Shown: positions 1 through 64,000 of the stretch, one piece after another | How the letters are laid out: every line of letters starts with the position of its first letter | Position numbering within the stretch: the first letter of the stretch is position 1 | Source of the DNA: a virus | Taxonomy: Duplodnaviria > Caudoviricetes | DNA length: 64,000 nucleotides | Strand: one strand, 5' to 3' | IMG/VR virus record: IMGVR_UViG_3300037419_000894 | Coordinates: 10,242 to 74,241 of that record | The notes under the pieces: generated by a model | Database searches by the model: none | What the model was told of the DNA's origin: nothing | The model's input: only the letters and a program-made list of their open reading frames with translations | Program-made: the position numbers and the translations under genes

Positions 1-138
1 CTGTGTTGCTGGAGCTCAGGCTCAGCTGGCGATCTGCGCCGCAGGAGCTCCGCCGGCGCTTGCTGCACCTAAGCAGTAATCTGTAACCACGCCCGGTCGG
101 AGATCATCCCGGCCGGGATTTTATCCACAGGAGGTACA

Positions 139-330
139 ATGGACCCAAAGAAGCAACACCGGTTACTCCGCAGTCAGGGAACCGACTGGTGGTACAGGGA
201 ACTGGCTGAACAAGCAGCTAACGCACGCATGGAGCGCGAAATTGCTGAATCGTTCAACCGTCCCCATCTGTACTTGATCGCGCACAACCCGCACATCCCA
301 TCCAAACCTAAATACAGGAGGCCAATGTGA
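139..330 (+). CDS. hypothetical early protein
   Basis: GGAGG RBS upstream; stop overlaps start of next ORF. Confidence 0.6.
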   Translation: MDPKKQHRLLRSQGTDWWYRELAEQAANARMEREIAESFNRPHLYLIAHNPHIPSKPKYRRPM

Positions 331-704
331 ACAAAATAACCATCTCTTGCGTACCCAAATTCATCATGAACTTGTCGCTGGCAGAATGCCAGTTAATCCG
401 AGCGCTAGCAAGTTGGCACTATGACGTAAAATGCAGAAATGCTGGCCACGTAGGCGGGTTCCTTTACGGTTGGATGAATCAGCTAACGCCTGCTGACGAG
501 AACGACACCGAAGAAAGGTTCGTTAGCGCTTCGTTCGGTGAGCTCGACTTAGTCCTTAAGATCTTAGAGGTTATGCACTCTTGGCGAGATGATGCTGAGC
601 GCAAAGCCCTTCGCAAAATAGACCTTCAAATAAGGACTGCGCTCAAAGAATCTAACCGCATCATGCCAACTCTCAGCTTTGAAGTCGATCTGTCCCACAT
701 CTAA
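327..704 (+). CDS. hypothetical early protein
   Basis: GTG start overlapping previous TGA, GGAGG RBS, 125 aa. Confidence 0.65.
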   Translation: MNKITISCVPKFIMNLSLAECQLIRALASWHYDVKCRNAGHVGGFLYGWMNQLTPADENDTEERFVSASFGELDLVLKILEVMHSWRDDAERKALRKIDLQIRTALKESNRIMPTLSFEVDLSHI

Positions 705-771
705 AGCGAAAGCTAATGCTAGTTCCATGAGCTAGCATTGTCGAGCGCTTTGCTCGTAACAGGAGAAACAA

Positions 772-1032
772 ATGGAATTATCCAGAGCAGGTATGGTGTG
801 GTCACAACAGGAGCTTGAACAACTCCGCACCAATTTCGGTTCAGGTATGGACCTTGAAGAGCTAATGCGGACGCAGGGTCGGTCTGCATACGCTATCATT
901 GCGAAGCTTCAGGAGATGGGCTTGATTGTGCTGGTCGGCCGTAGCAGCTACCACAAGGTTGTTCCGGATGCGTGGATTACCTCCGAAGGTATCCACTTTA
1001 TCAACAAGCAATCAAAGGGTGGCGCAAAATGA
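772..1032 (+). CDS. small HTH/Myb-like protein
   Basis: GGAG RBS; W-S-x-x-E-L...L-x-x-L...GRS-x-x-AI-x-x-KL pattern of small Myb/SANT-like helical domains. Confidence 0.55.
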   Translation: MELSRAGMVWSQQELEQLRTNFGSGMDLEELMRTQGRSAYAIIAKLQEMGLIVLVGRSSYHKVVPDAWITSEGIHFINKQSKGGAK

Positions 1033-1349
1033 TCAACGCAAACCAAATACGACTCCAGCATGTCACCGAGTTCCAACTTTGGGACGGCGAAATGACCGTG
1101 CATGCCTTTCAACATATCGGCGCCCACGGCTTCCCAAGCGCTGCAATCGTCATCACACGTATGGACGACCCAATCGAAACACGAGTGTGGTCAGGATACG
1201 GGCGTTACAAGCCTAGCGAAAAGCCAACTGAAGCTCACATGAGTCAGTGGATTGCAGATCAACTTAATCGCTTAGCAACGGGCGCCTATGGCAGCACGTC
1301 AGCAATTGTTGAAATTCGTTCGCCTGATGTAAGGATCATCTATGGGTAA
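1029..1349 (+). CDS. hypothetical protein
   Basis: ATG at 1029 overlaps previous stop (ATGA); in frame with listed ORF 972..1349. Confidence 0.6.
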   Translation: MINANQIRLQHVTEFQLWDGEMTVHAFQHIGAHGFPSAAIVITRMDDPIETRVWSGYGRYKPSEKPTEAHMSQWIADQLNRLATGAYGSTSAIVEIRSPDVRIIYG

Positions 1350-1737
1350 GCACTACCGCGACCCGAAAGACAAGCCCACATTGTTGGAGCAACACTACAA
1401 TGATGTGGACAAGTACCCGTCGCCTTACCACACTCTCAAAGACGTGTGCGAAGCACTGCTCAACGCTCCGGCCGACAGCGAGGGTGCACAGCGCGTGCTG
1501 TACGCTGTGCTAGTGCCTGAAAATCCGGTCCGCGACAAGCAAGCGCATTGCAGGTATTATCTCACTTATGCAGGTGCTAAAGCTTGGATCGAAGGACATA
1601 ACAGCACGCGCGTTACCAAGCAGAACGAAGGCAACAAGCGCAAGGCGAAATTGCTAGTGTACAGCCCTGATGAGATGCGTACCTACCTCATTCAACTTGC
1701 ACCACAAAACAACGAGGGGAGCAATGAGTCTAGTTGA
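1342..1737 (+). CDS. hypothetical protein
   Basis: 131 aa ORF overlapping neighbours, operon-like packing. Confidence 0.6.
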   Translation: MGKHYRDPKDKPTLLEQHYNDVDKYPSPYHTLKDVCEALLNAPADSEGAQRVLYAVLVPENPVRDKQAHCRYYLTYAGAKAWIEGHNSTRVTKQNEGNKRKAKLLVYSPDEMRTYLIQLAPQNNEGSNESS

Positions 1738-1882
1738 CTTCTTATTCGAGAAACGCACCAAGCTCGAGCTAGCAAAAGAGCTTGCCAAGACGGCACACGA
1801 GAACGCAGCTCTGCGCAACCGCGTGTACGAACTTGAGCATGAGCTTTTCTGGCTCAAGGCAATCACACCACCACAGGAGTAA
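1724..1882 (+). CDS. hypothetical coiled-coil protein
   Basis: GGGAG RBS before ATG 1724; heptad-like LELAKELAKTAHENAALRNRVYELE. Confidence 0.5.
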   Translation: MSLVDFLFEKRTKLELAKELAKTAHENAALRNRVYELEHELFWLKAITPPQE

Positions 1883-1992
1883 TTATGACTAATCCGACCA
1901 ATCAAAAACAGCTCAAGTAGCGCCACAGCGTAAGCCCTTCAGTGGGCTTACTCGGTTGCACTGCTGTCAATAACCACAACAGGGAGCTTACA

Positions 1993-2187
1993 ATGGAACA
2001 AGAAGAAATCTGGATTAACGGTGTGCAGTATGAAGCAAAGCGAGCAACGCTCAGCCACGGTTGCTCAGGTTGCGTAGCCTATCAACTGTTACCTAGCGGC
2101 TCGAGGTACATCAATCAGCAGTTGTGTGGTCAACTTCCGAAGTGTGTAGCACCTAATGTAGTCTTTACTCTCAAACAGGAGAAATAA
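1993..2187 (+). CDS. hypothetical Cys-containing protein
   Basis: GGGAG RBS before ATG 1993; CSGCVA...CGQLPKC. Confidence 0.5.
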   Translation: MEQEEIWINGVQYEAKRATLSHGCSGCVAYQLLPSGSRYINQQLCGQLPKCVAPNVVFTLKQEK

Positions 2188-2667
2188 ATGCGTAAAGTTC
2201 AAATTCTGGCTCGTGAGCTCGATGCGGGCGACATCCTCGTCACGGACGATGCTCGCGACGTTGTTACCCAAGTCATTGATACTGGTGAACCTCTGATCAC
2301 CGTATGCGCAGCACGGTTAGGCCTGGGGAACTGCTCGGACTATCCTGTCAACTGGCATCGAGATTCGAAGGTCTTTGTCGAGCGTCCGCTGCCGAACCCA
2401 ATGGATGGCTTGTATGCTATCGGTACGCCGGTGCTTGTGGACGTCGATGTGGACATGTTTCGCACTGGTGTAGTGTGCGGCGTAAGGGTGGAAACAAAGG
2501 TCGTCGCATCGCTTGTGAGCAACGTTACGCCTGAAAACGCAAGTTCAAATGTGCAATATCAAATTATTTGGACCAAAGGGTCTGTAGGAACAAACCACCC
2601 TTGGTTCGAGCAACATCTCGTTAAGGCTACAGCATCTGAGTTTCATCAAATCAAAAAGTTCCTATAA
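2188..2667 (+). CDS. hypothetical protein
   Basis: GGAG RBS, abuts previous stop, 159 aa. Confidence 0.65.
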   Translation: MRKVQILARELDAGDILVTDDARDVVTQVIDTGEPLITVCAARLGLGNCSDYPVNWHRDSKVFVERPLPNPMDGLYAIGTPVLVDVDVDMFRTGVVCGVRVETKVVASLVSNVTPENASSNVQYQIIWTKGSVGTNHPWFEQHLVKATASEFHQIKKFL

Positions 2668-2734
2668 CAGTGCTACAACGCAAGCTCCTGCCCATGCGGT
2701 GGGCTTGCTTGGTAACACTCACAAAGGAGGAAGT

Positions 2735-3022
2735 ATGAAACATACTACTGAAACAGAAGATTTTGTCCTCGCAACCGAGGACGGCAAACAGTTCGTGCAG
2801 GTCAAGAGGGGTGCTTGGAATGATACACCGTACATCGAACTCACGACGGAGTTTGCGCGAGCTACTCCAATGAAGTCTGAGTCGGTCTTTCGGACGCACA
2901 GCATCACAATCAAAGATTATTGCGGAGCAACGCGCCGCATCCCAATTAAGATCACTCGCGTAGTCGAAGTGATGACTGAGGAGCTTAATTTTAACCTGCC
3001 TCCGGAGGACGGACATGGCTAA
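2735..3022 (+). CDS. hypothetical protein
   Basis: AGGAGG RBS before ATG 2735. Confidence 0.65.
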   Translation: MKHTTETEDFVLATEDGKQFVQVKRGAWNDTPYIELTTEFARATPMKSESVFRTHSITIKDYCGATRRIPIKITRVVEVMTEELNFNLPPEDGHG

Positions 3023-3386
3023 CCCTGCGCACACTCGACGTGCTACAGCTCAGGAGGCTGTAGAATTTAATCAGATGCGGTGGCAGTCTAAAAACTGGCA
3101 GCGTCTGCATGAGTTGAGTCTGGAATTTGTTCGCACAGGTTCATTCAAGTGTAAAGAAGACCAACAAGCTCACTCTGAAGTGACTAAGGCTTGGCATGCT
3201 GAACTTATGACTTCGAAGTTCCGCTTCGGGGCACATGGCTTGCAGGTGGTCAAAGAACGCAATGAGCGAGTTGTGCGCCCCAAGCGCACCGCAGGCAGGG
3301 CTTTTTACAGCCATTGTGAACTGTGCACAAGGCCTCTAGTTGGCGCAGAACGAAAGAGTCCTGCTTGTGCAGATTGCTCACCTTAA
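3015..3386 (+). CDS. hypothetical protein with C-terminal CxxC...CxxC
   Basis: GGAGG RBS; CELC...CADC putative Zn ribbon. Confidence 0.6.
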   Translation: MANPAHTRRATAQEAVEFNQMRWQSKNWQRLHELSLEFVRTGSFKCKEDQQAHSEVTKAWHAELMTSKFRFGAHGLQVVKERNERVVRPKRTAGRAFYSHCELCTRPLVGAERKSPACADCSP

Positions 3387-3420
3387 TTAACGGACCCAAA
3401 TGCAGCATTGGTATCCGTGC

Positions 3421-3449
3421 GTGCGGGCGTATAACGCGCGTGTTATAAT
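3421..3449 (+). promoter_or_regulatory. putative extended -10 sigma70 promoter
   Basis: TG-T-TATAAT at 3441-3449 in an intergenic gap; -35 weak. Confidence 0.5.
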
Positions 3450-3499
3450 GTTGTTTGCTGTACCTTTCACCTTGTAGTTCTACAATCAAAGGAACTAAG

Positions 3500-3760
3500 A
3501 TGACTAAAGTATCTGAAAAACGGCCCAACGGCCCGTTCGACCTGCGCATCAGCGAGCGGCAGCGTAAGCTGCTGGTGCGTGCGCTCACCGAAGGTTTGTC
3601 GGACGACTTCGTCCTGACACTCATGTCCGAGAACGCGCAGAGTGTGGTCATGGGCAACAATCTCCAACAACTCCAAGAGTTGACCAGCATGCTCAGCACC
3701 CTTCCCGACAACAATGTAGCGGGCATGCTGCACGCTCTTTTGCATGCGAGCGAACGATGA
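3500..3760 (+). CDS. hypothetical protein
   Basis: AAGGA RBS before ATG 3500. Confidence 0.6.
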   Translation: MTKVSEKRPNGPFDLRISERQRKLLVRALTEGLSDDFVLTLMSENAQSVVMGNNLQQLQELTSMLSTLPDNNVAGMLHALLHASER

Positions 3761-4047
3761 CCACACAACAGCGCACAATCAAGACGGTTTACCGTTTTCA
3801 AGGCGAAGAGACCAAGGTGACCACAGCCTGCAATCCCAACCGCGCTGTCGCTAAATGCGTCGAGCACTTGCAAGTGAATGACTACGGCGCAACGGTTGCC
3901 GAGGTCTACGATCGCGAAAGCGGGGTTTTGCACGCCATTGTCAAGCGTAGCATTAACGGTAGCATTAACATTGCCTACCGTTACAACCCTGAAGACTTCA
4001 AACCCATGCGTCTGTCTCTCGGCGCACTGCTGGAGGAAAAGAAATGA
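3757..4047 (+). CDS. hypothetical protein
   Basis: ATGA overlaps at both ends. Confidence 0.65.
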   Translation: MTTQQRTIKTVYRFQGEETKVTTACNPNRAVAKCVEHLQVNDYGATVAEVYDRESGVLHAIVKRSINGSINIAYRYNPEDFKPMRLSLGALLEEKK

Positions 4048-4307
4048 CCACACCATCATTCAGAACGCTCAAGGCGCTACGCATGTGGCACTGGCAGCAG
4101 ATGAAGACGCACCGTGCAGAGCAAGACCGCTTGGAACGGCTTGTGGATCAATCAACTCGCGCGCACCACAAGAAAGAGTATCGCGAGGAGGCGCGTCAGC
4201 ACCGCATGCTAGCAGACCTCCACCTATCTGCTGTGCAAGTGCTGAACGACAGTGTGCCTGGAACTGCTGAACAAGACTGCGCAGAGGAGGACGCTCAAAA
4301 GACTTAA
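4044..4307 (+). CDS. hypothetical protein
   Basis: GGAGG RBS, ATGA overlap. Confidence 0.6.
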   Translation: MTTPSFRTLKALRMWHWQQMKTHRAEQDRLERLVDQSTRAHHKKEYREEARQHRMLADLHLSAVQVLNDSVPGTAEQDCAEEDAQKT

Positions 4308-4381
4308 AGTTCCAGCGTATGCCCTTCACCGGGCATACTCGGGCGCTTTGACCCGTAACCTCCACAAACAAAGGAGCTTGT

Positions 4382-5836
4382 ATGTCAAGAACTTGGTCAC
4401 CCTATCAACAAACCATCTTTGCTTTCGTTGCTGAAGCGAATGCTGGTAACGCAATCGTGAACGCAGTTGCTGGTTCTGGTAAATCTACAACTATTGTCGA
4501 AGCCTGTAACCACATCCCGTCCGGGCAAACGCACCTCATGCTCGCGTTCAACAAGTCGATCGCAGAGGAGCTGAAGGAACGCGGCGTCAACGCTCGCACC
4601 TTCCACTCGCTGACGTACACGCCTGTGACGCGTGCTAAAGGCACGTCGTCGGTGGATTCGAACAAGCTGCGCACCATCTGCAAGATGAAGATGCCCAGCA
4701 AGGACGAATTCTTGTACGCCAACTTCTGCTGCCGGCTGGTTGGCATCGTGCGCCAAATGGGTATCGGGTTTCTATGCCCGGATGAGCGCTGGGTGTACGA
4801 AGACGTCATCGATCACCACATGCTCGAACTGGACAGCGAGAATGCTGAACTGGACGTGGCAATCGACTACGCCCAAAAGCTGCTCACATGGTCCAACGCT
4901 AGCCCGGTGGTCGATTTTGACGATCTGCTGTACCTCGCAGTGAAAGACAATATTGCGCTGCCGAAGTACGACTTCATCTTCGTTGACGAAGCCCAGGACA
5001 CCAACGCTATCCAGCGTGAAATCCTGCGCAAGATCATGAAACCAACCTCGCGCATCATTGCAGTGGGCGACCCGGCACAAGCAATCTACGGCTTCCGCGG
5101 CGCCGACAGCAACTCGCTCAAGCGCATTGAAGACCAGTTCGGTGCAACCAACCTGCCGCTGACCGTTTCGTATCGCTGCGGCACCGAGATCGTCAAGTAC
5201 GCTCAGCAGTGGGTGCAGCACATTGAACCCGCGCCGGGTGCTCCGGCAGGTGTGGTCAACGATCTCAACAAGGACTGGAACACTGGCATGTTCCAGTCGG
5301 ACGACCTTATCGTCTGCCGTACAACGAAGCCACTGGTCGCGCTGGCGTACAGGCTGCTGCGCGATCGCATCCCAGCGAAAATTATGGGGCGCGACATTGG
5401 TGCGGGTCTGATCTCACTCATCAAGCGTCAGAAAGCTACCAGCATTGATCAGCTGATCGAACGCGTTAGCAACTGGGCAGCGCGTGAAGCGGATGCAGCA
5501 TTGCTGCAAGGTAAGGAGTCCAAAGCGCAGGCGCAACAGGACAAGGCTGACGCTATTATCGTGCTGTGCGAAACCCTGCCGGAGCACGAGCGCACGGTCG
5601 AACATCTGGTGGAGGTCATCAACAACCTGTTCACCGACCGCGCGAGCAACTGCCTCACCCTTGCCACTATCCACAAGGCTAAGGGCATGGAAGCTGACCG
5701 CGTGTGGTGGCTCAACCGCCGGCAGTGCCCTGCAAAATGGGCCAAGAAAGACTGGATGCAAGAGCAGGAACGAAACCTTTGCTATGTCGCCACGACGCGA
5801 GCAAAATCTGAACTCAACCTTATTGAGGAGCGTTAA
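4382..5836 (+). CDS. UvrD/Rep-like superfamily 1 helicase
   Basis: Walker A AVAGSGKST, Walker B FVDEAQD, VGDPAQAIYGFRGA, SYRC, TIHKAKGME, YVATTRAK motifs. Confidence 0.9.
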   Translation: MSRTWSPYQQTIFAFVAEANAGNAIVNAVAGSGKSTTIVEACNHIPSGQTHLMLAFNKSIAEELKERGVNARTFHSLTYTPVTRAKGTSSVDSNKLRTICKMKMPSKDEFLYANFCCRLVGIVRQMGIGFLCPDERWVYEDVIDHHMLELDSENAELDVAIDYAQKLLTWSNASPVVDFDDLLYLAVKDNIALPKYDFIFVDEAQDTNAIQREILRKIMKPTSRIIAVGDPAQAIYGFRGADSNSLKRIEDQFGATNLPLTVSYRCGTEIVKYAQQWVQHIEPAPGAPAGVVNDLNKDWNTGMFQSDDLIVCRTTKPLVALAYRLLRDRIPAKIMGRDIGAGLISLIKRQKATSIDQLIERVSNWAAREADAALLQGKESKAQAQQDKADAIIVLCETLPEHERTVEHLVEVINNLFTDRASNCLTLATIHKAKGMEADRVWWLNRRQCPAKWAKKDWMQEQERNLCYVATTRAKSELNLIEER

Positions 5837-5837
5837 A

Positions 5838-6041
5838 ATGCAATCATTAAAGAGCCCGACTCACGAACAACTGATTCAAGCTCACACCGACATTGTAAGC
5901 GTTGACGAGAATGTCGAAATTGTCGTGGACAAAATCGGTCACGTTGTGTGGGTGAACATCGCGGGCGCGTGCGTCCTACGTGTTCACGGCGCAAGGAATG
6001 TGGTCATCAAGGACGAACGCAACAAAAAACCAGCCAACTGA
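5838..6041 (+). CDS. hypothetical protein
   Basis: GAGGAG RBS before ATG 5838. Confidence 0.55.
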   Translation: MQSLKSPTHEQLIQAHTDIVSVDENVEIVVDKIGHVVWVNIAGACVLRVHGARNVVIKDERNKKPAN

Positions 6042-6118
6042 AGAGCTCTCGGTCTAATATGAGCGAAACGCCCAGAACATCGGGCGTCTTGGTTAATCCA
6101 CAAACAAAGGAGAACACA

Positions 6119-6505
6119 ATGGCTGCAATCAACAATCGAGATTTGAACTTTATTCTGACCACTGTCATTGAAGGTGGTAGCGCCTACTGGGCGAATGATA
6201 GTGATGTGTGTCAAACTGTTGAAATCAAACGTGAAGCAGACTCTGATGAAGATTTGCGCTCATTGAAGTTGGTTAGTGAGATCAAAATAACCACAGACGT
6301 CGATGGCAAAGGTTGGAAAACTCAGACCATTACTGCAACTGAAATGCGCAAGGCGCTGAAAGCAATGAAGGAAGATCAGAAATTGCCTGAGCATCTGCGC
6401 AAAATGGCTCGTAAGCTTCTGAATAATGGCGACGAAGATTACGATGCTGGCGACGCTGACGTGATCTTTCAATACGCTCTGTTTGGTGAAATCGTGTTTG
6501 GTTAA
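6119..6505 (+). CDS. conserved phage hypothetical protein
   Basis: AAGGAG RBS before ATG 6119; EGG-x-x-YWA and DAGDADVIFQYALFGEIVFG ends resemble a recurrent phage family. Confidence 0.65.
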   Translation: MAAINNRDLNFILTTVIEGGSAYWANDSDVCQTVEIKREADSDEDLRSLKLVSEIKITTDVDGKGWKTQTITATEMRKALKAMKEDQKLPEHLRKMARKLLNNGDEDYDAGDADVIFQYALFGEIVFG

Positions 6506-6662
6506 GCTAGCTGCGCACCGCAACAGCGCTAAGCACGCACGGCAAGCACCCGCCATTGCGCTCCTGCAGGGTTGCGCATACCCGCACTAGGGTGCACACT
6601 GTTAAAGCGCTTGTAGCGCGCATTTAAACGTGCTACAAGCGTGCCTCAAATTTGGAGATTAG

Positions 6663-6914
6663 ATGGGAGCAACTGCTGAAGAGTATCAAGGGTTTCAACG
6701 AGCTGTTGCATTAGCTCTTGCAAAAGAACGACAAAAAGTAAAAGAGCAAGCGCCAACAGAAGTGGTTAGGTACATTGCTCAGTTTATGATCGCTGGCAAA
6801 CCTAAGAAGGTTGAGAATACCGACTTTGACGTTTTCGAACAGATTATACTTCAGTACAGTAAGTCATTTCCGAACGTCCCGATTAATTTGTTTTCATATA
6901 CGGAGTTAAAGTGA
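6663..6914 (+). CDS. hypothetical protein
   Basis: GGAG RBS; overlaps next start. Confidence 0.55.
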   Translation: MGATAEEYQGFQRAVALALAKERQKVKEQAPTEVVRYIAQFMIAGKPKKVENTDFDVFEQIILQYSKSFPNVPINLFSYTELK

Positions 6915-7387
6915 CCAAAACACCCAAACTCACGAAGCGAGCGCAAGAAGACTTGATTATCTCTCAAGCGCTTGCAATCATCAACCGGCGTATGCATCGG
7001 AAGGATTACATTCTCAATCAGCCCAACGTGCTTGAAGATTACTTGCGGCTCAAGCTTGACCACATGGACCGCGAAGTCTTTGGTGCACTGTTTCTAACAA
7101 CTACGTTTCAGCTTATCGACGACGAAGTGCTATTTCAAGGCACGCTGTCGCATACACAAATCGTACCGAGAGAGATTGTGCGCGCAGCGCTCAAGCACAA
7201 CGCTGCGTTCGTGATCTTTTACCACAACCATCCACACGGGGACGACAACCCGAGCGGCCAGGACTTGATCATTACCAAGTCTCTAAAGACTAGTCTTGCA
7301 ACCGTGGATGTAAAGGTAGTCGACCATATCATTGTACCGCGTGGCCGACAGAACGTATTCTCTTTCTCAACTGCCGGAGTGCTGTGA
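6911..7387 (+). CDS. radC: RadC-like JAB/MPN+ domain protein
   Basis: REVF...YHNHPHGDDNPSGQD (intact H-x-H-x7-S-x2-D JAMM motif), VVDHIIV. Confidence 0.85.
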   Translation: MTKTPKLTKRAQEDLIISQALAIINRRMHRKDYILNQPNVLEDYLRLKLDHMDREVFGALFLTTTFQLIDDEVLFQGTLSHTQIVPREIVRAALKHNAAFVIFYHNHPHGDDNPSGQDLIITKSLKTSLATVDVKVVDHIIVPRGRQNVFSFSTAGVL

Positions 7388-7686
7388 TGCCTAACATGGG
7401 TCTGTACAGACGCGCACCTGCTCCAAAGAGGGTAGAACGTCTGTGCAAGCAGTGTGGTCAAAAGTTCTCGCCACGGGCAGTAGATGTCGCGCGTGGCTGG
7501 GGTCTGTTTTGCAACAAGGGCTGCAAAGCTGTATACCAGTCGGGTCACGCTCGACCAAGACAACAACCCAAGCCAAACAAGCCTGCCGCTGCGCACGAAG
7601 TTGAGCATGCAGCAGTGCAGTCAAATTTCGACGAATGGGACCGTATTTGTGCTCAGGAAGATGCTTTATTAACTCAACGGAGATAA
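7387..7686 (+). CDS. putative Zn-finger protein
   Basis: CKQCG...RGWGLFCNKGCK. Confidence 0.6.
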   Translation: MPNMGLYRRAPAPKRVERLCKQCGQKFSPRAVDVARGWGLFCNKGCKAVYQSGHARPRQQPKPNKPAAAHEVEHAAVQSNFDEWDRICAQEDALLTQRR

Positions 7687-7687
7687 A

Positions 7688-8260
7688 ATGGATAATGACC
7701 ATACAACCGCTGCAGAACTAGCCTATTTGCTGCAATGCGCCGTGGAGAACATGCGCAGCGCTGATCCGGAAAATGCAGAGCGAATTCGCGAAGCACGTTA
7801 TCGAATCGCGTTTAAGCTCGAACAGGCTGCGAAACAATTGCTCGCTGCCCCGAGCAGCACCGAGGTCAGCGCACAGACTGCTCCTGCATGGGATTGGGGT
7901 GTCGCTTTTACCGGCTACCAGATCGGACGATCCCAGCCCGCCGCCAGCTCCGAGAGCATCGATACGCCGGAACTGCGGGCGTTGATGGAGGGTGACACGC
8001 TTTCTGCAGAAGCGCGTATTGCCCACATCGAATCCCTGATCGCTGCGCGGGTAGCACAGGCCGCGCCGGATGCGGTGCGCAATGCGGCGCTGGAGGAAGC
8101 GGCGCAAGCAATCGACAAATACGGCGACGCGAGCCTTGAGAGTGAGCAGCTTGAGGCGGCCATCACCTGCATGCATATTATCCGCGCCCTCAAGCGCACC
8201 CCGGCAGACGACAGCCAGCCCGCTGTGGGCGCAGCAGGTCAGGAAGGCGGTGTGTCATGA
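7688..8260 (+). CDS. hypothetical protein (prophage accessory type)
   Basis: GGAG RBS; RNAALEEAA motif common in lambdoid accessory proteins. Confidence 0.6.
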   Translation: MDNDHTTAAELAYLLQCAVENMRSADPENAERIREARYRIAFKLEQAAKQLLAAPSSTEVSAQTAPAWDWGVAFTGYQIGRSQPAASSESIDTPELRALMEGDTLSAEARIAHIESLIAARVAQAAPDAVRNAALEEAAQAIDKYGDASLESEQLEAAITCMHIIRALKRTPADDSQPAVGAAGQEGGVS

Positions 8261-8556
8261 CGCGACAGGAAAAACTCTTGGCGCTGGCCGACCGCATCGA
8301 CCACGAAAAGCTGTGGAGGCGGCCCGCCATGGACCGCCACAAAATGACAGACGACCAGCAAACGCGCCTTGATGCTGGCGTGATGCTGCGCCGCTACGCC
8401 GACATCCTGACCCCTGGCCGGTGGCTTTTGATTCCGCCAACCGGGTCCGTGCAGTTCAGCGCAAGCACCTTGGACAAGGTCGTGGAAATGGCGAAGCGCG
8501 ATGGAGCGAGAGCATCCGCCCAGCAGGCAGATGACAGCCAGAAAGGCGACGAATGA
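8257..8556 (+). CDS. hypothetical protein
   Basis: ATGA overlaps at both ends. Confidence 0.6.
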   Translation: MTRQEKLLALADRIDHEKLWRRPAMDRHKMTDDQQTRLDAGVMLRRYADILTPGRWLLIPPTGSVQFSASTLDKVVEMAKRDGARASAQQADDSQKGDE

Positions 8557-8828
8557 AAAGCAAGCACTTGGAAAAGCGGGAAGTCGAGTTCATCAACGAC
8601 CCGCTGGAAGATGGCGTTCTGTACGTGTCGCGCCGCTTTCAACTGGCGATCCACCTGTGCGCGTGCGGCTGCCGAGAAAAGACGGTCACGCCGCTGGATG
8701 ACGGGACAAGCGGCTGGAGGCTTACCGAGGAACCGAACGGCGTCACGCTCCATCCATCCATCGGCAACCAGAATTTCAATTGCCGTTCGCACTACTGGAT
8801 TACAAACGGCGAAGTCGTGCCGTGCTGA
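8553..8828 (+). CDS. DUF6527-like protein
   Basis: CACGC..., TLHPSIGN, CRSHYWITNGEV motifs recalled as characteristic of DUF6527. Confidence 0.75.
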   Translation: MKSKHLEKREVEFINDPLEDGVLYVSRRFQLAIHLCACGCREKTVTPLDDGTSGWRLTEEPNGVTLHPSIGNQNFNCRSHYWITNGEVVPC

Positions 8829-8843
8829 TACCAAAGGACAACC

Positions 8844-9812
8844 ATGACCGACAAGACCACCCCCGCAGGCATCGACCTGGACCGCGATACCGTCCGCGCC
8901 GTGTTCATGAAGCACGGATTCACCATCAAGGAAGGGCAAACCGATCTCAAACCGTATGTGTATGCGGCAGCGGCAGAACTGATTGCGATCGCCCGTCAGC
9001 CGCGCGTGAGCGAACAGGCGGACGGGCGGGCGCTGCCGGCGTTGCCTGAGCCAATCCACACGTATGAGGCTCACATGGGGTTGCGCGTACCAGCCTTTTC
9101 CACCGAGCAGATGCATGCTTATGCCCGCGCCGCCCTCAACCTGCACGCTGCGCCCGAAGCACCAGCCACCCAGCAGGCAGGATCGGCTGTCGAGGGAACA
9201 TGGGAACCAATGGGCAAGTTCGCTGAACGGTTAGTACCTGCGGCCACCACGGCAAGCGCCCTGCCCCTCATCACCGATGCCGACCTGCCAGCGACACTCG
9301 AGCCTGGCTTCTACCTTGTGGGCGTCACGGCAAGCGCGAGCGGGGAGCCCTTCATGTGGTTCGATCCGGAACAGGTCGAGCGGGCAAAGCTGACGGACTA
9401 CGCTGACCACATCGGCATCTTCGGGTCGAGCGTCAAGTTTGGTAGCTTTACGGCACCACTCTACCGCACCCCAGTACCCAGCCGTGAGGCTGCACCGCTG
9501 GACAATGGAGAAGTCGCCCGCCTACGCCGTGTGGTGCGTGCCCTCAACATGGAGTCGCAAGTTCCTGACGATGATGCGACGTTGCGGGGCTGCCTGTTCT
9601 CCGTACTCGGGATGATCGCGTACAAGCTGGAGTGCGCAGCCCGCGCCGAGCAGGGCGCAGGACAGGTAGCACAAGAAATCTCCAACGGTTTGGTCCAATT
9701 CTTTGATGAATGGGAACAAATTATCCCGCAAGATGCCCGTGCAGCACTCCAAACGATTGTGAGTAAGTGTAGGGAATCTCTCACTCCAACACCAACCAAA
9801 CAGGGAGAATGA
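8844..9812 (+). CDS. hypothetical mosaic accessory protein
   Basis: AAGGA RBS, 322 aa, Ala/Pro-rich linkers between short modules. Confidence 0.6.
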   Translation: MTDKTTPAGIDLDRDTVRAVFMKHGFTIKEGQTDLKPYVYAAAAELIAIARQPRVSEQADGRALPALPEPIHTYEAHMGLRVPAFSTEQMHAYARAALNLHAAPEAPATQQAGSAVEGTWEPMGKFAERLVPAATTASALPLITDADLPATLEPGFYLVGVTASASGEPFMWFDPEQVERAKLTDYADHIGIFGSSVKFGSFTAPLYRTPVPSREAAPLDNGEVARLRRVVRALNMESQVPDDDATLRGCLFSVLGMIAYKLECAARAEQGAGQVAQEISNGLVQFFDEWEQIIPQDARAALQTIVSKCRESLTPTPTKQGE

Positions 9813-10027
9813 CATGCCAGTCTATACAATGATCGACCAAATGTCTCGTATTGCCATTGACATTTACATGGAATGGTGGTTCCAGTTGTGGTCACCGAAC
9901 TGGCTGGTGCTACCTCCCGTGCAACCAGAGTAGACCCTGCCTGTTGCAAATAGTTTAGTACGAACGTTGTGATAAGCGCTGGGGGTGTGTAATAATACCC
10001 CCTCGCAACACTTTGAGCTTAAATAAG

Positions 10028-10279
10028 ATGCAAACCAGTAATAACACATCCATCCTGGATGCTCAAAAAGAGTTTGACGACAAATACATAACGGCGTCCG
10101 AAGTGATGCAGTTGTTGGACATTGATCGGTCCGTCTTATTGTACGCCCGTAACCACAACAAACTTCCCGCGCCTATCTCCGCGAACGGCGGGCGTGTGCT
10201 GTTGTGGGAACGCAAAGTAATCCAGCCTTATTTGGATAATTGGAAAAAGAGCCTGCAAACTCGCCGGGGTGAGCGTTAA
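10028..10279 (+). CDS. AlpA/excisionase-like HTH DNA-binding protein
   Basis: YITASEVMQLLDIDRS...KLPAPI...LLWER winged-HTH pattern; directly precedes the primase. Confidence 0.7.
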   Translation: MQTSNNTSILDAQKEFDDKYITASEVMQLLDIDRSVLLYARNHNKLPAPISANGGRVLLWERKVIQPYLDNWKKSLQTRRGER

Positions 10280-12825
10280 TGCCATTTAACTACGACAACA
10301 TCCCTGAAGAGCTGCGTTGGATGCGCCAGTGGTACATTGCTGGTCCTGACGAGCACGGCAACTTTAAGTCACCACACGCCAAGGGGCGTAAGGGACTCTT
10401 CCATGTTAGCCCAAAGGATGAGCAACATGGTCAGGATTTCGAAACCATTGTCGAGTTTGTGTCTGCAAATTCACCGTGTGGTCTCGGGTTCATCCTTCGT
10501 CGTGGGGACGGCTACACGGTTATCGATCTCGATGTTAAAAATGAGGTCAATTATCCAAACAAAGTTGACCATCTTGGTAGGCCTGTAAAATGGACTACCG
10601 AGGATGAGCTTTCTAGGTTCCACAAAATCATTGAAGCTTTTGATAGCTATACTGAGCGCAGTGCGAGCGGTCAAGGTTTCCACATTTGGGTGGAGGGAAC
10701 CATCCCAAGCCGCGACGGCATGGGTATTAAGCGCGACGGTGTGGAGGTCTATTGCCAAGAGCGCTTTATTGTGTGCACGGGTGACGTGTTCCTGGACCGC
10801 CCAATCCGCAGACAGCAAGATTTGCTTGATATGCTGGTGACCGAGATTGAAGCTGGGCAGAAACAGTCGCAACGTTTCGATCTGGTTGAAGAAACGGAAG
10901 TAAAGACAGACGACGAAATCTTCGCTGAAGCCTGCTCGGCTGAAAACTCGGAAAAGTTTGTAAGTCTGTGTGAGGGTAACATTGACGGGTATCCGTCACA
11001 GTCTGAAGCAGACCTTGCATTAATGTCAATGTTTGCGTTCTACTCAAAATCGAACGCACAGTGCCGGCGCATGTTCAGGCTAACCAGACTTGGCCAGAGA
11101 TCCAAAGCGAACCGCAATGATGTGCACTTGGATCGAATCCTGCGCATTATTCGGTCTAGGCAATCGCTGGAGGAGCAAGCACAGGAATATGCTGAACGGA
11201 TGACTGCTGCACTGGTGGCAAACCTGCGGCCCGGTGCACCCGTAGCACCCCCGCCGGTACGCCCGGCAGCACAGCAAAGCACACCGCACAGCGCTCCCGC
11301 ACCTGTACCGCCTGTGGTAGCACCCGCACCTGTACAAACTGCACCAGTAGCACCGCAACCGATTCCGTACACGCAACCGCTTGAAGTCTCGCACATCCCA
11401 TTCCCGGATGAAGTTGAACCGGAGGGTGACACATTCGAGTACGAGGAGACTAATAGGCCTGCTGGTATCGATTGGCCGCCAGGCATGGCTGGAGCGCTAG
11501 CGCGTTACATCTACAATAGCTCGCTGCGACCCGTGCGCGAAGTGTCGATTGTGGCCACACTGGGCCTGCTTGCCGGAGTGTGTGGTAAAGCATTCCAAAT
11601 CCCGCAGTCGGGCTTGAACCTGTACATCACATTGGTCGCACGGTCAGCAGTTGGTAAAGAGGCGATGCACAGTGGTATTGCTAACGTCATGAACTTTGTG
11701 CGCGATGCAGTGCCCAATGCTATGTCGTTTGTTGACTTTGCGGAGTATGCGTCCGGTCCTGCACTAACGAAAGTCACAGCAGCTAACCCATCGTTCGTGA
11801 ACGTGTCTGGTGAGTGGGGTCGCCGTCTAAAACGTCTTGCAATGGAGGATGGCAGGGACGGTCCGATGCAAAGCCTCCGGACGGTAATGACCAACCTGTA
11901 TCAAAAGTCCGCATCGACGTCCATTGTTGGCGGTATTGGCTACTCCGACCAAGAAAAGAGTGTGGCTAGTGTTTCTGGTGTAGCGTACAGTATGATTGGT
12001 GAGACAACACCAAACACTTTCTATGAGTCGCTGACAGATAATATGATGGAAGATGGCTTTTTGAGCCGTTTCACCATTATTGAATACACTGGTGAGCGTC
12101 CACCTGAGAATGAGAATCCGGTTATGAAAGCGGACCCCATCCTCATCGAAGCTGTCTGTGCCCTGATGGCACAAGCTGTCACACTTAACGAGCGCTTTAC
12201 AGTGCAACAGGTTCTGAGGAGCCAAGCTGCCCACGACATGTTGCGAGCATTTAATCTGGAGTGCGACGCAGAGATTCATGAAAGTGGCGATGATGAGAGT
12301 CGTCGTCAGATGTGGAACCGTGCGAGCTTAAAGGCTAGCCGAATTGCTGCTCTACTTGCTGTTGCAGATAACCATGTCAACCCGGTCATTCAGCAGAACC
12401 ACGCAGAATGGGCTCTTGATGTGATTCGCCGTGACATTGCACTTATGCGCAGGCGCATTAACTCCGGTGACGTTGGTGTCGGTGATGCAACTCGTGAAAA
12501 GAAAGCCTTGTCGCTCATCCATCGCTATTTGGTGTCATCCTTGCCGCCGAGCTACGGTATTCCGGAGCGCATACGTCAGGACGGCATCGTGCCTCGCAAG
12601 TATTTGCAATTGACCACACAACGCATTGCGTCCTTCACGACGCACAGGAATGGTCAGAACTTAGCGCTCGACGCGACGCTTAAATCGTTGGTTGATAGTG
12701 GCTATCTAGTTGAAGTGCAAAAAGAGAAGATGCTGACACAGTACAACTTCTCCGGTCGAGCGTTCCGTGTAGTCTCCCTTCCGCCTAATATAGGCGAGAA
12801 GAAAAGTAGTGCAAAGCGTCAATAG
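10279..12825 (+). CDS. DNA primase-polymerase with C-terminal helicase-like (DUF3987-type) domain
   Basis: AEP motifs IDLD, YTERSASGQGFHIW, EVY...RFIVCTG; SQSEADLAL helical bundle; Pro-rich linker; ARSAVGKE P-loop-like motif. Confidence 0.85.
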   Translation: MPFNYDNIPEELRWMRQWYIAGPDEHGNFKSPHAKGRKGLFHVSPKDEQHGQDFETIVEFVSANSPCGLGFILRRGDGYTVIDLDVKNEVNYPNKVDHLGRPVKWTTEDELSRFHKIIEAFDSYTERSASGQGFHIWVEGTIPSRDGMGIKRDGVEVYCQERFIVCTGDVFLDRPIRRQQDLLDMLVTEIEAGQKQSQRFDLVEETEVKTDDEIFAEACSAENSEKFVSLCEGNIDGYPSQSEADLALMSMFAFYSKSNAQCRRMFRLTRLGQRSKANRNDVHLDRILRIIRSRQSLEEQAQEYAERMTAALVANLRPGAPVAPPPVRPAAQQSTPHSAPAPVPPVVAPAPVQTAPVAPQPIPYTQPLEVSHIPFPDEVEPEGDTFEYEETNRPAGIDWPPGMAGALARYIYNSSLRPVREVSIVATLGLLAGVCGKAFQIPQSGLNLYITLVARSAVGKEAMHSGIANVMNFVRDAVPNAMSFVDFAEYASGPALTKVTAANPSFVNVSGEWGRRLKRLAMEDGRDGPMQSLRTVMTNLYQKSASTSIVGGIGYSDQEKSVASVSGVAYSMIGETTPNTFYESLTDNMMEDGFLSRFTIIEYTGERPPENENPVMKADPILIEAVCALMAQAVTLNERFTVQQVLRSQAAHDMLRAFNLECDAEIHESGDDESRRQMWNRASLKASRIAALLAVADNHVNPVIQQNHAEWALDVIRRDIALMRRRINSGDVGVGDATREKKALSLIHRYLVSSLPPSYGIPERIRQDGIVPRKYLQLTTQRIASFTTHRNGQNLALDATLKSLVDSGYLVEVQKEKMLTQYNFSGRAFRVVSLPPNIGEKKSSAKRQ

Positions 12826-12902
12826 TCCAAAGCTAGCGCCGCGCCCCTACATGCGTTATAATGGGGTGCAGTACGTTAATAACCACACAACAAGGAGTCA
12901 CA

Positions 12903-13457
12903 GTGTTGAAGAAAACCACATTTGAGCTCGTGTCTGCAATGAACGAAACTTTCGGCAACCCAAAGGGCGATCCGAGCAATATCAACTGGGCACGAGTGCG
13001 CAACCAGTTCAAGAATGTCGGCCATGAGTTCGTGGAGCTGATGCAGGCGTTGGGACTTGATCCGGCTTGTGTAGAGAACATTCTCGGAGCCATTGACCGC
13101 AACACCAACCCTGAGCAGTTCACCCAGCCTATCAACCTGTATAAGGTGCGTGACGCGTCCCGGGATGTGGTCGTGTTTGCAGATGGTGGACACCACTTGA
13201 TGGGTATCAACGGCGACCGCGACATGCAGTCGGTAATCGACGGCGTGATGACCCGCTTCGTGAAAGACGATGCTGACATGAAAGCGACGCTGGAAAAGCA
13301 TCACGCAAAGGGTATCAAGCACACTTACATCGAGGGGTCGTACCCAACTCTGATCCTGAAATCAGCAGCTGACCAGCCTGACGCTCCCTACGGTAAGTTC
13401 CTGAAATCTGCCAGCTACCGGGAACCGGTGTTCTATGACCCGACTGCGGAGGCCTGA
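12903..13457 (+). CDS. MazG-like / PRA-PH-like nucleotide pyrophosphohydrolase
   Basis: AGGAG RBS before GTG; NETFG, EFVEL, RDASRDVVVFADG, GINGD...MTRF pattern. Confidence 0.65.
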   Translation: MLKKTTFELVSAMNETFGNPKGDPSNINWARVRNQFKNVGHEFVELMQALGLDPACVENILGAIDRNTNPEQFTQPINLYKVRDASRDVVVFADGGHHLMGINGDRDMQSVIDGVMTRFVKDDADMKATLEKHHAKGIKHTYIEGSYPTLILKSAADQPDAPYGKFLKSASYREPVFYDPTAEA

Positions 13458-13794
13458 CATGGACCGTGCTGTTGAATTTTCAACTAATCATCCGGAGCCC
13501 TACAACGGCGCTCCGGTGCAGGAGTTAGACCCAACTGATCCGCGTGATCACGATGCGCCCGGTTGCGTAGGCAACCTGAACCACTGGACCGACGAAGTAC
13601 GTCCGCGCTAATGCGCGTGCACCCGAAAGGGTGCCAACATTTGAGCCAATTGTAATGAGGTCACTTCGTTAAGACTGACGAAGCTCTCAGCGCCTAGAGC
13701 CAGTGGGTGTTGACCGAATAGATTGGCAATTAGTTTCCGCAGTTGGCTCAAATGTTGTTCCGTAGTAGTGTCCCACCACAACAGGAGTGAAATT

Positions 13795-14244
13795 ATGTCA
13801 GACGACAAAGAAGTGCCTAAGACCGCCCTGCCGGTCGTTGAAGTTGTCACGCAGGAAGAAATGAATGAGTGGTACGAGCTCACTCAGAAGATGGCGGAAA
13901 TGAAGACCCGCGAATTGGTCCTCCGCAACAAAATCTTCAACAGCTACTTCCCCGATCCGGTGGAGGGCACCAACAACATCCCGCTCGAAGATGGCTTCGT
14001 GCTCAAGGCCCAGTACAAGCTGAACCGCACCGTCGACGAAGCTGTGCTCTCCGAGAAGGCTCAGGAGTTCAAGGATGCCAAGATCCCCGTGAAAGATCTG
14101 GTGGTGCTCAAACCCGAACTGTCAACCCGCGTCTACCGCGAACTGACCGAAGAACAGCGCGCCCTGTTCGACAAGGCGCTGGTTATCAGACCCGGCACCC
14201 CGCAACTGGAAATCACCAAAGCCAAGCGCGCGCTGCGCAAGTAA
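13795..14244 (+). CDS. conserved phage protein of the replication module
   Basis: AGGAG RBS before ATG 13795; strong codon bias; followed by terminator. Confidence 0.75.
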   Translation: MSDDKEVPKTALPVVEVVTQEEMNEWYELTQKMAEMKTRELVLRNKIFNSYFPDPVEGTNNIPLEDGFVLKAQYKLNRTVDEAVLSEKAQEFKDAKIPVKDLVVLKPELSTRVYRELTEEQRALFDKALVIRPGTPQLEITKAKRALRK

Positions 14245-14252
14245 CCACACAG

Positions 14253-14289
14253 CCGGCGGCCTGCGGGCCGTCGGTTTTTTTCTTTTTTT
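14253..14289 (+). terminator. Rho-independent terminator
   Basis: CCGGCGGCC-TGCG-GGCCGTCGG hairpin followed by a long T tract. Confidence 0.85.
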
Positions 14290-14299
14290 AAAGGCTATC

Positions 14300-14635
14300 A
14301 TGACTGAGAATGTGAAAGGTGAGTTCACTGGTGGTAACGTGAACTACTACCTTGTCGACATTAAAAAACCGAAGCGGCTGCTCCCTTACACAGCGGAAGC
14401 TGAAGATATCATTGAAGCTCTTGGCATGAACTTCGCCGAGGGTTGCGCGTTCAAGGCCATTTGGCGTAGCTGCGCTGCAAGGCAACTGGGCCTCTTCAAG
14501 GAGGGCATGGACGTTCACGGTGTGTATGACGCTGAAAAGACCGTGTACTACGGCAATCGCATGTTGGCACAGCGCACCCAAGAGCGCGACCAACAGCTCA
14601 GCTTGCCTAGCATTCCGCCGGTTCCAACCAAATAA
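14300..14635 (+). CDS. DUF3310-like protein
   Basis: YY...EAEDIIEALGMNFAEGCAFKAIWR...DAEK pattern. Confidence 0.65.
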   Translation: MTENVKGEFTGGNVNYYLVDIKKPKRLLPYTAEAEDIIEALGMNFAEGCAFKAIWRSCAARQLGLFKEGMDVHGVYDAEKTVYYGNRMLAQRTQERDQQLSLPSIPPVPTK

Positions 14636-14646
14636 CGGGAGTGGTC

Positions 14647-15588
14647 ATGGTAAAGAATTGCATGCTAGCAGATGATTTAGAAGAAGATAAGCTGAGGTTC
14701 CCGCTGGGAATGCAGATGAAGATTGACGGAGTCCGAGGCTGGTATCCGAAAGACAAGCTGCTCGCACGCAGCAACAAGGAATTCGGCAACCGCTACACAC
14801 AGCGCTTTTTCAGCGACCCGATCTACCAGTACCTCGACGGTGAGTTTGCAGCTGAGCGGGAAACGCACCCTGCACTGGCCAGGCTTACCAGCAGTGCAAC
14901 GCGCACGTTCGAAGGTGAACCGTACCTACTCTGGCATGTGTTCGATTATCTACATCCAGACGTCATCGGGCTGCCTTACGAGCAACGATATGCTGCGCTC
15001 GCAGAACACGTCAAGCAATTGTGGCAACGTGGCGAAGAACACATTCGACTCGTTCCAATGGTTGTGGTCAATAGCCTCGAAGAATACCTTGCGCAAAAGA
15101 AGGTCTGGCTTGACATGGGTTACGAGGGTGTCATTGTGCGCTGCTTGAAAGGTTTGTACAAGCACGGACGCAGCACGGTCAAGCAGATGTGGCTCTTGCG
15201 CGGAAAGGACTTCATCGACTTCGAGTTTGTGGCCACACGCATCACCGAGGGCCGCACAAACCTGAACGAAGCCACGACCAACGAGCGCGGGCTAACCGAG
15301 CGCAGCACGCATCAGGAGAACATGGTGCCTAACGGAATGGTGGGCAACCTTATCGGCAACGTGTGCAAGGACGTGAAAGACCCGCAGACCAAGCAGGTTT
15401 TGCTCACCGCTGGTCAGGAAGTCACTGTCAGCCCGGGCGAAATGGACCACACAATGCGCAAGCATTATTTCGAGAACCAGCATCTGATTCTCGGGCAAAT
15501 CAATAAAGCTAAGTTCTTTCCCAAGGGACATAAGGACAAGCCGCGTTTCCCGATCTGGCAGTCTTTGCGCGCAGCGGAGGACATGTGA
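14647..15588 (+). CDS. ATP-dependent DNA ligase
   Basis: K-x-D-G-x-R (KIDGVRG), LDGEF, VFD, GYEGVIVR motifs. Confidence 0.9.
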   Translation: MVKNCMLADDLEEDKLRFPLGMQMKIDGVRGWYPKDKLLARSNKEFGNRYTQRFFSDPIYQYLDGEFAAERETHPALARLTSSATRTFEGEPYLLWHVFDYLHPDVIGLPYEQRYAALAEHVKQLWQRGEEHIRLVPMVVVNSLEEYLAQKKVWLDMGYEGVIVRCLKGLYKHGRSTVKQMWLLRGKDFIDFEFVATRITEGRTNLNEATTNERGLTERSTHQENMVPNGMVGNLIGNVCKDVKDPQTKQVLLTAGQEVTVSPGEMDHTMRKHYFENQHLILGQINKAKFFPKGHKDKPRFPIWQSLRAAEDM

Positions 15589-15818
15589 AATTTATTGACC
15601 CGAACGACTACAGTAGACAAGTATCAATCTGTCTAGAAATTGATCAAGTTATTAGACAGGAAGTTGGTGGCATGCCATGGGTCTATGGTAGCGAGATAAA
15701 CTCTTTAAAAGCGCAAGTTGAGACGTTGACTAACATCTTGGTCATCATGGCGAATCATATGCCCGAGCGCTGCAAGCAGACGATTGCACAGAGCCTCGGT
15801 TACACACCTGCAGACTAA
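15585..15818 (+). CDS. hypothetical protein
   Basis: GGAGG RBS, GTGA overlap. Confidence 0.55.
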   Translation: MKFIDPNDYSRQVSICLEIDQVIRQEVGGMPWVYGSEINSLKAQVETLTNILVIMANHMPERCKQTIAQSLGYTPAD

Positions 15819-15839
15819 AACATCCAACGCGAATATCAC

Positions 15840-15868
15840 TTGCGTTAGCGCAAAAAGTCGCGCACAAT
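15840..15868 (+). promoter_or_regulatory. putative promoter/operator, copy 1 of TTGCGTTAGCGCAAA
   Basis: TTGCGT-17 nt-CACAAT; 15-mer identical to 20890 and, reversed, 63757. Confidence 0.55.
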
Positions 15869-15948
15869 ACCTGTTACCCGCACTGCGGAGTTTATAACCG
15901 GACGCCCTGACCACACAGCAGGGCCGTTCACTAACTATTGGAGTCACA

Positions 15949-16788
15949 ATGTCGATTCTTAGCATGGTCAGCACGCAAACCGCCCGAGCTGGTGTGCGTG
16001 TGGTCATTGCGGGAACCGAGGGCATCGGTAAAACGACCCTTATGGCCAGCGCACCCCGCGTGCTGGCGGTCCCGCTCGAAAACGGCCTCGTGGGTGTCAA
16101 CGTAGCGAAGACGCCACCGCTGGAGCACTATGATCACGTCATGATGCTGCTGGACGAGATCGAAGGAAACATCAAGGCTGGGCAGTTCCCCTACATGACA
16201 CTCGCTGTGGACAGCGCCACCGCACTGGAACGCCTGATTCATCAGAAGGTGCTCGAGACCGACCCGACCTACGGCAAAGGCAATAAGAAGGCCCTGACCA
16301 TGGAATCGGCGCTCGGCGGTTACGGCAAGGCGTACCAGTACGCCAACGAATTGTTCGACAACTTCCTCAAGAAGTGTGATGTCCTGTCGCAGTGGTACGG
16401 CCTGAATATCATTCTGACCTGCCACGTTTTTTCCGCACAAGTTCTCGACCCGACCGCCGGCGAATACAACTGCTGGGATCTCCTGCTGCACTCGCCAAAG
16501 AACCAGAAGGCCTACGGTAAGCGCGAGATGCTGACGCAGTGGGCGGACATCGTTGGCTTCCTGTACGAACCCATCTTCGTCACCGAGGGTGACAACATGA
16601 ACAAGGGCGTCAGCGCAGGCAAAGGTCGTCTGCTTGGCGTCACCCGTGAGCCAGGCTTCGTCGCCAAGAACCGCTTCAACGTCGGTCCGCCGATCCCCAT
16701 CCCGCGTGAGCAAGGCTGGAACCAGCTTGCGCATGCGATCTACCAGGCCAGCGGTTACGACTGCTACAACCGCGACGTTCCGCAATGA
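15949..16788 (+). CDS. AAA-family ATPase (Sak4/AAA_24-like recombination protein)
   Basis: GTEGIGKTT Walker A, LAVDSAT Walker B, IILTCH, WADIVGF, AKNRF. Confidence 0.85.
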   Translation: MSILSMVSTQTARAGVRVVIAGTEGIGKTTLMASAPRVLAVPLENGLVGVNVAKTPPLEHYDHVMMLLDEIEGNIKAGQFPYMTLAVDSATALERLIHQKVLETDPTYGKGNKKALTMESALGGYGKAYQYANELFDNFLKKCDVLSQWYGLNIILTCHVFSAQVLDPTAGEYNCWDLLLHSPKNQKAYGKREMLTQWADIVGFLYEPIFVTEGDNMNKGVSAGKGRLLGVTREPGFVAKNRFNVGPPIPIPREQGWNQLAHAIYQASGYDCYNRDVPQ

Positions 16789-17063
16789 CCGAATTCCGTG
16801 TGAGTAAGGTTGATACAACTACGATCACCTTGACCAAGAAAGGATGCTGCATAATGCCTCGTAGCAAGATGCAGGAGCGAATCGACATATTCGCACAGGC
16901 CCGCAGATTCAGCGGTTCCCCTAATTACATGATGAAGCATCTTCCCGCTATCATCAGCAACCTGTTTGCCCGCGGCCTACCCCACGGCTGGGGTAATTAA
17001 GATTTTTCAACCCGCATAGCCGGCCTGCGGAAAAGGTCGGCGTCCTCAATATAGGGAATTAAA

Positions 17064-17957
17064 ATGCCAGTTATCAATTTCGACCCGCGTACCGTTGCCC
17101 CGGACGCAGGCCAACCCGATGCCCTGCCGAACGGCTGGTACGTGTTCATCGCCAAGGAAATGGAAGTCAAGCCTGGCGACAACGGCTGGAGCCTGAGCAC
17201 CATGTTCGAAGTTGTCGAGCCTGCGCAGTTCAAGGGCCGCAAAGCCTTCCACAACTTCAACATGGAAAACACCAGCGAAAAGGCACAGAACATCGGCCGC
17301 GCGCAACTGAGCGCCCTGTGCTACGGTGTGGGCCACTTGGACATCGTTACCGATACCGCGCTGCTGTATGACCGCCCGTTCAAGGGCAAGGTCGCCTTCA
17401 AGCCTGCAGAAGGCCAATACCAAGCGAAGAACGAGTTCAAGGCCTTCAAGCCGATGTCCGAAGACGTCGTCCTCGGCCCGTCGGGTGGTGCAACCCCCGC
17501 CAAAGGTGCACAAGCGCCGACCGGTCCCGCAGGCTTCCCGCCGCCCGCGCAACCTGTCACCCCTCCGCCGATGCAGCAACAACCGCAATGGCAGCAGCCT
17601 GCCCAACAGCCACCGATGCAACAAGCTCCGGTCCAGCAAGCCCCTGTTCAACAGCTAATGCAACAACCGGTCCAACAGCAGCAACAGCCATGGAACAACG
17701 GCGCTCAGCAACCGTGGCAGCAACCGGCCGCGCAAGCTCCGATGCAACAGCAGGCTCCGGTCCAACAGCCCCCGATGCAACAGCCGCCGATGCAGCAACA
17801 AGCTCAGCCGGCCTGGGCAGCAGCACCTGCCTATGACCCAAACGTCGGGGCTGGTGCGGCCAACTCGGCTGCCCCGGCCCAGCAGCCGACTACTGCCCCG
17901 TCACCGGAAGCCCAAGCTGCCCAATCGGCTCCGCCGCCGTGGGCTCGTCAAGGCTAA
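17064..17957 (+). CDS. single-stranded DNA-binding protein (DUF669-like) with Gln/Pro-rich tail
   Basis: LPNGWY...KGRKAFHNFN...IGRAQLSALC...NE-x-K N-terminal domain; long low-complexity C terminus. Confidence 0.75.
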   Translation: MPVINFDPRTVAPDAGQPDALPNGWYVFIAKEMEVKPGDNGWSLSTMFEVVEPAQFKGRKAFHNFNMENTSEKAQNIGRAQLSALCYGVGHLDIVTDTALLYDRPFKGKVAFKPAEGQYQAKNEFKAFKPMSEDVVLGPSGGATPAKGAQAPTGPAGFPPPAQPVTPPPMQQQPQWQQPAQQPPMQQAPVQQAPVQQLMQQPVQQQQQPWNNGAQQPWQQPAAQAPMQQQAPVQQPPMQQPPMQQQAQPAWAAAPAYDPNVGAGAANSAAPAQQPTTAPSPEAQAAQSAPPPWARQG

Positions 17958-17966
17958 AGTGACCAC

Positions 17967-17992
17967 ACAGCCTGCCTTCGGGCAGGTTGTTT
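17967..17992 (+). terminator. putative terminator
   Basis: ACAGCCTGCC-TTCG-GGCAGGTTGT hairpin with UUCG loop just after the SSB stop. Confidence 0.65.
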
Positions 17993-18130
17993 AAAGCTGA
18001 CGATGCCGCGTAAGCGGAGCTACGGTCTGCTAATCTGCCTGGAATACACGCCACGGGAACCGTGACACGGTAACGAAGCATTTTAGTCGCTGGATGCCTT
18101 CCAGCCGTCAGCTTTAAACAAGGGAGAACT

Positions 18131-19093
18131 ATGGGTATTCAGCTTGCAATCAAAACACTGGACGCGATTGCGACTCAAATTGAGTCGGACCAAGGCGCGA
18201 AGTTCCGCACTCACCTCGGTCAAGTGATCCCACACATTGGTGATGCCTACCGTGGTGAGGACAGCGGTTTCCGTTCGCACCTTGGCGCGTCCATGATTGG
18301 CAGGCCGTGTGGTCGTAGTCTGTGGTTCAATTTCCGCTGGGTCAAGAAAGCCCGGTTTTCTGGACGCATGCTGCGTCTGTTCAATAGGGGACATCTTGAA
18401 GAAGCTCGCTTCATTGCTATGTTTTTGGCGATTGGTTGCCAAGTTTATCAGCAAGATGCTAATGGTAATCAGTTTAGGATTTCTGAGCTGGGTGGTCATT
18501 TCGGGGGTAGTGGTGACGGCGTTATTGTTGGGATTCCTGATCTCCCTCCTAACACCCCCGCTCTAGCTGAATTCAAAACCCACAACCTCAAATCATTCAC
18601 CAAGCTGCAAAAGTCTGGTGTGCGCGAAGCCAAGTTCGAACATTTTGTGCAGATGCAGATGTACATGCGCAAGATGCAGCTTCCAGTAGCGATCTATGGT
18701 GCGGTATGCAAAGACAACGATGAGCTCCACTTAGAAATCGTCTACCCAGACCAATACTTTGCAGACCAGTACCTTGAACGTGGGCGCACCATTGTTATGA
18801 TGCGTCAAGTCCCCGAGCCAATCAAGAACGCTTCGCCTGGCCTGTTCGACTGCAAGTATTGCGACTACAACGGTATCTGCTATGACCGTGAGCCTCCCGA
18901 GCACAACTGCCGGACTTGCGTACATTCTGAACCGCGTGCAGATGGGACTTGGTGGTGTGGTGATAAGAAACGACACATGGCAATGTCGTTTGGTAATCTG
19001 AGTGACGATGACCACACTCCAGGCGAAACTCTCCAGCTTAGTAAGGAACGTCAGCTCAAAGGCTGCAAGACCTTCTACGCCTCGGTGATGTAA
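18131..19093 (+). CDS. Cas4/RecB-like PD-(D/E)xK exonuclease
   Basis: SHLGASMIG-x-x-C, GSGDG, LAEFKT, QMQMYM, CKYC, CRTC. Confidence 0.85.
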   Translation: MGIQLAIKTLDAIATQIESDQGAKFRTHLGQVIPHIGDAYRGEDSGFRSHLGASMIGRPCGRSLWFNFRWVKKARFSGRMLRLFNRGHLEEARFIAMFLAIGCQVYQQDANGNQFRISELGGHFGGSGDGVIVGIPDLPPNTPALAEFKTHNLKSFTKLQKSGVREAKFEHFVQMQMYMRKMQLPVAIYGAVCKDNDELHLEIVYPDQYFADQYLERGRTIVMMRQVPEPIKNASPGLFDCKYCDYNGICYDREPPEHNCRTCVHSEPRADGTWWCGDKKRHMAMSFGNLSDDDHTPGETLQLSKERQLKGCKTFYASVM

Positions 19094-19094
19094 T

Positions 19095-20882
19095 ATGTCG
19101 GCGCCTCTTATCCCTCGGGACTACCAAACCGAGGCAGTCAACTCTATTTGGCACTATTTTCAGACGCATGCTACGGGTAATCCGGTTGTCGCATTGCCAA
19201 CAGGCACAGGCAAGGCATTTTGCATTGCCCTATTCCTGCAACAAGTGCTGATGCAATACCCTAACCAGCGTATTCTGATCGTCACGCACAGCAAAGAGCT
19301 TATCGGACAGAACTACGAGGAGTTCCTAGGGCTGTGGCCAACCGCACCAGCCGGCATCTTTAGTGCTGGTCTTAAGCGTAAAGACTTGTTCAACCGCATT
19401 ACGTTTTGCGGCATCGCGTCTATTAACAAGCACATAGAGAAGTTTGGTCACGTTGACCTCATGCTTGTGGACGAGTGTGATCTGATCAGCGATAAAGAAA
19501 CCACGATGTACCGCAAGGTCATTGCGAAGCTGACAGAAGTTAACAAGTACCTCAAGCTTGTCGGTTTCACCGCAACCCCGTGGCGCACTGGTCAGGGTAT
19601 GATTACGGACGAAGGTGGTATCTTTACAGATATCTGCTTCAACGCTACGGACATGGCTTCTTTCAATTGGTTTATTGAAGAAGGCTATCTCATTCCACTT
19701 GTATCGCCTATTACCAGCACCTTTATTAATCTTGAAGGCGTGCACGTCCGCGGTGGAGAGTTTGTAGAAAAAGAACTCCAAAAAGCATCCAGCAACGACG
19801 AAGTCACATTTGCAGCAGTTCAAGAAACTGTAGCAGGTGGGTTGGCTCGGAACCGTGAACATTGGCTCGTGTTTGCCACAGGTGTCGCAAATACAGTCAA
19901 GGTAACCGAGATGCTTCAGTATCTGGGTATCCCCGCGCGCTGTGTCCACAGCAATATGTCGGACGGCGAACGCGACCAGAACATCAAGGACTGGAAGGAC
20001 GGCAAGTTCACTGCAATGGTGAACAACGGTATCTTGACCACAGGCGTCAACTACAAAAAGATTGACTTCATCATTATGTTGCGCGGCACAGCATCGTCCC
20101 GCTTGTGGGTGCAGATGCTTGGTCGTGGAACTCGACCAGACTACGCTCCCGGTTACGACCTCACCACTAAAGCTGGACGCCTAGCTGCCATTGCTGCCAG
20201 CCAGAAGCATGATTGCTTGGTCTTTGACTTTGCACGTAACGTAGAGCGGCTTGGACCGATTAATGACCCTGTTATTCCAAAACAGAAGGGTAAGGGAACG
20301 GGTGAATTACCCATCAAAACCTGCGATACCGAGAAGCTGCTGCAACCGGACGATAAAAATGCACCGAAACTCAAAGGTTGTGGGATGTACAACCATCCGA
20401 GCGCGCGGTTCTGTGGAGGTCACCCTTTTAAGACAGAGTTTGGTTGTGGCGCCGAGTTCAGCTTCAAGAGCAAAATTGTGGCCGAGGCGAGCACTGGTGA
20501 GCTTATCCGTACGGTTAAAGAGGACGATGCTCCAGTCTTCAAAGAGTTTGTGGTCAAACACATCACTTACGATATCCACCGGAAGATTGGCAAACCTGAA
20601 TGCCTGCGCGTCACTTACTGGTGTGGTAATCAGAAGTTCAACGACTTTGTGTTTTTTGAGCACGAAGGCGGGGCACAGCGAAAAGCCCGTAAGTGGTGGG
20701 CAGAGCGAACAAGTGCCGAGTTTCCATCAAGCACCGCCAAGGCTCATGAACAAATTCACATGCTGCTTGAGCCGAAAGCTGTCAAGGTCTGGATGAACTG
20801 CCACCCATATCCTAAAGTTCACCAAGTAAGTTTTACTGGAGCCTTCCAAAAACCAATCGTTGGGGATGAAGTTCCTTTTTAA
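19095..20882 (+). CDS. superfamily 2 helicase (YejH/RadD-like)
   Basis: LPTGTGK, LVDEC, GFTATP, LTTGVN, QMLGRGTR, C-terminal Cys cluster. Confidence 0.9.
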   Translation: MSAPLIPRDYQTEAVNSIWHYFQTHATGNPVVALPTGTGKAFCIALFLQQVLMQYPNQRILIVTHSKELIGQNYEEFLGLWPTAPAGIFSAGLKRKDLFNRITFCGIASINKHIEKFGHVDLMLVDECDLISDKETTMYRKVIAKLTEVNKYLKLVGFTATPWRTGQGMITDEGGIFTDICFNATDMASFNWFIEEGYLIPLVSPITSTFINLEGVHVRGGEFVEKELQKASSNDEVTFAAVQETVAGGLARNREHWLVFATGVANTVKVTEMLQYLGIPARCVHSNMSDGERDQNIKDWKDGKFTAMVNNGILTTGVNYKKIDFIIMLRGTASSRLWVQMLGRGTRPDYAPGYDLTTKAGRLAAIAASQKHDCLVFDFARNVERLGPINDPVIPKQKGKGTGELPIKTCDTEKLLQPDDKNAPKLKGCGMYNHPSARFCGGHPFKTEFGCGAEFSFKSKIVAEASTGELIRTVKEDDAPVFKEFVVKHITYDIHRKIGKPECLRVTYWCGNQKFNDFVFFEHEGGAQRKARKWWAERTSAEFPSSTAKAHEQIHMLLEPKAVKVWMNCHPYPKVHQVSFTGAFQKPIVGDEVPF

Positions 20883-20889
20883 AATCATT

Positions 20890-20916
20890 TTGCGTTAGCG
20901 CAAACCCGTGTATAAT
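20890..20916 (+). promoter_or_regulatory. putative promoter/operator, copy 2 of TTGCGTTAGCGCAAA
   Basis: 15-mer at 20890-20904 followed by TATAAT at 20911-20916 (15-nt spacer from TTGCGT). Confidence 0.55.
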
Positions 20917-20959
20917 TAATTGTGCTAAAAATATTTAACTCGGCAGAAAGGAACTAACT

Positions 20960-21502
20960 GTGTTGTCCAATTCCCAAAATTACATCTGCACTGCCACAGG
21001 CGGTTTCTTCAACTTTGATGAACCTGAACAGAACGTTTTCAATATTCGTGATATTGCACACGCGCTGTCGCGTATCTGCCGCTTCACCGGGCATACGAGT
21101 CGCCATTACTCTGTCGCCCAGCATTCGGTGATGGTATCCCATATTGTTCCGCCCAAGTTTGCGCTGCAAGGTCTAATGCACGACGGATCGGAAGCATACC
21201 TCGGGGATGTGTCTTCGCCTCTCAAGCGTTTGCTGCCCGATTACAGGCGTATTGAAAAGCGTGTAGAAGCTGCTCTTTTCTCCGCATTTGGATTACCAGA
21301 TCAACTAGACGAATCTGTCAAGAAGGCAGACATGATACTCCTTGCCACTGAGCGCCGCGATTTCATGCCTGTAACGTGGGACAAATGGGAGTGCTTGACC
21401 GGTGTGCAACCTCTTGAAAAGAAAATCATACCGTGGTCGAACGACGGTGCGAAGCTTGCCTTCCTGACCCGGTTTGAAGAGCTTATTTCTGGTAAGGCAT
21501 AA
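20960..21502 (+). CDS. HD-domain phosphohydrolase (YfbR/YfdR-like 5'-deoxynucleotidase)
   Basis: IAHALS-x-x-CRF-x-GH, YSVAQHS, LMHDGSEAYLGD, KKAD...LATERRD. Confidence 0.85.
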   Translation: MLSNSQNYICTATGGFFNFDEPEQNVFNIRDIAHALSRICRFTGHTSRHYSVAQHSVMVSHIVPPKFALQGLMHDGSEAYLGDVSSPLKRLLPDYRRIEKRVEAALFSAFGLPDQLDESVKKADMILLATERRDFMPVTWDKWECLTGVQPLEKKIIPWSNDGAKLAFLTRFEELISGKA

Positions 21503-21504
21503 CC

Positions 21505-22239
21505 ATGTTTATTCTGTTGGACCTCGAAGAGATGTGCGTGCGCTACCGACATCCAAATCAGAACGTGCTCTTTAATCTTATGACTATCGAGTTCACGAAT
21601 GCGGCGGTAGCATGCCAAGCAGACGACGATCCTGCGTCGTTCACGCGTTACACGGACCTGGAGCTCAAACTCTTGTTCCAAAACCTTACCGGACAAAAGT
21701 ACACGGGCTACAGCCGGGAAATTCTGGTCAAGACCATTATTGCACTCATTGCAACCATTGAACCCGTGCAAGTCAATGCGTTGGAGCTGCGTGCGCAATC
21801 TCTGCACATCAAGGATGAGGAGCAAGGCTTCTTTAAGTACGTGCCTGGGCGCGTTTCGCCTACCCCGATGCCTGATGGTTACAAACCGCAAGCGCTTACA
21901 GCGCGCGCTGGGGTTGCCCCCATAGTTACCCCTAACCCTCCCGCTTTAACGCTGCCTGCGCGCGCTACGCAAGCGGCAGCTACCCCCGCACCAGCGCCGC
22001 AGCGCACCGCTAACCACACTCCAGCGGAGGCGCCCAAAGCTGGAGGTAAGACTGCTAGGGTTTGGGAGATTGCTGACCGGCAATTGCAACTCCAGCGTGA
22101 GGCAAATGAGAAGACTGGTGCAGCGTTAGACCTGAAAGCTCTACGCAAAGCTGTTGCAGCAGCCTGCGAAGCTGAGGGAGTGAACCCAAGTACCATGAGT
22201 GTCCAATTTTCCAAGTGGAAGAGCACCAAAAATTTGTAA
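21505..22239 (+). CDS. hypothetical protein with putative C-terminal DNA-binding domain
   Basis: C terminus RVWEIAD...EGVNPSTMSVQFSKWK is similar to the C terminus of 22348..22944. Confidence 0.7.
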   Translation: MFILLDLEEMCVRYRHPNQNVLFNLMTIEFTNAAVACQADDDPASFTRYTDLELKLLFQNLTGQKYTGYSREILVKTIIALIATIEPVQVNALELRAQSLHIKDEEQGFFKYVPGRVSPTPMPDGYKPQALTARAGVAPIVTPNPPALTLPARATQAAATPAPAPQRTANHTPAEAPKAGGKTARVWEIADRQLQLQREANEKTGAALDLKALRKAVAAACEAEGVNPSTMSVQFSKWKSTKNL

Positions 22240-22257
22240 GTATCCAGAAAAAATCGC

Positions 22258-22286
22258 TTGCCCCGCATTAAAGGCTTTGTTATAGT
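22258..22286 (+). promoter_or_regulatory. sigma70-like promoter
   Basis: TTGCCC-17 nt-TATAGT with TG extension. Confidence 0.65.
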
Positions 22287-22347
22287 AATCACTCGCAGCC
22301 AAATTATTCACCTGTAGTTCATCTCAAACCACAACTAGGGAGTCATC

Positions 22348-22944
22348 ATGGAAAACCAAGCCGCCCCGGTCGAAAAGACCGCCGAACAAATCGAAGCTGA
22401 AAACAAAGCTGCTGCAAAAGCTGCTGCTGACGCCGCCAAGGCTGAAGCTAAAGCCCAAAAGGAAGCTGCAAAAGCTGCCGCTGATGCTGCCAAGAAAGAA
22501 GCCAAAGAAAAGGCCGATGCTGCGCGCGCTGAAGCTAAGAAAGCCAAAGAAGAGGCTGCTGCCGCCGCCAAGAAGGCTAAGGAAGATGCCGCTGCTGCCG
22601 CTGCCAAAGCAAAGGCTGATGCTGCCGCTGCTAAGCAAGCCGAAAAGACCAAGGTCGTCATGCCCAGCCAGAACGGCATCACCCGCCCGAAAGCAGACGG
22701 CGCCTGCGGAAAGGTCTGGGCCCTGGCCGACGCTGAATCCGCACGTCTGCAACAACCGGTGCCGATCTCGAATCTGCTGACCGCCGCCCGCGCTGCTGGC
22801 CTGAACGACGCGACTACCCGCACGCAGTACGCCCGCTGGAAGACCTTCAACGGCGTATTCGGCTCGGTGCCGAAGATTGTCGAAGTTGCGCCGGCCGCTG
22901 CTGAAACTGCATCGAACGACCAAACCAACACCGCAGCCGCCTAA
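22348..22944 (+). CDS. Ala/Lys-rich histone H1-like protein with globular C-terminal domain
   Basis: about 90 aa of AKA/EAK repeats, then KVWALAD...AGLNDATTRTQYARWK; GGGAG RBS; highly biased codons. Confidence 0.75.
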   Translation: MENQAAPVEKTAEQIEAENKAAAKAAADAAKAEAKAQKEAAKAAADAAKKEAKEKADAARAEAKKAKEEAAAAAKKAKEDAAAAAAKAKADAAAAKQAEKTKVVMPSQNGITRPKADGACGKVWALADAESARLQQPVPISNLLTAARAAGLNDATTRTQYARWKTFNGVFGSVPKIVEVAPAAAETASNDQTNTAAA

Positions 22945-23083
22945 TTCGGCGCCGGCCTGGTCCAAGTAGTTGTAGCAAAGAAAACGCGAGCGCCCTCCTC
23001 CACTCATAGACGCTCGCGCTTTCCCCTCCTATAAACCCGTACTCGACAAGCTAAGGGCTTGCTCGATCCTCGTGAGGTTGTCA

Positions 23084-23812
23084 ATGATTCCTATCAACAC
23101 CCAAGCGCCTGAAAAACGGCGCCAAGCTGACGACGGCTCCAGCTTGGAGGTGCACTCCCTCTTCTACACAATCCAAGGCGAAGGACCGTACTGCGGTTAT
23201 CCGTCCGTGTTTGTGCGGCTGGCCGGGTGCAACCTTCAATGCCCGTCCTGTGACACGGAGTACACCGAAGGTCGCGAGCATTTGCACATCCACATCCTCG
23301 GTCCCAGCGCATGCAGGCTCTTTCCCAAAGAAATGAACCACAAGCTTGTGGTCATTACCGGTGGTGAACCCTTCCGCCAAAACATTGGTCCGTTTGTAAA
23401 AGGATTGATTGCAAACGGGACGCATGTTCAGATCGAAACAAACGGCACGCTCGCACCATCCGAAGAGTTCCTTGAGGTGATCAACAAACACCCTGACGAC
23501 GTCACGATCGTTTGCAGCCCAAAGGCTGGCAAGGTCAACCCGTCTCTGTGGCCACACATCGACGCCTACAAGTACGTGCTGGATTATAACAGCATGGACC
23601 TCGACGGCCTACCGATCCGTGCGCTTAACCACACATGCGCCCCGCGCGTCGCTCGTCCCCACGAAGGGTTCAACGGTCCGATCTATCTGCAACCAATGGA
23701 CCCAAAGCATGACGCGGATTACATGCGCAACGTCCGCGCTGTCAAGCGTAGCTGTATGCAGCACGGATACATCCTCCAATTGCAGATCCACAAAATCATA
23801 GGGGTCGAATAA
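23084..23812 (+). CDS. queE: 7-carboxy-7-deazaguanine synthase (radical SAM)
   Basis: FYTIQGEG, FVRLAGCNLQCPSCDT, VVITGGEP, IETNG, LQIHK. Confidence 0.92.
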   Translation: MIPINTQAPEKRRQADDGSSLEVHSLFYTIQGEGPYCGYPSVFVRLAGCNLQCPSCDTEYTEGREHLHIHILGPSACRLFPKEMNHKLVVITGGEPFRQNIGPFVKGLIANGTHVQIETNGTLAPSEEFLEVINKHPDDVTIVCSPKAGKVNPSLWPHIDAYKYVLDYNSMDLDGLPIRALNHTCAPRVARPHEGFNGPIYLQPMDPKHDADYMRNVRAVKRSCMQHGYILQLQIHKIIGVE

Positions 23813-23997
23813 TGGCGGGTGCTAAATCTAACGTTATCGTCCAAAAGGCTTTTCAAATGGTCCTTACCTTGGACGAGGACGAGGTTCGTATGTTAAAGGG
23901 TATGGTGCAGAATCCTTACCATCCGGACGAAACTCAAAAAGAAGCGGACCTCCGCGCCACAATCCACAACGCAATCTTTGCAATGGGAGTCATGTAA
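23812..23997 (+). CDS. hypothetical protein
   Basis: TAATG coupling at both ends. Confidence 0.55.
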   Translation: MAGAKSNVIVQKAFQMVLTLDEDEVRMLKGMVQNPYHPDETQKEADLRATIHNAIFAMGVM

Positions 23998-24218
23998 TGT
24001 CTAAGAAACAAAAGCGCGTCTTCGCGTACAGCAATCTGCCGGCTCGCCCGGGCAACGTGCTCACGCAGGCAATTGCAGTGGGCCTGCTCATGGACCGCTT
24101 GAATGCGCCGGGCTGGGTGTGGGGCGCAGTGGGCCTGTTTTACGCACTCATCTTCATTGTTGCCATTGTTGCTTCGTTCACTCAAGTCCAGATCGATTAC
24201 TTCAACAACGAGAAATAA
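23997..24218 (+). CDS. small membrane protein
   Basis: two hydrophobic segments; TAATG coupling. Confidence 0.6.
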   Translation: MSKKQKRVFAYSNLPARPGNVLTQAIAVGLLMDRLNAPGWVWGAVGLFYALIFIVAIVASFTQVQIDYFNNEK

Positions 24219-24219
24219 C

Positions 24220-25017
24220 ATGTCCAAACAGAAAGCTCTCGTCGTGCTGAGCGGCGGCCAAGACTCCACTACCTGCCTAGCCTGGGCTATTGCCCAAGGC
24301 TTCGACGTCCACACCATCACCTTCGATTACGGTCAAAAGCACGCAATTGAAATTGCGTCAGCGTTCAAGGTTGCCAAGATTCTTGGTATCCCGCCGGCCA
24401 AAATGGAACTGGTCCAACTCGGTGAAGGCATCCTTGCGGGTACGTCGCCGCTGGTCAACCGGGCGGTTGAGCTCGAGCAGTATGCTGATCACCACAGTCT
24501 GCCTGGCGGCCTGGAAAAGACGTTCGTGCCGATGCGCAACCAACTGTTCCTGACCGTCGCTGCGAATCGCGCCTATGTCATGGGCTGCAACGTGCTGGTG
24601 ACGGGCGTCTGCCAAGAAGACTCCGGCGGCTACCCTGACTGCCGTGCGGTGTTTATCAACGCCTTGCAAAGTACGATCAACCACGGCACGTTCACCGGCG
24701 AACCGGGCACCCTGCCGCCGCTGCGTATCCTTACCCCGCTGATGTTCCTCACCAAGGCGCAGTCGGTCAAGCTGGCTATGGAACTGCCAGGCTGCATGGA
24801 AGCGCTCGCGTATAGTCATACCAGCTACGACGGCGCCTATCCTCCGGTCGGACACGATCACGCAACCCTGCTGCGCGCCAAGGGGTTCGAAGAGGCTGGC
24901 GTGCCTGACCCGTTGGTCGTGCGTGCGTGGAAGGAGGGCTTGATGGATTTGCCTAAAACCCGGAATTATAATAATGTGATCCCGAATATGGAGGCTGCAC
25001 AAAGGGCAGTGGAATAA
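24220..25017 (+). CDS. queC: 7-cyano-7-deazaguanine (preQ0) synthase, variant lacking Zn-ligand cysteines
   Basis: VVLSGGQDSTT, FDYGQKH, TFVPMRN, GVCQEDSGGYPDCR, TPLM-x-x-TK. Confidence 0.92.
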   Translation: MSKQKALVVLSGGQDSTTCLAWAIAQGFDVHTITFDYGQKHAIEIASAFKVAKILGIPPAKMELVQLGEGILAGTSPLVNRAVELEQYADHHSLPGGLEKTFVPMRNQLFLTVAANRAYVMGCNVLVTGVCQEDSGGYPDCRAVFINALQSTINHGTFTGEPGTLPPLRILTPLMFLTKAQSVKLAMELPGCMEALAYSHTSYDGAYPPVGHDHATLLRAKGFEEAGVPDPLVVRAWKEGLMDLPKTRNYNNVIPNMEAAQRAVE

Positions 25018-25517
25018 TGACTTATCAATCAACTAAGACATTCGGTCACGAGCTCGGCCTGTCCGCATGCTTCCGGCAGCATGCAGCAACTCACTCGCAT
25101 TGCTCACTTTTGCACGGCTACGCGCTGTCGTTCAAGTTTGTCTTTGAAGCGGACACTCTAGACGACCGTAATTGGGTCCAAGACTTCGGGGGTTTAAGAG
25201 AACTGAAGCGCCAGCTGCAAGCAACCTTTGACCACAAGCTTGTTGTCGCTGAAGATGATCCAAACTTGGACGCAATCTGCTCTCTCAACGGCACAATTGC
25301 AGATGTGCTGCTATTGCCCGCTGTTGGATGCGAAGCCTTTGCAAAGCTGGCTTATGATATGGCAGTGCAGGTCATCCAAAATGCCAATAACAGGGAGTTC
25401 GTAGCCAAGCGCGCGAAAGGTTTGGTGTGGGCAGAAAGTAATCGCGTCCGCGTTGTCTCGTGCGAGTGTGCTGAACACGGCGCCAATAGCGCCATTTATA
25501 TCGGAGAAAAGAAGTAA
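25017..25517 (+). CDS. queD: 6-carboxy-5,6,7,8-tetrahydropterin synthase
   Basis: SHCSLLHGY, WVQDFGGL, FDHK, VGCEAFA, EHGANSA. Confidence 0.9.
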   Translation: MTYQSTKTFGHELGLSACFRQHAATHSHCSLLHGYALSFKFVFEADTLDDRNWVQDFGGLRELKRQLQATFDHKLVVAEDDPNLDAICSLNGTIADVLLLPAVGCEAFAKLAYDMAVQVIQNANNREFVAKRAKGLVWAESNRVRVVSCECAEHGANSAIYIGEKK

Positions 25518-26155
25518 TGGAATACCTTCACAAAGACATGGTTGAAATCGACGGTGTGCAGTACGTCCCGGTGACCGATTTCGACAACGACCGGCAACTC
25601 GTCGAGCGCGATGAGATTGTGCGAGCACTTCTTCGCATGGTTGGTGAAGATCCACAACGCGGCGGTCTGCTGGAGACCCCGAACCGTGTGGTTAAAGCTT
25701 GGCAAGCGTGGACGTGCGGTTACAGAATGCAGCCAGCTGATATCCTGAAGGTCTTCGAGGATGGCGCCGAGAACTGCGATGAAATGGTGGTGCGCAAAGA
25801 CATCCCCATCTACTCGCACTGCGAACATCACCTCGCACCGATCATCGGCCGCTGCACAATCGCCTATATCCCGAACGGCAAGATTGTCGGCTTGTCGAAG
25901 ATGGACCGCCTGGCGGACGTTTTTGCTCGACGCTTGCAAGTGCAGGAGCGCATGACCAACCAAATCGCTGATGCAATGTACGAGCATCTGCAACCCAAGG
26001 GCGTCGGCGTGTGGATCAGCGCGCGTCACATGTGTGTCGAGTCACGCGGCGTCCGCAACTCCAACAGCGAAACGGTGACGAGCGCTCTGCGCGGCGTCTT
26101 CAAGTCGGAAGCAGCAACGCGCGCTGAATTCCTATCGCTGGTGCAGGGGCGCTAG
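25517..26155 (+). CDS. folE: GTP cyclohydrolase I
   Basis: GEDPQRGGLLETPNRV, SHCEHH, GLSK, RRLQVQER, HMCVESRGV. Confidence 0.95.
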   Translation: MEYLHKDMVEIDGVQYVPVTDFDNDRQLVERDEIVRALLRMVGEDPQRGGLLETPNRVVKAWQAWTCGYRMQPADILKVFEDGAENCDEMVVRKDIPIYSHCEHHLAPIIGRCTIAYIPNGKIVGLSKMDRLADVFARRLQVQERMTNQIADAMYEHLQPKGVGVWISARHMCVESRGVRNSNSETVTSALRGVFKSEAATRAEFLSLVQGR

Positions 26156-26162
26156 TCCAGCT

Positions 26163-26420
26163 ATGACCACACTTGTCAAAGAGGAGTATCTGGTCTTTAA
26201 CTATGTAGTTGAAGAGATGTTTTACTTTCACCAGAGCAACGCGAAACGCTGGCCTGCTTGCGTAGAACTGCCCGAGCCCCTCTTTGGCAAGTTGGTCAAG
26301 CAGAACTTTCCAGCGCTAGCATTCGTGTCTCACGTTGAGATCAACGCGGTTCCAGTTTTTCCTGTTAAACAGGCTTATCCGTCGTTTATCGACGAGTACG
26401 GTATTCGACACTTCATCTAG
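26163..26420 (+). CDS. hypothetical protein
   Basis: 85 aa ORF between folE and the lipoprotein gene. Confidence 0.55.
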   Translation: MTTLVKEEYLVFNYVVEEMFYFHQSNAKRWPACVELPEPLFGKLVKQNFPALAFVSHVEINAVPVFPVKQAYPSFIDEYGIRHFI

Positions 26421-26430
26421 GGAGAAAAAA

Positions 26431-26820
26431 ATGAATAAAAACGCCGTCATCACAATCCTGCTCTTTTGTGCAGCCATTATCTTAGCTCTGCTGAGCGGCT
26501 GCAATAACTCGCCAAGTGTCGCGCCACCGCCATCGGTCGTCTATCAGCAACAACCTCAACCGCCAGCCTACCAGCAGCAACCGGTCATCATCCAGCAAGC
26601 GGCGCCACAACAGGCTCATTCGGACACCGGGGCACTGCTCACGGGCGCTGCGCTCGGCGCGCTTGCAACCCATGCAATGACCACACCCAGCCGGCAAGCG
26701 GTTGCTCCTGCACCTGTCATCAACCGCACCGTTATCAAGAAGACCGTCGTTGTGAATCGTTACGTCCCGCCGTCGCGTCCGGTGTCGAGCCCTCAGATGT
26801 CCAGCTTCCGCAAGCGTTAA
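26431..26820 (+). CDS. putative lipoprotein, Gln/Pro-rich
   Basis: GGGAG RBS; signal peptide with lipobox LSGC; second hydrophobic segment GALLTGAALGALA. Confidence 0.7.
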   Translation: MNKNAVITILLFCAAIILALLSGCNNSPSVAPPPSVVYQQQPQPPAYQQQPVIIQQAAPQQAHSDTGALLTGAALGALATHAMTTPSRQAVAPAPVINRTVIKKTVVVNRYVPPSRPVSSPQMSSFRKR

Positions 26821-26934
26821 AACGCGCTGTACGCTGCGCAACTTACGGGGTACACTTGCATACGTGCACCCCGCTTTGAACCGCTTGCCAGCGCTGTACG
26901 TGCGCGGCAGCAGTACCCTAACCGGACCAACACC

Positions 26935-27156
26935 ATGCAAGCATTAGAGTTCATTATTTCTATCAGGCCTGCTGTTCCGTTCTCAGTGGAGAAGCCATGC
27001 CAGCCTGCTAGCAATAGCGAGATTCGACGCTGGTTTAACAACAGAGCTATACGTATCAACGGAACATTCCCAAATTGGAATGACACCGTAGTGTTACCAG
27101 TTAGTGACCTAGTATTCTTCCCTAAGTCCGTCAATCGTAGAACAACTATCTTTTGA
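26935..27156 (+). CDS. S4-like small domain protein
   Basis: SNSEIRRWFNNRAIRING resembles the S4 RNA-binding motif. Confidence 0.55.
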   Translation: MQALEFIISIRPAVPFSVEKPCQPASNSEIRRWFNNRAIRINGTFPNWNDTVVLPVSDLVFFPKSVNRRTTIF

Positions 27157-27158
27157 CC

Positions 27159-28088
27159 ATGAATTTGTTTTTAGCCGCGGTCTACACGAACAGCTACATG
27201 AAGACCCAAAATCGGTACTCAAAGCTTACCGAGGTTGAGCAGCGGATTATGGACCGAGTACCTCACATTCTGGAAAGTTTTCACTATGTCAACGGACAAA
27301 AATATGTCGACGTCATGCGGCAACAAGGTGCAAAAGTTTTTCTTGACTCTGGTGCTTTCTCCGCTCATTCTTTGGGCGTTAGCATCGATATTAATGCTTA
27401 TTGTGATTACATTATCCGCAATCGTGATATTCTACGGGTTGAGGATGGTGCAGTCATGGCTTCTGTACTTGACGGTATTGGTGACCCATTACAAACCTAC
27501 CGCAATCAGCTCTACATGGAAGCAATGGGTGCGAAGCCGTTGCCTTGCTTTCACTTTGGAGAAGACCCCCGTTACCTCGAATACTACGTTGCGAACTATG
27601 ACTACATCACCATCGGTGGCCTGGTTCGCAAAACTGCGCAAGACCAAAAAGTCTGGCTCGACCGCATCTGGCCGCTAATGCTCGACGGTAGCGGTAGACC
27701 GAAGCTTAAGGTGCACGCGTTCGGTATGACTGCGCCGTGGCTGATGGAGCGTTACCCTTGGTGGAGTGTGGACTCTTCGTCTTGGATTCAGGCTGCTGCA
27801 TTCGGCAGCATCTTCACCAGCGAGCACGGCCCAATTGCTGTGTCAAAGGACTCACCTGCAAAGCATGACGCAGGTCGCCATCTTAGTACGCTTAAAGACG
27901 TGGAACGGCAGGCAATTGAAATGATGCTTGACCTTAAAGGCTTCAACTTCGAGCGTTTGTCCACAGTCTACGAGTCGCGAGCTTGTTACAACACGCTCGG
28001 CTATATGGAACTGAACGATATCATTAACGACCGAATTTCCAGAAACGGCGGTCGGTTTGAAGTAGAACAAATACAAGAACTTTTCTAG
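27159..28088 (+). CDS. dpdA: DpdA-family DNA 7-deazaguanine transglycosylase (TGT fold)
   Basis: FLDSGAFS, VLDGIGD, PCFH-x-GE, IGGL, VHAFG, SVDSSSW; located in the que cluster. Confidence 0.85.
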   Translation: MNLFLAAVYTNSYMKTQNRYSKLTEVEQRIMDRVPHILESFHYVNGQKYVDVMRQQGAKVFLDSGAFSAHSLGVSIDINAYCDYIIRNRDILRVEDGAVMASVLDGIGDPLQTYRNQLYMEAMGAKPLPCFHFGEDPRYLEYYVANYDYITIGGLVRKTAQDQKVWLDRIWPLMLDGSGRPKLKVHAFGMTAPWLMERYPWWSVDSSSWIQAAAFGSIFTSEHGPIAVSKDSPAKHDAGRHLSTLKDVERQAIEMMLDLKGFNFERLSTVYESRACYNTLGYMELNDIINDRISRNGGRFEVEQIQELF

Positions 28089-28097
28089 GGAGTCAGT

Positions 28098-28370
28098 ATG
28101 GCAATCTATAACGACAACACGATGGACGTATTGTGTAACGGCAGGGTTGAACGTCGACCATGTATCCTGACTGCTCGCTTACCGCTGTCCCGCCCCAAGT
28201 CCATGACCACACCTCCTGACGTACAACCTGTGCTCCAACCGGGTGAGGATGTACAATACTTCAACGGCAGCCCAATCCCGCACATTGTCCCAATTCAATG
28301 GCCTGAGCCCGAGCGCTGCGGCACGCTGGTCGAGCGGATTAAGTGGGACGGAGTCGGAGGTGCGGAATGA
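28098..28370 (+). CDS. hypothetical protein
   Basis: GGGAG RBS; ATGA overlap with next gene. Confidence 0.55.
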   Translation: MAIYNDNTMDVLCNGRVERRPCILTARLPLSRPKSMTTPPDVQPVLQPGEDVQYFNGSPIPHIVPIQWPEPERCGTLVERIKWDGVGGAE

Positions 28371-28789
28371 GTGTGGTCAACCGGTTCAGCGGGGAGTACG
28401 CATTCCTGTCGAACTTCTACCCTTCACCAGTTGTGTTCATGGGCAAGGAATACGCAAGCGTTGAACATGGGTTCCAAGCGCACAAGATGACGACACCCAA
28501 AGACCATGAGCGGGTGCGCCTTGCTACCACTTCGGGGAACGCTAAGCGTATTGCGCGCGCTTACCCGATGCGTGAGGATTGGGACTTGATTCGGGAGGAC
28601 GTTATGCTTTATTTCCTGAAGCTCAAGTTTCAGATTCCCGACTTGCGCGCAGCACTCATCAAGACAGGTGATGCTCAGCTCATTGAAGGTAACACTTGGG
28701 GCGACACCTACTGGGGCATCTGCAAAGGCGAAGGGTTGAACCGCTTGGGCATATTGCTCATGCAAATACGTTCGGAGATTCAACAATGA
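28367..28789 (+). CDS. NADAR (YbiA-like) hydrolase
   Basis: FLSNFY, SVEHGFQAHK, KF...LIKTGDAQLIE, DTYWG, GLNRLGILLMQIR. Confidence 0.88.
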   Translation: MSVVNRFSGEYAFLSNFYPSPVVFMGKEYASVEHGFQAHKMTTPKDHERVRLATTSGNAKRIARAYPMREDWDLIREDVMLYFLKLKFQIPDLRAALIKTGDAQLIEGNTWGDTYWGICKGEGLNRLGILLMQIRSEIQQ

Positions 28790-29760
28790 CCGACATCCTC
28801 ACCGCACTCAAGTTCGTTCGCGGCAGTGTGGCGAAAAAGGACTTCGTGCCTGCGCTCAAGCATTTCGTCATCGAACATGGCCTGGTGCGCGGGTTCAACG
28901 GCGTGCTGGCGCTGTGCACGCCCATCCCTTTTGACATCTCCTGCAAACCACACGCTGAAACGCTTATCAAAGCGATTGCAAACTGCAAGGATACGGTGCA
29001 GCTGAGCTTGACACCTGCAGCCAGGCTTGCGGTCAAATCCGGCACATTCAAAGTGTTCGTCGACTGCATTCAAGAGGACACACCACATGCGATGCCTGAA
29101 GGTACGCATATTGCTATCGACGGGACTGCACTGCTTGCAGGCTTACAGGTTGTCGCACCTTTCATGAGTGACGATGCTGCTAGGCGTTGGTCCAATGGCG
29201 TGCTTGTGGCTGATAACTGCCTACAAGTCACCAACAACGTGATCGCTATCCAGCGCTGGGTCGGCTTCAGCTTCCCGCAACCGGTAACCATTCCAAGCGA
29301 AGCAGTCAAAGAAATGCTGCGCATTGGCGAGCCTCCGACGCACGCGCAATTGACGGACGGCAGCATAACGTTCCATTACGAGGGGAATCGCTGGCTGCGC
29401 ACCCAGCTTTACGAGTCGGACAAGTGGCCCGACTTTAACCGCATCCTGGATAACCCTGACGCGCTCTTAACAGCAATTGACGAAGAAATCTTTGTCGCTG
29501 CTGAGTCGCTTAAACCATTTGTCGAAAAAAGCGGTGCGCTGTACTTCAACATGCAGCAGTTGGCCACCAGTGCAGCGGAAGCTGGTGGCGAAGGCGCCAC
29601 CTACGACGTACCAAGCCTTATGAACGAAGGTAGCTATCACGTCGACCATCTGCTTCTACTGCAAGGTGTGGCCACACACATTGATTGGAACCTGTACCCT
29701 AAGGCTTGCATCTTCCAAGGTGAAATGCTGCGCGGTGCAATTATCGGGAGAAAACGGTGA
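28786..29760 (+). CDS. DNA polymerase beta sliding-clamp-like protein
   Basis: N terminus ALKFVRGSVAKKDFVPALKHF resembles phage DnaN-like clamps; 324 aa; lies upstream of the polymerase. Confidence 0.7.
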   Translation: MTDILTALKFVRGSVAKKDFVPALKHFVIEHGLVRGFNGVLALCTPIPFDISCKPHAETLIKAIANCKDTVQLSLTPAARLAVKSGTFKVFVDCIQEDTPHAMPEGTHIAIDGTALLAGLQVVAPFMSDDAARRWSNGVLVADNCLQVTNNVIAIQRWVGFSFPQPVTIPSEAVKEMLRIGEPPTHAQLTDGSITFHYEGNRWLRTQLYESDKWPDFNRILDNPDALLTAIDEEIFVAAESLKPFVEKSGALYFNMQQLATSAAEAGGEGATYDVPSLMNEGSYHVDHLLLLQGVATHIDWNLYPKACIFQGEMLRGAIIGRKR

Positions 29761-29948
29761 AACTGTTACTTAAGCCTGGCATCAAGCCTGGTAAGGCAAA
29801 GAAGCGCAAGTTCGTGTGTACGGGTGGACCATTTGACAAAGCAGAGCTTTATCTTGAATCTGGTTCAACAATGCACTTGAATGTAAAGGGTTTGCAGGGG
29901 CGCTATGTGAAGCATGGTGTCTCAACTCTAATATGGGAGACAAAATGA
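29757..29948 (+). CDS. hypothetical protein
   Basis: GTGA/ATGA overlaps. Confidence 0.5.
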   Translation: MKLLLKPGIKPGKAKKRKFVCTGGPFDKAELYLESGSTMHLNVKGLQGRYVKHGVSTLIWETK

Positions 29949-30349
29949 TTACAATCGACAAGGTGCTCATCTGTGGTGGGCGCGAGTTTGCAGATCAAGC
30001 TCTGTTTAACCACACTCTGCATTGCTTGCCCGCGCTCATTTCGGAGCACTTCAAAGGGCAGCGCAGGCTGGATAGCGAGTATTGCATCATTCAAGGTGAA
30101 GCTAAAGGCGCCGACCGCATGGCCAAAGTCTACGCCAAGTATGCTGGCCTACCTTGCATGGGGTTCGAAGCAAATTGGCACTACTACGAGAACGCAGCCG
30201 GGCCAATCCGTAATCGCTGGATGAAGAAGTTCGGGCAACCTCAAATTGGCTTGGCGTTCCCGGGCGGTAGTGGTACGCGGGACATGATGAAAGCGCTGGT
30301 TGCAGCGGGTGTCCCGGTATTTGATGTTGAAAAAAGCTGCTGGCTCTAA
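29945..30349 (+). CDS. SLOG-family (DUF2493/YspA-like) protein
   Basis: LICGGREF, IIQGEAKGAD, AAGPIRN, AFPGGSGT. Confidence 0.85.
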   Translation: MITIDKVLICGGREFADQALFNHTLHCLPALISEHFKGQRRLDSEYCIIQGEAKGADRMAKVYAKYAGLPCMGFEANWHYYENAAGPIRNRWMKKFGQPQIGLAFPGGSGTRDMMKALVAAGVPVFDVEKSCWL

Positions 30350-30398
30350 ACCCTACAGTGTTGGCCGTCACTCAATACGGTACTTATAGAGGAATAAG

Positions 30399-32648
30399 AT
30401 GTCACGACGTTCTGACGCCATTGGCATGTTTTGGGAGGACCATGCAAAAGTCAAACCTCCCAAGGTTGAAAAGGTAAAGCGTACTCCGCCGCATCCGTTT
30501 TGGCTTGAACCTGATTACTTGCCGAACTACGAGCAGGCACTGGCGTACAAGCCTGACTTGTTCTCGGACATGGAGCTCCTAGCTGCGCAGCAGCGCGGAG
30601 AGCGCTTGTCTTACGATATTGAGATCTACCCGAACTACGCTCTGTTCAGCTTTAAGGGTATTGATTGCGGCAAGGTGCTCATCATGGAGGTCCACCTAGA
30701 CCCTCTTGAACATCACGAATATCCCTTGGACATTCCCAAGCTGACATGGGTGCTCCATAACTTCTGCATCGTCAACTTCAATGGCCGCAAGTATGACTTC
30801 CCTGTGACCACACTCGTGCTTGCGGGGCACTACGATCCTGAGCAACTCTGGGACGCAACGGTCATGCTCATCGCTGAGCGATTGCAGCCTAAAGAGGTCT
30901 ACAAGAAGTACAAGACGCACGCGCTCAAGATTGACCAGATTGACCTTATTGAACTGACTGCACTTGCTCCCGGTTTGAAGGTGTGCGCTGGGCGCCTGCA
31001 TGCACCGCGCTTGCAAGACCTGCCATTCAAACCCGGTACGTATCTAACCCAGCAACAGATTGTTGTTCTTCGTTACTACAACATTAATGACTTGGACAAC
31101 ACAATCATTCTGCACAACAGTTTGATTGAACAGATTCAGTTGCGGGAAGCTGTCGGCAAGAAATACAATATTGATCTTCGCTCGCACTCAGATGCGCAGA
31201 TGGCGGAAGCCATTATGTCGAGTGAGATACGCAAGCTGAAGCGGATTAAGTATCTGCCGAAGCCTGTGGTCAACCCAGCGTTCGAACACAAGTACAAACC
31301 ACCAGCGTACATCCGGTTTCAGACTCCGCTCATGAACCATGTTATGAGTGTGGTCACAAATGCGGTGTTCAAAGTGGATGGCTTTACTGGTGAGGTTATC
31401 CCGCCGAAAGAATTTGACGATCTTGTTATCCGAATGGGTAACAGCAACTACAAGGTTGGCATCGGTGGCATGCACACGCAGGAAAAGAACGTTGCGCATG
31501 TAGCAGACGACGAGTACGAAGTGATTGACACTGACGTTACGTCGTACTACCCGTTCCTTATCCTGAATGCAGGCCTTGCACCAGCAGCCCTCGGCGTCGA
31601 CTTCTTGCGCGTGTTCCGGGCAATTGTTGAAGCGCGCGTGAAGGCTAAAGCTGCCGGCGACACGGTCACTGCTGACAGCCTTAAGATTGTTATTAACGGT
31701 ACGTTCGGTAAGCTTGGAAGCAAGTGGTCGATCATGTACTCACCTGACCTGTTGTTGCAAGTGACACTTACCGGCCAGTTGTCGATTCTCATGCTTGCTG
31801 AAGCATGCGAACTCAATGGCATCGAAGTTTGCTCGGTCAACACTGACGGTATTGTGGTCAAGTGCCACAAGTCCAAACGTGAATTCTTTAATTCGCTGGT
31901 CAAGTGGTGGGAACAGGCAACTGGCCTGAACACTGAGGAGACTCGCTACTGTGGCACATACAGCAAGGACGTGAACAACTACATTGCTGTCTACGAGAAA
32001 CCTCAGAAGGGTGAACTATTTAAAACGAAAGGTCTGTATGCGAAAACGTCGTCTAAAAAGAACGCGGTTAATGAGGTCTGCATTGACGCGGTCAAAGCGT
32101 TTATTCAAAACGGCACTGCGCCAGACGTTACAATCCGCGCATGTCGAGAGATTAAGAAGTTCACAACGATGCGCGCAGTTAGTGGTGGAGCTGTTAAGAT
32201 GTCAGGTAGCATGTATGACCCAAACGCTTCAGTACAAGAAATGCTGTCAGTTGTCCAGAAAAACGGATGGGTTCCATGGCATGCGGATAAATGGATTCAT
32301 CAGCCCTCCCATCAAAACTTGGACGAGGGCTGCACTCTTGCGGAGGCATACAAGTTGTGTTGCCCCGTCACCCAAGGCGAATACCTCGGGAAGCTCATAC
32401 GTTGGTACTATGCTGTTGACGCGCAGGGGGAAATCATATCTGCCAAGACTGGCAATAAAGTTGCGCGAACTGACAATGCGAAACCGCTGATGAACTTGCC
32501 TAGTGAGTTCCCGACCGACATCAATTATCAGTGGTACGTAGACGAAGCTAATAAGATCCTTAAGAAAGTCGGTTACCTTAAGGATGGACCAGTTGTGCCG
32601 GATGGGTCCGAGGAAGAGGAAGAAGATGACGAGGAGGAAACCGCTTAA
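30399..32648 (+). CDS. family B DNA polymerase with 3'-5' exonuclease
   Basis: ExoI YDIE, ExoII FNG-x-x-YD, ExoIII YNIND; motif A DVTSYYP, motif B KIVINGTFGK, motif C NTDG. Confidence 0.92.
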   Translation: MSRRSDAIGMFWEDHAKVKPPKVEKVKRTPPHPFWLEPDYLPNYEQALAYKPDLFSDMELLAAQQRGERLSYDIEIYPNYALFSFKGIDCGKVLIMEVHLDPLEHHEYPLDIPKLTWVLHNFCIVNFNGRKYDFPVTTLVLAGHYDPEQLWDATVMLIAERLQPKEVYKKYKTHALKIDQIDLIELTALAPGLKVCAGRLHAPRLQDLPFKPGTYLTQQQIVVLRYYNINDLDNTIILHNSLIEQIQLREAVGKKYNIDLRSHSDAQMAEAIMSSEIRKLKRIKYLPKPVVNPAFEHKYKPPAYIRFQTPLMNHVMSVVTNAVFKVDGFTGEVIPPKEFDDLVIRMGNSNYKVGIGGMHTQEKNVAHVADDEYEVIDTDVTSYYPFLILNAGLAPAALGVDFLRVFRAIVEARVKAKAAGDTVTADSLKIVINGTFGKLGSKWSIMYSPDLLLQVTLTGQLSILMLAEACELNGIEVCSVNTDGIVVKCHKSKREFFNSLVKWWEQATGLNTEETRYCGTYSKDVNNYIAVYEKPQKGELFKTKGLYAKTSSKKNAVNEVCIDAVKAFIQNGTAPDVTIRACREIKKFTTMRAVSGGAVKMSGSMYDPNASVQEMLSVVQKNGWVPWHADKWIHQPSHQNLDEGCTLAEAYKLCCPVTQGEYLGKLIRWYYAVDAQGEIISAKTGNKVARTDNAKPLMNLPSEFPTDINYQWYVDEANKILKKVGYLKDGPVVPDGSEEEEEDDEEETA

Positions 32649-32744
32649 AACGTGCTGTACGGTGCGCAGGGCGCGGGAGGGGGTTTGCTACGGGGTGCAG
32701 GGTTTGCGCAGCGCCTGCACCCCTTGCCGTGTGCGGCAGGGTCG

Positions 32745-33278
32745 TTACTTGCTCGTTGCTGCCGGTGCCTGCGCAAGCAGTTCGGTCTTGCGACCGCTGT
32801 CGTGGGTCGTGCCGAACCAGAAGGCCATGACCACACCCCAGCCGGTGCTCAGGGAACCAAGCATCAGTAGGAGCGCCTGGGAGTCCGACACCTTCAGCCA
32901 CCCCGTCATCATGCCGACGAGGATAAAGAAATACCCGAAGGTTACAGCGATCGACAGCGCTGCCGGCACCCATGAACGAGTAGCCTTCTGCATATCCCGG
33001 GCATCTTTGCGGTCTGCCGCCGCAATGGCTTCCAGGTCGGTAACATTCTTGAAGCCGAGTTCCTGCATCTGCAGCGCAAAGGTGTTGTCAGCATTCTTCA
33101 GCGCCAGCATCTGCTCTGGGGTTGCACCGGACAGCGCCTGCTTTAGCGTGTCGGCGGTTTTCTCGGACAGTCCAAGGGCCTTGCCCGCAGCTTCAACAGC
33201 CATGCCGCCCAACGGTCCACCAATTGCGGTGCCGATCCACGGCGCGACAGTTTTCAGGAGTGCAGAGAAGTCCATCAT
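32745..33278 (-). CDS. holin-like membrane protein (3TM-holin type)
   Basis: Gly-rich N terminus (APWIGTAIGGPLGG), DRKDARDMQ, two C-terminal TM helices, FWFG; adjacent to endolysin. Confidence 0.7.
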   Translation of the reverse strand: MMDFSALLKTVAPWIGTAIGGPLGGMAVEAAGKALGLSEKTADTLKQALSGATPEQMLALKNADNTFALQMQELGFKNVTDLEAIAAADRKDARDMQKATRSWVPAALSIAVTFGYFFILVGMMTGWLKVSDSQALLLMLGSLSTGWGVVMAFWFGTTHDSGRKTELLAQAPAATSK

Positions 33279-33691
33279 TTCACCTCCTTTCCAGCCTTAA
33301 GGTCAGCAATGCTTAGCCCGCCCGTGTACTGGCAGTGAGCGGTTTCCTTGAACGTCTTCCAGCGCCCAGCCCACTCCAGGCCGACACTTTCCGCGATTTG
33401 ACCACACTTCAGGTACAGTGCAGCGTCGCCCCATTGCGGTTTGCTACCAACCATCGGCACCCAATCAAAGGCGCAACGATAGTTGTGGTACGACTCACCA
33501 GCCCTGGCATTGGTGACAACCTTGCCCGGTTTGGTGCGACCCATCGCGTACAGACCTGCTTGGCACTCGTTGTCGCGATAGGTGCAATAGATCATCACTT
33601 GCACGCCCTGCTTCTCGCATGCTGCAAGAAACGCAAGAGCTTTCGTCCGGACTACCGGGAGCAGTTCTTCAAGGCTTCGACTGTCGATCAT
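33275..33691 (-). CDS. endolysin, M15 family (L-Ala-D-Glu peptidase type)
   Basis: TYRD-x-x-x-Q-x-x-LYA-x-GRT, TNA...SYHNY-x-x-AFD, LEWAG-x-W, AHCQ. Confidence 0.9.
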   Translation of the reverse strand: MIDSRSLEELLPVVRTKALAFLAACEKQGVQVMIYCTYRDNECQAGLYAMGRTKPGKVVTNARAGESYHNYRCAFDWVPMVGSKPQWGDAALYLKCGQIAESVGLEWAGRWKTFKETAHCQYTGGLSIADLKAGKEVK

Positions 33692-33875
33692 TTTGTTTCT
33701 CCATTTGCTCAAGCTGCCTTTGTTTCAGGCGGTTGTCCAGAATGCCGCCTCGGATCCGGATGCACATCCAAATAAACGCCGCGAGTGTGGTCAAACCGGG
33801 GACCAGGCCTAGCAAAGCGCTCACCCACGTAGTAATGGATAATACGTCAGCAAGATGCTTGAGGTCGTCGGTCAT
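33669..33875 (-). CDS. small single-TM lysis protein (holin/antiholin candidate)
   Basis: one hydrophobic helix and charged C terminus; overlaps endolysin start. Confidence 0.55.
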   Translation of the reverse strand: MTDDLKHLADVLSITTWVSALLGLVPGLTTLAAFIWMCIRIRGGILDNRLKQRQLEQMEKQNDRQSKP

Positions 33876-33941
33876 TTTAGGGCCTGAGAAGAAGTTGCGT
33901 GTTTGCAATTGTACGCTCCTGTAGCACCCTACGCAAGGATT

Positions 33942-34442
33942 TTACACAACAGTCCTGACCTCCAGTTTAATGGACAACTCATCCACCAATTCGCCAGGTG
34001 AAATCATACGACTGTGTTCGGACCATCCTGCCATCTCGTAGATTTGCACCGACCCGCCAGAACAGACAATGATCTTGCGCCAATGGATGAATATCTTGAG
34101 GCGTAACGCACATTTTAAACCGATGATTGGGAACGCGAGGAACCCGTAATCGATTTGTTTCGCTAACCAGTCGAACACTGCACGCTCAATGTCATCACGA
34201 TTCAAACCTGAAGGCGGGTCGCACACGTCGAAATTAGACAGTTGGGACACAGCGGTCAGATGATTGCGCCCACTGTTTAGGTCTGCTATAAATAGCCTCT
34301 CCCCTAACCACACTGCCACGCCTGTGTGGGTGTAAGGTGAATGGGTGAAGACCTGAGTGAGAGTTCCGAGGATGTTATGCACATCCCGCACAGCAATCAG
34401 GTCACCAGTTTGAATCTGAACGCGAGCAGCAGCATAATCCAT
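33942..34442 (-). CDS. YiiX/YebB-like permuted papain-like (NlpC/P60) protein
   Basis: TGDLI, YTHTG (His), YGF, VCS (Cys) in permuted order. Confidence 0.7.
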   Translation of the reverse strand: MDYAAARVQIQTGDLIAVRDVHNILGTLTQVFTHSPYTHTGVAVWLGERLFIADLNSGRNHLTAVSQLSNFDVCDPPSGLNRDDIERAVFDWLAKQIDYGFLAFPIIGLKCALRLKIFIHWRKIIVCSGGSVQIYEMAGWSEHSRMISPGELVDELSIKLEVRTVV

Positions 34443-34470
34443 GCGAAACTCCTATGTTTGGTTTGTTGTG

Positions 34471-35013
34471 TTAGATGCCCAGTTGAGTGCGAAGGTTTGA
34501 GATAAAGTTTGACCACACATCGACCGCAGAGGTCAGTTCTGCAGGTGTGGTAGCTGCGCGCATAGCGGACTGGCTGGCGAAACGCTGATTTCGCATCGCC
34601 AGCTTTGCGTTCGCGAATGCATCTGCTCTTTGAATGATTTGGTTAGCAGCCCATTGGTCGGTCTGCACTTCACCAGTCGGGTTATGAAGGGTGTAGCCGT
34701 GCACGTAATCGGATGCTGTACCGGTATAACCTGCCGCTGCGAAAGCACGCGCTTCCACTTCCGCATCCTTGTATTCTTCGGTGCGGTTGCCTACAGCATC
34801 CACATAAATACTGTCAACATCCGTGTAGCACTTGGCAATGGCGGCGCTCTTAAGCGCTTCGAGGTCAATTACATCCGGTACATCGACTTCATCAATCCCC
34901 ATAGCAGCCCGGTTATCTGCATCATAAAACCAACCTACCGGGTACTGAACATCGTCAATAATGTGGATGTGGTTGATGTCGAACGGCTCCCCGTTTCGTG
35001 TATATTGAATCAT
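34471..35013 (-). CDS. tail fibre assembly protein (DUF4376-like)
   Basis: IDLEALKSAAIAK...EYKDAE-x-EARAF...IR-x-x-R pattern; at end of tail operon. Confidence 0.6.
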   Translation of the reverse strand: MIQYTRNGEPFDINHIHIIDDVQYPVGWFYDADNRAAMGIDEVDVPDVIDLEALKSAAIAKCYTDVDSIYVDAVGNRTEEYKDAEVEARAFAAAGYTGTASDYVHGYTLHNPTGEVQTDQWAANQIIQRADAFANAKLAMRNQRFASQSAMRAATTPAELTSAVDVWSNFISNLRTQLGI

Positions 35014-35022
35014 TGTTATTCC

Positions 35023-36066
35023 TTAGAAGAAGGCTGCGAAATTTGGAAGAGCCTTGTAGAAGGTAATGCCCGTGTTGTTGCCAAGGTCCGTGCTAGCACG
35101 GCCAACAAACGTACTGGTGGGGGAGAAGCCAATGTCCTTGATTGAACAGTAGTCTAGGTAGACAGTACCGCCACCAGTTTTAGTCAAGAATGCTCGGTTA
35201 CCTGCTGTGCCTGATTGCAGAGTGATCCCGTTCCCTGCCACCCCCGTAATGGAGAACGATGCAGCTGTCAGCGTTCCGCCTGACATAAAGCGAACGGTAC
35301 ATCCGGGTTGCACTGTCACACTACTGAACGTGTTAGCATTAACAAACGTCACTCCACCTGAGCCTGTGGCTGAAATTACAATTGCTGTATTTCCAGATGT
35401 ACCAGAAATCTTACCATACAGCTGCTTCGCGGTTGCACTGGTATCTGTGATATTCACAGTACACCCTGCCCCGCTGGTAACGGTCAACCAAGTATCATCA
35501 AACACTGTTCCTGAGCCTGTGAAGGTCCAAGTACCACTGCCCATGTTTACAGTGACCGTTGCGGCAGACGTATTAGTCAGCTTACCCAATGTGAAGCTGT
35601 ACCCGCTGGCGTTGATTGTATAGGGTAGCTCTGTAGTGGCGTCTGTATCAAGTGCTTTATCAAGCGTTACGTTTCCAGTTACGACAACATTAGATGCAAG
35701 GGTTAGTCCTGTCGCCACACCCAACGTACCAATAGAAACATTAGCTGCGGTTAGAGTGACTACATTAGTATTGCCGAGCTGCTGGTCAACATTTAGTGTA
35801 GCCACACTAACCATGCCCGACAGATTGCACACAGTTCCGTAAGCACCGATAGTCCCTGAGAACGTCATTGCTGCCGCCCCGGTGGTGTTAATATTCTGAA
35901 CTGAGATGTTCCCCGAGATAGTCCTTGCGGACCCGGAGTTGGCGTCAAAGATTGCCGTGTCGTTAATCGTCGGCTTCGACCCGTTGGAAGCTCCACCAGA
36001 AGTGTTAGACCATCCCCCTGTTACGTTTAGGTCAGTAAGGGATGGAAGTGCATACATTGTCGCCAT
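35023..36066 (-). CDS. putative tail fibre / beta-helical receptor-binding protein
   Basis: Gly/Thr/Ser-rich beta-solenoid-like sequence (WSNTSGG, DTAIFDANSG, GTWTFTGSGTV). Confidence 0.6.
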   Translation of the reverse strand: MATMYALPSLTDLNVTGGWSNTSGGASNGSKPTINDTAIFDANSGSARTISGNISVQNINTTGAAAMTFSGTIGAYGTVCNLSGMVSVATLNVDQQLGNTNVVTLTAANVSIGTLGVATGLTLASNVVVTGNVTLDKALDTDATTELPYTINASGYSFTLGKLTNTSAATVTVNMGSGTWTFTGSGTVFDDTWLTVTSGAGCTVNITDTSATAKQLYGKISGTSGNTAIVISATGSGGVTFVNANTFSSVTVQPGCTVRFMSGGTLTAASFSITGVAGNGITLQSGTAGNRAFLTKTGGGTVYLDYCSIKDIGFSPTSTFVGRASTDLGNNTGITFYKALPNFAAFF

Positions 36067-36076
36067 TGTCCACCTC

Positions 36077-36937
36077 TTACATATTGTTGATCGCTGCGAT
36101 CAAGTCCCATTTAGTGTCAGCAGCGTTGTAGATAAAGCCAAGATACAACGTCTTGCCCACGACGGTAGTGGACGGGAAAGGTAGTTCGACTGATGCACGA
36201 TAAATGGCATTATATGCGATTGTTCGTGCTACGCCGTTGTCTTTGATTCGGTACATCAAACCTTGACCGTCAGATGGCGTCCCCGTTGGGGCTCCAATAG
36301 TCAACGAGCCTGCAAGTGCAGTAATAACGTAGAGGTCTGTTGTCGCGATATTCGGATTTGGGGCCGTGTTTGAAGCTACGCTAGTTACACGGCGAACCAA
36401 TGTGCCCGGAGGGCCGATGTCACCTGTGCGCTGGAAGTACAGTAGGACAGCGTCCCCGTTAACAAAAGGGCTGGAAGAACTGCCGCCTACATTGACAACA
36501 GTAAGAGTGTGATATCCACCCGGTCTACCTACCGCTGTGACATTAAATGTCTGCCATTTTGTTGGGTCGGAAACTTTTACGATTCGCACTGCGCCTTTAA
36601 CTACGCTAGACGATGCGTCCATGTTATCTAGATCGCCCGCATGGGTAGTCCCATCAGAACCAAGATCATCCAGTACAAGCGTTGTAGCAGTGTACTGCAA
36701 GGTAGCTTGGTTCATCCTCATTTTGCCGTTACCCGGATCACTAACGGTCGTATTGATGTCGAACGTGTACGGAATCGCATACGCCCCGCCTGCTGCAATG
36801 CTATTCAAGTTAGCAGCAAGCGCATTTGCATCACTAACGAAAGTAGGCAGTGCAGCAATCCAGGTGTTCATCGTCGCCACATAAGTGGCGGAATCCATCA
36901 GGCGGGTCGGAGCCGGAGGAAGGAGTGTGATAGCCAT
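36077..36937 (-). CDS. minor tail protein
   Basis: position in tail operon; C-terminal GTPSDGQGLMYRIKDNGVARTI...KWDLIA module typical of fibre-like virion proteins. Confidence 0.65.
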   Translation of the reverse strand: MAITLLPPAPTRLMDSATYVATMNTWIAALPTFVSDANALAANLNSIAAGGAYAIPYTFDINTTVSDPGNGKMRMNQATLQYTATTLVLDDLGSDGTTHAGDLDNMDASSSVVKGAVRIVKVSDPTKWQTFNVTAVGRPGGYHTLTVVNVGGSSSSPFVNGDAVLLYFQRTGDIGPPGTLVRRVTSVASNTAPNPNIATTDLYVITALAGSLTIGAPTGTPSDGQGLMYRIKDNGVARTIAYNAIYRASVELPFPSTTVVGKTLYLGFIYNAADTKWDLIAAINNM

Positions 36938-38766
36938 TATGTCAAACTTTCAATTTCAATGTGGAGAGTCGCGTGCTCGACATAGTCGGCACCCATGCTG
37001 TATTCCTTGTAGAACCCGTACTGCATTGAGCCAGTTTCAGAATCGTCACCAACATACACAACCGGGATTGCGCGATAGCTGTTAAGCAAGTCCAAGAACA
37101 TCTTTACTTTAGCGCGGTCAATGAATGCTGTGAGCGTCATTGTTTTTGCAAAAGGACGTTCTTGGACATAGGTCTGACCAAAGTCATTCGTGTCTTTAAC
37201 GGAGTAGTCTTGACTACTCATCGACATACCGGATTGAGTTGGTCCGAATACCTTTGACAGACCCATCAGGCAAAGACCGCAATACACGGTTTCCCCGGTA
37301 CTGCTGAACAGCGCGATCGATATTATTGCGTCCGAGTATGGCGGCAGATTGAAGAACGCAACGTCCGTCAGTCGTACAATCGGCTCAAAGCAGTAAGTAT
37401 ATGGATCGGTTATCCCGTCTGTTGAAATCAAGCTAACCGTCTGATCATAAACTACTCCGTCTACAGGGTGCAGCATAGCCACACGCGCAGCAGTTGCGCC
37501 CGAAATGTTTTGCAGGACAATGCTGTCAACAAGACTATCCGAAGGTGTGGTCAGTCCCGCGCAGATTGCACCAACGTTGGAAGTCTGGGAGCCGACGGAT
37601 TTGTCAAACATTGCCCATTTATTCGTAGAACCTGCGTCCAACCAGTAGTCGGTGTTCGGGGGTACTTTTCCGTAGTTTGTGGACGCTCTCGCTGTAGCGC
37701 TTCCAACCGACCCGCTGGTGTTGATGTTCGTTGTGCCGTTCACAGCTGCCACAAGCTGGAACGAATTGGCCAGGAGGTTAGTGCTTGACACATAGTACAC
37801 AGTGTTCAGCGCCAGACCCGTCGGAACCGTCCCTGAAGTGAATTGTACAGGCGTATTTGCAGCCAGCCCGTGGCCATTCCAAGTGACCACACATGGACTT
37901 GCTGCGCTGATTGAGACTGTGGCCGTGCTACCAGTCGCAGACTCGTAGACTTTGTGTTGTCCCGTTGAGGTATCCATCACACGGTCACCAATTACGTACA
38001 GCTTGGTCACGTCGTGCAAAGGATAGTCGGTTTCCGTAAGTGTGCTGATCAATCCCAGCGTGTTGACATCGGCTGCACGGGTGACAGGGCCAGTCGTTGT
38101 AAGGATGAAAGATGTAGCAACACTTCCCACTTCGACTTGAGGACCAAACATATCAACCGTAAGCGCTGCTCCGAAGTCGTCTCGGTACAAGTGGAGAGTC
38201 CTGTTCCCGGTCGAATCAGGGATAAAGGTCACGGCAGCACGGACCCAGCCACCTCCAACGTTAGTAAATTTGATAGTTGCGCCACCTGTTGTACTCAGTA
38301 CCTGTAATGTCACAGGGTTAAAAACTGCATATTGGCTAGGCGACTCCAGTCCGAATTGCAAATTTCCCGTTCCACTTACGTAGCGAAAGAACACGCTCAG
38401 AGTGTGAACAGCCCCGTCAGTCATAACACCGGCGCCAGCCTGCCCGCTCCGCATGTAATACCCATCACCTATCCCGGAAAGTGCCCAACGGGCGGCCCCG
38501 GTAGCCCCTGTCGGGTCGGTACTTGGACTGGCAGAAACCACACCACCGTTAAAAAACCATGAAGGACCGAAGCCACCAGCAAGATTGGTAGCAACAGGTT
38601 CGATCAGCAGACACGGAGGTTTAGTTAAATCCGTTGGATCATAACTAAACCGTGGGACGTCATTTGCAACCGTTATCAACGTCCCGGTTTTGTCCCACAT
38701 GGTAGCAGATGAGGCCCGGCTAAAGGCCCCGCTGTCTTTTATTGCAGCTGGTCGAATAATTTTCAT
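36937..38766 (-). CDS. tail tip / distal-tail-related protein with carbohydrate-binding-like insertions
   Basis: immediately follows tape measure; FSRASSAT...LLIEP..TN and GGGWVR lectin-like module; TNKWAMFD, SQDYSVKDTNDFG motifs. Confidence 0.65.
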   Translation of the reverse strand: MKIIRPAAIKDSGAFSRASSATMWDKTGTLITVANDVPRFSYDPTDLTKPPCLLIEPVATNLAGGFGPSWFFNGGVVSASPSTDPTGATGAARWALSGIGDGYYMRSGQAGAGVMTDGAVHTLSVFFRYVSGTGNLQFGLESPSQYAVFNPVTLQVLSTTGGATIKFTNVGGGWVRAAVTFIPDSTGNRTLHLYRDDFGAALTVDMFGPQVEVGSVATSFILTTTGPVTRAADVNTLGLISTLTETDYPLHDVTKLYVIGDRVMDTSTGQHKVYESATGSTATVSISAASPCVVTWNGHGLAANTPVQFTSGTVPTGLALNTVYYVSSTNLLANSFQLVAAVNGTTNINTSGSVGSATARASTNYGKVPPNTDYWLDAGSTNKWAMFDKSVGSQTSNVGAICAGLTTPSDSLVDSIVLQNISGATAARVAMLHPVDGVVYDQTVSLISTDGITDPYTYCFEPIVRLTDVAFFNLPPYSDAIISIALFSSTGETVYCGLCLMGLSKVFGPTQSGMSMSSQDYSVKDTNDFGQTYVQERPFAKTMTLTAFIDRAKVKMFLDLLNSYRAIPVVYVGDDSETGSMQYGFYKEYSMGADYVEHATLHIEIESLT

Positions 38767-41700
38767 ACGCCCGAGGTCGCGTCGCGAATAAAGATACCTT
38801 GAGTTTCAAGTCGCTTCAACTTGCTTGCTGTCACTGCCGTGTCACGCTGCAATGCAACCATACCTGCCTTGTTTTCCGCGCGGAAGCCTGCAAACTGCGC
38901 TTCCAGTCGTTGAACCGCTGAGACAAACACTGCACTATTGTCCGACCGCTTCATCCGCAGCAGCGACATCAGTTCGTTGTTATCTGCTTTAGGCATGACT
39001 CGCTCACCCTCATGGAGAAGCGCAGGCATGGTTTTCGGCACAACGTTGATACCATCTGCAAACGGATGCAACCACTTGTATTCGTTGCTCTGCATAATTG
39101 CACGACCCACATCAGCAATCGTAGCGCCACGGTTCTTAATTGCGTCCTGCCAGAAGGCTAACCCTTCTGCATCACCCGGACGACCGAGAAGCTGCTGATA
39201 CAGGACGTCCAAGCCCATGCCGTTCGCACTTTCAAAGCTGCTGCCAGTTGGAGCGTTGACCACAGCCTGCTGAGCTTGTGCAATCGTTGCAGAGTTGTTG
39301 AACGCTACCAGCGCATCGCGAACCGACAAGACTGAGCTATTGATACCCTTCAGAAGATCGTTGCGTTGCTTTGCATCGTTAAGGATTTTATCCTGTTCAG
39401 CAATGTCCGATTTGTACTTAGCATCGAGAGCAGCGAGCTGAGCGGCGGTTCCAGAGTCAATTGCTGCAATGGTAGCATTAATGCCGTCGATTTGCAACTG
39501 GGTATAGTCTTCTTGCGTCTTGGAACTTTGTCCCAAAGTCTCCAGGATCTGCTTTGTACGAGCTTGATCCCGCATAAAGTCAAGCTCAGTTGCAAACATC
39601 TTTGTAGACACTTGCGAAACATTTGCCAATGCATCGTCAAGACCGCCAGCTTTTGTTAGATCTGCACCACTGCTCGACAGGTTAGTTAGATACTTCTGAG
39701 CAGCCAATCGACGCGAGTAGTCAAGCTGTGTTGAGTGAACAATGGTGCTCTTGATAGCATTTTGGATGCTGGAGGTCACATGCTGGATGGCATTTAGATA
39801 ATCCTGGGCAACCTTCAGTCGCCCCTGCGCATCCTTTTTTGCAACGTCCGCAGCACTTTGAATCGAATCCTTTTGTACGTTGTAAGCATCCTCAATAGCG
39901 GTCTTTTGCGCGCTCACTGCATCGGACAGACGGCTGTAATCGCTGTCGGCTTGTTTCAGCAGACTGTCGAGCAGGTCTTGTGACGCTTGCTTAGCCTTAG
40001 TTGCTGCGTCAGCTTCATCTTGAAGTGCCCACACACGCTCCTGCAACGGGCGCAGGCTTGCATCCATACTATCCAACTCCATCTGACGCTGCGCAGTGAC
40101 CACACGCTGCTTCTCGACGCTGTTGTTAGTGAGGTCCGCGAGCTGGGACTCAAGGGCTAGGCGGTCTTTTGTGAGACCCTTCTGGAATTCCTGGACCTTA
40201 AAGAAAGCGTCCTGCACAGACATGATATCAGCCAATCGCTTGACACCGTCTTGAGTAGACAGGTCGAGCCCAGCGACCACAGCTTTGAGCTGTGCCTCAG
40301 TTTGGATACTCGACAGACCCAACTTGTCAAGCGCATCCGATACAGCTTTTGTGAGCGGAGCAATCTTTTCTGAGTCGGTAAGATAGTTCTGCGTGTACGA
40401 GTTAATGGATGCATTAACTGCATCCAAGCCACCCATCATGCTCACAAGTTGTTCACGGACCGAATCCGACGCCAAGCCTACTGCCCCAAACGCCGTCTTG
40501 GTATCTTTTCCAAGGGCTTGCGCCGCAAGGTCTGTCACCTTGAAGACATTGTTCAGGCGCGTCAAAGTTTGAGACGCAGTTTCATTAGCTTGGCTAAACT
40601 CAGCAATGTTCGGAATGACCTGTTTGGCCATATCGTCGCTGAGGCTAGAGAAATAGTCCGTGAGGGCTTTTTGGTTAGCAGCAGTATCGTTCGTCAACGT
40701 GATATCAAACGTTGTTTGGAACCTATCAATCGCTTCAGTAGACAGACCAAGGTCGCTCGCAGCTTGATGAGCGGTAGTCCGCAGAGCTAGGAAACTTTGA
40801 TACAACGTATTGGTGAAGTCCTTTGTAAGGTCTTGACCAGCCATCCAGCTGCTATCGCTACGGAACCAACCACCCTTCTCCTTAATATTCTGATACGAGA
40901 TACCTCCCGCAGCCGAACCATCGATCCAGCCTTTAATACCTTGGCTTTGAACCTCAGCTGGACCGTGCCCAAAAGCTTTGTCCCATAGGGCAGCGGCAGC
41001 TATCACACCTCCAATCCATGGAAGAGCTGCTGCGGTGGCTGCACCGAAGGTGGCAGCACTAGCCTCAGCTGCCATACCTGCGCTTGCGAAGGTTTCCGCA
41101 GCTCCGGTCATCATTGTAAAACCGCCAGCCATTGGTACAGTACCAGCCATACCTGCACCGAAAGCGGACAAGCCGCTTCCACCGAGAGAGCCCAAACCGA
41201 AGTAAGATCCAACAGAGCTCAATCCGTTACCGACACCAGCGATAGCAGTACCAGCCCCGCCAAACACGTTGCCTTTAAGCAGATTGTACGAGTTAGAGAT
41301 AGATGACGCGGTTCCGAGCAGATTAGCCCCCGAGCCTGCAGCCGTAGCATTCGGGCTAACCACACTTGCTACAAAGTTGCTCACAGGTTCAATGATTGGG
41401 TGCAGGATCGTTTTTGCAAACGATACCTCCATATCATGGATGAGCTTTTTCAAGCCTTTGCCGCCACCGTCGACAATTGCGCTCGCAAGGTCGTCACCAA
41501 TCTTTTTATTGGTTTGTTTCCAAAGCTGGTCAGCTTCTTTTTGAGCAGCAGCAGCAGCTTCTAATTCCGCACCACGGTTAAGTGTGCCGGAGTATTCTCG
41601 ACGCTTTTCGATGATTTGCTTCAGCTTGTCAAGCTCAGCCTCATACATCTTCTGAGCCTCGCTGCCCACACTCGCGTAAGTTACACCAAGCTCGGTCCAA

Positions 41701-44507
41701 ATAACACCCTTCTCGAGCAGCAATTGTATTGCGTCTGCTTGTGCCTGAAGCTCGTTGGTTGCAGCGTCCTCTTGAGCCTGCTTGTACAGGTCGATCTGCT
41801 CTTTGGTCTTGCCAATCTCCCCGTTCTTTTCTTTTTGTTTATCGATCAGCTGGTTCAGGCGTTTAAGTTCATCGTCACCGGACTTATTGATCGCTTTGAC
41901 GTATTTGTCAACTTGCTGCTCGTTGAACTGTTGGTCAGCCAACGCTTGGGCAGCAGCAATCTTAGCCCTGCCTTCGTTGTATGCGTCAATGGTAGCCTGG
42001 ATCTGCTTACGGACGTTAGCTGCGTCTACGTTGTTCAGCGGCTTGTACTTCTCCAAGATTGCAAGCTTGGCCTTTTCTTCGTTTTCGAGTGCAGTGAGTT
42101 CTTCAGCACGAGCAGCCTTAGCTTGCTCGTATGCATCCTCTTGGCTCAGGCTACCTTTCTTAAACTGGTCTTGAATCAGCTTAATGCGTGCATCACCAGA
42201 CTGCTTCGCCATGTTGAACAAGGCAGTCTCATGATCCAATGCACCCTGCAAGTCTTGCTTGCGTCCGTCGTTTTTGACCGCTGCAACCTTTTGCGTGTGA
42301 GTCTTAATAATATTTTCTTCACGCTCAGCAAGATATGCTGCATTGTCTTTTTTATAACCCGGTAGTCCCGCTTCAATAATATCGTTTTCTTGATGAAACT
42401 TGTCCAAAGCGTCTTTAAGCTCGCTTTGGGACTTCTTCATCAGCCGCACGTCTTCAATAGCACGTACAGTCAGTAAGTGCTTTGCATCAGCAGCCTTCTG
42501 CTCTTGGTCAGCCTGCTTTGCTGCTCGCTCATTCTCGTTGCCAATCTTTTGCTCGAGATCATAATACTGCTGCAAAAGCAAGATGTCTGTTTTAGACATA
42601 TGGGTCGTGTCAGTCTTAATCGACCCATCGTCATTCTTCGCAAGCTTGTTTATTAAAGTTTGTTCTTGGTTGGCTAGGCTGCTTTTCTTGCCAATATCAG
42701 CCATTGCCTGAATTGCACCCTTGACGGCGCCGGTTACAGCATGCCAGCCACGCTCAATCCAACCAATGTACTCGGTGGAAGCTTCAGCTTGCCGCTTAGT
42801 TTCTTCTGCATAAAGCTTGATCGCAAGTGCAGAGGCTTCCCGAGACTTACCTTCTTTCTCAAGCTGGATAATTGCTTCCATCTGCGAGACGGTAAGGAAG
42901 TGGTAATGCTCGTCAAGCTTTTCAATCGCCTTACTGACTTGGAAATAACCATTAATGCCTGAAGTGGTTCCGCGAACAACAAGCGTTTCAAATTCGGAGA
43001 TCGTCTTATTGACTTCCACGCCAAAGGCGTGCGCTAGCCCGGTTGCGCTGGCAGTGATTTCGTCAATCTGGTCTTTAGTGAACTTCCCCGACGAAGTTAG
43101 CAGCGCGGCCGACTTGTATGCGTCCGTGTAAGCCCCGTGCACCTTGCCCACACTCTGCGCGAGTGCTTCAAGGCTGTCGCGGGTTTCGCCTGCAAAACCG
43201 TTAGTCCGGTTAATTGCATCGTTAAATGCGCGTGTCTGCTGCTCACCACGATTGACTTCGTAAGCAAGAACACCGAGCGCAGCAACCACCCCAAGTGTGG
43301 TCATGCTAAAACCTGTCAGCGAGATGGATGCGGAGTTGAGATACTCCATCATAACCATCAGCGATCCCGGAATACGAGTAAAGCGGCCTTGCAAAGCTTC
43401 ATGGGCAATAACGATTGCTTCGGTCCGCACTCGGTTATTGCCGAAAGCTGCGCTAAGCCCGTTAGTGGCCTGTGTAGCGTCTCGTGCTCCGTGTCCTACT
43501 GATGCGAGTTGTTGCACAAGCGCATCGTAGTTCGGCAAGTCGCGAATAGCGGCTGCGCTGAACGTGTTTTCAATTGTACCTTGAGAGATCGCGGGGTTGG
43601 CTTGGTACGCCCGCAAACGGTCAAGAATCGCAACCTTTTGTTTAGCAGATGTCTCAGCCCACTTGATTTCTTCGATTGCTTGTTTTTCTGCAAGTGCAAT
43701 GCCCTTAGCAACCGCTGCATCCTGCGCAGCAAGTTCACGCTCCCAAAAGGCTACATAATCAGCCTCTTGTTTCTGGCGCATCTTCCACAGCTCCACGTCG
43801 CGTCGCTGTTGGATTTCAATCTGCTTCGCAACCGCAGCCTCTTCAGCAGCTGTCTGTTTCGCCAATGCAGCATCTTGAGCAGCCAGGGTCTTCTCCCACC
43901 AGCCCACGTATTCGACAAGTTGCTTGTTGCGCTGTTCGTTTAACCACACATCGCGCTCTTGTTCAATGCGGGTTATCTCTTGGTAGGCGCGCACCTGCTC
44001 TTGATATACCTCGATGTCGCGTTTCTGCTGAAGCGTATGCTCCATTTCTGCGCGAGTGAGACGCTCCAAGTTTGCAATGAGTGGTTCAGCGTCGTTTATA
44101 ACCCCGAGTTGAGCAGCACGATAGCGATACAGCTCCTCAGTAGACATGCCAAAGGTTGCATTGAGCTCGCGTAGCTTAGCAACAAGGTTGCTGCCAGCGT
44201 CAGCTGTCGCTCGTTGGATACGCTCAATCTCTTTCTCAGCTTCAATTTGCGCAAGGATGGACCTTTGGAGATCGTCAAAACCTTGCTTAGTGACAACCGT
44301 GCCGGTCTTGAGGTCTTCGAGCTTTTTAACAGCACGGATCGTAGCAGTGCCAATCTTGGTTCCAACCAAGTCAGCAGTATCTGCCACTTGATTGAGAGAC
44401 TTCTCCAACTGTTCAACTTGCTTAATCCCGTCCCTAGTGTCCACACCAAGGGAAAGAGTTGCCGTGTCGCCGTTTCCGCCGTTGCCGCCAGTTGGAGTGC
44501 TCATCAT
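38763..44507 (-). CDS. tape measure protein
   Basis: 1914 aa, Ala/Gln-rich helical, follows tail chaperones; LLHEGERVMP near C terminus. Confidence 0.92.
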   Translation of the reverse strand: MMSTPTGGNGGNGDTATLSLGVDTRDGIKQVEQLEKSLNQVADTADLVGTKIGTATIRAVKKLEDLKTGTVVTKQGFDDLQRSILAQIEAEKEIERIQRATADAGSNLVAKLRELNATFGMSTEELYRYRAAQLGVINDAEPLIANLERLTRAEMEHTLQQKRDIEVYQEQVRAYQEITRIEQERDVWLNEQRNKQLVEYVGWWEKTLAAQDAALAKQTAAEEAAVAKQIEIQQRRDVELWKMRQKQEADYVAFWERELAAQDAAVAKGIALAEKQAIEEIKWAETSAKQKVAILDRLRAYQANPAISQGTIENTFSAAAIRDLPNYDALVQQLASVGHGARDATQATNGLSAAFGNNRVRTEAIVIAHEALQGRFTRIPGSLMVMMEYLNSASISLTGFSMTTLGVVAALGVLAYEVNRGEQQTRAFNDAINRTNGFAGETRDSLEALAQSVGKVHGAYTDAYKSAALLTSSGKFTKDQIDEITASATGLAHAFGVEVNKTISEFETLVVRGTTSGINGYFQVSKAIEKLDEHYHFLTVSQMEAIIQLEKEGKSREASALAIKLYAEETKRQAEASTEYIGWIERGWHAVTGAVKGAIQAMADIGKKSSLANQEQTLINKLAKNDDGSIKTDTTHMSKTDILLLQQYYDLEQKIGNENERAAKQADQEQKAADAKHLLTVRAIEDVRLMKKSQSELKDALDKFHQENDIIEAGLPGYKKDNAAYLAEREENIIKTHTQKVAAVKNDGRKQDLQGALDHETALFNMAKQSGDARIKLIQDQFKKGSLSQEDAYEQAKAARAEELTALENEEKAKLAILEKYKPLNNVDAANVRKQIQATIDAYNEGRAKIAAAQALADQQFNEQQVDKYVKAINKSGDDELKRLNQLIDKQKEKNGEIGKTKEQIDLYKQAQEDAATNELQAQADAIQLLLEKGVIWTELGVTYASVGSEAQKMYEAELDKLKQIIEKRREYSGTLNRGAELEAAAAAQKEADQLWKQTNKKIGDDLASAIVDGGGKGLKKLIHDMEVSFAKTILHPIIEPVSNFVASVVSPNATAAGSGANLLGTASSISNSYNLLKGNVFGGAGTAIAGVGNGLSSVGSYFGLGSLGGSGLSAFGAGMAGTVPMAGGFTMMTGAAETFASAGMAAEASAATFGAATAAALPWIGGVIAAAALWDKAFGHGPAEVQSQGIKGWIDGSAAGGISYQNIKEKGGWFRSDSSWMAGQDLTKDFTNTLYQSFLALRTTAHQAASDLGLSTEAIDRFQTTFDITLTNDTAANQKALTDYFSSLSDDMAKQVIPNIAEFSQANETASQTLTRLNNVFKVTDLAAQALGKDTKTAFGAVGLASDSVREQLVSMMGGLDAVNASINSYTQNYLTDSEKIAPLTKAVSDALDKLGLSSIQTEAQLKAVVAGLDLSTQDGVKRLADIMSVQDAFFKVQEFQKGLTKDRLALESQLADLTNNSVEKQRVVTAQRQMELDSMDASLRPLQERVWALQDEADAATKAKQASQDLLDSLLKQADSDYSRLSDAVSAQKTAIEDAYNVQKDSIQSAADVAKKDAQGRLKVAQDYLNAIQHVTSSIQNAIKSTIVHSTQLDYSRRLAAQKYLTNLSSSGADLTKAGGLDDALANVSQVSTKMFATELDFMRDQARTKQILETLGQSSKTQEDYTQLQIDGINATIAAIDSGTAAQLAALDAKYKSDIAEQDKILNDAKQRNDLLKGINSSVLSVRDALVAFNNSATIAQAQQAVVNAPTGSSFESANGMGLDVLYQQLLGRPGDAEGLAFWQDAIKNRGATIADVGRAIMQSNEYKWLHPFADGINVVPKTMPALLHEGERVMPKADNNELMSLLRMKRSDNSAVFVSAVQRLEAQFAGFRAENKAGMVALQRDTAVTASKLKRLETQGIFIRDATSGV

Positions 44508-44911
44508 TGACCTTTTTCAGCTTTTTTCCGACTCTCAGAATAAGAGTGGAGGAGGAAGGCGCGATCAACTGCCATTAATGCTCTTACTTCAATCGGGAGC
44601 AATTCAATCTGAAGATTAAACGCCCAATTTCGAATCTCGGTATGGGTGATCGGCCCATGCGCCATAAAGCTTTGCCGCGTTGCGTCCAGCTCTGTAAACC
44701 ATGACCACACATGCTCAAGTTCCCAAGGGCAAGGAACTTCAGGTGGTACGTCCTCGAAGGTCTGATCCGTTATGACTTGGGGAGCGAAGCAGTTCTTCTT
44801 TGCCGCATTGACATGCTCCGTCGTTGTGGCTCCGTCGTCCTGCTTGCTCCCCCAAAAGAACTTGCACTTGGCAAACTCTACCAGCCTACGGATCAGATCT
44901 TCATAAAATTT
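44504..44911 (-). CDS. tail assembly chaperone, -1 frameshift extension (gpT-like)
   Basis: slippery A-AAT-TTT at 44905-44911; -1 frame checked codon by codon, stays open into ORF 44504..44710 (PCPWELEHVWSWFTEL...GPI). Confidence 0.8.
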   Translation of the reverse strand, partial: KFYEDLIRRLVEFAKCKFFWGSKQDDGATTTEHVNAAKKNCFAPQVITDQTFEDVPPEVPCPWELEHVWSWFTELDATRQSFMAHGPITHTEIRNWAFNLQIELLPIEVRALMAVDRAFLLHSYSESRKKAEKGQ

Positions 44912-45345
44912 CCGTCAGCTTCCAGACCCTGGCTGATTTTGGTGCGCCACAGCGGGTACTGCGTCAGCAGGGTGTCGACAATCTTGCGGTCGAAGGTTGC
45001 AGCCTGGCCCTCGTCGCCGAAGCCGAACCATCCGACGGTCACTGCGACCGCCATGCCGTGCTCGCTCTGATCAACGCTGTCAGCGATGACCTTGGCGCCT
45101 TCTTCGGTGGAGCTGTCGACCTGCTGGGTGCGGGTTGCTGCGCGCATGATGCCCGTGATGCGCTGACGAGCTTTCTCGTCTTGGTATTCTTGACTGTTCT
45201 TGCCGACGATATAGAAGCCGGCAAGCGGCTTGCCTTCAGCATCAAAGACAACTGGTACTGAATGCTGGGTCTGGTTCAGACCCGATTGGGTAAGACGGCC
45301 GATTTCGATCAGGCCGTTGACGAGGATTTGTTGCGCGTTCGACAT
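44893..45345 (-). CDS. tail assembly chaperone (gpG-like)
   Basis: between tail tube and tape measure; ends in slippery heptamer. Confidence 0.8.
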   Translation of the reverse strand: MSNAQQILVNGLIEIGRLTQSGLNQTQHSVPVVFDAEGKPLAGFYIVGKNSQEYQDEKARQRITGIMRAATRTQQVDSSTEEGAKVIADSVDQSEHGMAVAVTVGWFGFGDEGQAATFDRKIVDTLLTQYPLWRTKISQGLEADGNFMKI

Positions 45346-45372
45346 GTTATATTCCTTGTGTTGTTACGGTTT

Positions 45373-45401
45373 AAAAAGCCCCTCGGGAGCTACCCGAGGG
45401 G
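45373..45401 (-). terminator. Rho-independent terminator after tail tube gene
   Basis: CCCCTCGGG-TAGCT-CCCGAGGGG hairpin followed by a T tract on - strand. Confidence 0.8.
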
Positions 45402-45441
45402 AAAGCGCACAAGCCCGGGAGTCACCGCGAGCTTGTTAAGA

Positions 45442-46677
45442 TCAGACGTACTGGCTGTCCTGAATTGCCATGACGGTTTGGAAGTTAGTCTGTCCAGAAC
45501 CGCCAGCAATGCATTCCAGTGCGGTGAACGGTGCGGTCAGGACCAGACCTTTCTCACCATCGTCCTTACCAGCACCTCCCATTTTAACACGGGGCAAGGA
45601 AATTGCAACGAAATCCGCGTTTGCTGCGTTGCTGGCCGTGAAGGCAGCGTACAGCGACACTTCCACTTCGTTGACGAAGTAGTCGCGGATCGTTGCATCG
45701 GTGAACAGCACCGTGGCCTGGCCGCTGACCTCGATGACGCCCGGCAGGATGTCCGGGTCAACGTTTGAGCCAACCACACCGCCGATGACGTTGTAGTTAC
45801 CCTTGACGGTAACGTTCAACCCTGTCACCAGACCGACAGCGACGCCATTCAGGTACAGGACGCCGTTCGATGCTGCCAGGCTGGAACCCGTGGTCACCGG
45901 AGTCGGGCTGACGAAGTAGCCTGCGGTGCTCGTGGTCATGTTAAGACCCTTCACGCCGAAGTCGACGGTCGCCATGCCGGTCGGCGGCAGCTTGATGTCA
46001 GCCTGGTCGATCACGCAGTCGGTGAACTGTTCCGCCTGCACGATGTCCTGGAAGTTGTGCTCGAAGGTGAAGTAGTCGCGGGTATGACCGGTCTGCGGGA
46101 CGTAGGTATGCTTGCCAACGGACGTGATGGTAACTGCTGCGGTTTCAGTCTTCGCAACCACAGGCTGGCCGTCCAGGCGGCAGACAGTCATAACCTTGTC
46201 GGTCAGGTTGGTGATCATCATGTTAGCTGCGTTGTTGGCGGTCGCCGTCGTGGTGAAGCCCGATGCACGAACCACCATGCCGATCTTGAACTTGTTGCCA
46301 GTCAGGAAGCTTGCAGTGGTTGCGGTGAGCGTGCCCGTATTGGTTCCGGTCGAGGCAGAGACAATATCACCAGCTGCTCCAACCACAGACACAGCGCTGA
46401 CCACACGCTGACGAAGGATAGCCTCGAAGAACTGCTGATGGGTGGCTACACTCAGCTCACCAGAGACGGTGCCGTCAACACTGCGCACGCCGTGACGGAA
46501 GTCAGCGCGTTGCTGCGACGGTCGGATCTCGCTTGACTGGTAGGTAGCCTTTTTCAGATCCAGATTCGAAGTGGTACGGCGCAGATTCTGGCCCGTACCG
46601 GTGCCAGCTGCTTGTCCCAGGCCTGGTTGACGCTTGAACGTTACAAGCTTATTTACGCCGGAGGCGATGGTAGTCAT
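45442..46677 (-). CDS. major tail (tube) protein
   Basis: LRRTTSNLDLKKATYQSSEIR, GVRSVDG-x-x-SGELS, YFTFEH; strong codon bias; followed by terminator. Confidence 0.88.
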   Translation of the reverse strand: MTTIASGVNKLVTFKRQPGLGQAAGTGTGQNLRRTTSNLDLKKATYQSSEIRPSQQRADFRHGVRSVDGTVSGELSVATHQQFFEAILRQRVVSAVSVVGAAGDIVSASTGTNTGTLTATTASFLTGNKFKIGMVVRASGFTTTATANNAANMMITNLTDKVMTVCRLDGQPVVAKTETAAVTITSVGKHTYVPQTGHTRDYFTFEHNFQDIVQAEQFTDCVIDQADIKLPPTGMATVDFGVKGLNMTTSTAGYFVSPTPVTTGSSLAASNGVLYLNGVAVGLVTGLNVTVKGNYNVIGGVVGSNVDPDILPGVIEVSGQATVLFTDATIRDYFVNEVEVSLYAAFTASNAANADFVAISLPRVKMGGAGKDDGEKGLVLTAPFTALECIAGGSGQTNFQTVMAIQDSQYV

Positions 46678-46739
46678 AATTTCCTCTCTGTTTAAGAACC
46701 CGCCAAAGCGGTAATTGAGCCGCCCTCAGCGGCAGGTTA

Positions 46740-47387
46740 TCAACTATTAAAAATGTCTGCTTGGTATTCGATTACTACGGGCACAACAAAGTATTCGTCC
46801 ACAGGATGCCCGCCAATGATTGCCGGGGTCTTAAGGATCTTTACATCCACACCGTCTGCACTAAACACAGCTCCGCGCTTAAACGTAGACCGGATTAGTT
46901 CAGCGCGTGTGGTCACGGCTAATGTACCAAGGCCTGTCGGATAGTTGAGCATGATCTGGAACATGCCCGTTTCCCGAATCAAACTGTTGCCGTAACTTGG
47001 GTTCTCAGGGGTAGCTGGAAGCAGATATGCGCGCTGGTAGGCAACCCCGGCAAGCGGTTTAAAGTAAGCACCCTCCCATGCGGTAAGCTTTGCGCGCGCA
47101 ACCCCGCCAGCACCCGCTGCCGTGCTTGCTATGGGGGTGTTCGTAACGGGGTGCAGCAGCGTAAAAGTGCTTGACCCCGTCACGTTCACTGTAAATGCGC
47201 CGTTCAATGCTCCAACCGAGTGACCTTGAATTTCAACAAGCAGACCGCTCTGGAGGTTGTGCGTAGCCTGTGTGGTTACAGTGACCACACTCCCGGAGGT
47301 AGAGCTCACGATCACTGCATCTGGGATGATTCCAGGCAGGCTATCGAGTGCGCTCTCCAACGCTTGTCGGATCTTTACCAGAGACAT
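46740..47387 (-). CDS. tail terminator-like protein with inserted beta domain
   Basis: IRQALE-x-x-L N terminus and TAWE...YQR-x-x-LLPATP...GMFQI C terminus flank an extra ~70 aa. Confidence 0.7.
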   Translation of the reverse strand: MSLVKIRQALESALDSLPGIIPDAVIVSSTSGSVVTVTTQATHNLQSGLLVEIQGHSVGALNGAFTVNVTGSSTFTLLHPVTNTPIASTAAGAGGVARAKLTAWEGAYFKPLAGVAYQRAYLLPATPENPSYGNSLIRETGMFQIMLNYPTGLGTLAVTTRAELIRSTFKRGAVFSADGVDVKILKTPAIIGGHPVDEYFVVPVVIEYQADIFNS

Positions 47388-47870
47388 TTATTTACCCTCG
47401 CTAGCAATGTAGTCCAGCTCTGCTTGACGGCAAATCTGAGCAAACTCCATGCGCGTTAGACCAACAATGCCTTGAGGCGGAACCTGCGTGCTGTGTAGAC
47501 CAGTCTCAAGCAAAGCGGCGTAAGGTACATTGTTCACAAAGTAGTACACATGCCCGACAGGCCACCTAGGGATTGCCTTCCTCATGCGCTCCATTGACGC
47601 ATGGCCCATCTTATCAGATCCGGGAATCTCACCAGTCGGGACTGTGTCCACTCCAAGCTGCCAGTTGTTCTTAAAGTGGCCCGGGACATACCCCTTTGGC
47701 CAGTATGGAGGATGCCACAATTCAGGATTGCCGACAACCGACCGATACACAAGCTTCCAAGAGATTTCTTCCAGCACCATTCGCGTAACTTTCTGAACGG
47801 CACCCTTACCCTTGAGCACGAAGCGGAACATGTCGTCCCGCGCTTTCATGTTAAGCTCTTTCGCGCTCAT
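47388..47870 (-). CDS. tail completion / neck protein (HK97 gp10-like)
   Basis: GHFKNNWQ, YFVNNVPYAALLE-x-G-x-S-x-Q-x-PQGIV. Confidence 0.75.
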   Translation of the reverse strand: MSAKELNMKARDDMFRFVLKGKGAVQKVTRMVLEEISWKLVYRSVVGNPELWHPPYWPKGYVPGHFKNNWQLGVDTVPTGEIPGSDKMGHASMERMRKAIPRWPVGHVYYFVNNVPYAALLETGLHSTQVPPQGIVGLTRMEFAQICRQAELDYIASEGK

Positions 47871-48253
47871 GCTCGTAGCACCAAAAGATAGAGCAGCGGG
47901 ACCGGTCCTGGCCGTTGCTCCTGAATGTTGACGATTGTGTAGGTGAGACCGTCAAGAATTACTTGATCCTGGAAGTTCGGTTTCGGACCCACTGCATCCA
48001 TATATACCCATTTTTCTGATTTTTGTGAGAGGCTATTGGGTACAAGTGTCTGGCCGAACTGTAGTGCAATGCGCAGGCCAGGCTGGTCCATTGTAACGAC
48101 ATATCGCGTGGACTCCACAGGGGCAACAGTTTCTATCATGCCTGTGGACGGATCGTAAGTTCCTGATCCTAAGGATTGCTGGCGCAATGTTGCAGCCCGT
48201 CCAAATTTTTGGATCGTTTTTGCAACGTTGGTAGCAACCCTGTTATAATCCAT
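47867..48253 (-). CDS. head-tail joining (stopper) protein
   Basis: YNRVA...IQKFG...GTYDPSTG pattern; synteny. Confidence 0.7.
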   Translation of the reverse strand: MDYNRVATNVAKTIQKFGRAATLRQQSLGSGTYDPSTGMIETVAPVESTRYVVTMDQPGLRIALQFGQTLVPNSLSQKSEKWVYMDAVGPKPNFQDQVILDGLTYTIVNIQEQRPGPVPLLYLLVLRA

Positions 48254-48781
48254 TTAAGTCCTGCTAAGCTTCATTGTAGCACCGCCAGTCCGGCCAGATA
48301 GATACGGTTTCAAAATTGCGTCAACAGCGGGGTATTGTTTTTGCCGGATGCTGTAAGGATCATATTCCGTGGTGATTGGCCCTATGGTCTCCAGCAATAC
48401 AGCCTGTGACGTGTCCTCCGTTAATTCCCCCATGCTAGCACGTAGAGCGAGCTCAATGCAAGCCCTTTTTACTTCATTGGGAACCTTGTCAAACGGGAAA
48501 TAATTGAAACCGTAGACCCACTCACCGTCTACTGTGATTTGCACATTGACTCGCGGCCAGTCAAGAGCCTGCTCGATGGTGCGCCGCGCGCCAAGCCATC
48601 TACCTCGATAATTCTGAGTCATGTAGTCCGTCGCGCGACGCAAAGCTTGTTCTTTTTCAACAACAGTTACATCACCCCAAATGGTGATGCCGCGGTTGGT
48701 GAAGTAAGTGTCGGCATCATCTACCGAAGCGTAGGACTCCGCATCGCTAATACCTTGACCAATTTCGATAGTAAGAGCCAT
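48254..48781 (-). CDS. head-tail adaptor (DnaT-like domain family)
   Basis: AESYASV-x-x-ADTYF, KEQALRRATDY, QALDWPR, VP-x-EVKRACIELA. Confidence 0.8.
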   Translation of the reverse strand: MALTIEIGQGISDAESYASVDDADTYFTNRGITIWGDVTVVEKEQALRRATDYMTQNYRGRWLGARRTIEQALDWPRVNVQITVDGEWVYGFNYFPFDKVPNEVKRACIELALRASMGELTEDTSQAVLLETIGPITTEYDPYSIRQKQYPAVDAILKPYLSGRTGGATMKLSRT

Positions 48782-48782
48782 T

Positions 48783-49616
48783 TTATTTCTCCAATGGATA
48801 TTTCTGACGCCGCCCCTTTAGCGGATAAGCTTGTTGGCGCCCGTACAGCGGGAAGTGCCTTGGTATCACAATACCACTCAGCAAGCTCACTGAGGGGCAA
48901 GAGTTCACTTGCCTACACAACGTTACAAGGATTTCATGCCGCTGCGTAACTAATCCGCCCAATGATTGATTTACTTGGCTACACGGGGAGGACAGAAGCC
49001 TATAATGTTGCGACACCGATCCTGCGCTACAGCTGTTTGCTTGGTCCACAGCTGCACCAGTTAATTGATAATGCTGTTGGACACTCCCGCTATCTGCGGA
49101 ATTGACCTGAGTGCACTCAGCGGCAGTTAACGTAGCTCTGCCTTGAGTTGGAATTGCACCTGTGGAGCTACTGTTCGTCTGGCTGCAATCGCTAGCTGTG
49201 AGTTCATGGTGCTGTATAACCACACTACCGCTTGAAGTGTGGTTATTGACATCGCTACCGCCAATGAGTTCGTGATGTTGCACTACCAGTGCAGACAAGC
49301 TCAAGTTCACCTGCGAGCTGTCCGCAGCTAGTAGTTTGTGACGCGATGCCACAACCCCAGAACCAGATGCATTCGCTTGTGAGCTATTTTCTGCGGTCAG
49401 CTCATGACGGACCCCTGTGACCACACCTACTGAAGAAGTATTGGTCTGGGTGCAATTCGCACCAATAAGTTCGTGGTGTTGTGTTACAACACCGGTAGCG
49501 CTGGAATTGACTTGAGCAGAACCAACTGCGGTCAAAGTGTGGCGGGTGACCGTTGTGCTGGTGCGCGCACCGAGGCCGAGCGATCGTAGGCCTAGCGGTA
49601 TTAGGCCGAGCGCCAT
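48783..49616 (-). CDS. virion fibre-like protein with about ten 22-aa tandem repeats
   Basis: repeat unit H-x-L-x4-5-Q-x-N-x3-4-G-x-V read directly from the translation. Confidence 0.65.
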   Translation of the reverse strand: MALGLIPLGLRSLGLGARTSTTVTRHTLTAVGSAQVNSSATGVVTQHHELIGANCTQTNTSSVGVVTGVRHELTAENSSQANASGSGVVASRHKLLAADSSQVNLSLSALVVQHHELIGGSDVNNHTSSGSVVIQHHELTASDCSQTNSSSTGAIPTQGRATLTAAECTQVNSADSGSVQQHYQLTGAAVDQANSCSAGSVSQHYRLLSSPCSQVNQSLGGLVTQRHEILVTLCRQVNSCPSVSLLSGIVIPRHFPLYGRQQAYPLKGRRQKYPLEK

Positions 49617-50156
49617 TTACACCTCCGGCCAGCCGGTTGAGTAGTCGTAAGCAACCACAGCTTCAACAGTCTCCAGTGCCATGATAGCGTCACGGTGCTT
49701 GCCGTCAGTTCCGCCAATTGCGGATTCAGCTGCTTCGAACCGAGCCGCGTTCGCGTGCACCTTAGCAACCAGAGCAGCTAGAGAGATGCCTCGTTTTGCA
49801 GCTTCATCGGACAGCATGGCGTATGGCGCACCAGCATCACCTTCACTATCATAACGGATGGCACTGTCCCGTTTAATCGACCAGCTTGCCATCTCACCCT
49901 TGCTAACAAGCTCAACGACTTTGTCGCGTAGACGCTTAGAGTGCAATAGCACCTCCCGACATTTATCCGCCTTTACGGAAGATAGGAGATCGGGGGCGGT
50001 AAAACTGTCAATAATGGCTTGCACGGCAGCAGCATCGTCCGCATACCACACATCGTTATTGCATTCAAGGGCATAGCCGGCATCAGCTATAGCCTCGCTT
50101 AATCCAGGATAGCTTCCGGGAGCTATAGTTACCTTGTGATTGTTATCGTAGATCAT
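49617..50156 (-). CDS. fibre assembly protein (DUF4376-like)
   Basis: similar layout to 34471..35013; E-x-ASW-x-x-K...EA-x-x-RG...L-x-x-KV pattern. Confidence 0.55.
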   Translation of the reverse strand: MIYDNNHKVTIAPGSYPGLSEAIADAGYALECNNDVWYADDAAAVQAIIDSFTAPDLLSSVKADKCREVLLHSKRLRDKVVELVSKGEMASWSIKRDSAIRYDSEGDAGAPYAMLSDEAAKRGISLAALVAKVHANAARFEAAESAIGGTDGKHRDAIMALETVEAVVAYDYSTGWPEV

Positions 50157-51070
50157 TTCACCATCACCAAAGGTTGTCCACCAGAGCTTCGGGTCGTAGC
50201 GCCGGACATGGTTGCAAGGCTATCAGCAGATGCTGGAGCTGCGCCATAAGTTGCATCCTTGTACAGGTACATAACATCGCGTGAGTTAGTAATACCTGCG
50301 CCCATGTTCGTCGCTGGGTTAGCAAACAGCAATTGTATTGCGGCATCAGCCTGCAGCATAAACCAGTACCAGCCACTCGGCAGGAAAAGAGGGTTTGCAG
50401 GAGTGATAGATTTAGCTCCAGTAGCAGTGTTCACAGCGATTTGCGCTGCGGATGTGAATTCCTTGATCAGGTTTCCGGGCCCGCCGTCGCTACCCCAATC
50501 GTAGACAGAAAGACGCACATTGCCGGTAGTGGCGATGGAGGTAGCGTTCACCGCAAGCGTCGTAATTGGTTTACCGAAGATAAATTCGGAAGGAATGTAC
50601 ATCCGACGACCTGCGGTTAAGGCCACCCCTCCAGAATTGGAGTCAACTATGATGCGGTTGTTAAACGGGGCGTAGCTATCAGTAATGGCGCCAGACATCA
50701 CTGGAACTGATGGGAGCGCAGGTCGCAGCGAGCCCGACTTTGCGTTCAGCATGATGTCGATGTTCGCTGCGGTGCTACCAAAGTTGAGCGGAGTTGCGCC
50801 CGTCGATAGATACGTATTACCTGAGCTCACCCAAGTGGTGTGGACCTCGTCGCGGGTGAGGACACCTGTCGACAGGTTCAAAACACCTCTACCCTCCTCA
50901 GCCTGCACAACGGAGCTCCTAGCGGAGTCCCACTCTACAATATTGTATTCAACACGACGGCTTCCGGATACCCCGAGCACATCCGTCGGCAGTGGGAGCC
51001 CTCCTGCGCGAGCTGTGGTAAGCGCTCCCGTGCCGCCCGTGCTGCTAGTGCAGCTGACGAAGTTAAACAT
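50153..51070 (-). CDS. putative virion fibre/decoration protein
   Basis: N terminus STSSTGGTGALT; C-terminal beta-sandwich-like RLSVYD...PGNLI...LPSGWYW. Confidence 0.6.
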   Translation of the reverse strand: MFNFVSCTSSTGGTGALTTARAGGLPLPTDVLGVSGSRRVEYNIVEWDSARSSVVQAEEGRGVLNLSTGVLTRDEVHTTWVSSGNTYLSTGATPLNFGSTAANIDIMLNAKSGSLRPALPSVPVMSGAITDSYAPFNNRIIVDSNSGGVALTAGRRMYIPSEFIFGKPITTLAVNATSIATTGNVRLSVYDWGSDGGPGNLIKEFTSAAQIAVNTATGAKSITPANPLFLPSGWYWFMLQADAAIQLLFANPATNMGAGITNSRDVMYLYKDATYGAAPASADSLATMSGATTRSSGGQPLVMVK

Positions 51071-51072
51071 CT

Positions 51073-51459
51073 TTACACCGGCTGCGCCGAGTTATAGGTA
51101 ACGACCGGGAAATCAACCGGATTACCCGAAGTAATCACCTGATTGGAAGTCTCGTCCGTCACCCACAACACTTTCGAGTTGACGGTGTCCAGGAACGCGA
51201 TATGCAGATCCGGTGACGCGCCCGACGTCGCTGTGGCGTTCGCACTCTTGCTTGCAGGAGTTGCCAAGCGTCGGTCATTGACGTTGTTGGTCAGGGTGTA
51301 GTCACCCGCGACTGTGGCAACGGACGCAAGCTTTGCGGCGTTGACGGTCGCGTAACTATCGCCAAAAGCATAACCTGAAATGAGGGCCATCAGGTTAGCG
51401 TTAGCCTTGATGTACGCAGGGCCGTTGTCCAGAACATCAGGGTGTGCGTATTTAGCCAT
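51073..51459 (-). CDS. putative virion structural protein
   Basis: codon bias like structural genes; position after capsid gene. Confidence 0.6.
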   Translation of the reverse strand: MAKYAHPDVLDNGPAYIKANANLMALISGYAFGDSYATVNAAKLASVATVAGDYTLTNNVNDRRLATPASKSANATATSGASPDLHIAFLDTVNSKVLWVTDETSNQVITSGNPVDFPVVTYNSAQPV

Positions 51460-51477
51460 GGTATCAACCTTAAAGGC

Positions 51478-51687
51478 TTACTTGCGCAGCCACGGAGCAG
51501 CCTGCTCTTGCACAGGCGGCGCGACCGGTTGTTCCGGGGTCGGTTGCAGCGCCACTTCTTCGTCGAACAACTCATGCTGGTCCGCGTTGAAGTCAGATTT
51601 GTTGATGACGTAAAAGCCGAGGTCGTTGCCCGGGACTTTGTCGCACTTGACGCGAACGGTTTCACAGGTGTTCATTTTGATCTCCAA
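51478..51687 (-). CDS. small head-associated protein
   Basis: GFYVINKSDF-x-x-x-x-HELF motif typical of small ORFs following P22-like coat genes. Confidence 0.6.
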   Translation of the reverse strand: MEIKMNTCETVRVKCDKVPGNDLGFYVINKSDFNADQHELFDEEVALQPTPEQPVAPPVQEQAAPWLRK

Positions 51688-51694
51688 TTGGACT

Positions 51695-51723
51695 AAAAAC
51701 CAACCCGATCGCTCGGGCTGGTT
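51695..51723 (-). terminator. Rho-independent terminator after capsid gene
   Basis: AACCAGCCCGA-GCGA-TCGGGTTGGTT hairpin followed by Ts on - strand. Confidence 0.75.
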
Positions 51724-51744
51724 CTAGATTACAAAGCGCAGTGA

Positions 51745-52908
51745 TCAGCCCAGCAGCTGAGCCGCGTGCGCCGCCTTGATGCCGCCCGTGCCCCAGGCCG
51801 CCGACACCTCGTACTGCATTTGGCGGTATTGAGCGTACATCGCTACCTCGAAGGTGATGCCCGAACGCGGATCGGTGATCAGCATGCGGTCGACCGCGGA
51901 ATCGCCACCGGACGGCAGCGCCGGGGCGCGAGTCGCCAGCAGCATCGACGACTTATGGAAGGCGATGTTGGCGGTTGCGTTGGCGCCGACGGTGACGGCG
52001 ACTGCGGATGCTGCGATTGCTTGGACCAGGCCCGGCTTGTTGAGGGTCAGGACACCGGCGCCGTCGGTGCCGAGGTCTTTAGCTGCGACGTACTTGTTCG
52101 GGTCACCCGCGAAGGTCACGACGTCGCCGGCCAGAATGGTGCCGGTGCCGGTAATCAGCGTGATGGCGCGCGATCCGACCGCATAGCCTGCGGTATTGGT
52201 CGTGTAGCTTGCAGCAGTACCCTTGGCGATCGACTTGGGCGCCAGCGACTCGTGGAAGGACAGACCGTTCAGGTCCAGCAGTTCGCCGGAGCGCAGGGTC
52301 AGCGTGGTGCCAGCCTCGTTCGCCTTGATCAGGTTCGGGATGGAACGCAGGTTGACGCCAGCGGTCGAGTTGATCACCAGTGCGCGTTCGCCGCCCGGGG
52401 CGCCATTGTCGTCCAGGATCTGGCGGATGTACGCGGAGTCGGCGATGCCAGCGCCAGCTGGGTTGAACGGGGTGGAGCCGGCGGTGCCGTAGGCCCGCGA
52501 GCAGGCGCGGCGCGCTGCCAGCCACATGTCCGTTTCCATTTCGTTGACCAGCGTGCGGATTGCTTGGGTCATCTGGTCAGCTTGGATAGCGGCCGGCGCG
52601 GTGCCGGACGAGCGCAGCGCCTGTTCTTGTTCGCCGTTCCAGCGGAACGGTACGCGGCGCGATTTGGTAATGCGGAACTCGTTGGAGTCGATGGTCTGTT
52701 CACCGTCGTCCGGCGGCAGCATGCCCGGAACAATGTCGGTGGCTTGCGACGGGTTCGTCTCGAACGAGTACAGCACTTGGCCGATTGCGGCGCGTTCAGC
52801 GTTGGTGTCCAGCGTGACACATGGGATCATGCCCACCATCTCTTGTGAGACAATGTCCAGCGAGCGGTACAGCGGGCCGATCAGGTTGGTAAGGGTATTT
52901 TGTGCCAT
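51745..52908 (-). CDS. major capsid protein (P22 coat-like family)
   Basis: N terminus NTLTNLIGPLYRSLDIVSQEMVGMIP; extreme codon bias; follows scaffold. Confidence 0.9.
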   Translation of the reverse strand: MAQNTLTNLIGPLYRSLDIVSQEMVGMIPCVTLDTNAERAAIGQVLYSFETNPSQATDIVPGMLPPDDGEQTIDSNEFRITKSRRVPFRWNGEQEQALRSSGTAPAAIQADQMTQAIRTLVNEMETDMWLAARRACSRAYGTAGSTPFNPAGAGIADSAYIRQILDDNGAPGGERALVINSTAGVNLRSIPNLIKANEAGTTLTLRSGELLDLNGLSFHESLAPKSIAKGTAASYTTNTAGYAVGSRAITLITGTGTILAGDVVTFAGDPNKYVAAKDLGTDGAGVLTLNKPGLVQAIAASAVAVTVGANATANIAFHKSSMLLATRAPALPSGGDSAVDRMLITDPRSGITFEVAMYAQYRQMQYEVSAAWGTGGIKAAHAAQLLG

Positions 52909-52921
52909 TTAAGGCTCCTTC

Positions 52922-53767
52922 TTAGTCGACGATTTGGGTGCCCGCGCTGATAACCGTAGCCTTTTCAGTCGGCTGCAGAGCATCGAACGCAGAACGTTTC
53001 ATGGTCTTCCCGTTGCCACTCGCCTCACGAGCGTTACCGGAACCGCTACCCGACGTTGCTGCCGGGAACCAGTGCGGCTTTGCTTCTTTTTGCAGCTCCA
53101 TCCATTCGGACGGACCGAACGGGGTTTTGCCGTCTTTGCCCAGCTCGGGTTGACCGTTCGGGCCGAGTTTCACAGCCCGGCCCTCGGCGTCGAGCGTGAA
53201 GATGTTGCGGGCCAGCATCAGGGCGTCTTCCACAGCACCCTTGTGCAGGCCACCGGTCACGGACAGGATCTGGTTGTCCAGGACCGCACCTTGGTACTTT
53301 TTGGCCTGTTCCTGTGCAGCCTTGATCTGCTCTTGCAGGGAGTTGACCTTCGACTCGTGGTCGTTGCGCATGCGCTGCGTGTACTTGTCGATCAGTTCGC
53401 TGGTCTTGCCCTCGGAAATCAGGCGCGCGTCTTCGTCTTGGTCCAGGCGTTGCTGGTAAGCGGTCAGCTTCTCGATGTCCAGGCCTTTCAGCTTGGCAGG
53501 GTCGAGTCCCTCGAACGCCTTAGCAGCGTCCTTGAGCGTGCGGACAGTGCCCAGCAGCTCGTCGTTTTTAGCCTTCAGGCCGGAAACCTGCGTAGCAACC
53601 GCGTCCGAGATCGCCTTTTCGAAGTCCGCCTTGCTCATGGTGACGTTGCCGTCGCCGCCATCACCACCGTCACCACCGTCACCTTCGTGGATGGACAGGA
53701 TGGTCGGTTCGTACTTCGCCGTGTAGCCTGCGTTCTTCATCAGGTTTTCGAACAGTTTGCTATGCAT
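52922..53767 (-). CDS. capsid scaffolding protein
   Basis: GLKAKNDELL coiled coil, PHWFPA-x-x-GSG; position between portal and capsid. Confidence 0.85.
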   Translation of the reverse strand: MHSKLFENLMKNAGYTAKYEPTILSIHEGDGGDGGDGGDGNVTMSKADFEKAISDAVATQVSGLKAKNDELLGTVRTLKDAAKAFEGLDPAKLKGLDIEKLTAYQQRLDQDEDARLISEGKTSELIDKYTQRMRNDHESKVNSLQEQIKAAQEQAKKYQGAVLDNQILSVTGGLHKGAVEDALMLARNIFTLDAEGRAVKLGPNGQPELGKDGKTPFGPSEWMELQKEAKPHWFPAATSGSGSGNAREASGNGKTMKRSAFDALQPTEKATVISAGTQIVD

Positions 53768-53839
53768 GATTTCCCCTCGGGATAAAGTGCGACTTAGTCG
53801 CGGTTAGTAATCCGGCCTAGCCGGGATATGATTGCCCCA

Positions 53840-53868
53840 ATTATATTAGCTCAAAACACAAAAGGCAA
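53840..53868 (-). promoter_or_regulatory. sigma70-like promoter for head genes
   Basis: TTGCCT-17 nt-TATAAT on - strand. Confidence 0.7.
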
Positions 53869-53903
53869 CGACTTTTTACGCTGCCTTTTGTGACCACACT
53901 CCA

Positions 53904-54188
53904 GTGGCGTTAGTCCGGTGCCTCCGTGAAGGTTACGTAATACTTCTTGCCAGGCTTGAGTTGTTCAACAACTTGCTCGTTGAAGATGGTCGCCTTGAAC
54001 TCAGCCATCGGCGTCCAGTAGCCAAACACTGCGTTTTCCGACTTCTGCTGGTTCTCGGTGGAACCTTCCCACACTCCGCCGAAAGATACCTGCGCACCGT
54101 TCAGGGTCAGTTCGTTGCTGATGCGCTGTGTAGCGCCCGGGTTCACGTGGTGCAGTTGCATCTTGCAAACCATGACATTTTTACTCAT
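53904..54188 (-). CDS. hypothetical protein
   Basis: AGGAG RBS; 92-94 aa; KKYYVTFTEA terminus. Confidence 0.6.
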
Positions 54189-54258
54189 TTTACTTCTCCT
54201 ATTGTGCGCCCGAAGGCGCGGTTATAGGGTTTGGTCTTGCAATCTTGCACCCTGAAAA

Positions 54259-55806
54259 TTAGTCTTTTGGTCCAGCGTTGTTACGAAGCTGGGTCTGAGT
54301 TGGTGCCCCAGTTGCGGGCGTTGCAGCAGCCTTAGGCCCCTGTTTCCTCACATTGCCCGGAGTGGTTGGTGCACCATGCCCGGCAATAGGCACAGGAGGC
54401 TTGTACGGGTGCTTTTTGATATCCTCCTGCTCCTTCTCAACGGTAGCTTCCACCGGCACGATTTCCCCTTTCTTGAGGTTCTCGAACATGGTCTCGTAAC
54501 TGTACGCGCCGTTCTGCCAACCTGCAATAATCGCGGTAAGCTTAAGCGAATCCATCGGGACAGGGAAGAAGTCGCGGTTCAGCTCGAACTTCACGTCACC
54601 TTCTGCTTCAGCATACTCGCAGAAAGTTTCCAGGCTCTTTTGCAGACCGATAGAGATGGTTTGTGCAACACTGGACAGAGTGGACTGCTCACCGCTGCGG
54701 TGGATGGCAGCAGTGTCAGCAGCTTCAACCCCCTGCACCTGCGGCTCTAGCATGCGCGCACCAAGGACGGCCATGTACTGTTCTTTTTTGTTTAGGTTCT
54801 CGCGCAGCTCCGACAAACCTTGGCCCGTGAACTCCAGATAAGTCGCCTTTGCATCTGGTCGCGGGAACAGCCATGCGGTCATGCTACCAATGCAGAACTT
54901 TTCGTCTTTGGACGGGTCGGCAACGTAACCGCTGATAACTGGTGTGGGCAAGCCTGTGAAGTGGCAACCGTGCTCGTAATCTGCGACCACACGATAATGT
55001 GCGAGGTTGACGTCGACAAGGTCGATCAGCGGCGGCTCGTCGATCTCCCAGCTAGTGTCGTCTACTCCCATGAACTGGAATGGGATGTAGTCCAGGCGCT
55101 TGCCGTTAATGGTTGGGCGATTAACGCTATCAACTACGTCTTTGCCGTCCTTGTCGACGTGCATAATCCGAACACGGTAAAGCTGTTGTTCTTCGCCTGT
55201 TCCCTCGTTGACCACACTCTCAAGGTCAAGAACACGATACTGCGTCGTACCCTTGTTTTCGAACTCGTCGACCGCAACGTCCTTGACTTCTTTCAGCACT
55301 ACCATGGAGAGACTGGTCACGTTATCGATGGTCCGGGTCTTCCAGTTAATGATGGACTTAGCGGTGTACATCTTCATCGACGGACGCAGCTTCTTGCGTT
55401 TAGCATCGGCAAGCGTCAGGCCGTCCGGGACTTCCGGATAATCCACGAACACACCCGTGCGGCCAAGCTTGAGGCACTCCTCGGCAACCTTAAGCGAGAA
55501 CATGTGCAGGGAGGTGCCTGCAAGGTCGATGTTTTTCAGCATATCTTCAACAGGCGCAGGCACCTTGACTGTAACAGGCTTGCGGAAGATCATGCCTTGC
55601 AGGCCGCTAATGGTGCGCCACGTTGCATTATAGAACGTTGCTCGATTCTTGTACGCCTTGTATTCCGCAGGATCCTGCTCCGACAGCTTGGGCAAATAGA
55701 TCTCGCCCGCAGCGTGGACAGCAGCTTGACCCTTGCATACATCGATGCAGCGGTCCCACTTGTCGCTCATGTCCTTATAATCCGGATGTTCGTAGCTAAC
55801 AGGCAT
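54259..55806 (-). CDS. portal protein (DUF4055 type)
   Basis: YLPK...Y-x-x-Y-x-x-RA-x-FYN-x-T-x-RT, GRTGVFVDYP, PPLIDL-x-x-VNLAHY; follows terminase. Confidence 0.88.
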   Translation of the reverse strand: MPVSYEHPDYKDMSDKWDRCIDVCKGQAAVHAAGEIYLPKLSEQDPAEYKAYKNRATFYNATWRTISGLQGMIFRKPVTVKVPAPVEDMLKNIDLAGTSLHMFSLKVAEECLKLGRTGVFVDYPEVPDGLTLADAKRKKLRPSMKMYTAKSIINWKTRTIDNVTSLSMVVLKEVKDVAVDEFENKGTTQYRVLDLESVVNEGTGEEQQLYRVRIMHVDKDGKDVVDSVNRPTINGKRLDYIPFQFMGVDDTSWEIDEPPLIDLVDVNLAHYRVVADYEHGCHFTGLPTPVISGYVADPSKDEKFCIGSMTAWLFPRPDAKATYLEFTGQGLSELRENLNKKEQYMAVLGARMLEPQVQGVEAADTAAIHRSGEQSTLSSVAQTISIGLQKSLETFCEYAEAEGDVKFELNRDFFPVPMDSLKLTAIIAGWQNGAYSYETMFENLKKGEIVPVEATVEKEQEDIKKHPYKPPVPIAGHGAPTTPGNVRKQGPKAAATPATGAPTQTQLRNNAGPKD

Positions 55807-57272
55807 TATACCCCTCCAATCTTAACTTTGTGGTGAACGTGGTCAGCAGCAAGGACGCGATAACGGGTGTCGTCTGCTGCATGGTCTTCTGCGTCAGTAT
55901 CAACGTCGTCCGGATCGCGTTGGTCTCGCGGAATCGGGGGCACTGTACGGATCCAATCGCGGCATGTGTCAAATACGTACAAGCCTGGCTTGTCCTTCAA
56001 GTTGTGGTCAGTAACAGCTGAGAGGCGATCACGCATAAGCTCCCAACCGTTGTGGCGGCTACCAGGCTTCTTATCAGCCAGAGTCCAGAACACACCTTCA
56101 GACTCCATATTCTGGCCAATAGACGCATCGTCCGTAACGTTGTAGATTGCCGAGTCAGCTGGACCGAACTGTACGCGGCCTTCAATGCCCATTTGCCGTT
56201 CACGTGCAAGGATGCCAATTGCAACGTTCTTTGCGGTCATTCGGACACCTTCGTTCGGCTTGCCCGTGCAACCGTACCATTCCCCGATGCGGATGAGCGT
56301 CTTTGGCGGGAAGCTGCGGCTCGTACCATCTGCCATAACAGCGTCACTACCGTCGGTCTGCGCCCACCATCCCACGCTGAATGGTTTGCTTGAGCCCCAG
56401 TCAAACGATCTGTCAATGCGCCAAGTGTGTGGGATCTTAAATGGCTTCAGGATATGAGCACGCGCATCCCAAATATCGTCGAACATGCCACCTGACGTAA
56501 TATCCCAGCTACCCTCGAGCCACGCTTTCCGTTTGTTGATATCGGTAATGGACTGAAGCGTCTTAATGTAATCTGCACCAAGGAACGGATTCTCTTTAAC
56601 TGAGCCGAACAGTGCTACACGCTTGTTACCTTCCTCATCTGTGACCACACGCCCATAAGGGGCTGGGTCAATGAAGTATTGCTTCACCCAATTGTGGCCA
56701 ACGCCATACGGGTTTGTGGAGCTCCGAATGTGGCGCGGAATCATTGGTAGACGGTCGGTCGCTTGGAATGATGAGCGGTTGCACGACTTCATCGATTCGT
56801 AGCAGTTGATCGACGGCCAGCTAGTTAATTCTTCCCAACCGATGAACGGATATTCGTGGCCGTGGTAGGACCAGTAATCTTCTTCGTCTTCAAATGCACG
56901 GAGCAGGAGCTCTTCACCAGTGGGCCACACCCACTTAAGGCTTGAACTTCCTGCAAGAAAGCGAGGCTTCTGCGCTGATCGATTGAACCACCGTTTCGAC
57001 TTAGAGATAATATCATCCAAGTGCTTGTAGTTTCGTCGAAAAATAATGCCCCGCCAATAGTCCCCGTATCCTCGACCGCAATATTGAGCAAAGGCGAACA
57101 GCATGGAGTCCGTTTTACCCGGGCCGCGAGTACCTGCAAAGCAGACCTCACGGATAGGGCATTGCAGAAAAAGGCTCTGGCTTCCCGGCAGAGCTTTCCA
57201 AACGGGCGGAGGAAGTTCAATTTTCTTCCTTTCGGGTACAATTATCCCTCCGCTGCTGTTCTCCCAAAACAT
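55806..57272 (-). CDS. terL: terminase large subunit
   Basis: AGTRGPGKT Walker A, IGWEELT Walker B, STNPYG, SFDWGSSKPF, EDHAADDTRY. Confidence 0.93.
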   Translation of the reverse strand: MFWENSSGGIIVPERKKIELPPPVWKALPGSQSLFLQCPIREVCFAGTRGPGKTDSMLFAFAQYCGRGYGDYWRGIIFRRNYKHLDDIISKSKRWFNRSAQKPRFLAGSSSLKWVWPTGEELLLRAFEDEEDYWSYHGHEYPFIGWEELTSWPSINCYESMKSCNRSSFQATDRLPMIPRHIRSSTNPYGVGHNWVKQYFIDPAPYGRVVTDEEGNKRVALFGSVKENPFLGADYIKTLQSITDINKRKAWLEGSWDITSGGMFDDIWDARAHILKPFKIPHTWRIDRSFDWGSSKPFSVGWWAQTDGSDAVMADGTSRSFPPKTLIRIGEWYGCTGKPNEGVRMTAKNVAIGILARERQMGIEGRVQFGPADSAIYNVTDDASIGQNMESEGVFWTLADKKPGSRHNGWELMRDRLSAVTDHNLKDKPGLYVFDTCRDWIRTVPPIPRDQRDPDDVDTDAEDHAADDTRYRVLAADHVHHKVKIGGV

Positions 57273-57273
57273 A

Positions 57274-57828
57274 TTAGCCGATCTGTGCAACTTGTTCGGT
57301 CTTACCGCTCACAAGATCTTCTTGCTGTTTTGCAGCAGCAGCCTCCCACTCTTCGACGCTGCACACGCCCGGAACGACAAACACGCCGCCCATATTCAGG
57401 GGTTGGCCATCCGGACCAGTCATCTCGTTGATGGTCTTCTTTGGAGCGTTGAGCCCTTCCAGTTCAGCGAGCTTTGCAAATGCTGCAACACGCGCGCTGG
57501 CAGTAGCACCCGGCCCACGGTAATGAGCTTCGCGGATCAAACCGCGCCGGACCATATTACGCATCACGTCCGGATCGTCACCGGTCGCCTCCTTTTCCAG
57601 CTTCTGGATCTGCTGAAGCACATATGGGCAGTTCATGAATCGAACTGCGTACTCCTGTGCGTAGCTCTTGCCGTAACCAATACGGATTGCCGCCGCAAGA
57701 GCGTCGTAGTCCGACAGATACTCTTTAGCGAACAGGTCACGCAATGCCCGCTCGCGGTGCGTCAGCTGTTTTGCAATAGCGTCCGCTTCGCCTGGGTCAA
57801 AGAACTGATCTTCGTTAAAGTCCGGCAT
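57274..57828 (-). CDS. terS: terminase small subunit
   Basis: FAKEYL-x-DYD-x-x-x-AAIRIGY HTH; ARVAAFAKLAEL; precedes terL. Confidence 0.85.
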   Translation of the reverse strand: MPDFNEDQFFDPGEADAIAKQLTHRERALRDLFAKEYLSDYDALAAAIRIGYGKSYAQEYAVRFMNCPYVLQQIQKLEKEATGDDPDVMRNMVRRGLIREAHYRGPGATASARVAAFAKLAELEGLNAPKKTINEMTGPDGQPLNMGGVFVVPGVCSVEEWEAAAAKQQEDLVSGKTEQVAQIG

Positions 57829-57863
57829 GGATTACTCCAGTGATTCATTTACAGTTACACTGG

Positions 57864-57893
57864 AGTATATTGCGGATGCGTGGCTGTGGTCAA
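57864..57893 (-). promoter_or_regulatory. sigma70-like promoter for terminase genes
   Basis: TTGACC-18 nt-TATACT on - strand; the -35 overlaps a motif variant TGACCACAG. Confidence 0.65.
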
Positions 57894-58037
57894 GCTTTAT
57901 TTATGCTTGAGCATTGGGAGGTGCGCTAAACATCGCGGGCAAGGGGTGTATTTGCGCAGGCAAGCGCGTTGTGCGGGGTAGGTGGTGGTAGGTGCAGCTA
58001 GGTGAGCGCTGCACCCTGTAGCACGTTTAAATAAGTG

Positions 58038-58421
58038 TCAGCGCCACTCGCCAATATGCCAGAAATCGATATTTTGTCGAGTCTTTAAGATCTCCAGCAC
58101 ATCATTGAGCAGCTCTTGCTGACGAGCAGACCTCGGTCCAGTGTGTAACTGAATGACATGGAGGTTATCTAAGCCCTGTACCTGATCCCATAACCACACA
58201 TATCTGGCGACAATACCGGTCACCTTGCGAAAATCGTCTGCAAAACGGCTGCTGTCTGCCAAAATAATGACCCGTTTGTCCATCGTCAGGGTTTTCAACA
58301 CCCGCAGCATGGTCTGCACGTCGCCCGGCTCTGCTATTCGCGGTTGCCCTTGACGTGGGCGGCGCAGCGTTTCCTCGATTAGTGCACGCAGCACCGACAC
58401 AGCTCTAGTAAGTGCCATCAT
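58038..58421 (-). CDS. hypothetical protein
   Basis: ATG at 58421/58418 with GGGA RBS, overlapping VRR-NUC end. Confidence 0.55.
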   Translation of the reverse strand: MMALTRAVSVLRALIEETLRRPRQGQPRIAEPGDVQTMLRVLKTLTMDKRVIILADSSRFADDFRKVTGIVARYVWLWDQVQGLDNLHVIQLHTGPRSARQQELLNDVLEILKTRQNIDFWHIGEWR

Positions 58422-58800
58422 CGTTCCCCATGTACCAAGCGATATATTGAGCAGCAGACTCCCAACCGTAGCCAACTATGTAGAGATATCCATTGTTCTT
58501 AACAAACTGCCCAAATTCCGCCTGTTTTTCAGACTCTCGTCCCCTCTTAGGCTCCTTCATCTCGATAAAGAAGCCAAGGTAACCCCGACGTGCAACTGGA
58601 AGCATGATGTCCGATACACCGGACTTCACGCCTTCTGCTTTCAGACGCGACGCTACGACCTTGTTACGCTCACCCCCGTTAGGAATGGCAAACATCCACT
58701 CCAGTTCGGGCCATTTTTCGCGGTTATTTGCCGCCCAGCAGAACAGAGCGCATTGGTGCGCATGCTCAGTCCCTGCTTTTGCGAGGTTAACTGGATCCAT
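58405..58800 (-). CDS. VRR-NUC family nuclease
   Basis: EHAHQ, FAIPNGGER, KAEGVKSGVSDI, FIEMK, SEKQ-x-x-F. Confidence 0.85.
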   Translation of the reverse strand: MDPVNLAKAGTEHAHQCALFCWAANNREKWPELEWMFAIPNGGERNKVVASRLKAEGVKSGVSDIMLPVARRGYLGFFIEMKEPKRGRESEKQAEFGQFVKNNGYLYIVGYGWESAAQYIAWYMGNDDGTY

Positions 58801-59054
58801 TATCGTACCTTGTCTTGCGGAATTACAATTTTGACATCTCCGCCGACAATTTCACGCTTGTGCTTGCCCCCATCTATGACAGGTCTACCGTTGTCGTTAA
58901 ACAAGTAACGAACGATGTAACAATGTTCGTCGTCAGCAGTCACACAATGCTTTTGCTTGACGCCGTCCAGATAAACTTCCGCATGCACAGCATAGAGAAG
59001 ATTAAAGTGAGTCTCGTACAGAGGGTCAGCTTTGTCTACGGTCAAGTGTGCCAT
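58800..59054 (-). CDS. hypothetical protein
   Basis: TAATG coupling; VYLDG...VTADDE. Confidence 0.6.
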   Translation of the reverse strand: MAHLTVDKADPLYETHFNLLYAVHAEVYLDGVKQKHCVTADDEHCYIVRYLFNDNGRPVIDGGKHKREIVGGDVKIVIPQDKVR

Positions 59055-59558
59055 TTAGTTCTCCAATTCATCCCATTTAACGTCCTGCATTCGCTTTGTC
59101 ATGCCCTTTTCAAGCATAAGGTGCATTGCGTAGTCGTGGCAGACAAAGAAGTCCTCCATCTGACCTGTTTCTTCGTTCTTACGCGACACAATACCGAAGT
59201 TCTCACGCTTGATGTCTGTAAAGAAGGCTGGGATTTTAGGAGGCCACTCTCCCTTACCGGGTCGACGCGTCTTTTCCATGATGAGAAGTCGACCATCTTG
59301 AGAAATGTACCGAGCACGAGCAAACCAGCAGTCAAAGGAAGTGCCCTTAATCGTGAGCCAGAGCTCCCACTCGATCACATTGTCAAAACGGTAGATCTCG
59401 TTTTGAATTTTGACCACACAACCTTCGACGAGGAAGCATTCGTAGACCGTTCGGCTGCTTCCATAAGCAATCGGGTTGTCGCAGATGAGCAATTTGAGTG
59501 CGCATTCTGCAACCTTGTGCTCATCGCGGATACGCGGGTAGTTGTACTGAGGAATCAT
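59055..59558 (-). CDS. minimal protein-kinase-like protein
   Basis: GSSRTVY (Gly loop), VVK, N-x-x-E, LIME, DIKRENFG (catalytic loop), HDYA (DFG-equivalent). Confidence 0.7.
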   Translation of the reverse strand: MIPQYNYPRIRDEHKVAECALKLLICDNPIAYGSSRTVYECFLVEGCVVKIQNEIYRFDNVIEWELWLTIKGTSFDCWFARARYISQDGRLLIMEKTRRPGKGEWPPKIPAFFTDIKRENFGIVSRKNEETGQMEDFFVCHDYAMHLMLEKGMTKRMQDVKWDELEN

Positions 59559-59758
59559 CACATCTCCCATTTGCGCCAGCACAGTGACAGAGCTTCTGTG
59601 ACGCTGAAGCCATTGTCCTTGCAGGCTTTGAATTTTACAAACATCTGTCTGGCTTGGTAGTCAAACAGTGCGGCTTGCAGCTTCCAGTCAGTGTTCCGCA
59701 AAGCTGAAAGCGCGTTCGCGCGCAGGCGCTCTTGTTCGTCTGGTGTAGGTGTGGTCAT
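59558..59758 (-). CDS. hypothetical protein
   Basis: GGAGG RBS; overlaps neighbours. Confidence 0.55.
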   Translation of the reverse strand: MTTPTPDEQERLRANALSALRNTDWKLQAALFDYQARQMFVKFKACKDNGFSVTEALSLCWRKWEM

Positions 59759-60045
59759 TGCTTTTCCTCCAATTCGCGGATCCGAGCTTCCGCCGCTTTA
59801 AGTTTCTCTACAAGATCCCTCGTTGTCAGCACCATTGCGTCGATGTGATGCGATTTACGGCGGATGGTGCCGTCGTAGGTGGCGATTTCGCGTTGCCAAG
59901 CGTTCGCGTACATGTCGGCACAAGCATTTGCGCTTTTGACCTCCCTTTCAAGCTGCGCAATCCTTGACCGGAATTCAGTTTGCTCCCGCATGACCTCCCG
60001 TTCAACGATGTCAAACGGGCACAGCGGTAGAAGTATGCGTTTCAT
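59755..60045 (-). CDS. hypothetical coiled-coil protein
   Basis: ATGA overlaps; ADMYANAWQREI motif. Confidence 0.55.
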   Translation of the reverse strand: MKRILLPLCPFDIVEREVMREQTEFRSRIAQLEREVKSANACADMYANAWQREIATYDGTIRRKSHHIDAMVLTTRDLVEKLKAAEARIRELEEKQ

Positions 60046-60242
60046 TGCCCCATCCCCATTGCAACCTCGAACCCGACAGCAATTATAGCGAGCGCAGCGG
60101 GTGCACCATGGGCAGTTACCAACCCCCGCAAGCGCTCCCGCAACTGCTCAATCTGCTGCCGCTCCCATGTCTCGTACTGCGCAAAGTCGGCTTCAAGCCG
60201 TGCCAAGCTTTGCGCAGCGGCGGTTTTAGCGTCTTGGTCCAT
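60042..60242 (-). CDS. hypothetical protein
   Basis: ATG 60242 with AGGT RBS, in frame with listed ORF 60042..60314. Confidence 0.5.
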   Translation of the reverse strand: MDQDAKTAAAQSLARLEADFAQYETWERQQIEQLRERLRGLVTAHGAPAALAIIAVGFEVAMGMGQ

Positions 60243-60423
60243 TTGCCACCTGTACCGGACCTTTTCGAACTGATGCCAGCGGCGCCCATGCGACGAAAAA
60301 CTCGCCGAGTCCACCTTGCCAGCGCCCGCGAACCTGCATCTTGCCGATAGTCAACAGCATGAGAGTATCGTTGCGAACCTCGCGCGGAGGGACGGTAAAG
60401 CACCATTCTTGTTCTTTGGACAT
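60226..60423 (-). CDS. hypothetical protein
   Basis: AGGAG RBS; FFVAWAPL terminus typical of small phage proteins. Confidence 0.5.
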   Translation of the reverse strand: MSKEQEWCFTVPPREVRNDTLMLLTIGKMQVRGRWQGGLGEFFVAWAPLASVRKGPVQVANGPRR

Positions 60424-60441
60424 CCCTGTCTCCTTGTGTTG

Positions 60442-61236
60442 TTATACTGCGACCGGCGCTTTGATGGCTGGATGCGGGTAGTAGTCGTAAAAGAAGAAGT
60501 CCTCGTATTTGTAGCCGAAGATTGAGTCAGGCTTGCGTCGGATTTCCAACGTTGGCAGATTTCTCGGTTCGCGCGACAATTGAACCTCTACCTGATCCAT
60601 GTGGTTGGAGTAGATATGGCAGTCGCCACCGGTCCAGATAAACTCGCCCACTTCCAGACCTGCCTGCTGGGCCATCATGTGTGTCAGCAGGGCATAGGAA
60701 GCGATGTTGAACGGCACGCCCAGGAAGATGTCGGCGCTGCGCTGATACAGCTGGCAGGACAGTTTACCGTCGGCGACGTAGAACTGGAACAGGGCGTGGC
60801 ACGGCGGCAGCTTCATATTCGGAATGTCCGCAACGTTCCAGGCCGACACGATCATGCGGCGCGAGTCCGGATTGTTTTTGATCTGGGTCAATACTTCAGC
60901 GATTTGGTCGATATGCTCGCCGGAGGGCGTCGGCCAGCTGCGCCACTGAAAACCGTAGATCGGGCCTAGGTAGCCTTCTTTGTCCGCCCATTCGTCCCAA
61001 ATCTTGACGCCGTTGTCTTGCAGATACTTGACGTTCGTATCGCCGCTGAGAAACCAGAGCAGTTCATGGATGATGGATTTCAGGTGCAGCTTCTTTGTGG
61101 TCACCAGTGGGAAGCCGTCTTGCAAGTTGAAGCGCATCTGGTAGCCGAACACGGAGCGCGTACCGGTGCCGGTGCGGTCGGTCTTGACCACACCATGTGA
61201 ATGGACGAACGCCATAAAATCGAGGTATTGTTTCAT
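60442..61236 (-). CDS. thyA: thymidylate synthase
   Basis: [59 protein letters not shown]. Confidence 0.97.
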
Positions 61237-61254
61237 GATTGTTCCTGTGGTAGG

Positions 61255-61530
61255 TTAGCTGATGATGTCAAGACCGCTATGCGTGCGGTCATTATGCTTG
61301 ACTTCAACAATGCGGGTAAGTTCACCGGGCTCGAGCCATGCGTAACCTGAGCACATGAGATCAGGCTTGCACTTATCTTCAAGCCTGCCTGTGGTAGACC
61401 TACTACGAGTGTCCACACTCACATCACCGCGCACGCGGCGGTTCAGCTTGGTCTCAATGAGCTTCTTCAGTGCTTGCTGAATTTCGTCGTGGGTGAGTAC
61501 GACTTTATCGTAAGACTGTTCTAGTTGCAT
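61255..61530 (-). CDS. hypothetical protein
   Basis: AGGAG RBS, 91 aa. Confidence 0.55.
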   Translation of the reverse strand: MQLEQSYDKVVLTHDEIQQALKKLIETKLNRRVRGDVSVDTRSRSTTGRLEDKCKPDLMCSGYAWLEPGELTRIVEVKHNDRTHSGLDIIS

Positions 61531-61536
61531 GATAAG

Positions 61537-61818
61537 TTACTCCTGTGGTGGTAATGGATTGAAAGGAATGCCTGCCAATTCGCGGACGACCGAAATGTGC
61601 CACTGCGTTACATCCATGACACGCATGAGTAATGTGCTCGTCAGTGGATCTTTACGATTGATAACGCGGCTCAGTTGACCGTGGTCGATGTCAAGTACCA
61701 GCGCAGCCTTGTACAGGCTCTTGACGCCGAGGCTTTTCCGGACGGTTTCGAATAGGCGCTCGGGCGTGTATGTTGGCGAATTCACGTCGATATTCAGGTT
61801 GTTCACACGAGAGCCCAT
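61537..61818 (-). CDS. XRE-like HTH protein
   Basis: LFETVRKSLGVKS...AALVLDIDHGQLSRVINRKDPL HTH pattern. Confidence 0.65.
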   Translation of the reverse strand: MGSRVNNLNIDVNSPTYTPERLFETVRKSLGVKSLYKAALVLDIDHGQLSRVINRKDPLTSTLLMRVMDVTQWHISVVRELAGIPFNPLPPQE

Positions 61819-61820
61819 GG

Positions 61821-62354
61821 TTAGCCTCTCCAGGCAGTTTCAGCTGCGAGCTTTTTGTCCAATTCAGTTGCGTCGCTTGGGACGTGTGCAACAACCGAGC
61901 GCGGGGTGTACGGAAAAGTGATGAATTGGCGGCTGTAGCGCCCGATGAAACGGCCACCGTTCGGCTCTTCAAAGATAACAGCCTGTGAATCATAAGCAGG
62001 CCCGTCAACCGAATCTTTAAAGACGTGGGAGCAGCGGCGGTTCTGCCACATGCCGTTGCACACCTCAACCCACTCGCTAGCGCCACCCGTGATAGGACCA
62101 AGTGGATCAAAATTTGCAGCCTTGCGGAACAACTCGATAGCGAAGGGGGCGGAACTCCCGCTGTGACCTTGAGTTGCGAACACGCGCACAAGATCAAGGA
62201 CGTTATGTGCAATCCAGTTGTTTGGTCCAGTCTCTTTGAAATTGCCCAGCACGGTAAACTCGTTGACCGTGTGACGCACCAAGTTACCGTCGCGACCGCG
62301 GATGATTTGGTAGGCCAGGCGGATGCGCTGTTTCAGCTCTTGCAGATGTTTCAT
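61821..62354 (-). CDS. conserved phage hypothetical protein
   Basis: QGHSGSSAPF...PLGPITG-x-x-x-EW...QN-x-RCS-x-VFK motif recurrent in phages. Confidence 0.7.
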   Translation of the reverse strand: MKHLQELKQRIRLAYQIIRGRDGNLVRHTVNEFTVLGNFKETGPNNWIAHNVLDLVRVFATQGHSGSSAPFAIELFRKAANFDPLGPITGGASEWVEVCNGMWQNRRCSHVFKDSVDGPAYDSQAVIFEEPNGGRFIGRYSRQFITFPYTPRSVVAHVPSDATELDKKLAAETAWRG

Positions 62355-62536
62355 TATTCTTCCTTTGTGGTGAGGGATTTAAGGTGCGCGTCTAAGGTGC
62401 GTTGTGCGCGCCGATGCTCAATGTGCTCCAAAATACGGACAACTGCAATGAGTACGCCGCAGATGATGCCCGTTAGGAGTATGACGAAGCCTAACGGGTC
62501 GTCGCGGATTTGTTGAAGGAAGTACATGGTGACCAC
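62354..62536 (-). CDS. small membrane protein
   Basis: single hydrophobic helix; TAATG coupling to next gene. Confidence 0.55.
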   Translation of the reverse strand: MVTMYFLQQIRDDPLGFVILLTGIICGVLIAVVRILEHIEHRRAQRTLDAHLKSLTTKEE

Positions 62537-62545
62537 ACTCCGTGA

Positions 62546-63172
62546 TTACGGGTGGTTCTTGGCGTAGCGACGGATAGCTGTGCGCATTTGGTCCAAACTG
62601 ATGCCTAGCTTACAAGCCTTGGTCTGCATGTCGTGGCTTTTTACACGTTTGTAAGAAACGATAGTATTGTATTCTCGGGCGTTGGCAGGCAAGATTGAGC
62701 CGTCTTTGATTGGGCCAGTGCAGACTGAACGGTCATAGGCTTCGGTCTCGCGATAATATTCCGCAACCAACTCATCAGCCTTTTGATCGAGCGGGTCTAC
62801 AACAAACTCGCCAAAGAGTTCTTTGCGCAGTGCGAGCGGAGGGAGGTCAAGAAGTTTAAAGTGATCTTTGACCCAATTGTCTGGAGTGGGATTGCTAACG
62901 ATGATTATTCCAGCGTCGTCGCGCAAAGGCCCTTCGCCAACCGCACCGTAATGCTTCTCAACCAGCTTGGCACCAATGCTCGCCATTAGGTGCTCAGTTT
63001 GCTTGCGCTGGCGCTCTTTAAGCCAGTTGCGCAGCTTCTCACACAAGTTGACCACACTCATGGAGATGAGGAGCAGGGCTATAGCGCCCGCGGAGAAGAG
63101 TAAGGCGAGGAGGAGTTTGGCGTGGGAATCGTTGCTGAAGGCTTGTGCAGCTGCGAGGGCAAGTTCGTGCAT
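62546..63172 (-). CDS. membrane-anchored hypothetical protein
   Basis: GGAG RBS; N-terminal TM segment; 208 aa. Confidence 0.6.
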   Translation of the reverse strand: MHELALAAAQAFSNDSHAKLLLALLFSAGAIALLLISMSVVNLCEKLRNWLKERQRKQTEHLMASIGAKLVEKHYGAVGEGPLRDDAGIIIVSNPTPDNWVKDHFKLLDLPPLALRKELFGEFVVDPLDQKADELVAEYYRETEAYDRSVCTGPIKDGSILPANAREYNTIVSYKRVKSHDMQTKACKLGISLDQMRTAIRRYAKNHP

Positions 63173-63210
63173 GTGAGACTCCGGTACTGGTTATTGTTGC
63201 TGTTATTAAG

Positions 63211-63284
63211 CCTCTAGGAGAGGATTCGAACCTCGTGGTGTGAGACCCATGTTCTCACCGCATCCCATGCTCTGCCACCTAGAG
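63211..63284 (-). ncRNA. tRNA-like RNA with non-canonical anticodon arm, no CCA
   Basis: acceptor CTCTAGG/CCTAGAG, D arm GCAG...TGC, GAGG-TTCGAAT-CCTC T arm; anticodon stem GTGAGA/TCTCAC with loop ACATGGG. Confidence 0.6.
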
Positions 63285-63386
63285 TAGTTCGGTTGGTTGT
63301 TCACCACTCCGTTCCCAGCTTGCCCCACCACAGAGCGCAATCTTGCTACTGCTGTGCTTTACTACTTAGCCCGAAGGGCTAGTGTC

Positions 63387-63493
63387 TGGCGCCCCTTGCA
63401 GGATTCGAACCTGCCTCTCCCGGCAAACCAAGGCTCACGAAGCGGGATTACGTGAGCTAGGGTCGAGCGTTATGTCCAGTCTACTATTAGGGC
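63387..63493 (-). ncRNA. tRNA-like RNA (107 nt) with 32-nt hairpin insertion in the anticodon loop
   Basis: GCAGG-TTCGAAT-CCTGC T arm, encoded CCA, GG-containing D loop; anticodon loop expanded to 39 nt. Confidence 0.6.
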
Positions 63494-63500
63494 TTTATTC

Positions 63501-63576
63501 TGGTTGTAGAGGCTGGAATCGAACCAGCGACGCACAGATTTTCAGTCTGCCGCTCTACCGACTGAGCTACTCCACA
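63501..63576 (-). tRNA. tRNA-Phe(GAA)
   Basis: 76-nt cloverleaf: TGTGGAG/CTCTACA acceptor, GCTC/GAGC D stem, loop CTGAAAA, GCTGG-TTCGATT-CCAGC, encoded CCA. Confidence 0.93.
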
Positions 63577-63616
63577 CTTGTACTTCTTATGACCACACTC
63601 CACTAGTGGTACGGGT

Positions 63617-63736
63617 TGTCCCGAGCCGACTCCATCGCTGTTAGGATCGTTGCAGACGCGGTGTGAACTCAGATCGGGCATGCCTTTTAGACATTTAGTC
63701 TGGCTGGCCCACTGCACCGCGTTGCTGCTCGGGACA
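63617..63736 (-). ncRNA. putative 120-nt structured ncRNA
   Basis: 10-bp perfect closing stem TGTCCCGAGC/GCTCGGGACA enclosing nested helices; starts 7 nt after a -10 box. Confidence 0.6.
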
Positions 63737-63742
63737 GGTGTT

Positions 63743-63771
63743 ACTTTAATGCATGCTTTGCGCTAACGCAA
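63743..63771 (-). promoter_or_regulatory. sigma70-like promoter/operator, copy 3 of TTGCGTTAGCGCAAA
   Basis: TTGCGT-17 nt-TAAAGT on - strand, upstream of the ncRNA/tRNA cluster. Confidence 0.65.
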
Positions 63772-64000
63772 ATGAATTTTTAACAAGGTGTGGTAGTGCG
63801 TGTGATTGTGTTTTATTTGCAACAGGTGAATTTGCGGTCCAAGGTGGCCACTTGTGTGGATCTGTGGTATATACGCGCCCGCGGACGTTTTATTAGTTTG
63901 CATCAGGTCAGAGATGGGATTTATTTTATTTTTTTTTTTGGGATGGGGGTTCAACAAGACTAGAGGGGTATACCCTTTTATACTGTTGATAGTCTATCAG

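Follow-up and report, generated by a model that had tools for sequence, protein, structure and literature searches.

A strand-specifically spaced motif in a soil phage and its relatives as a candidate template site of the phage primase-helicase

Introduction

Some described primases initiate at short template sequences. [quoted passage not shown] The pRN1 primase requires GTG directly 3' of the point at which it starts, and its helix-bundle domain (HBD) scans single-stranded DNA for this triplet (PMC13469122).

Here, we describe a 9-letter word, TGACCACAC, that recurs along a 64-kb stretch of soil-phage DNA (the window, positions 10242-74241 of a full phage record of 74,241 bp). The window encodes an enzyme related to those above:

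10279-12825, plus strand, primase-helicase gene (848 aa), proposed reader of the motif

The predicted product combines an AEP primase-polymerase domain, an HBD and a DUF3987 helicase; DUF3987 is matched, and the match to the NrS-1 HBD is weak. In phmmer searches against the PDB it matched the SaPI5 primase-helicase (7OLA, 1.5e-10) and NrS-1 PrimPol (3-5e-6), and a family profile raises these matches to 4.6e-33 and about 6e-18, respectively. The DxD and sGxGxH motifs are preserved, and PF22763 and PF13148 are present in most of 980 homologues. The enzyme belongs to the NrS-1/pRN1 type of AEP primases. A phage primase was not among the candidates named in the first-pass annotation of this DNA; the evidence now favours one.

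Abundance and selection of the motif

At least 41 exact copies of TGACCACAC had been claimed for the window, 27 on the plus and 14 on the minus strand, with about 0.5 expected by chance. The count is exactly 41, at the coordinates and in the strand division first given, and dinucleotide-preserving shuffles yield 0.58 copies on average and never more than 4. The exact copies of TGACCACAC are as follows (coordinates, strand, context):

796-804, minus, exact
1185-1193, minus, exact
2124-2132, minus, exact
3642-3650, minus, exact
3758-3766, plus, exact; TGA is the upstream gene's stop codon
4045-4053, plus, exact; TGA is the upstream gene's stop codon
5250-5258, minus, exact
7452-7460, minus, exact
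12611-12619, plus, exact, within primase gene
15908-15916, plus, exact, intergenic
15998-16006, minus, exact
17960-17968, plus, exact, intergenic
19009-19017, plus, exact
26164-26172, plus, exact, overlapping start codon (ATGACCACAC)
26678-26686, plus, exact
28204-28212, plus, exact
28371-28379, minus, exact
30805-30813, plus, exact, DNA polymerase gene
31348-31356, minus, exact, DNA polymerase gene
32828-32836, plus, exact
33399-33407, plus, exact
33785-33793, minus, exact
34510-34518, plus, exact
37545-37553, minus, exact
37884-37892, plus, exact
40097-40105, plus, exact, tape-measure gene
43295-43303, minus, exact, tape-measure gene
44702-44710, plus, exact, intergenic
46398-46406, plus, exact
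46907-46915, minus, exact
47282-47290, plus, exact; inverted pair with 47270 site
49418-49426, plus, exact
53891-53899, plus, exact, intergenic
55209-55217, plus, exact, portal gene
56642-56650, plus, exact, terminase gene
59411-59419, plus, exact
59749-59757, minus, exact, overlapping start codon
61185-61193, plus, exact
62530-62538, plus, exact, intergenic
63049-63057, plus, exact
63590-63598, plus, exact, intergenic, adjoins tRNA-Phe

The whole record holds 48 copies (33 plus, 15 minus), against 0 and 2 by strand for the reversed control word. Synonymous-codon shuffling, which had been proposed as the test of the signal, leaves 2.5 ± 1.4 copies within genes (maximum 8 in 500 shuffles), compared with 32 observed. 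Sites fall in several reading frames, in start codons, in TGA stop codons and between genes. The argument that the word is read in different frames, and is not a peptide repeat, stands in that several frames are used; their use is nevertheless uneven, with 26 of the 32 coding sites in one frame, where they encode Thr-Thr (sense) or Val-Val (antisense), which is the cheapest way of fitting TGACCACAC into protein. Intergenic DNA makes up 18% of the genome, and 16 of the 48 sites lie in it or at its edge; the sites previously placed between genes (for example 15908, 17960, 53891 and 63590) are indeed intergenic. TGACCACAC is a real, selected DNA signal, and the earlier proposal of chromosome-wide selection at the DNA level is backed by the codon shuffles, by conservation in distant relatives and by turnover of sites with density maintained.

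The position weights of the motif in this genome are T, G>A, A, C, C, A, C, A, C>A/G, and the related words TGACCACA and TAACCACA occur 66 and 20 times genome-wide. All 13 positions previously listed for TAACCACAC/GTGTGGTTA are correct, and they head the variants found in the window:

12880-12888, plus, TAACCACAC variant
14242-14250, plus, TAACCACAC variant
22011-22019, plus, TAACCACAC variant
23626-23634, plus, TAACCACAC variant
25686-25694, minus, TAACCACAC variant
30007-30015, plus, TAACCACAC variant
34305-34313, plus, TAACCACAC variant
41357-41365, plus, TAACCACAC variant
43941-43949, plus, TAACCACAC variant
47270-47278, minus, TAACCACAC variant; inverted pair with 47282 site
49217-49225, plus, TAACCACAC variant; inverted pair with 49237 site
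49237-49245, minus, TAACCACAC variant; inverted pair with 49217 site
58191-58199, plus, TAACCACAC variant
1971-1979, plus, TAACCACAA variant
3818-3826, plus, TGACCACAG variant
4507-4515, plus, TAACCACAT variant
5998-6006, minus, TGACCACAT variant
6288-6296, plus, TAACCACAG variant
7057-7065, plus, TGACCACAT variant
9404-9412, plus, TGACCACAT variant
9886-9894, minus, TGACCACAA variant
10150-10158, plus, TAACCACAA variant
15062-15070, minus, TGACCACAA variant
20035-20043, plus, TGACCACAG variant
20548-20556, minus, TGACCACAA variant
23346-23354, minus, TGACCACAA variant
25229-25237, plus, TGACCACAA variant
31264-31272, minus, TGACCACAG variant
31852-31860, minus, TGACCACAA variant
39257-39265, plus, TGACCACAG variant
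56002-56010, minus, TGACCACAA variant
57884-57892, minus, TGACCACAG variant
61095-61103, minus, TGACCACAA variant

Distribution among related phages

TGACCACAC is this genome's dialect of a broader motif, T-[G/A]-[A/C/G]-CCACA (T-R-V-CCACA). In each of the 16 tested genomes that have a homologue of the primase-helicase, this motif heads the over-represented 8-mers. Among five uncultured relatives it ranks first in every one; three carry a primase homologue, and two are partial contigs that do not extend to the primase region. It likewise outranks every other 8-mer in each of 12 cultured phages with primase homologues at 27-59% identity, whose hosts are gamma-, alpha- and beta-proteobacterial. 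They comprise the E. coli phages 9g and Seurat, the Pseudomonas phages PaMx25, Iggy and PaMx42, and further phages of Vibrio, Alteromonas, Stenotrophomonas, Xanthomonas, Rhodobacter and Sphingomonas. Three dialects are found in phages of the one host P. aeruginosa (TGA in PaMx25, TAA in Iggy, TGC in PaMx42), and therefore the reader is phage-encoded. The TGC dialect is linked to one primase clade, and the base that follows CCACA varies by lineage with no obvious rule.

The sharing of the motif by three proteobacterial classes, together with the differing dialects among phages of one host, refutes the suggestion of a decoy for a host protein, and a host Chi site was rejected on the same grounds. 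A DnaA box was also considered and rejected.

The motif tracks the primase family. It is not enriched in five (pro)viruses that have a related capsid and no primase homologue, and it is absent from eight phages with no detectable homologue of the N-terminal primase that carry homologues of two other genes of the window:

18131-19093, Cas4/RecB-like exonuclease
19095-20882, SF2 helicase

Other evenly spaced words occur in five of these eight contrast phages, and all contain GTGG on one strand; the remaining three (Mcat27, H40/1 and 1N2-2) have no comparable motif. Three of the eight also carry DpdA/Que genes. The idea that the word targets DpdA modification is refuted by six motif phages that lack dpdA and by three dpdA phages that use another motif. 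The exonuclease, the SF2 helicase, a clamp-like protein, the DNA polymerase and the portal are, like the primase, common to all motif carriers, so that the phyletic case against these other genes depends on no more than eight contrast genomes.

Spacing and strand polarity

In most genomes, sites on a given strand are evenly spaced, at about 1.5-3 kb, with a coefficient of variation (CV) of 0.3-0.5 (P<0.001 versus random). The window's own genome is more weakly regular (CV 0.70, P=0.002), and its exact 9-mers alone are not significantly so. Strand-label shuffling shows each strand to be regular on its own in 14 of 15 genomes, and positions pooled over both strands are less regular than those of each strand, which points to strand-specific (single-strand) reading. 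In addition, in 18 of 18 genomes the strand antisense to the portal gene has more copies of the C-rich form than the opposite strand (547 versus 351, P=6e-11). A literature search found no published description of evenly spaced per-strand arrays of primase sites.

A proposed priming function and its alternatives

These observations make it probable that the motif is a template recognition and initiation site, and hence a hard-wired priming site, of the phage's own primase-helicase. The part of the enzyme that reads it would be the HBD, scanning the single-stranded template for the G-rich strand, 5'-T-GTG-G-(T/G)(C/T)A-3', in which GTG(G) is the core known for the pRN1 and NrS-1 primases. A primer would start, with A, at the T just 5' of GTG(G); such a core and start would explain the invariant CCACA. 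The three bases on the other side of the core may be a lineage-specific extension that raises affinity. Selection would have placed sites on each strand separately, at a spacing (1.5-3 kb in most compared genomes) that approximates the length of an Okazaki fragment, and lagging-strand synthesis or re-priming could thereby start at defined places. The array is denser on the strand in which the late (structural) genes read in sense, which is the expected lagging-strand template if forks move co-directionally with late transcription.

Alternatively, the primase-helicase might read the motif as double-stranded DNA, for example through its C-terminal region, in the manner of P4 alpha and SaPI Rep, which bind iterons at their origins. 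The sites would then be many dispersed helicase-loading sites (mini-origins) rather than priming sites on single strands. The phyletic link to the primase-helicase serves this reading equally well. In NrS-1, related words cluster beside the primase gene, where the origin is presumed to lie; they include one exact TTTTGACCACAC next to an AT-rich stretch. We nonetheless regard helicase loading as unlikely: neither a separate even array on each strand, less regular when pooled, nor a conserved strand bias is expected of a symmetric double-strand function, the invariant core is identical to GTG(G)+T, the priming context of AEP helix-bundle domains, and phages whose helicase part is homologous but whose N-terminus differs have other words.

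A Chi-like signal for a phage recombination nuclease, formed by the exonuclease and SF2 helicase and protecting or processing phage DNA ends in recombination-dependent replication, seems quite unlikely. Both genes are present in 12 of 12 cultured motif carriers, and the conserved strand bias of the motif would suit a Chi-type signal, which is typically short, strand-specific, G/T-rich and polar. However, the eight contrast phages have homologues of both genes without the motif, three of them without any comparable one, and the match to biochemically defined primase sites would then be a coincidence of about 1 in 1000 (7 of 8 positions, either orientation). We know of no even spacing of Chi sites.

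It is very unlikely, in our estimation, that the sites serve a different DNA-binding protein of the phage in coating, compacting or regulating the genome, a reading that takes in the coating or organising site suggested earlier. Several small putative DNA-binding proteins are encoded in the window, about one third of the exact sites lie between genes or at gene edges, and some sites form inverted pairs (47270 with 47282, 49217 with 49237), with some pairs near gene ends. Yet no such small protein is common to all motif carriers, and the per-strand regularity and polarity favour strand-specific reading. Orientation is moreover unrelated to transcription (33 sense, 43 antisense) and most sites lie within genes, grounds on which the stoperator-like role suggested earlier is also rejected.

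Single-strand nicks programmed into virion DNA, of the kind known from T5 and Pseudomonas phage tf, whose nick consensus sites are likewise short, asymmetric and scattered along the genome, seem very unlikely because both strands carry sites (27/14), so that dozens of nicks would fragment the DNA, and because no nickase is conserved among motif carriers; the literature found on 9g-, Seurat- and Iggy-type phages, including nanopore work on Iggy, makes no mention of nicks.

Comparison with known primases

Some features of the described systems qualify the priming interpretation. The NrS-1 genome contains TTTGGTTA once only, within an origin iteron cluster and not scattered, and the published sites may thus reflect origin recognition rather than lagging-strand priming. 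Furthermore, an oligonucleotide described as containing the 8-nt NrS-1 site has ...GTTTGACCATT at its end (PMC7102993); this end resembles the C-rich strand instead, which leaves the strand that is read uncertain. Known primases specify only 3-4 bases, whereas a requirement for 8-9 nt, as it would be here, is unusual. At the level of sequence, the complement of the motif, TGTGG(T/G)(C/T)A, agrees with the NrS-1/pRN1-type template sites GTG, GTGG and TTTGGTTA: as TGTGGTTA or TGTGGTCA, it contains GTGG and matches the NrS-1 site TTTGGTTA at 7 or 6 of 8 positions, respectively.

A nine-base word selected at the DNA level

The 9-mer TGACCACAC occurs 41 times in the window (27 times on + and 14 times on -), which confirms the at least 41 exact copies reported in the first-pass annotation and their positions; all 13 positions quoted there for the related word TAACCACAC are also correct. 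Dinucleotide-preserving shuffles of the window yield a mean of 0.58 copies of TGACCACAC and a maximum of 4. The window covers positions 10242-74241 of its record, and the whole record (74,241 bp, rated complete) contains 48 copies, 33 and 15 by strand, against 0 and 2 for a reversed control word. The single-base variants form a weight matrix (T, G>A, A, C, C, A, C, A, C>A/G), so that the signal is not an invariable 9-mer; the genome also holds 66 copies of TGACCACA and 20 of TAACCACA. This 8-9-base site is enriched about 75-fold.

According to rough gene calls made in this analysis, genes contain 32 of the 48 exact sites; permuting synonymous codons gene by gene leaves only 2.5 ± 1.4 copies (maximum 8 in 500 permutations). 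A single frame accounts for 26 of these 32 coding sites, read as xTG-ACC-ACA-Cxx (Thr-Thr, sense) or xGT-GTG-GTC-Axx (Val-Val, antisense); at three sites the TGA doubles as a stop codon, and several sites sit on ATG starts. The other 16 sites are found between genes or at gene edges, and non-coding sequence makes up only ~18% of the genome by the same rough calls. The word is thus placed wherever the protein cost is lowest, a signature of selection on DNA and not on peptides. The codon shuffle, conservation in distant relatives and the turnover of sites at maintained density support the original proposal of a DNA-level site that is not a peptide repeat.

Within alignable regions, only 15-40% of sites occupy the same alignment column in relatives. 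Individual sites come and go while density and spacing persist, and this speaks against every site having a set regulatory function.

Genome organisation

The phage, a siphovirus, comes from metagenomes of soil and rhizosphere. Its two arms are oppositely transcribed, and the genes relevant here are as follows.

Selected features of the genome (window coordinates)
Left arm, + strand: early and replication genes
10279-12825, +: primase-helicase (left arm)
Left arm, +: ATP-dependent ligase
Left arm, +: AAA_24/Sak4-like protein
18131-19093, +: Cas4/RecB-like exonuclease (left arm)
19095-20882, +: SF2 helicase (left arm)
27159-28088, +: DpdA homologue (left arm)
28696-29760, +: clamp-like protein (left arm)
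30399-32648, +: DNA polymerase, family-A-like (left arm)
Right arm, - strand: structural genes (tape measure, major head protein, portal, terminase)

The replication module resembles that of the Queuovirinae type found in the Pseudomonas phages PaMx25, NP1 and Iggy, the DNA polymerases being 43-46% identical. The capsid belongs to a different type from that of these phages and has no close cultured relative; a megablast search with the tape-measure gene returned no close DNA relative among deposited phages. A tRNA-Phe (GAA) gene lies near the right genome end (63501-63576, - strand), 14 nt from the last motif copy, and does not indicate the host.

Distribution of the motif among phages

Five uncultured relatives, two of them complete at 69-72 kb, were found via the major head protein. 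The top over-represented word in all five belongs to the same motif family, with shifted preferences: one uses mostly TGCCCACAC, and others add TAACCACAC or TGGCCACAC. Across genomes that carry it, the family reads T-[G/A]-[A/C/G]-CCACA (T-R-V-CCACA). The motif is absent from more distant capsid relatives. Likewise, there is no enrichment in five (pro)viruses that have a related capsid (51-54% identity) and no primase homologue, four of which are 96-100% complete. PaMx25 and Iggy have an unrelated capsid and a related replication module, and the motif is present in both (TGACCACA 33 times in the 50 kb of PaMx25, where 1.8 are expected; TAACCACA 36 times in Iggy, where 1.2 are expected).

A protein search with the primase returned 395 phage records, from which ten further phages with 27-44% identity were analysed de novo. 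The top 8-mer was T-[G/A]-[A/C]-CCACA in every one of them.

Dialects of the motif (the three bases preceding CCACA) and phages using them
TAA: R7M, Seurat
TGA: 9g, Vibrio R29Z, Salva
TGC: PaMx42, DLP1, XAJ2, RcSpartan, Kharn

Hosts of the carriers span the gamma-, alpha- and beta-proteobacteria, including E. coli, Vibrio, Pseudomonas, Xanthomonas, Rhodobacter and Sphingomonas. Since three P. aeruginosa phages use the three different dialects (TGA, TAA and TGC), the reader of the motif is phage-encoded and not a host factor. On the primase tree, phages with the TGC dialect group in a single deep clade, and TGA and TAA have switched repeatedly.

The presence of the motif tracks that of the primase: it is found in all 16 genomes with a detectable primase homologue and in none of 13 contrast genomes lacking a homologue of its N-terminus. 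Gene profiles show the following genes in every one of the 12 cultured carriers: primase-helicase, Cas4-like exonuclease, SF2 helicase, clamp-like protein, DNA polymerase and portal. Six of these carriers lack the DpdA and Que genes. The shared genes other than the primase-helicase are co-inherited with it. Eight phages have exonuclease and helicase homologues, but a homologue of the N-terminal part of the primase was not detectable in them; three of the eight also have DpdA/Que genes. T-R-V-CCACA is enriched in none of these phages. The case against the co-inherited genes as the reader rests on these eight contrast genomes and on the sequence match to primase sites described below.

Other words are strongly enriched in five of the eight contrast phages and in three there are none. 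These words are ACCCACAA in Salmonella phage birk, TGCCACAGG in a Synechococcus phage, TGCCACAC in POR1, NCCACAGR in Rhizobium phage RHEph05 and GTCCACAG in Me-ZS1, and all five contain GTGG on one strand. Several are evenly spaced (CV 0.26-0.34 in RHEph05, for example), the phages with enriched, evenly spaced words of their own being birk, RHEph05, Ssp-JY38, POR1 and Me-ZS1. The occurrence of such GTGG-core words in further phage groups indicates that the phenomenon is wider than the T-R-V-CCACA group.

Spacing and strand polarity

On each strand, sites are spaced much more evenly than under random placement, with P < 0.001 in most genomes. The minus strand of 9g carries 32 sites with a mean gap of 1.7 kb (CV 0.30), a complete uncultured relative (G002) has 58 sites with a largest gap of 2.2 kb (CV 0.42), and CVs of 0.4-0.5 are seen in Seurat, Salva, R7M and PaMx25. 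In the window's genome, the regularity of T[GA]ACCACA on the + strand (57 sites, CV 0.70) is weaker than in most relatives, yet significant (P = 0.002); that of the exact 9-mers alone is not significant there. When strand labels were shuffled over the pooled positions, each strand proved separately regular in 14 of 15 genomes, which fits two independent strand-specific arrays and not one double-strand array.

The arrays are also polar. The C-rich form favours the portal-antisense strand in every one of the 18 genomes (547 against 351 sites; P = 6e-11), and this preference is independent of the local direction of transcription. Separate regularity and polarity may point, indirectly, to a site that is read on single-stranded template.

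A local deviation was observed at genome positions 7900-17700 (window 1-8000), where seven of nine exact copies are in the minority orientation, flanked by six copies on the left and most of those on the right in the majority orientation. Such a local switch of polarity could mark a replication origin or terminus. Some sites form inverted pairs: GTGTGGTTA-CAG-TGACCACAC at 47270-47290, where a hairpin with a 3-nt loop is possible; TAACCACAC and GTGTGGTTA, 11 nt apart, at 49217 and 49237 (to 49245); and a further pair at 15908-16006. Similar inverted pairs are present in PaMx25, one of them at an annotated terminator (9038-9075).

The primase and published priming sites

The 848-aa primase-helicase combines a DUF3987 helicase part with a weak match to the NrS-1 polymerase helix-bundle domain; its own PF22763 match of 22.5 bits is below the Pfam cut-off of 27.9. 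A phmmer search of the PDB with the N-terminus matched the SaPI5 primase-helicase (7OLA; 1.5e-10) and the NrS-1 primase-polymerase (3-5e-6), and these rose to 4.6e-33 and ~6e-18, respectively, with a profile of 25 homologues. The catalytic motifs DxD and sGxGxH align to those of solved primases. PF22763 and PF13148 are found in most of 980 homologues, some of which are named 'NrS-1 polymerase family' in their sources. By these similarities, the genome encodes an AEP primase with a helix-bundle domain of the NrS-1/pRN1 type.

Priming sites have been published for both enzymes. The pRN1 primase (ORF904) primes only at positions followed directly on their 3′ side by GTG, a triplet for which the helix-bundle domain of the enzyme scans single strands (PMC13469122). 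[quoted passage not shown] The complement of our motif reads 5′-(N)T-GTG-G-(T/G)(C/T)A-3′, in which the invariant TGTGG equals a start base T followed by GTGG. Its core CCACA, the complement of T-GTG-G, is invariant in 18 genomes, and the same core recurs in the other dialects of distant phages. The site therefore holds a GTG(G/A) core with the putative start base directly 5′ on the template. TGTGGTTA, of the TAA dialect, is one position off the NrS-1 8-mer, and the G-rich strands match it at 6-7 of 8 positions. An oligonucleotide described as carrying this 8-nt site has ...GTTTGACCATT as its last bases and resembles the C-rich strand (PMC7102993), so that the strand resembling the NrS-1 site differs between the two sources (G-rich in PMC8718748, C-rich in PMC7102993).

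When NrS-1 was used as a positive control for dispersal, TTTGGTTA was found once in its genome and not scattered. This single copy falls within a cluster of 11 copies of an iteron, AAGTGTAACC, in both orientations at 17062-17370, directly after the primase-polymerase gene. Three TTTTGACCA words flank the iterons; one of these words, next to an AT-rich stretch, reads TTTTGACCACAC. The whole region (17005-17579) is likely to be a replication origin.

Four phages of 43-44 kb (PaMx42, DLP1, RcSpartan and Kharn) nearly lack GAG/CTC (5-38 copies on both strands, 0.00-0.03 of expectation) and are depleted 2-4-fold in GTG/CAC; about half of their CCACA pentamers lie inside a TGCCCACA motif. The GTG depletion could reflect avoidance of stray priming sites, and the avoidance of GAG/CTC looks like a separate, very strong constraint. 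Neither depletion is seen in the window's genome (GTG 1.03, GAG 0.76).

A proposed model of genome-encoded priming positions

We propose a model in which the invariant CCACA would encode the recognition core of the primase together with the A-start of the primer, and the three variable bases would lengthen the primase contact in a lineage-specific way. In the majority orientation the G-rich strand lies on the sense strand of the late genes, which would be the lagging-strand template if forks move in the direction of late transcription. Lagging-strand priming positions would then be written into the genomes of a large and widespread group of phages, as a GTG(G)-core word of 8-9 nt that recurs on each strand every 1.5-3 kb and whose flanking dialect changes with the primase lineage. 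We consider the chances of this being correct to be about even. The group would comprise Queuovirinae, Salva-, Septimatrevirus- and Titanvirus-like phages and, with other dialects, Rosemountvirus-, Kleczkowskavirus- and cyanophage-like phages, and the priming words would sit inside genes with codon choice paying the cost. A serious variant of this model is that the same primase-helicase uses the motif as dispersed sites for loading onto double-stranded DNA, against which stands the separate regularity of each strand in 14 of the 15 genomes.

Further readings had been raised in the first-pass annotation. Programmed nicks of the T5 or tf type are unlikely, given that both strands carry sites and that the carriers have no nickase in common. 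A stoperator-like role does not agree with the orientation of the sites relative to genes (33 sense and 43 antisense), with the 32 of 48 exact sites that are intragenic, or with the preference for the same genomic strand in both oppositely transcribed arms; outside the readings of that annotation, promoters were rejected on the first two of these grounds. The idea of a decoy for a host protein fails on a motif that is the same across hosts of three proteobacterial classes and comes in three dialects among three P. aeruginosa phages. A target for DpdA modification was dismissed, as the carriers Salva, PaMx42, DLP1, XAJ2, RcSpartan and Kharn have no DpdA homologue, MeZS1, RHEph05 and SspJY38 have dpdA and use another motif, and Iggy's TAACCACA contains no GA on either strand, GA being the target of Iggy DpdA according to PMC10484667.

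Significance

Sequence-specific priming is long established and usually described as a 3-4-base preference, which genomes meet by chance. Here the genome appears to have been shaped around its primase, with a site that is imposed on coding sequence, even on each strand, polar and conserved in phages whose hosts span three proteobacterial classes. Full-text literature searches found no description of the word, its complement or its dialects, nor of over-represented or evenly spaced primase sites. That AEP primases prime at specific sequences is already known. Extended sites arrayed evenly and with polarity over whole genomes, and conserved throughout a large group of phages, appear to be undescribed.

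If the model is true, these phages would carry a genome-encoded 'Okazaki ruler', and the specificity of a phage primase could be read from sequence alone. Confirmation would provide a testable model of how AEP primase-helicases organise phage lagging-strand synthesis, would make replication direction and possibly origins predictable in the same way as primase specificity, and would supply a marker for a very large and mostly uncultured phage group. It would also call for caution in recoding or engineering 9g, Seurat, PaMx25, NP1, Iggy and similar phages, as synonymous changes would erase sites. Cultured phages of E. coli and Pseudomonas allow a direct test of the idea.

Comparison with known systems

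Chi, KOPS and uptake sequences are read by host machinery and are host-specific. The motif resembles these words in being short, asymmetric, strongly over-represented, strand-biased and tolerated within genes, but it is shared across hosts, differs within one host and is evenly spaced. It follows the phage lineage and not the host, and a host Chi or uptake signal was rejected on this ground.

Stoperators, as in mycobacteriophage L5, serve temperate phages as 13-bp repressor sites that follow the direction of transcription and are mostly intergenic. In both systems a single asymmetric word is repeated dozens of times over the genome of a phage; in contrast to stoperators, the present sites ignore transcription in their orientation and lie mostly in genes of apparently virulent phages.

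DnaA boxes follow the consensus TTWTNCACA, with T required at position 4. The box TTATCCACA shares CCACA with the motif, and TTAACCACA differs from this box at one position. At the position of the required T, however, T is found 43 times against 42 expected and A 603 times against 61, and the DnaA consensus is not enriched in the 18 genomes (49 against 56 expected).

We know of no report that the priming sites of T7 are strongly over-represented or evenly spaced. The T7 gp4 primase uses 5′-(G/T)(G/T)GTC-3′ sites, of which the active ones are chosen by flanking sequence (PMC12839067). Common ground lies in a phage primase-helicase and lagging-strand priming at short template words, of which only a context-suited subset is used. 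The complement of TGACCACAC contains TGGTC and is T7-like by coincidence: the T7 primase is of the DnaG/TOPRIM type with a zinc finger and is unrelated to the AEP enzyme here. A T7-type reading (TGGTC giving a primer ACCA...) was rejected, as GTC is missing from the TAA and TGC dialects and the primase is not of the DnaG-like kind.

The motif has the T + GTG + G context in common with the published sites of NrS-1 and pRN1, to whose primases the window enzyme is homologous in sequence. The pRN1 and NrS-1 sites were defined in vitro, and that of NrS-1 occurs about once, at the origin. Here, unlike in those systems, the primase-helicase is not the sole replicase and stands beside a separate family-A-like DNA polymerase, and the site takes an 8-9-nt form, with 50-100 copies in each genome that make up an even array on either strand.
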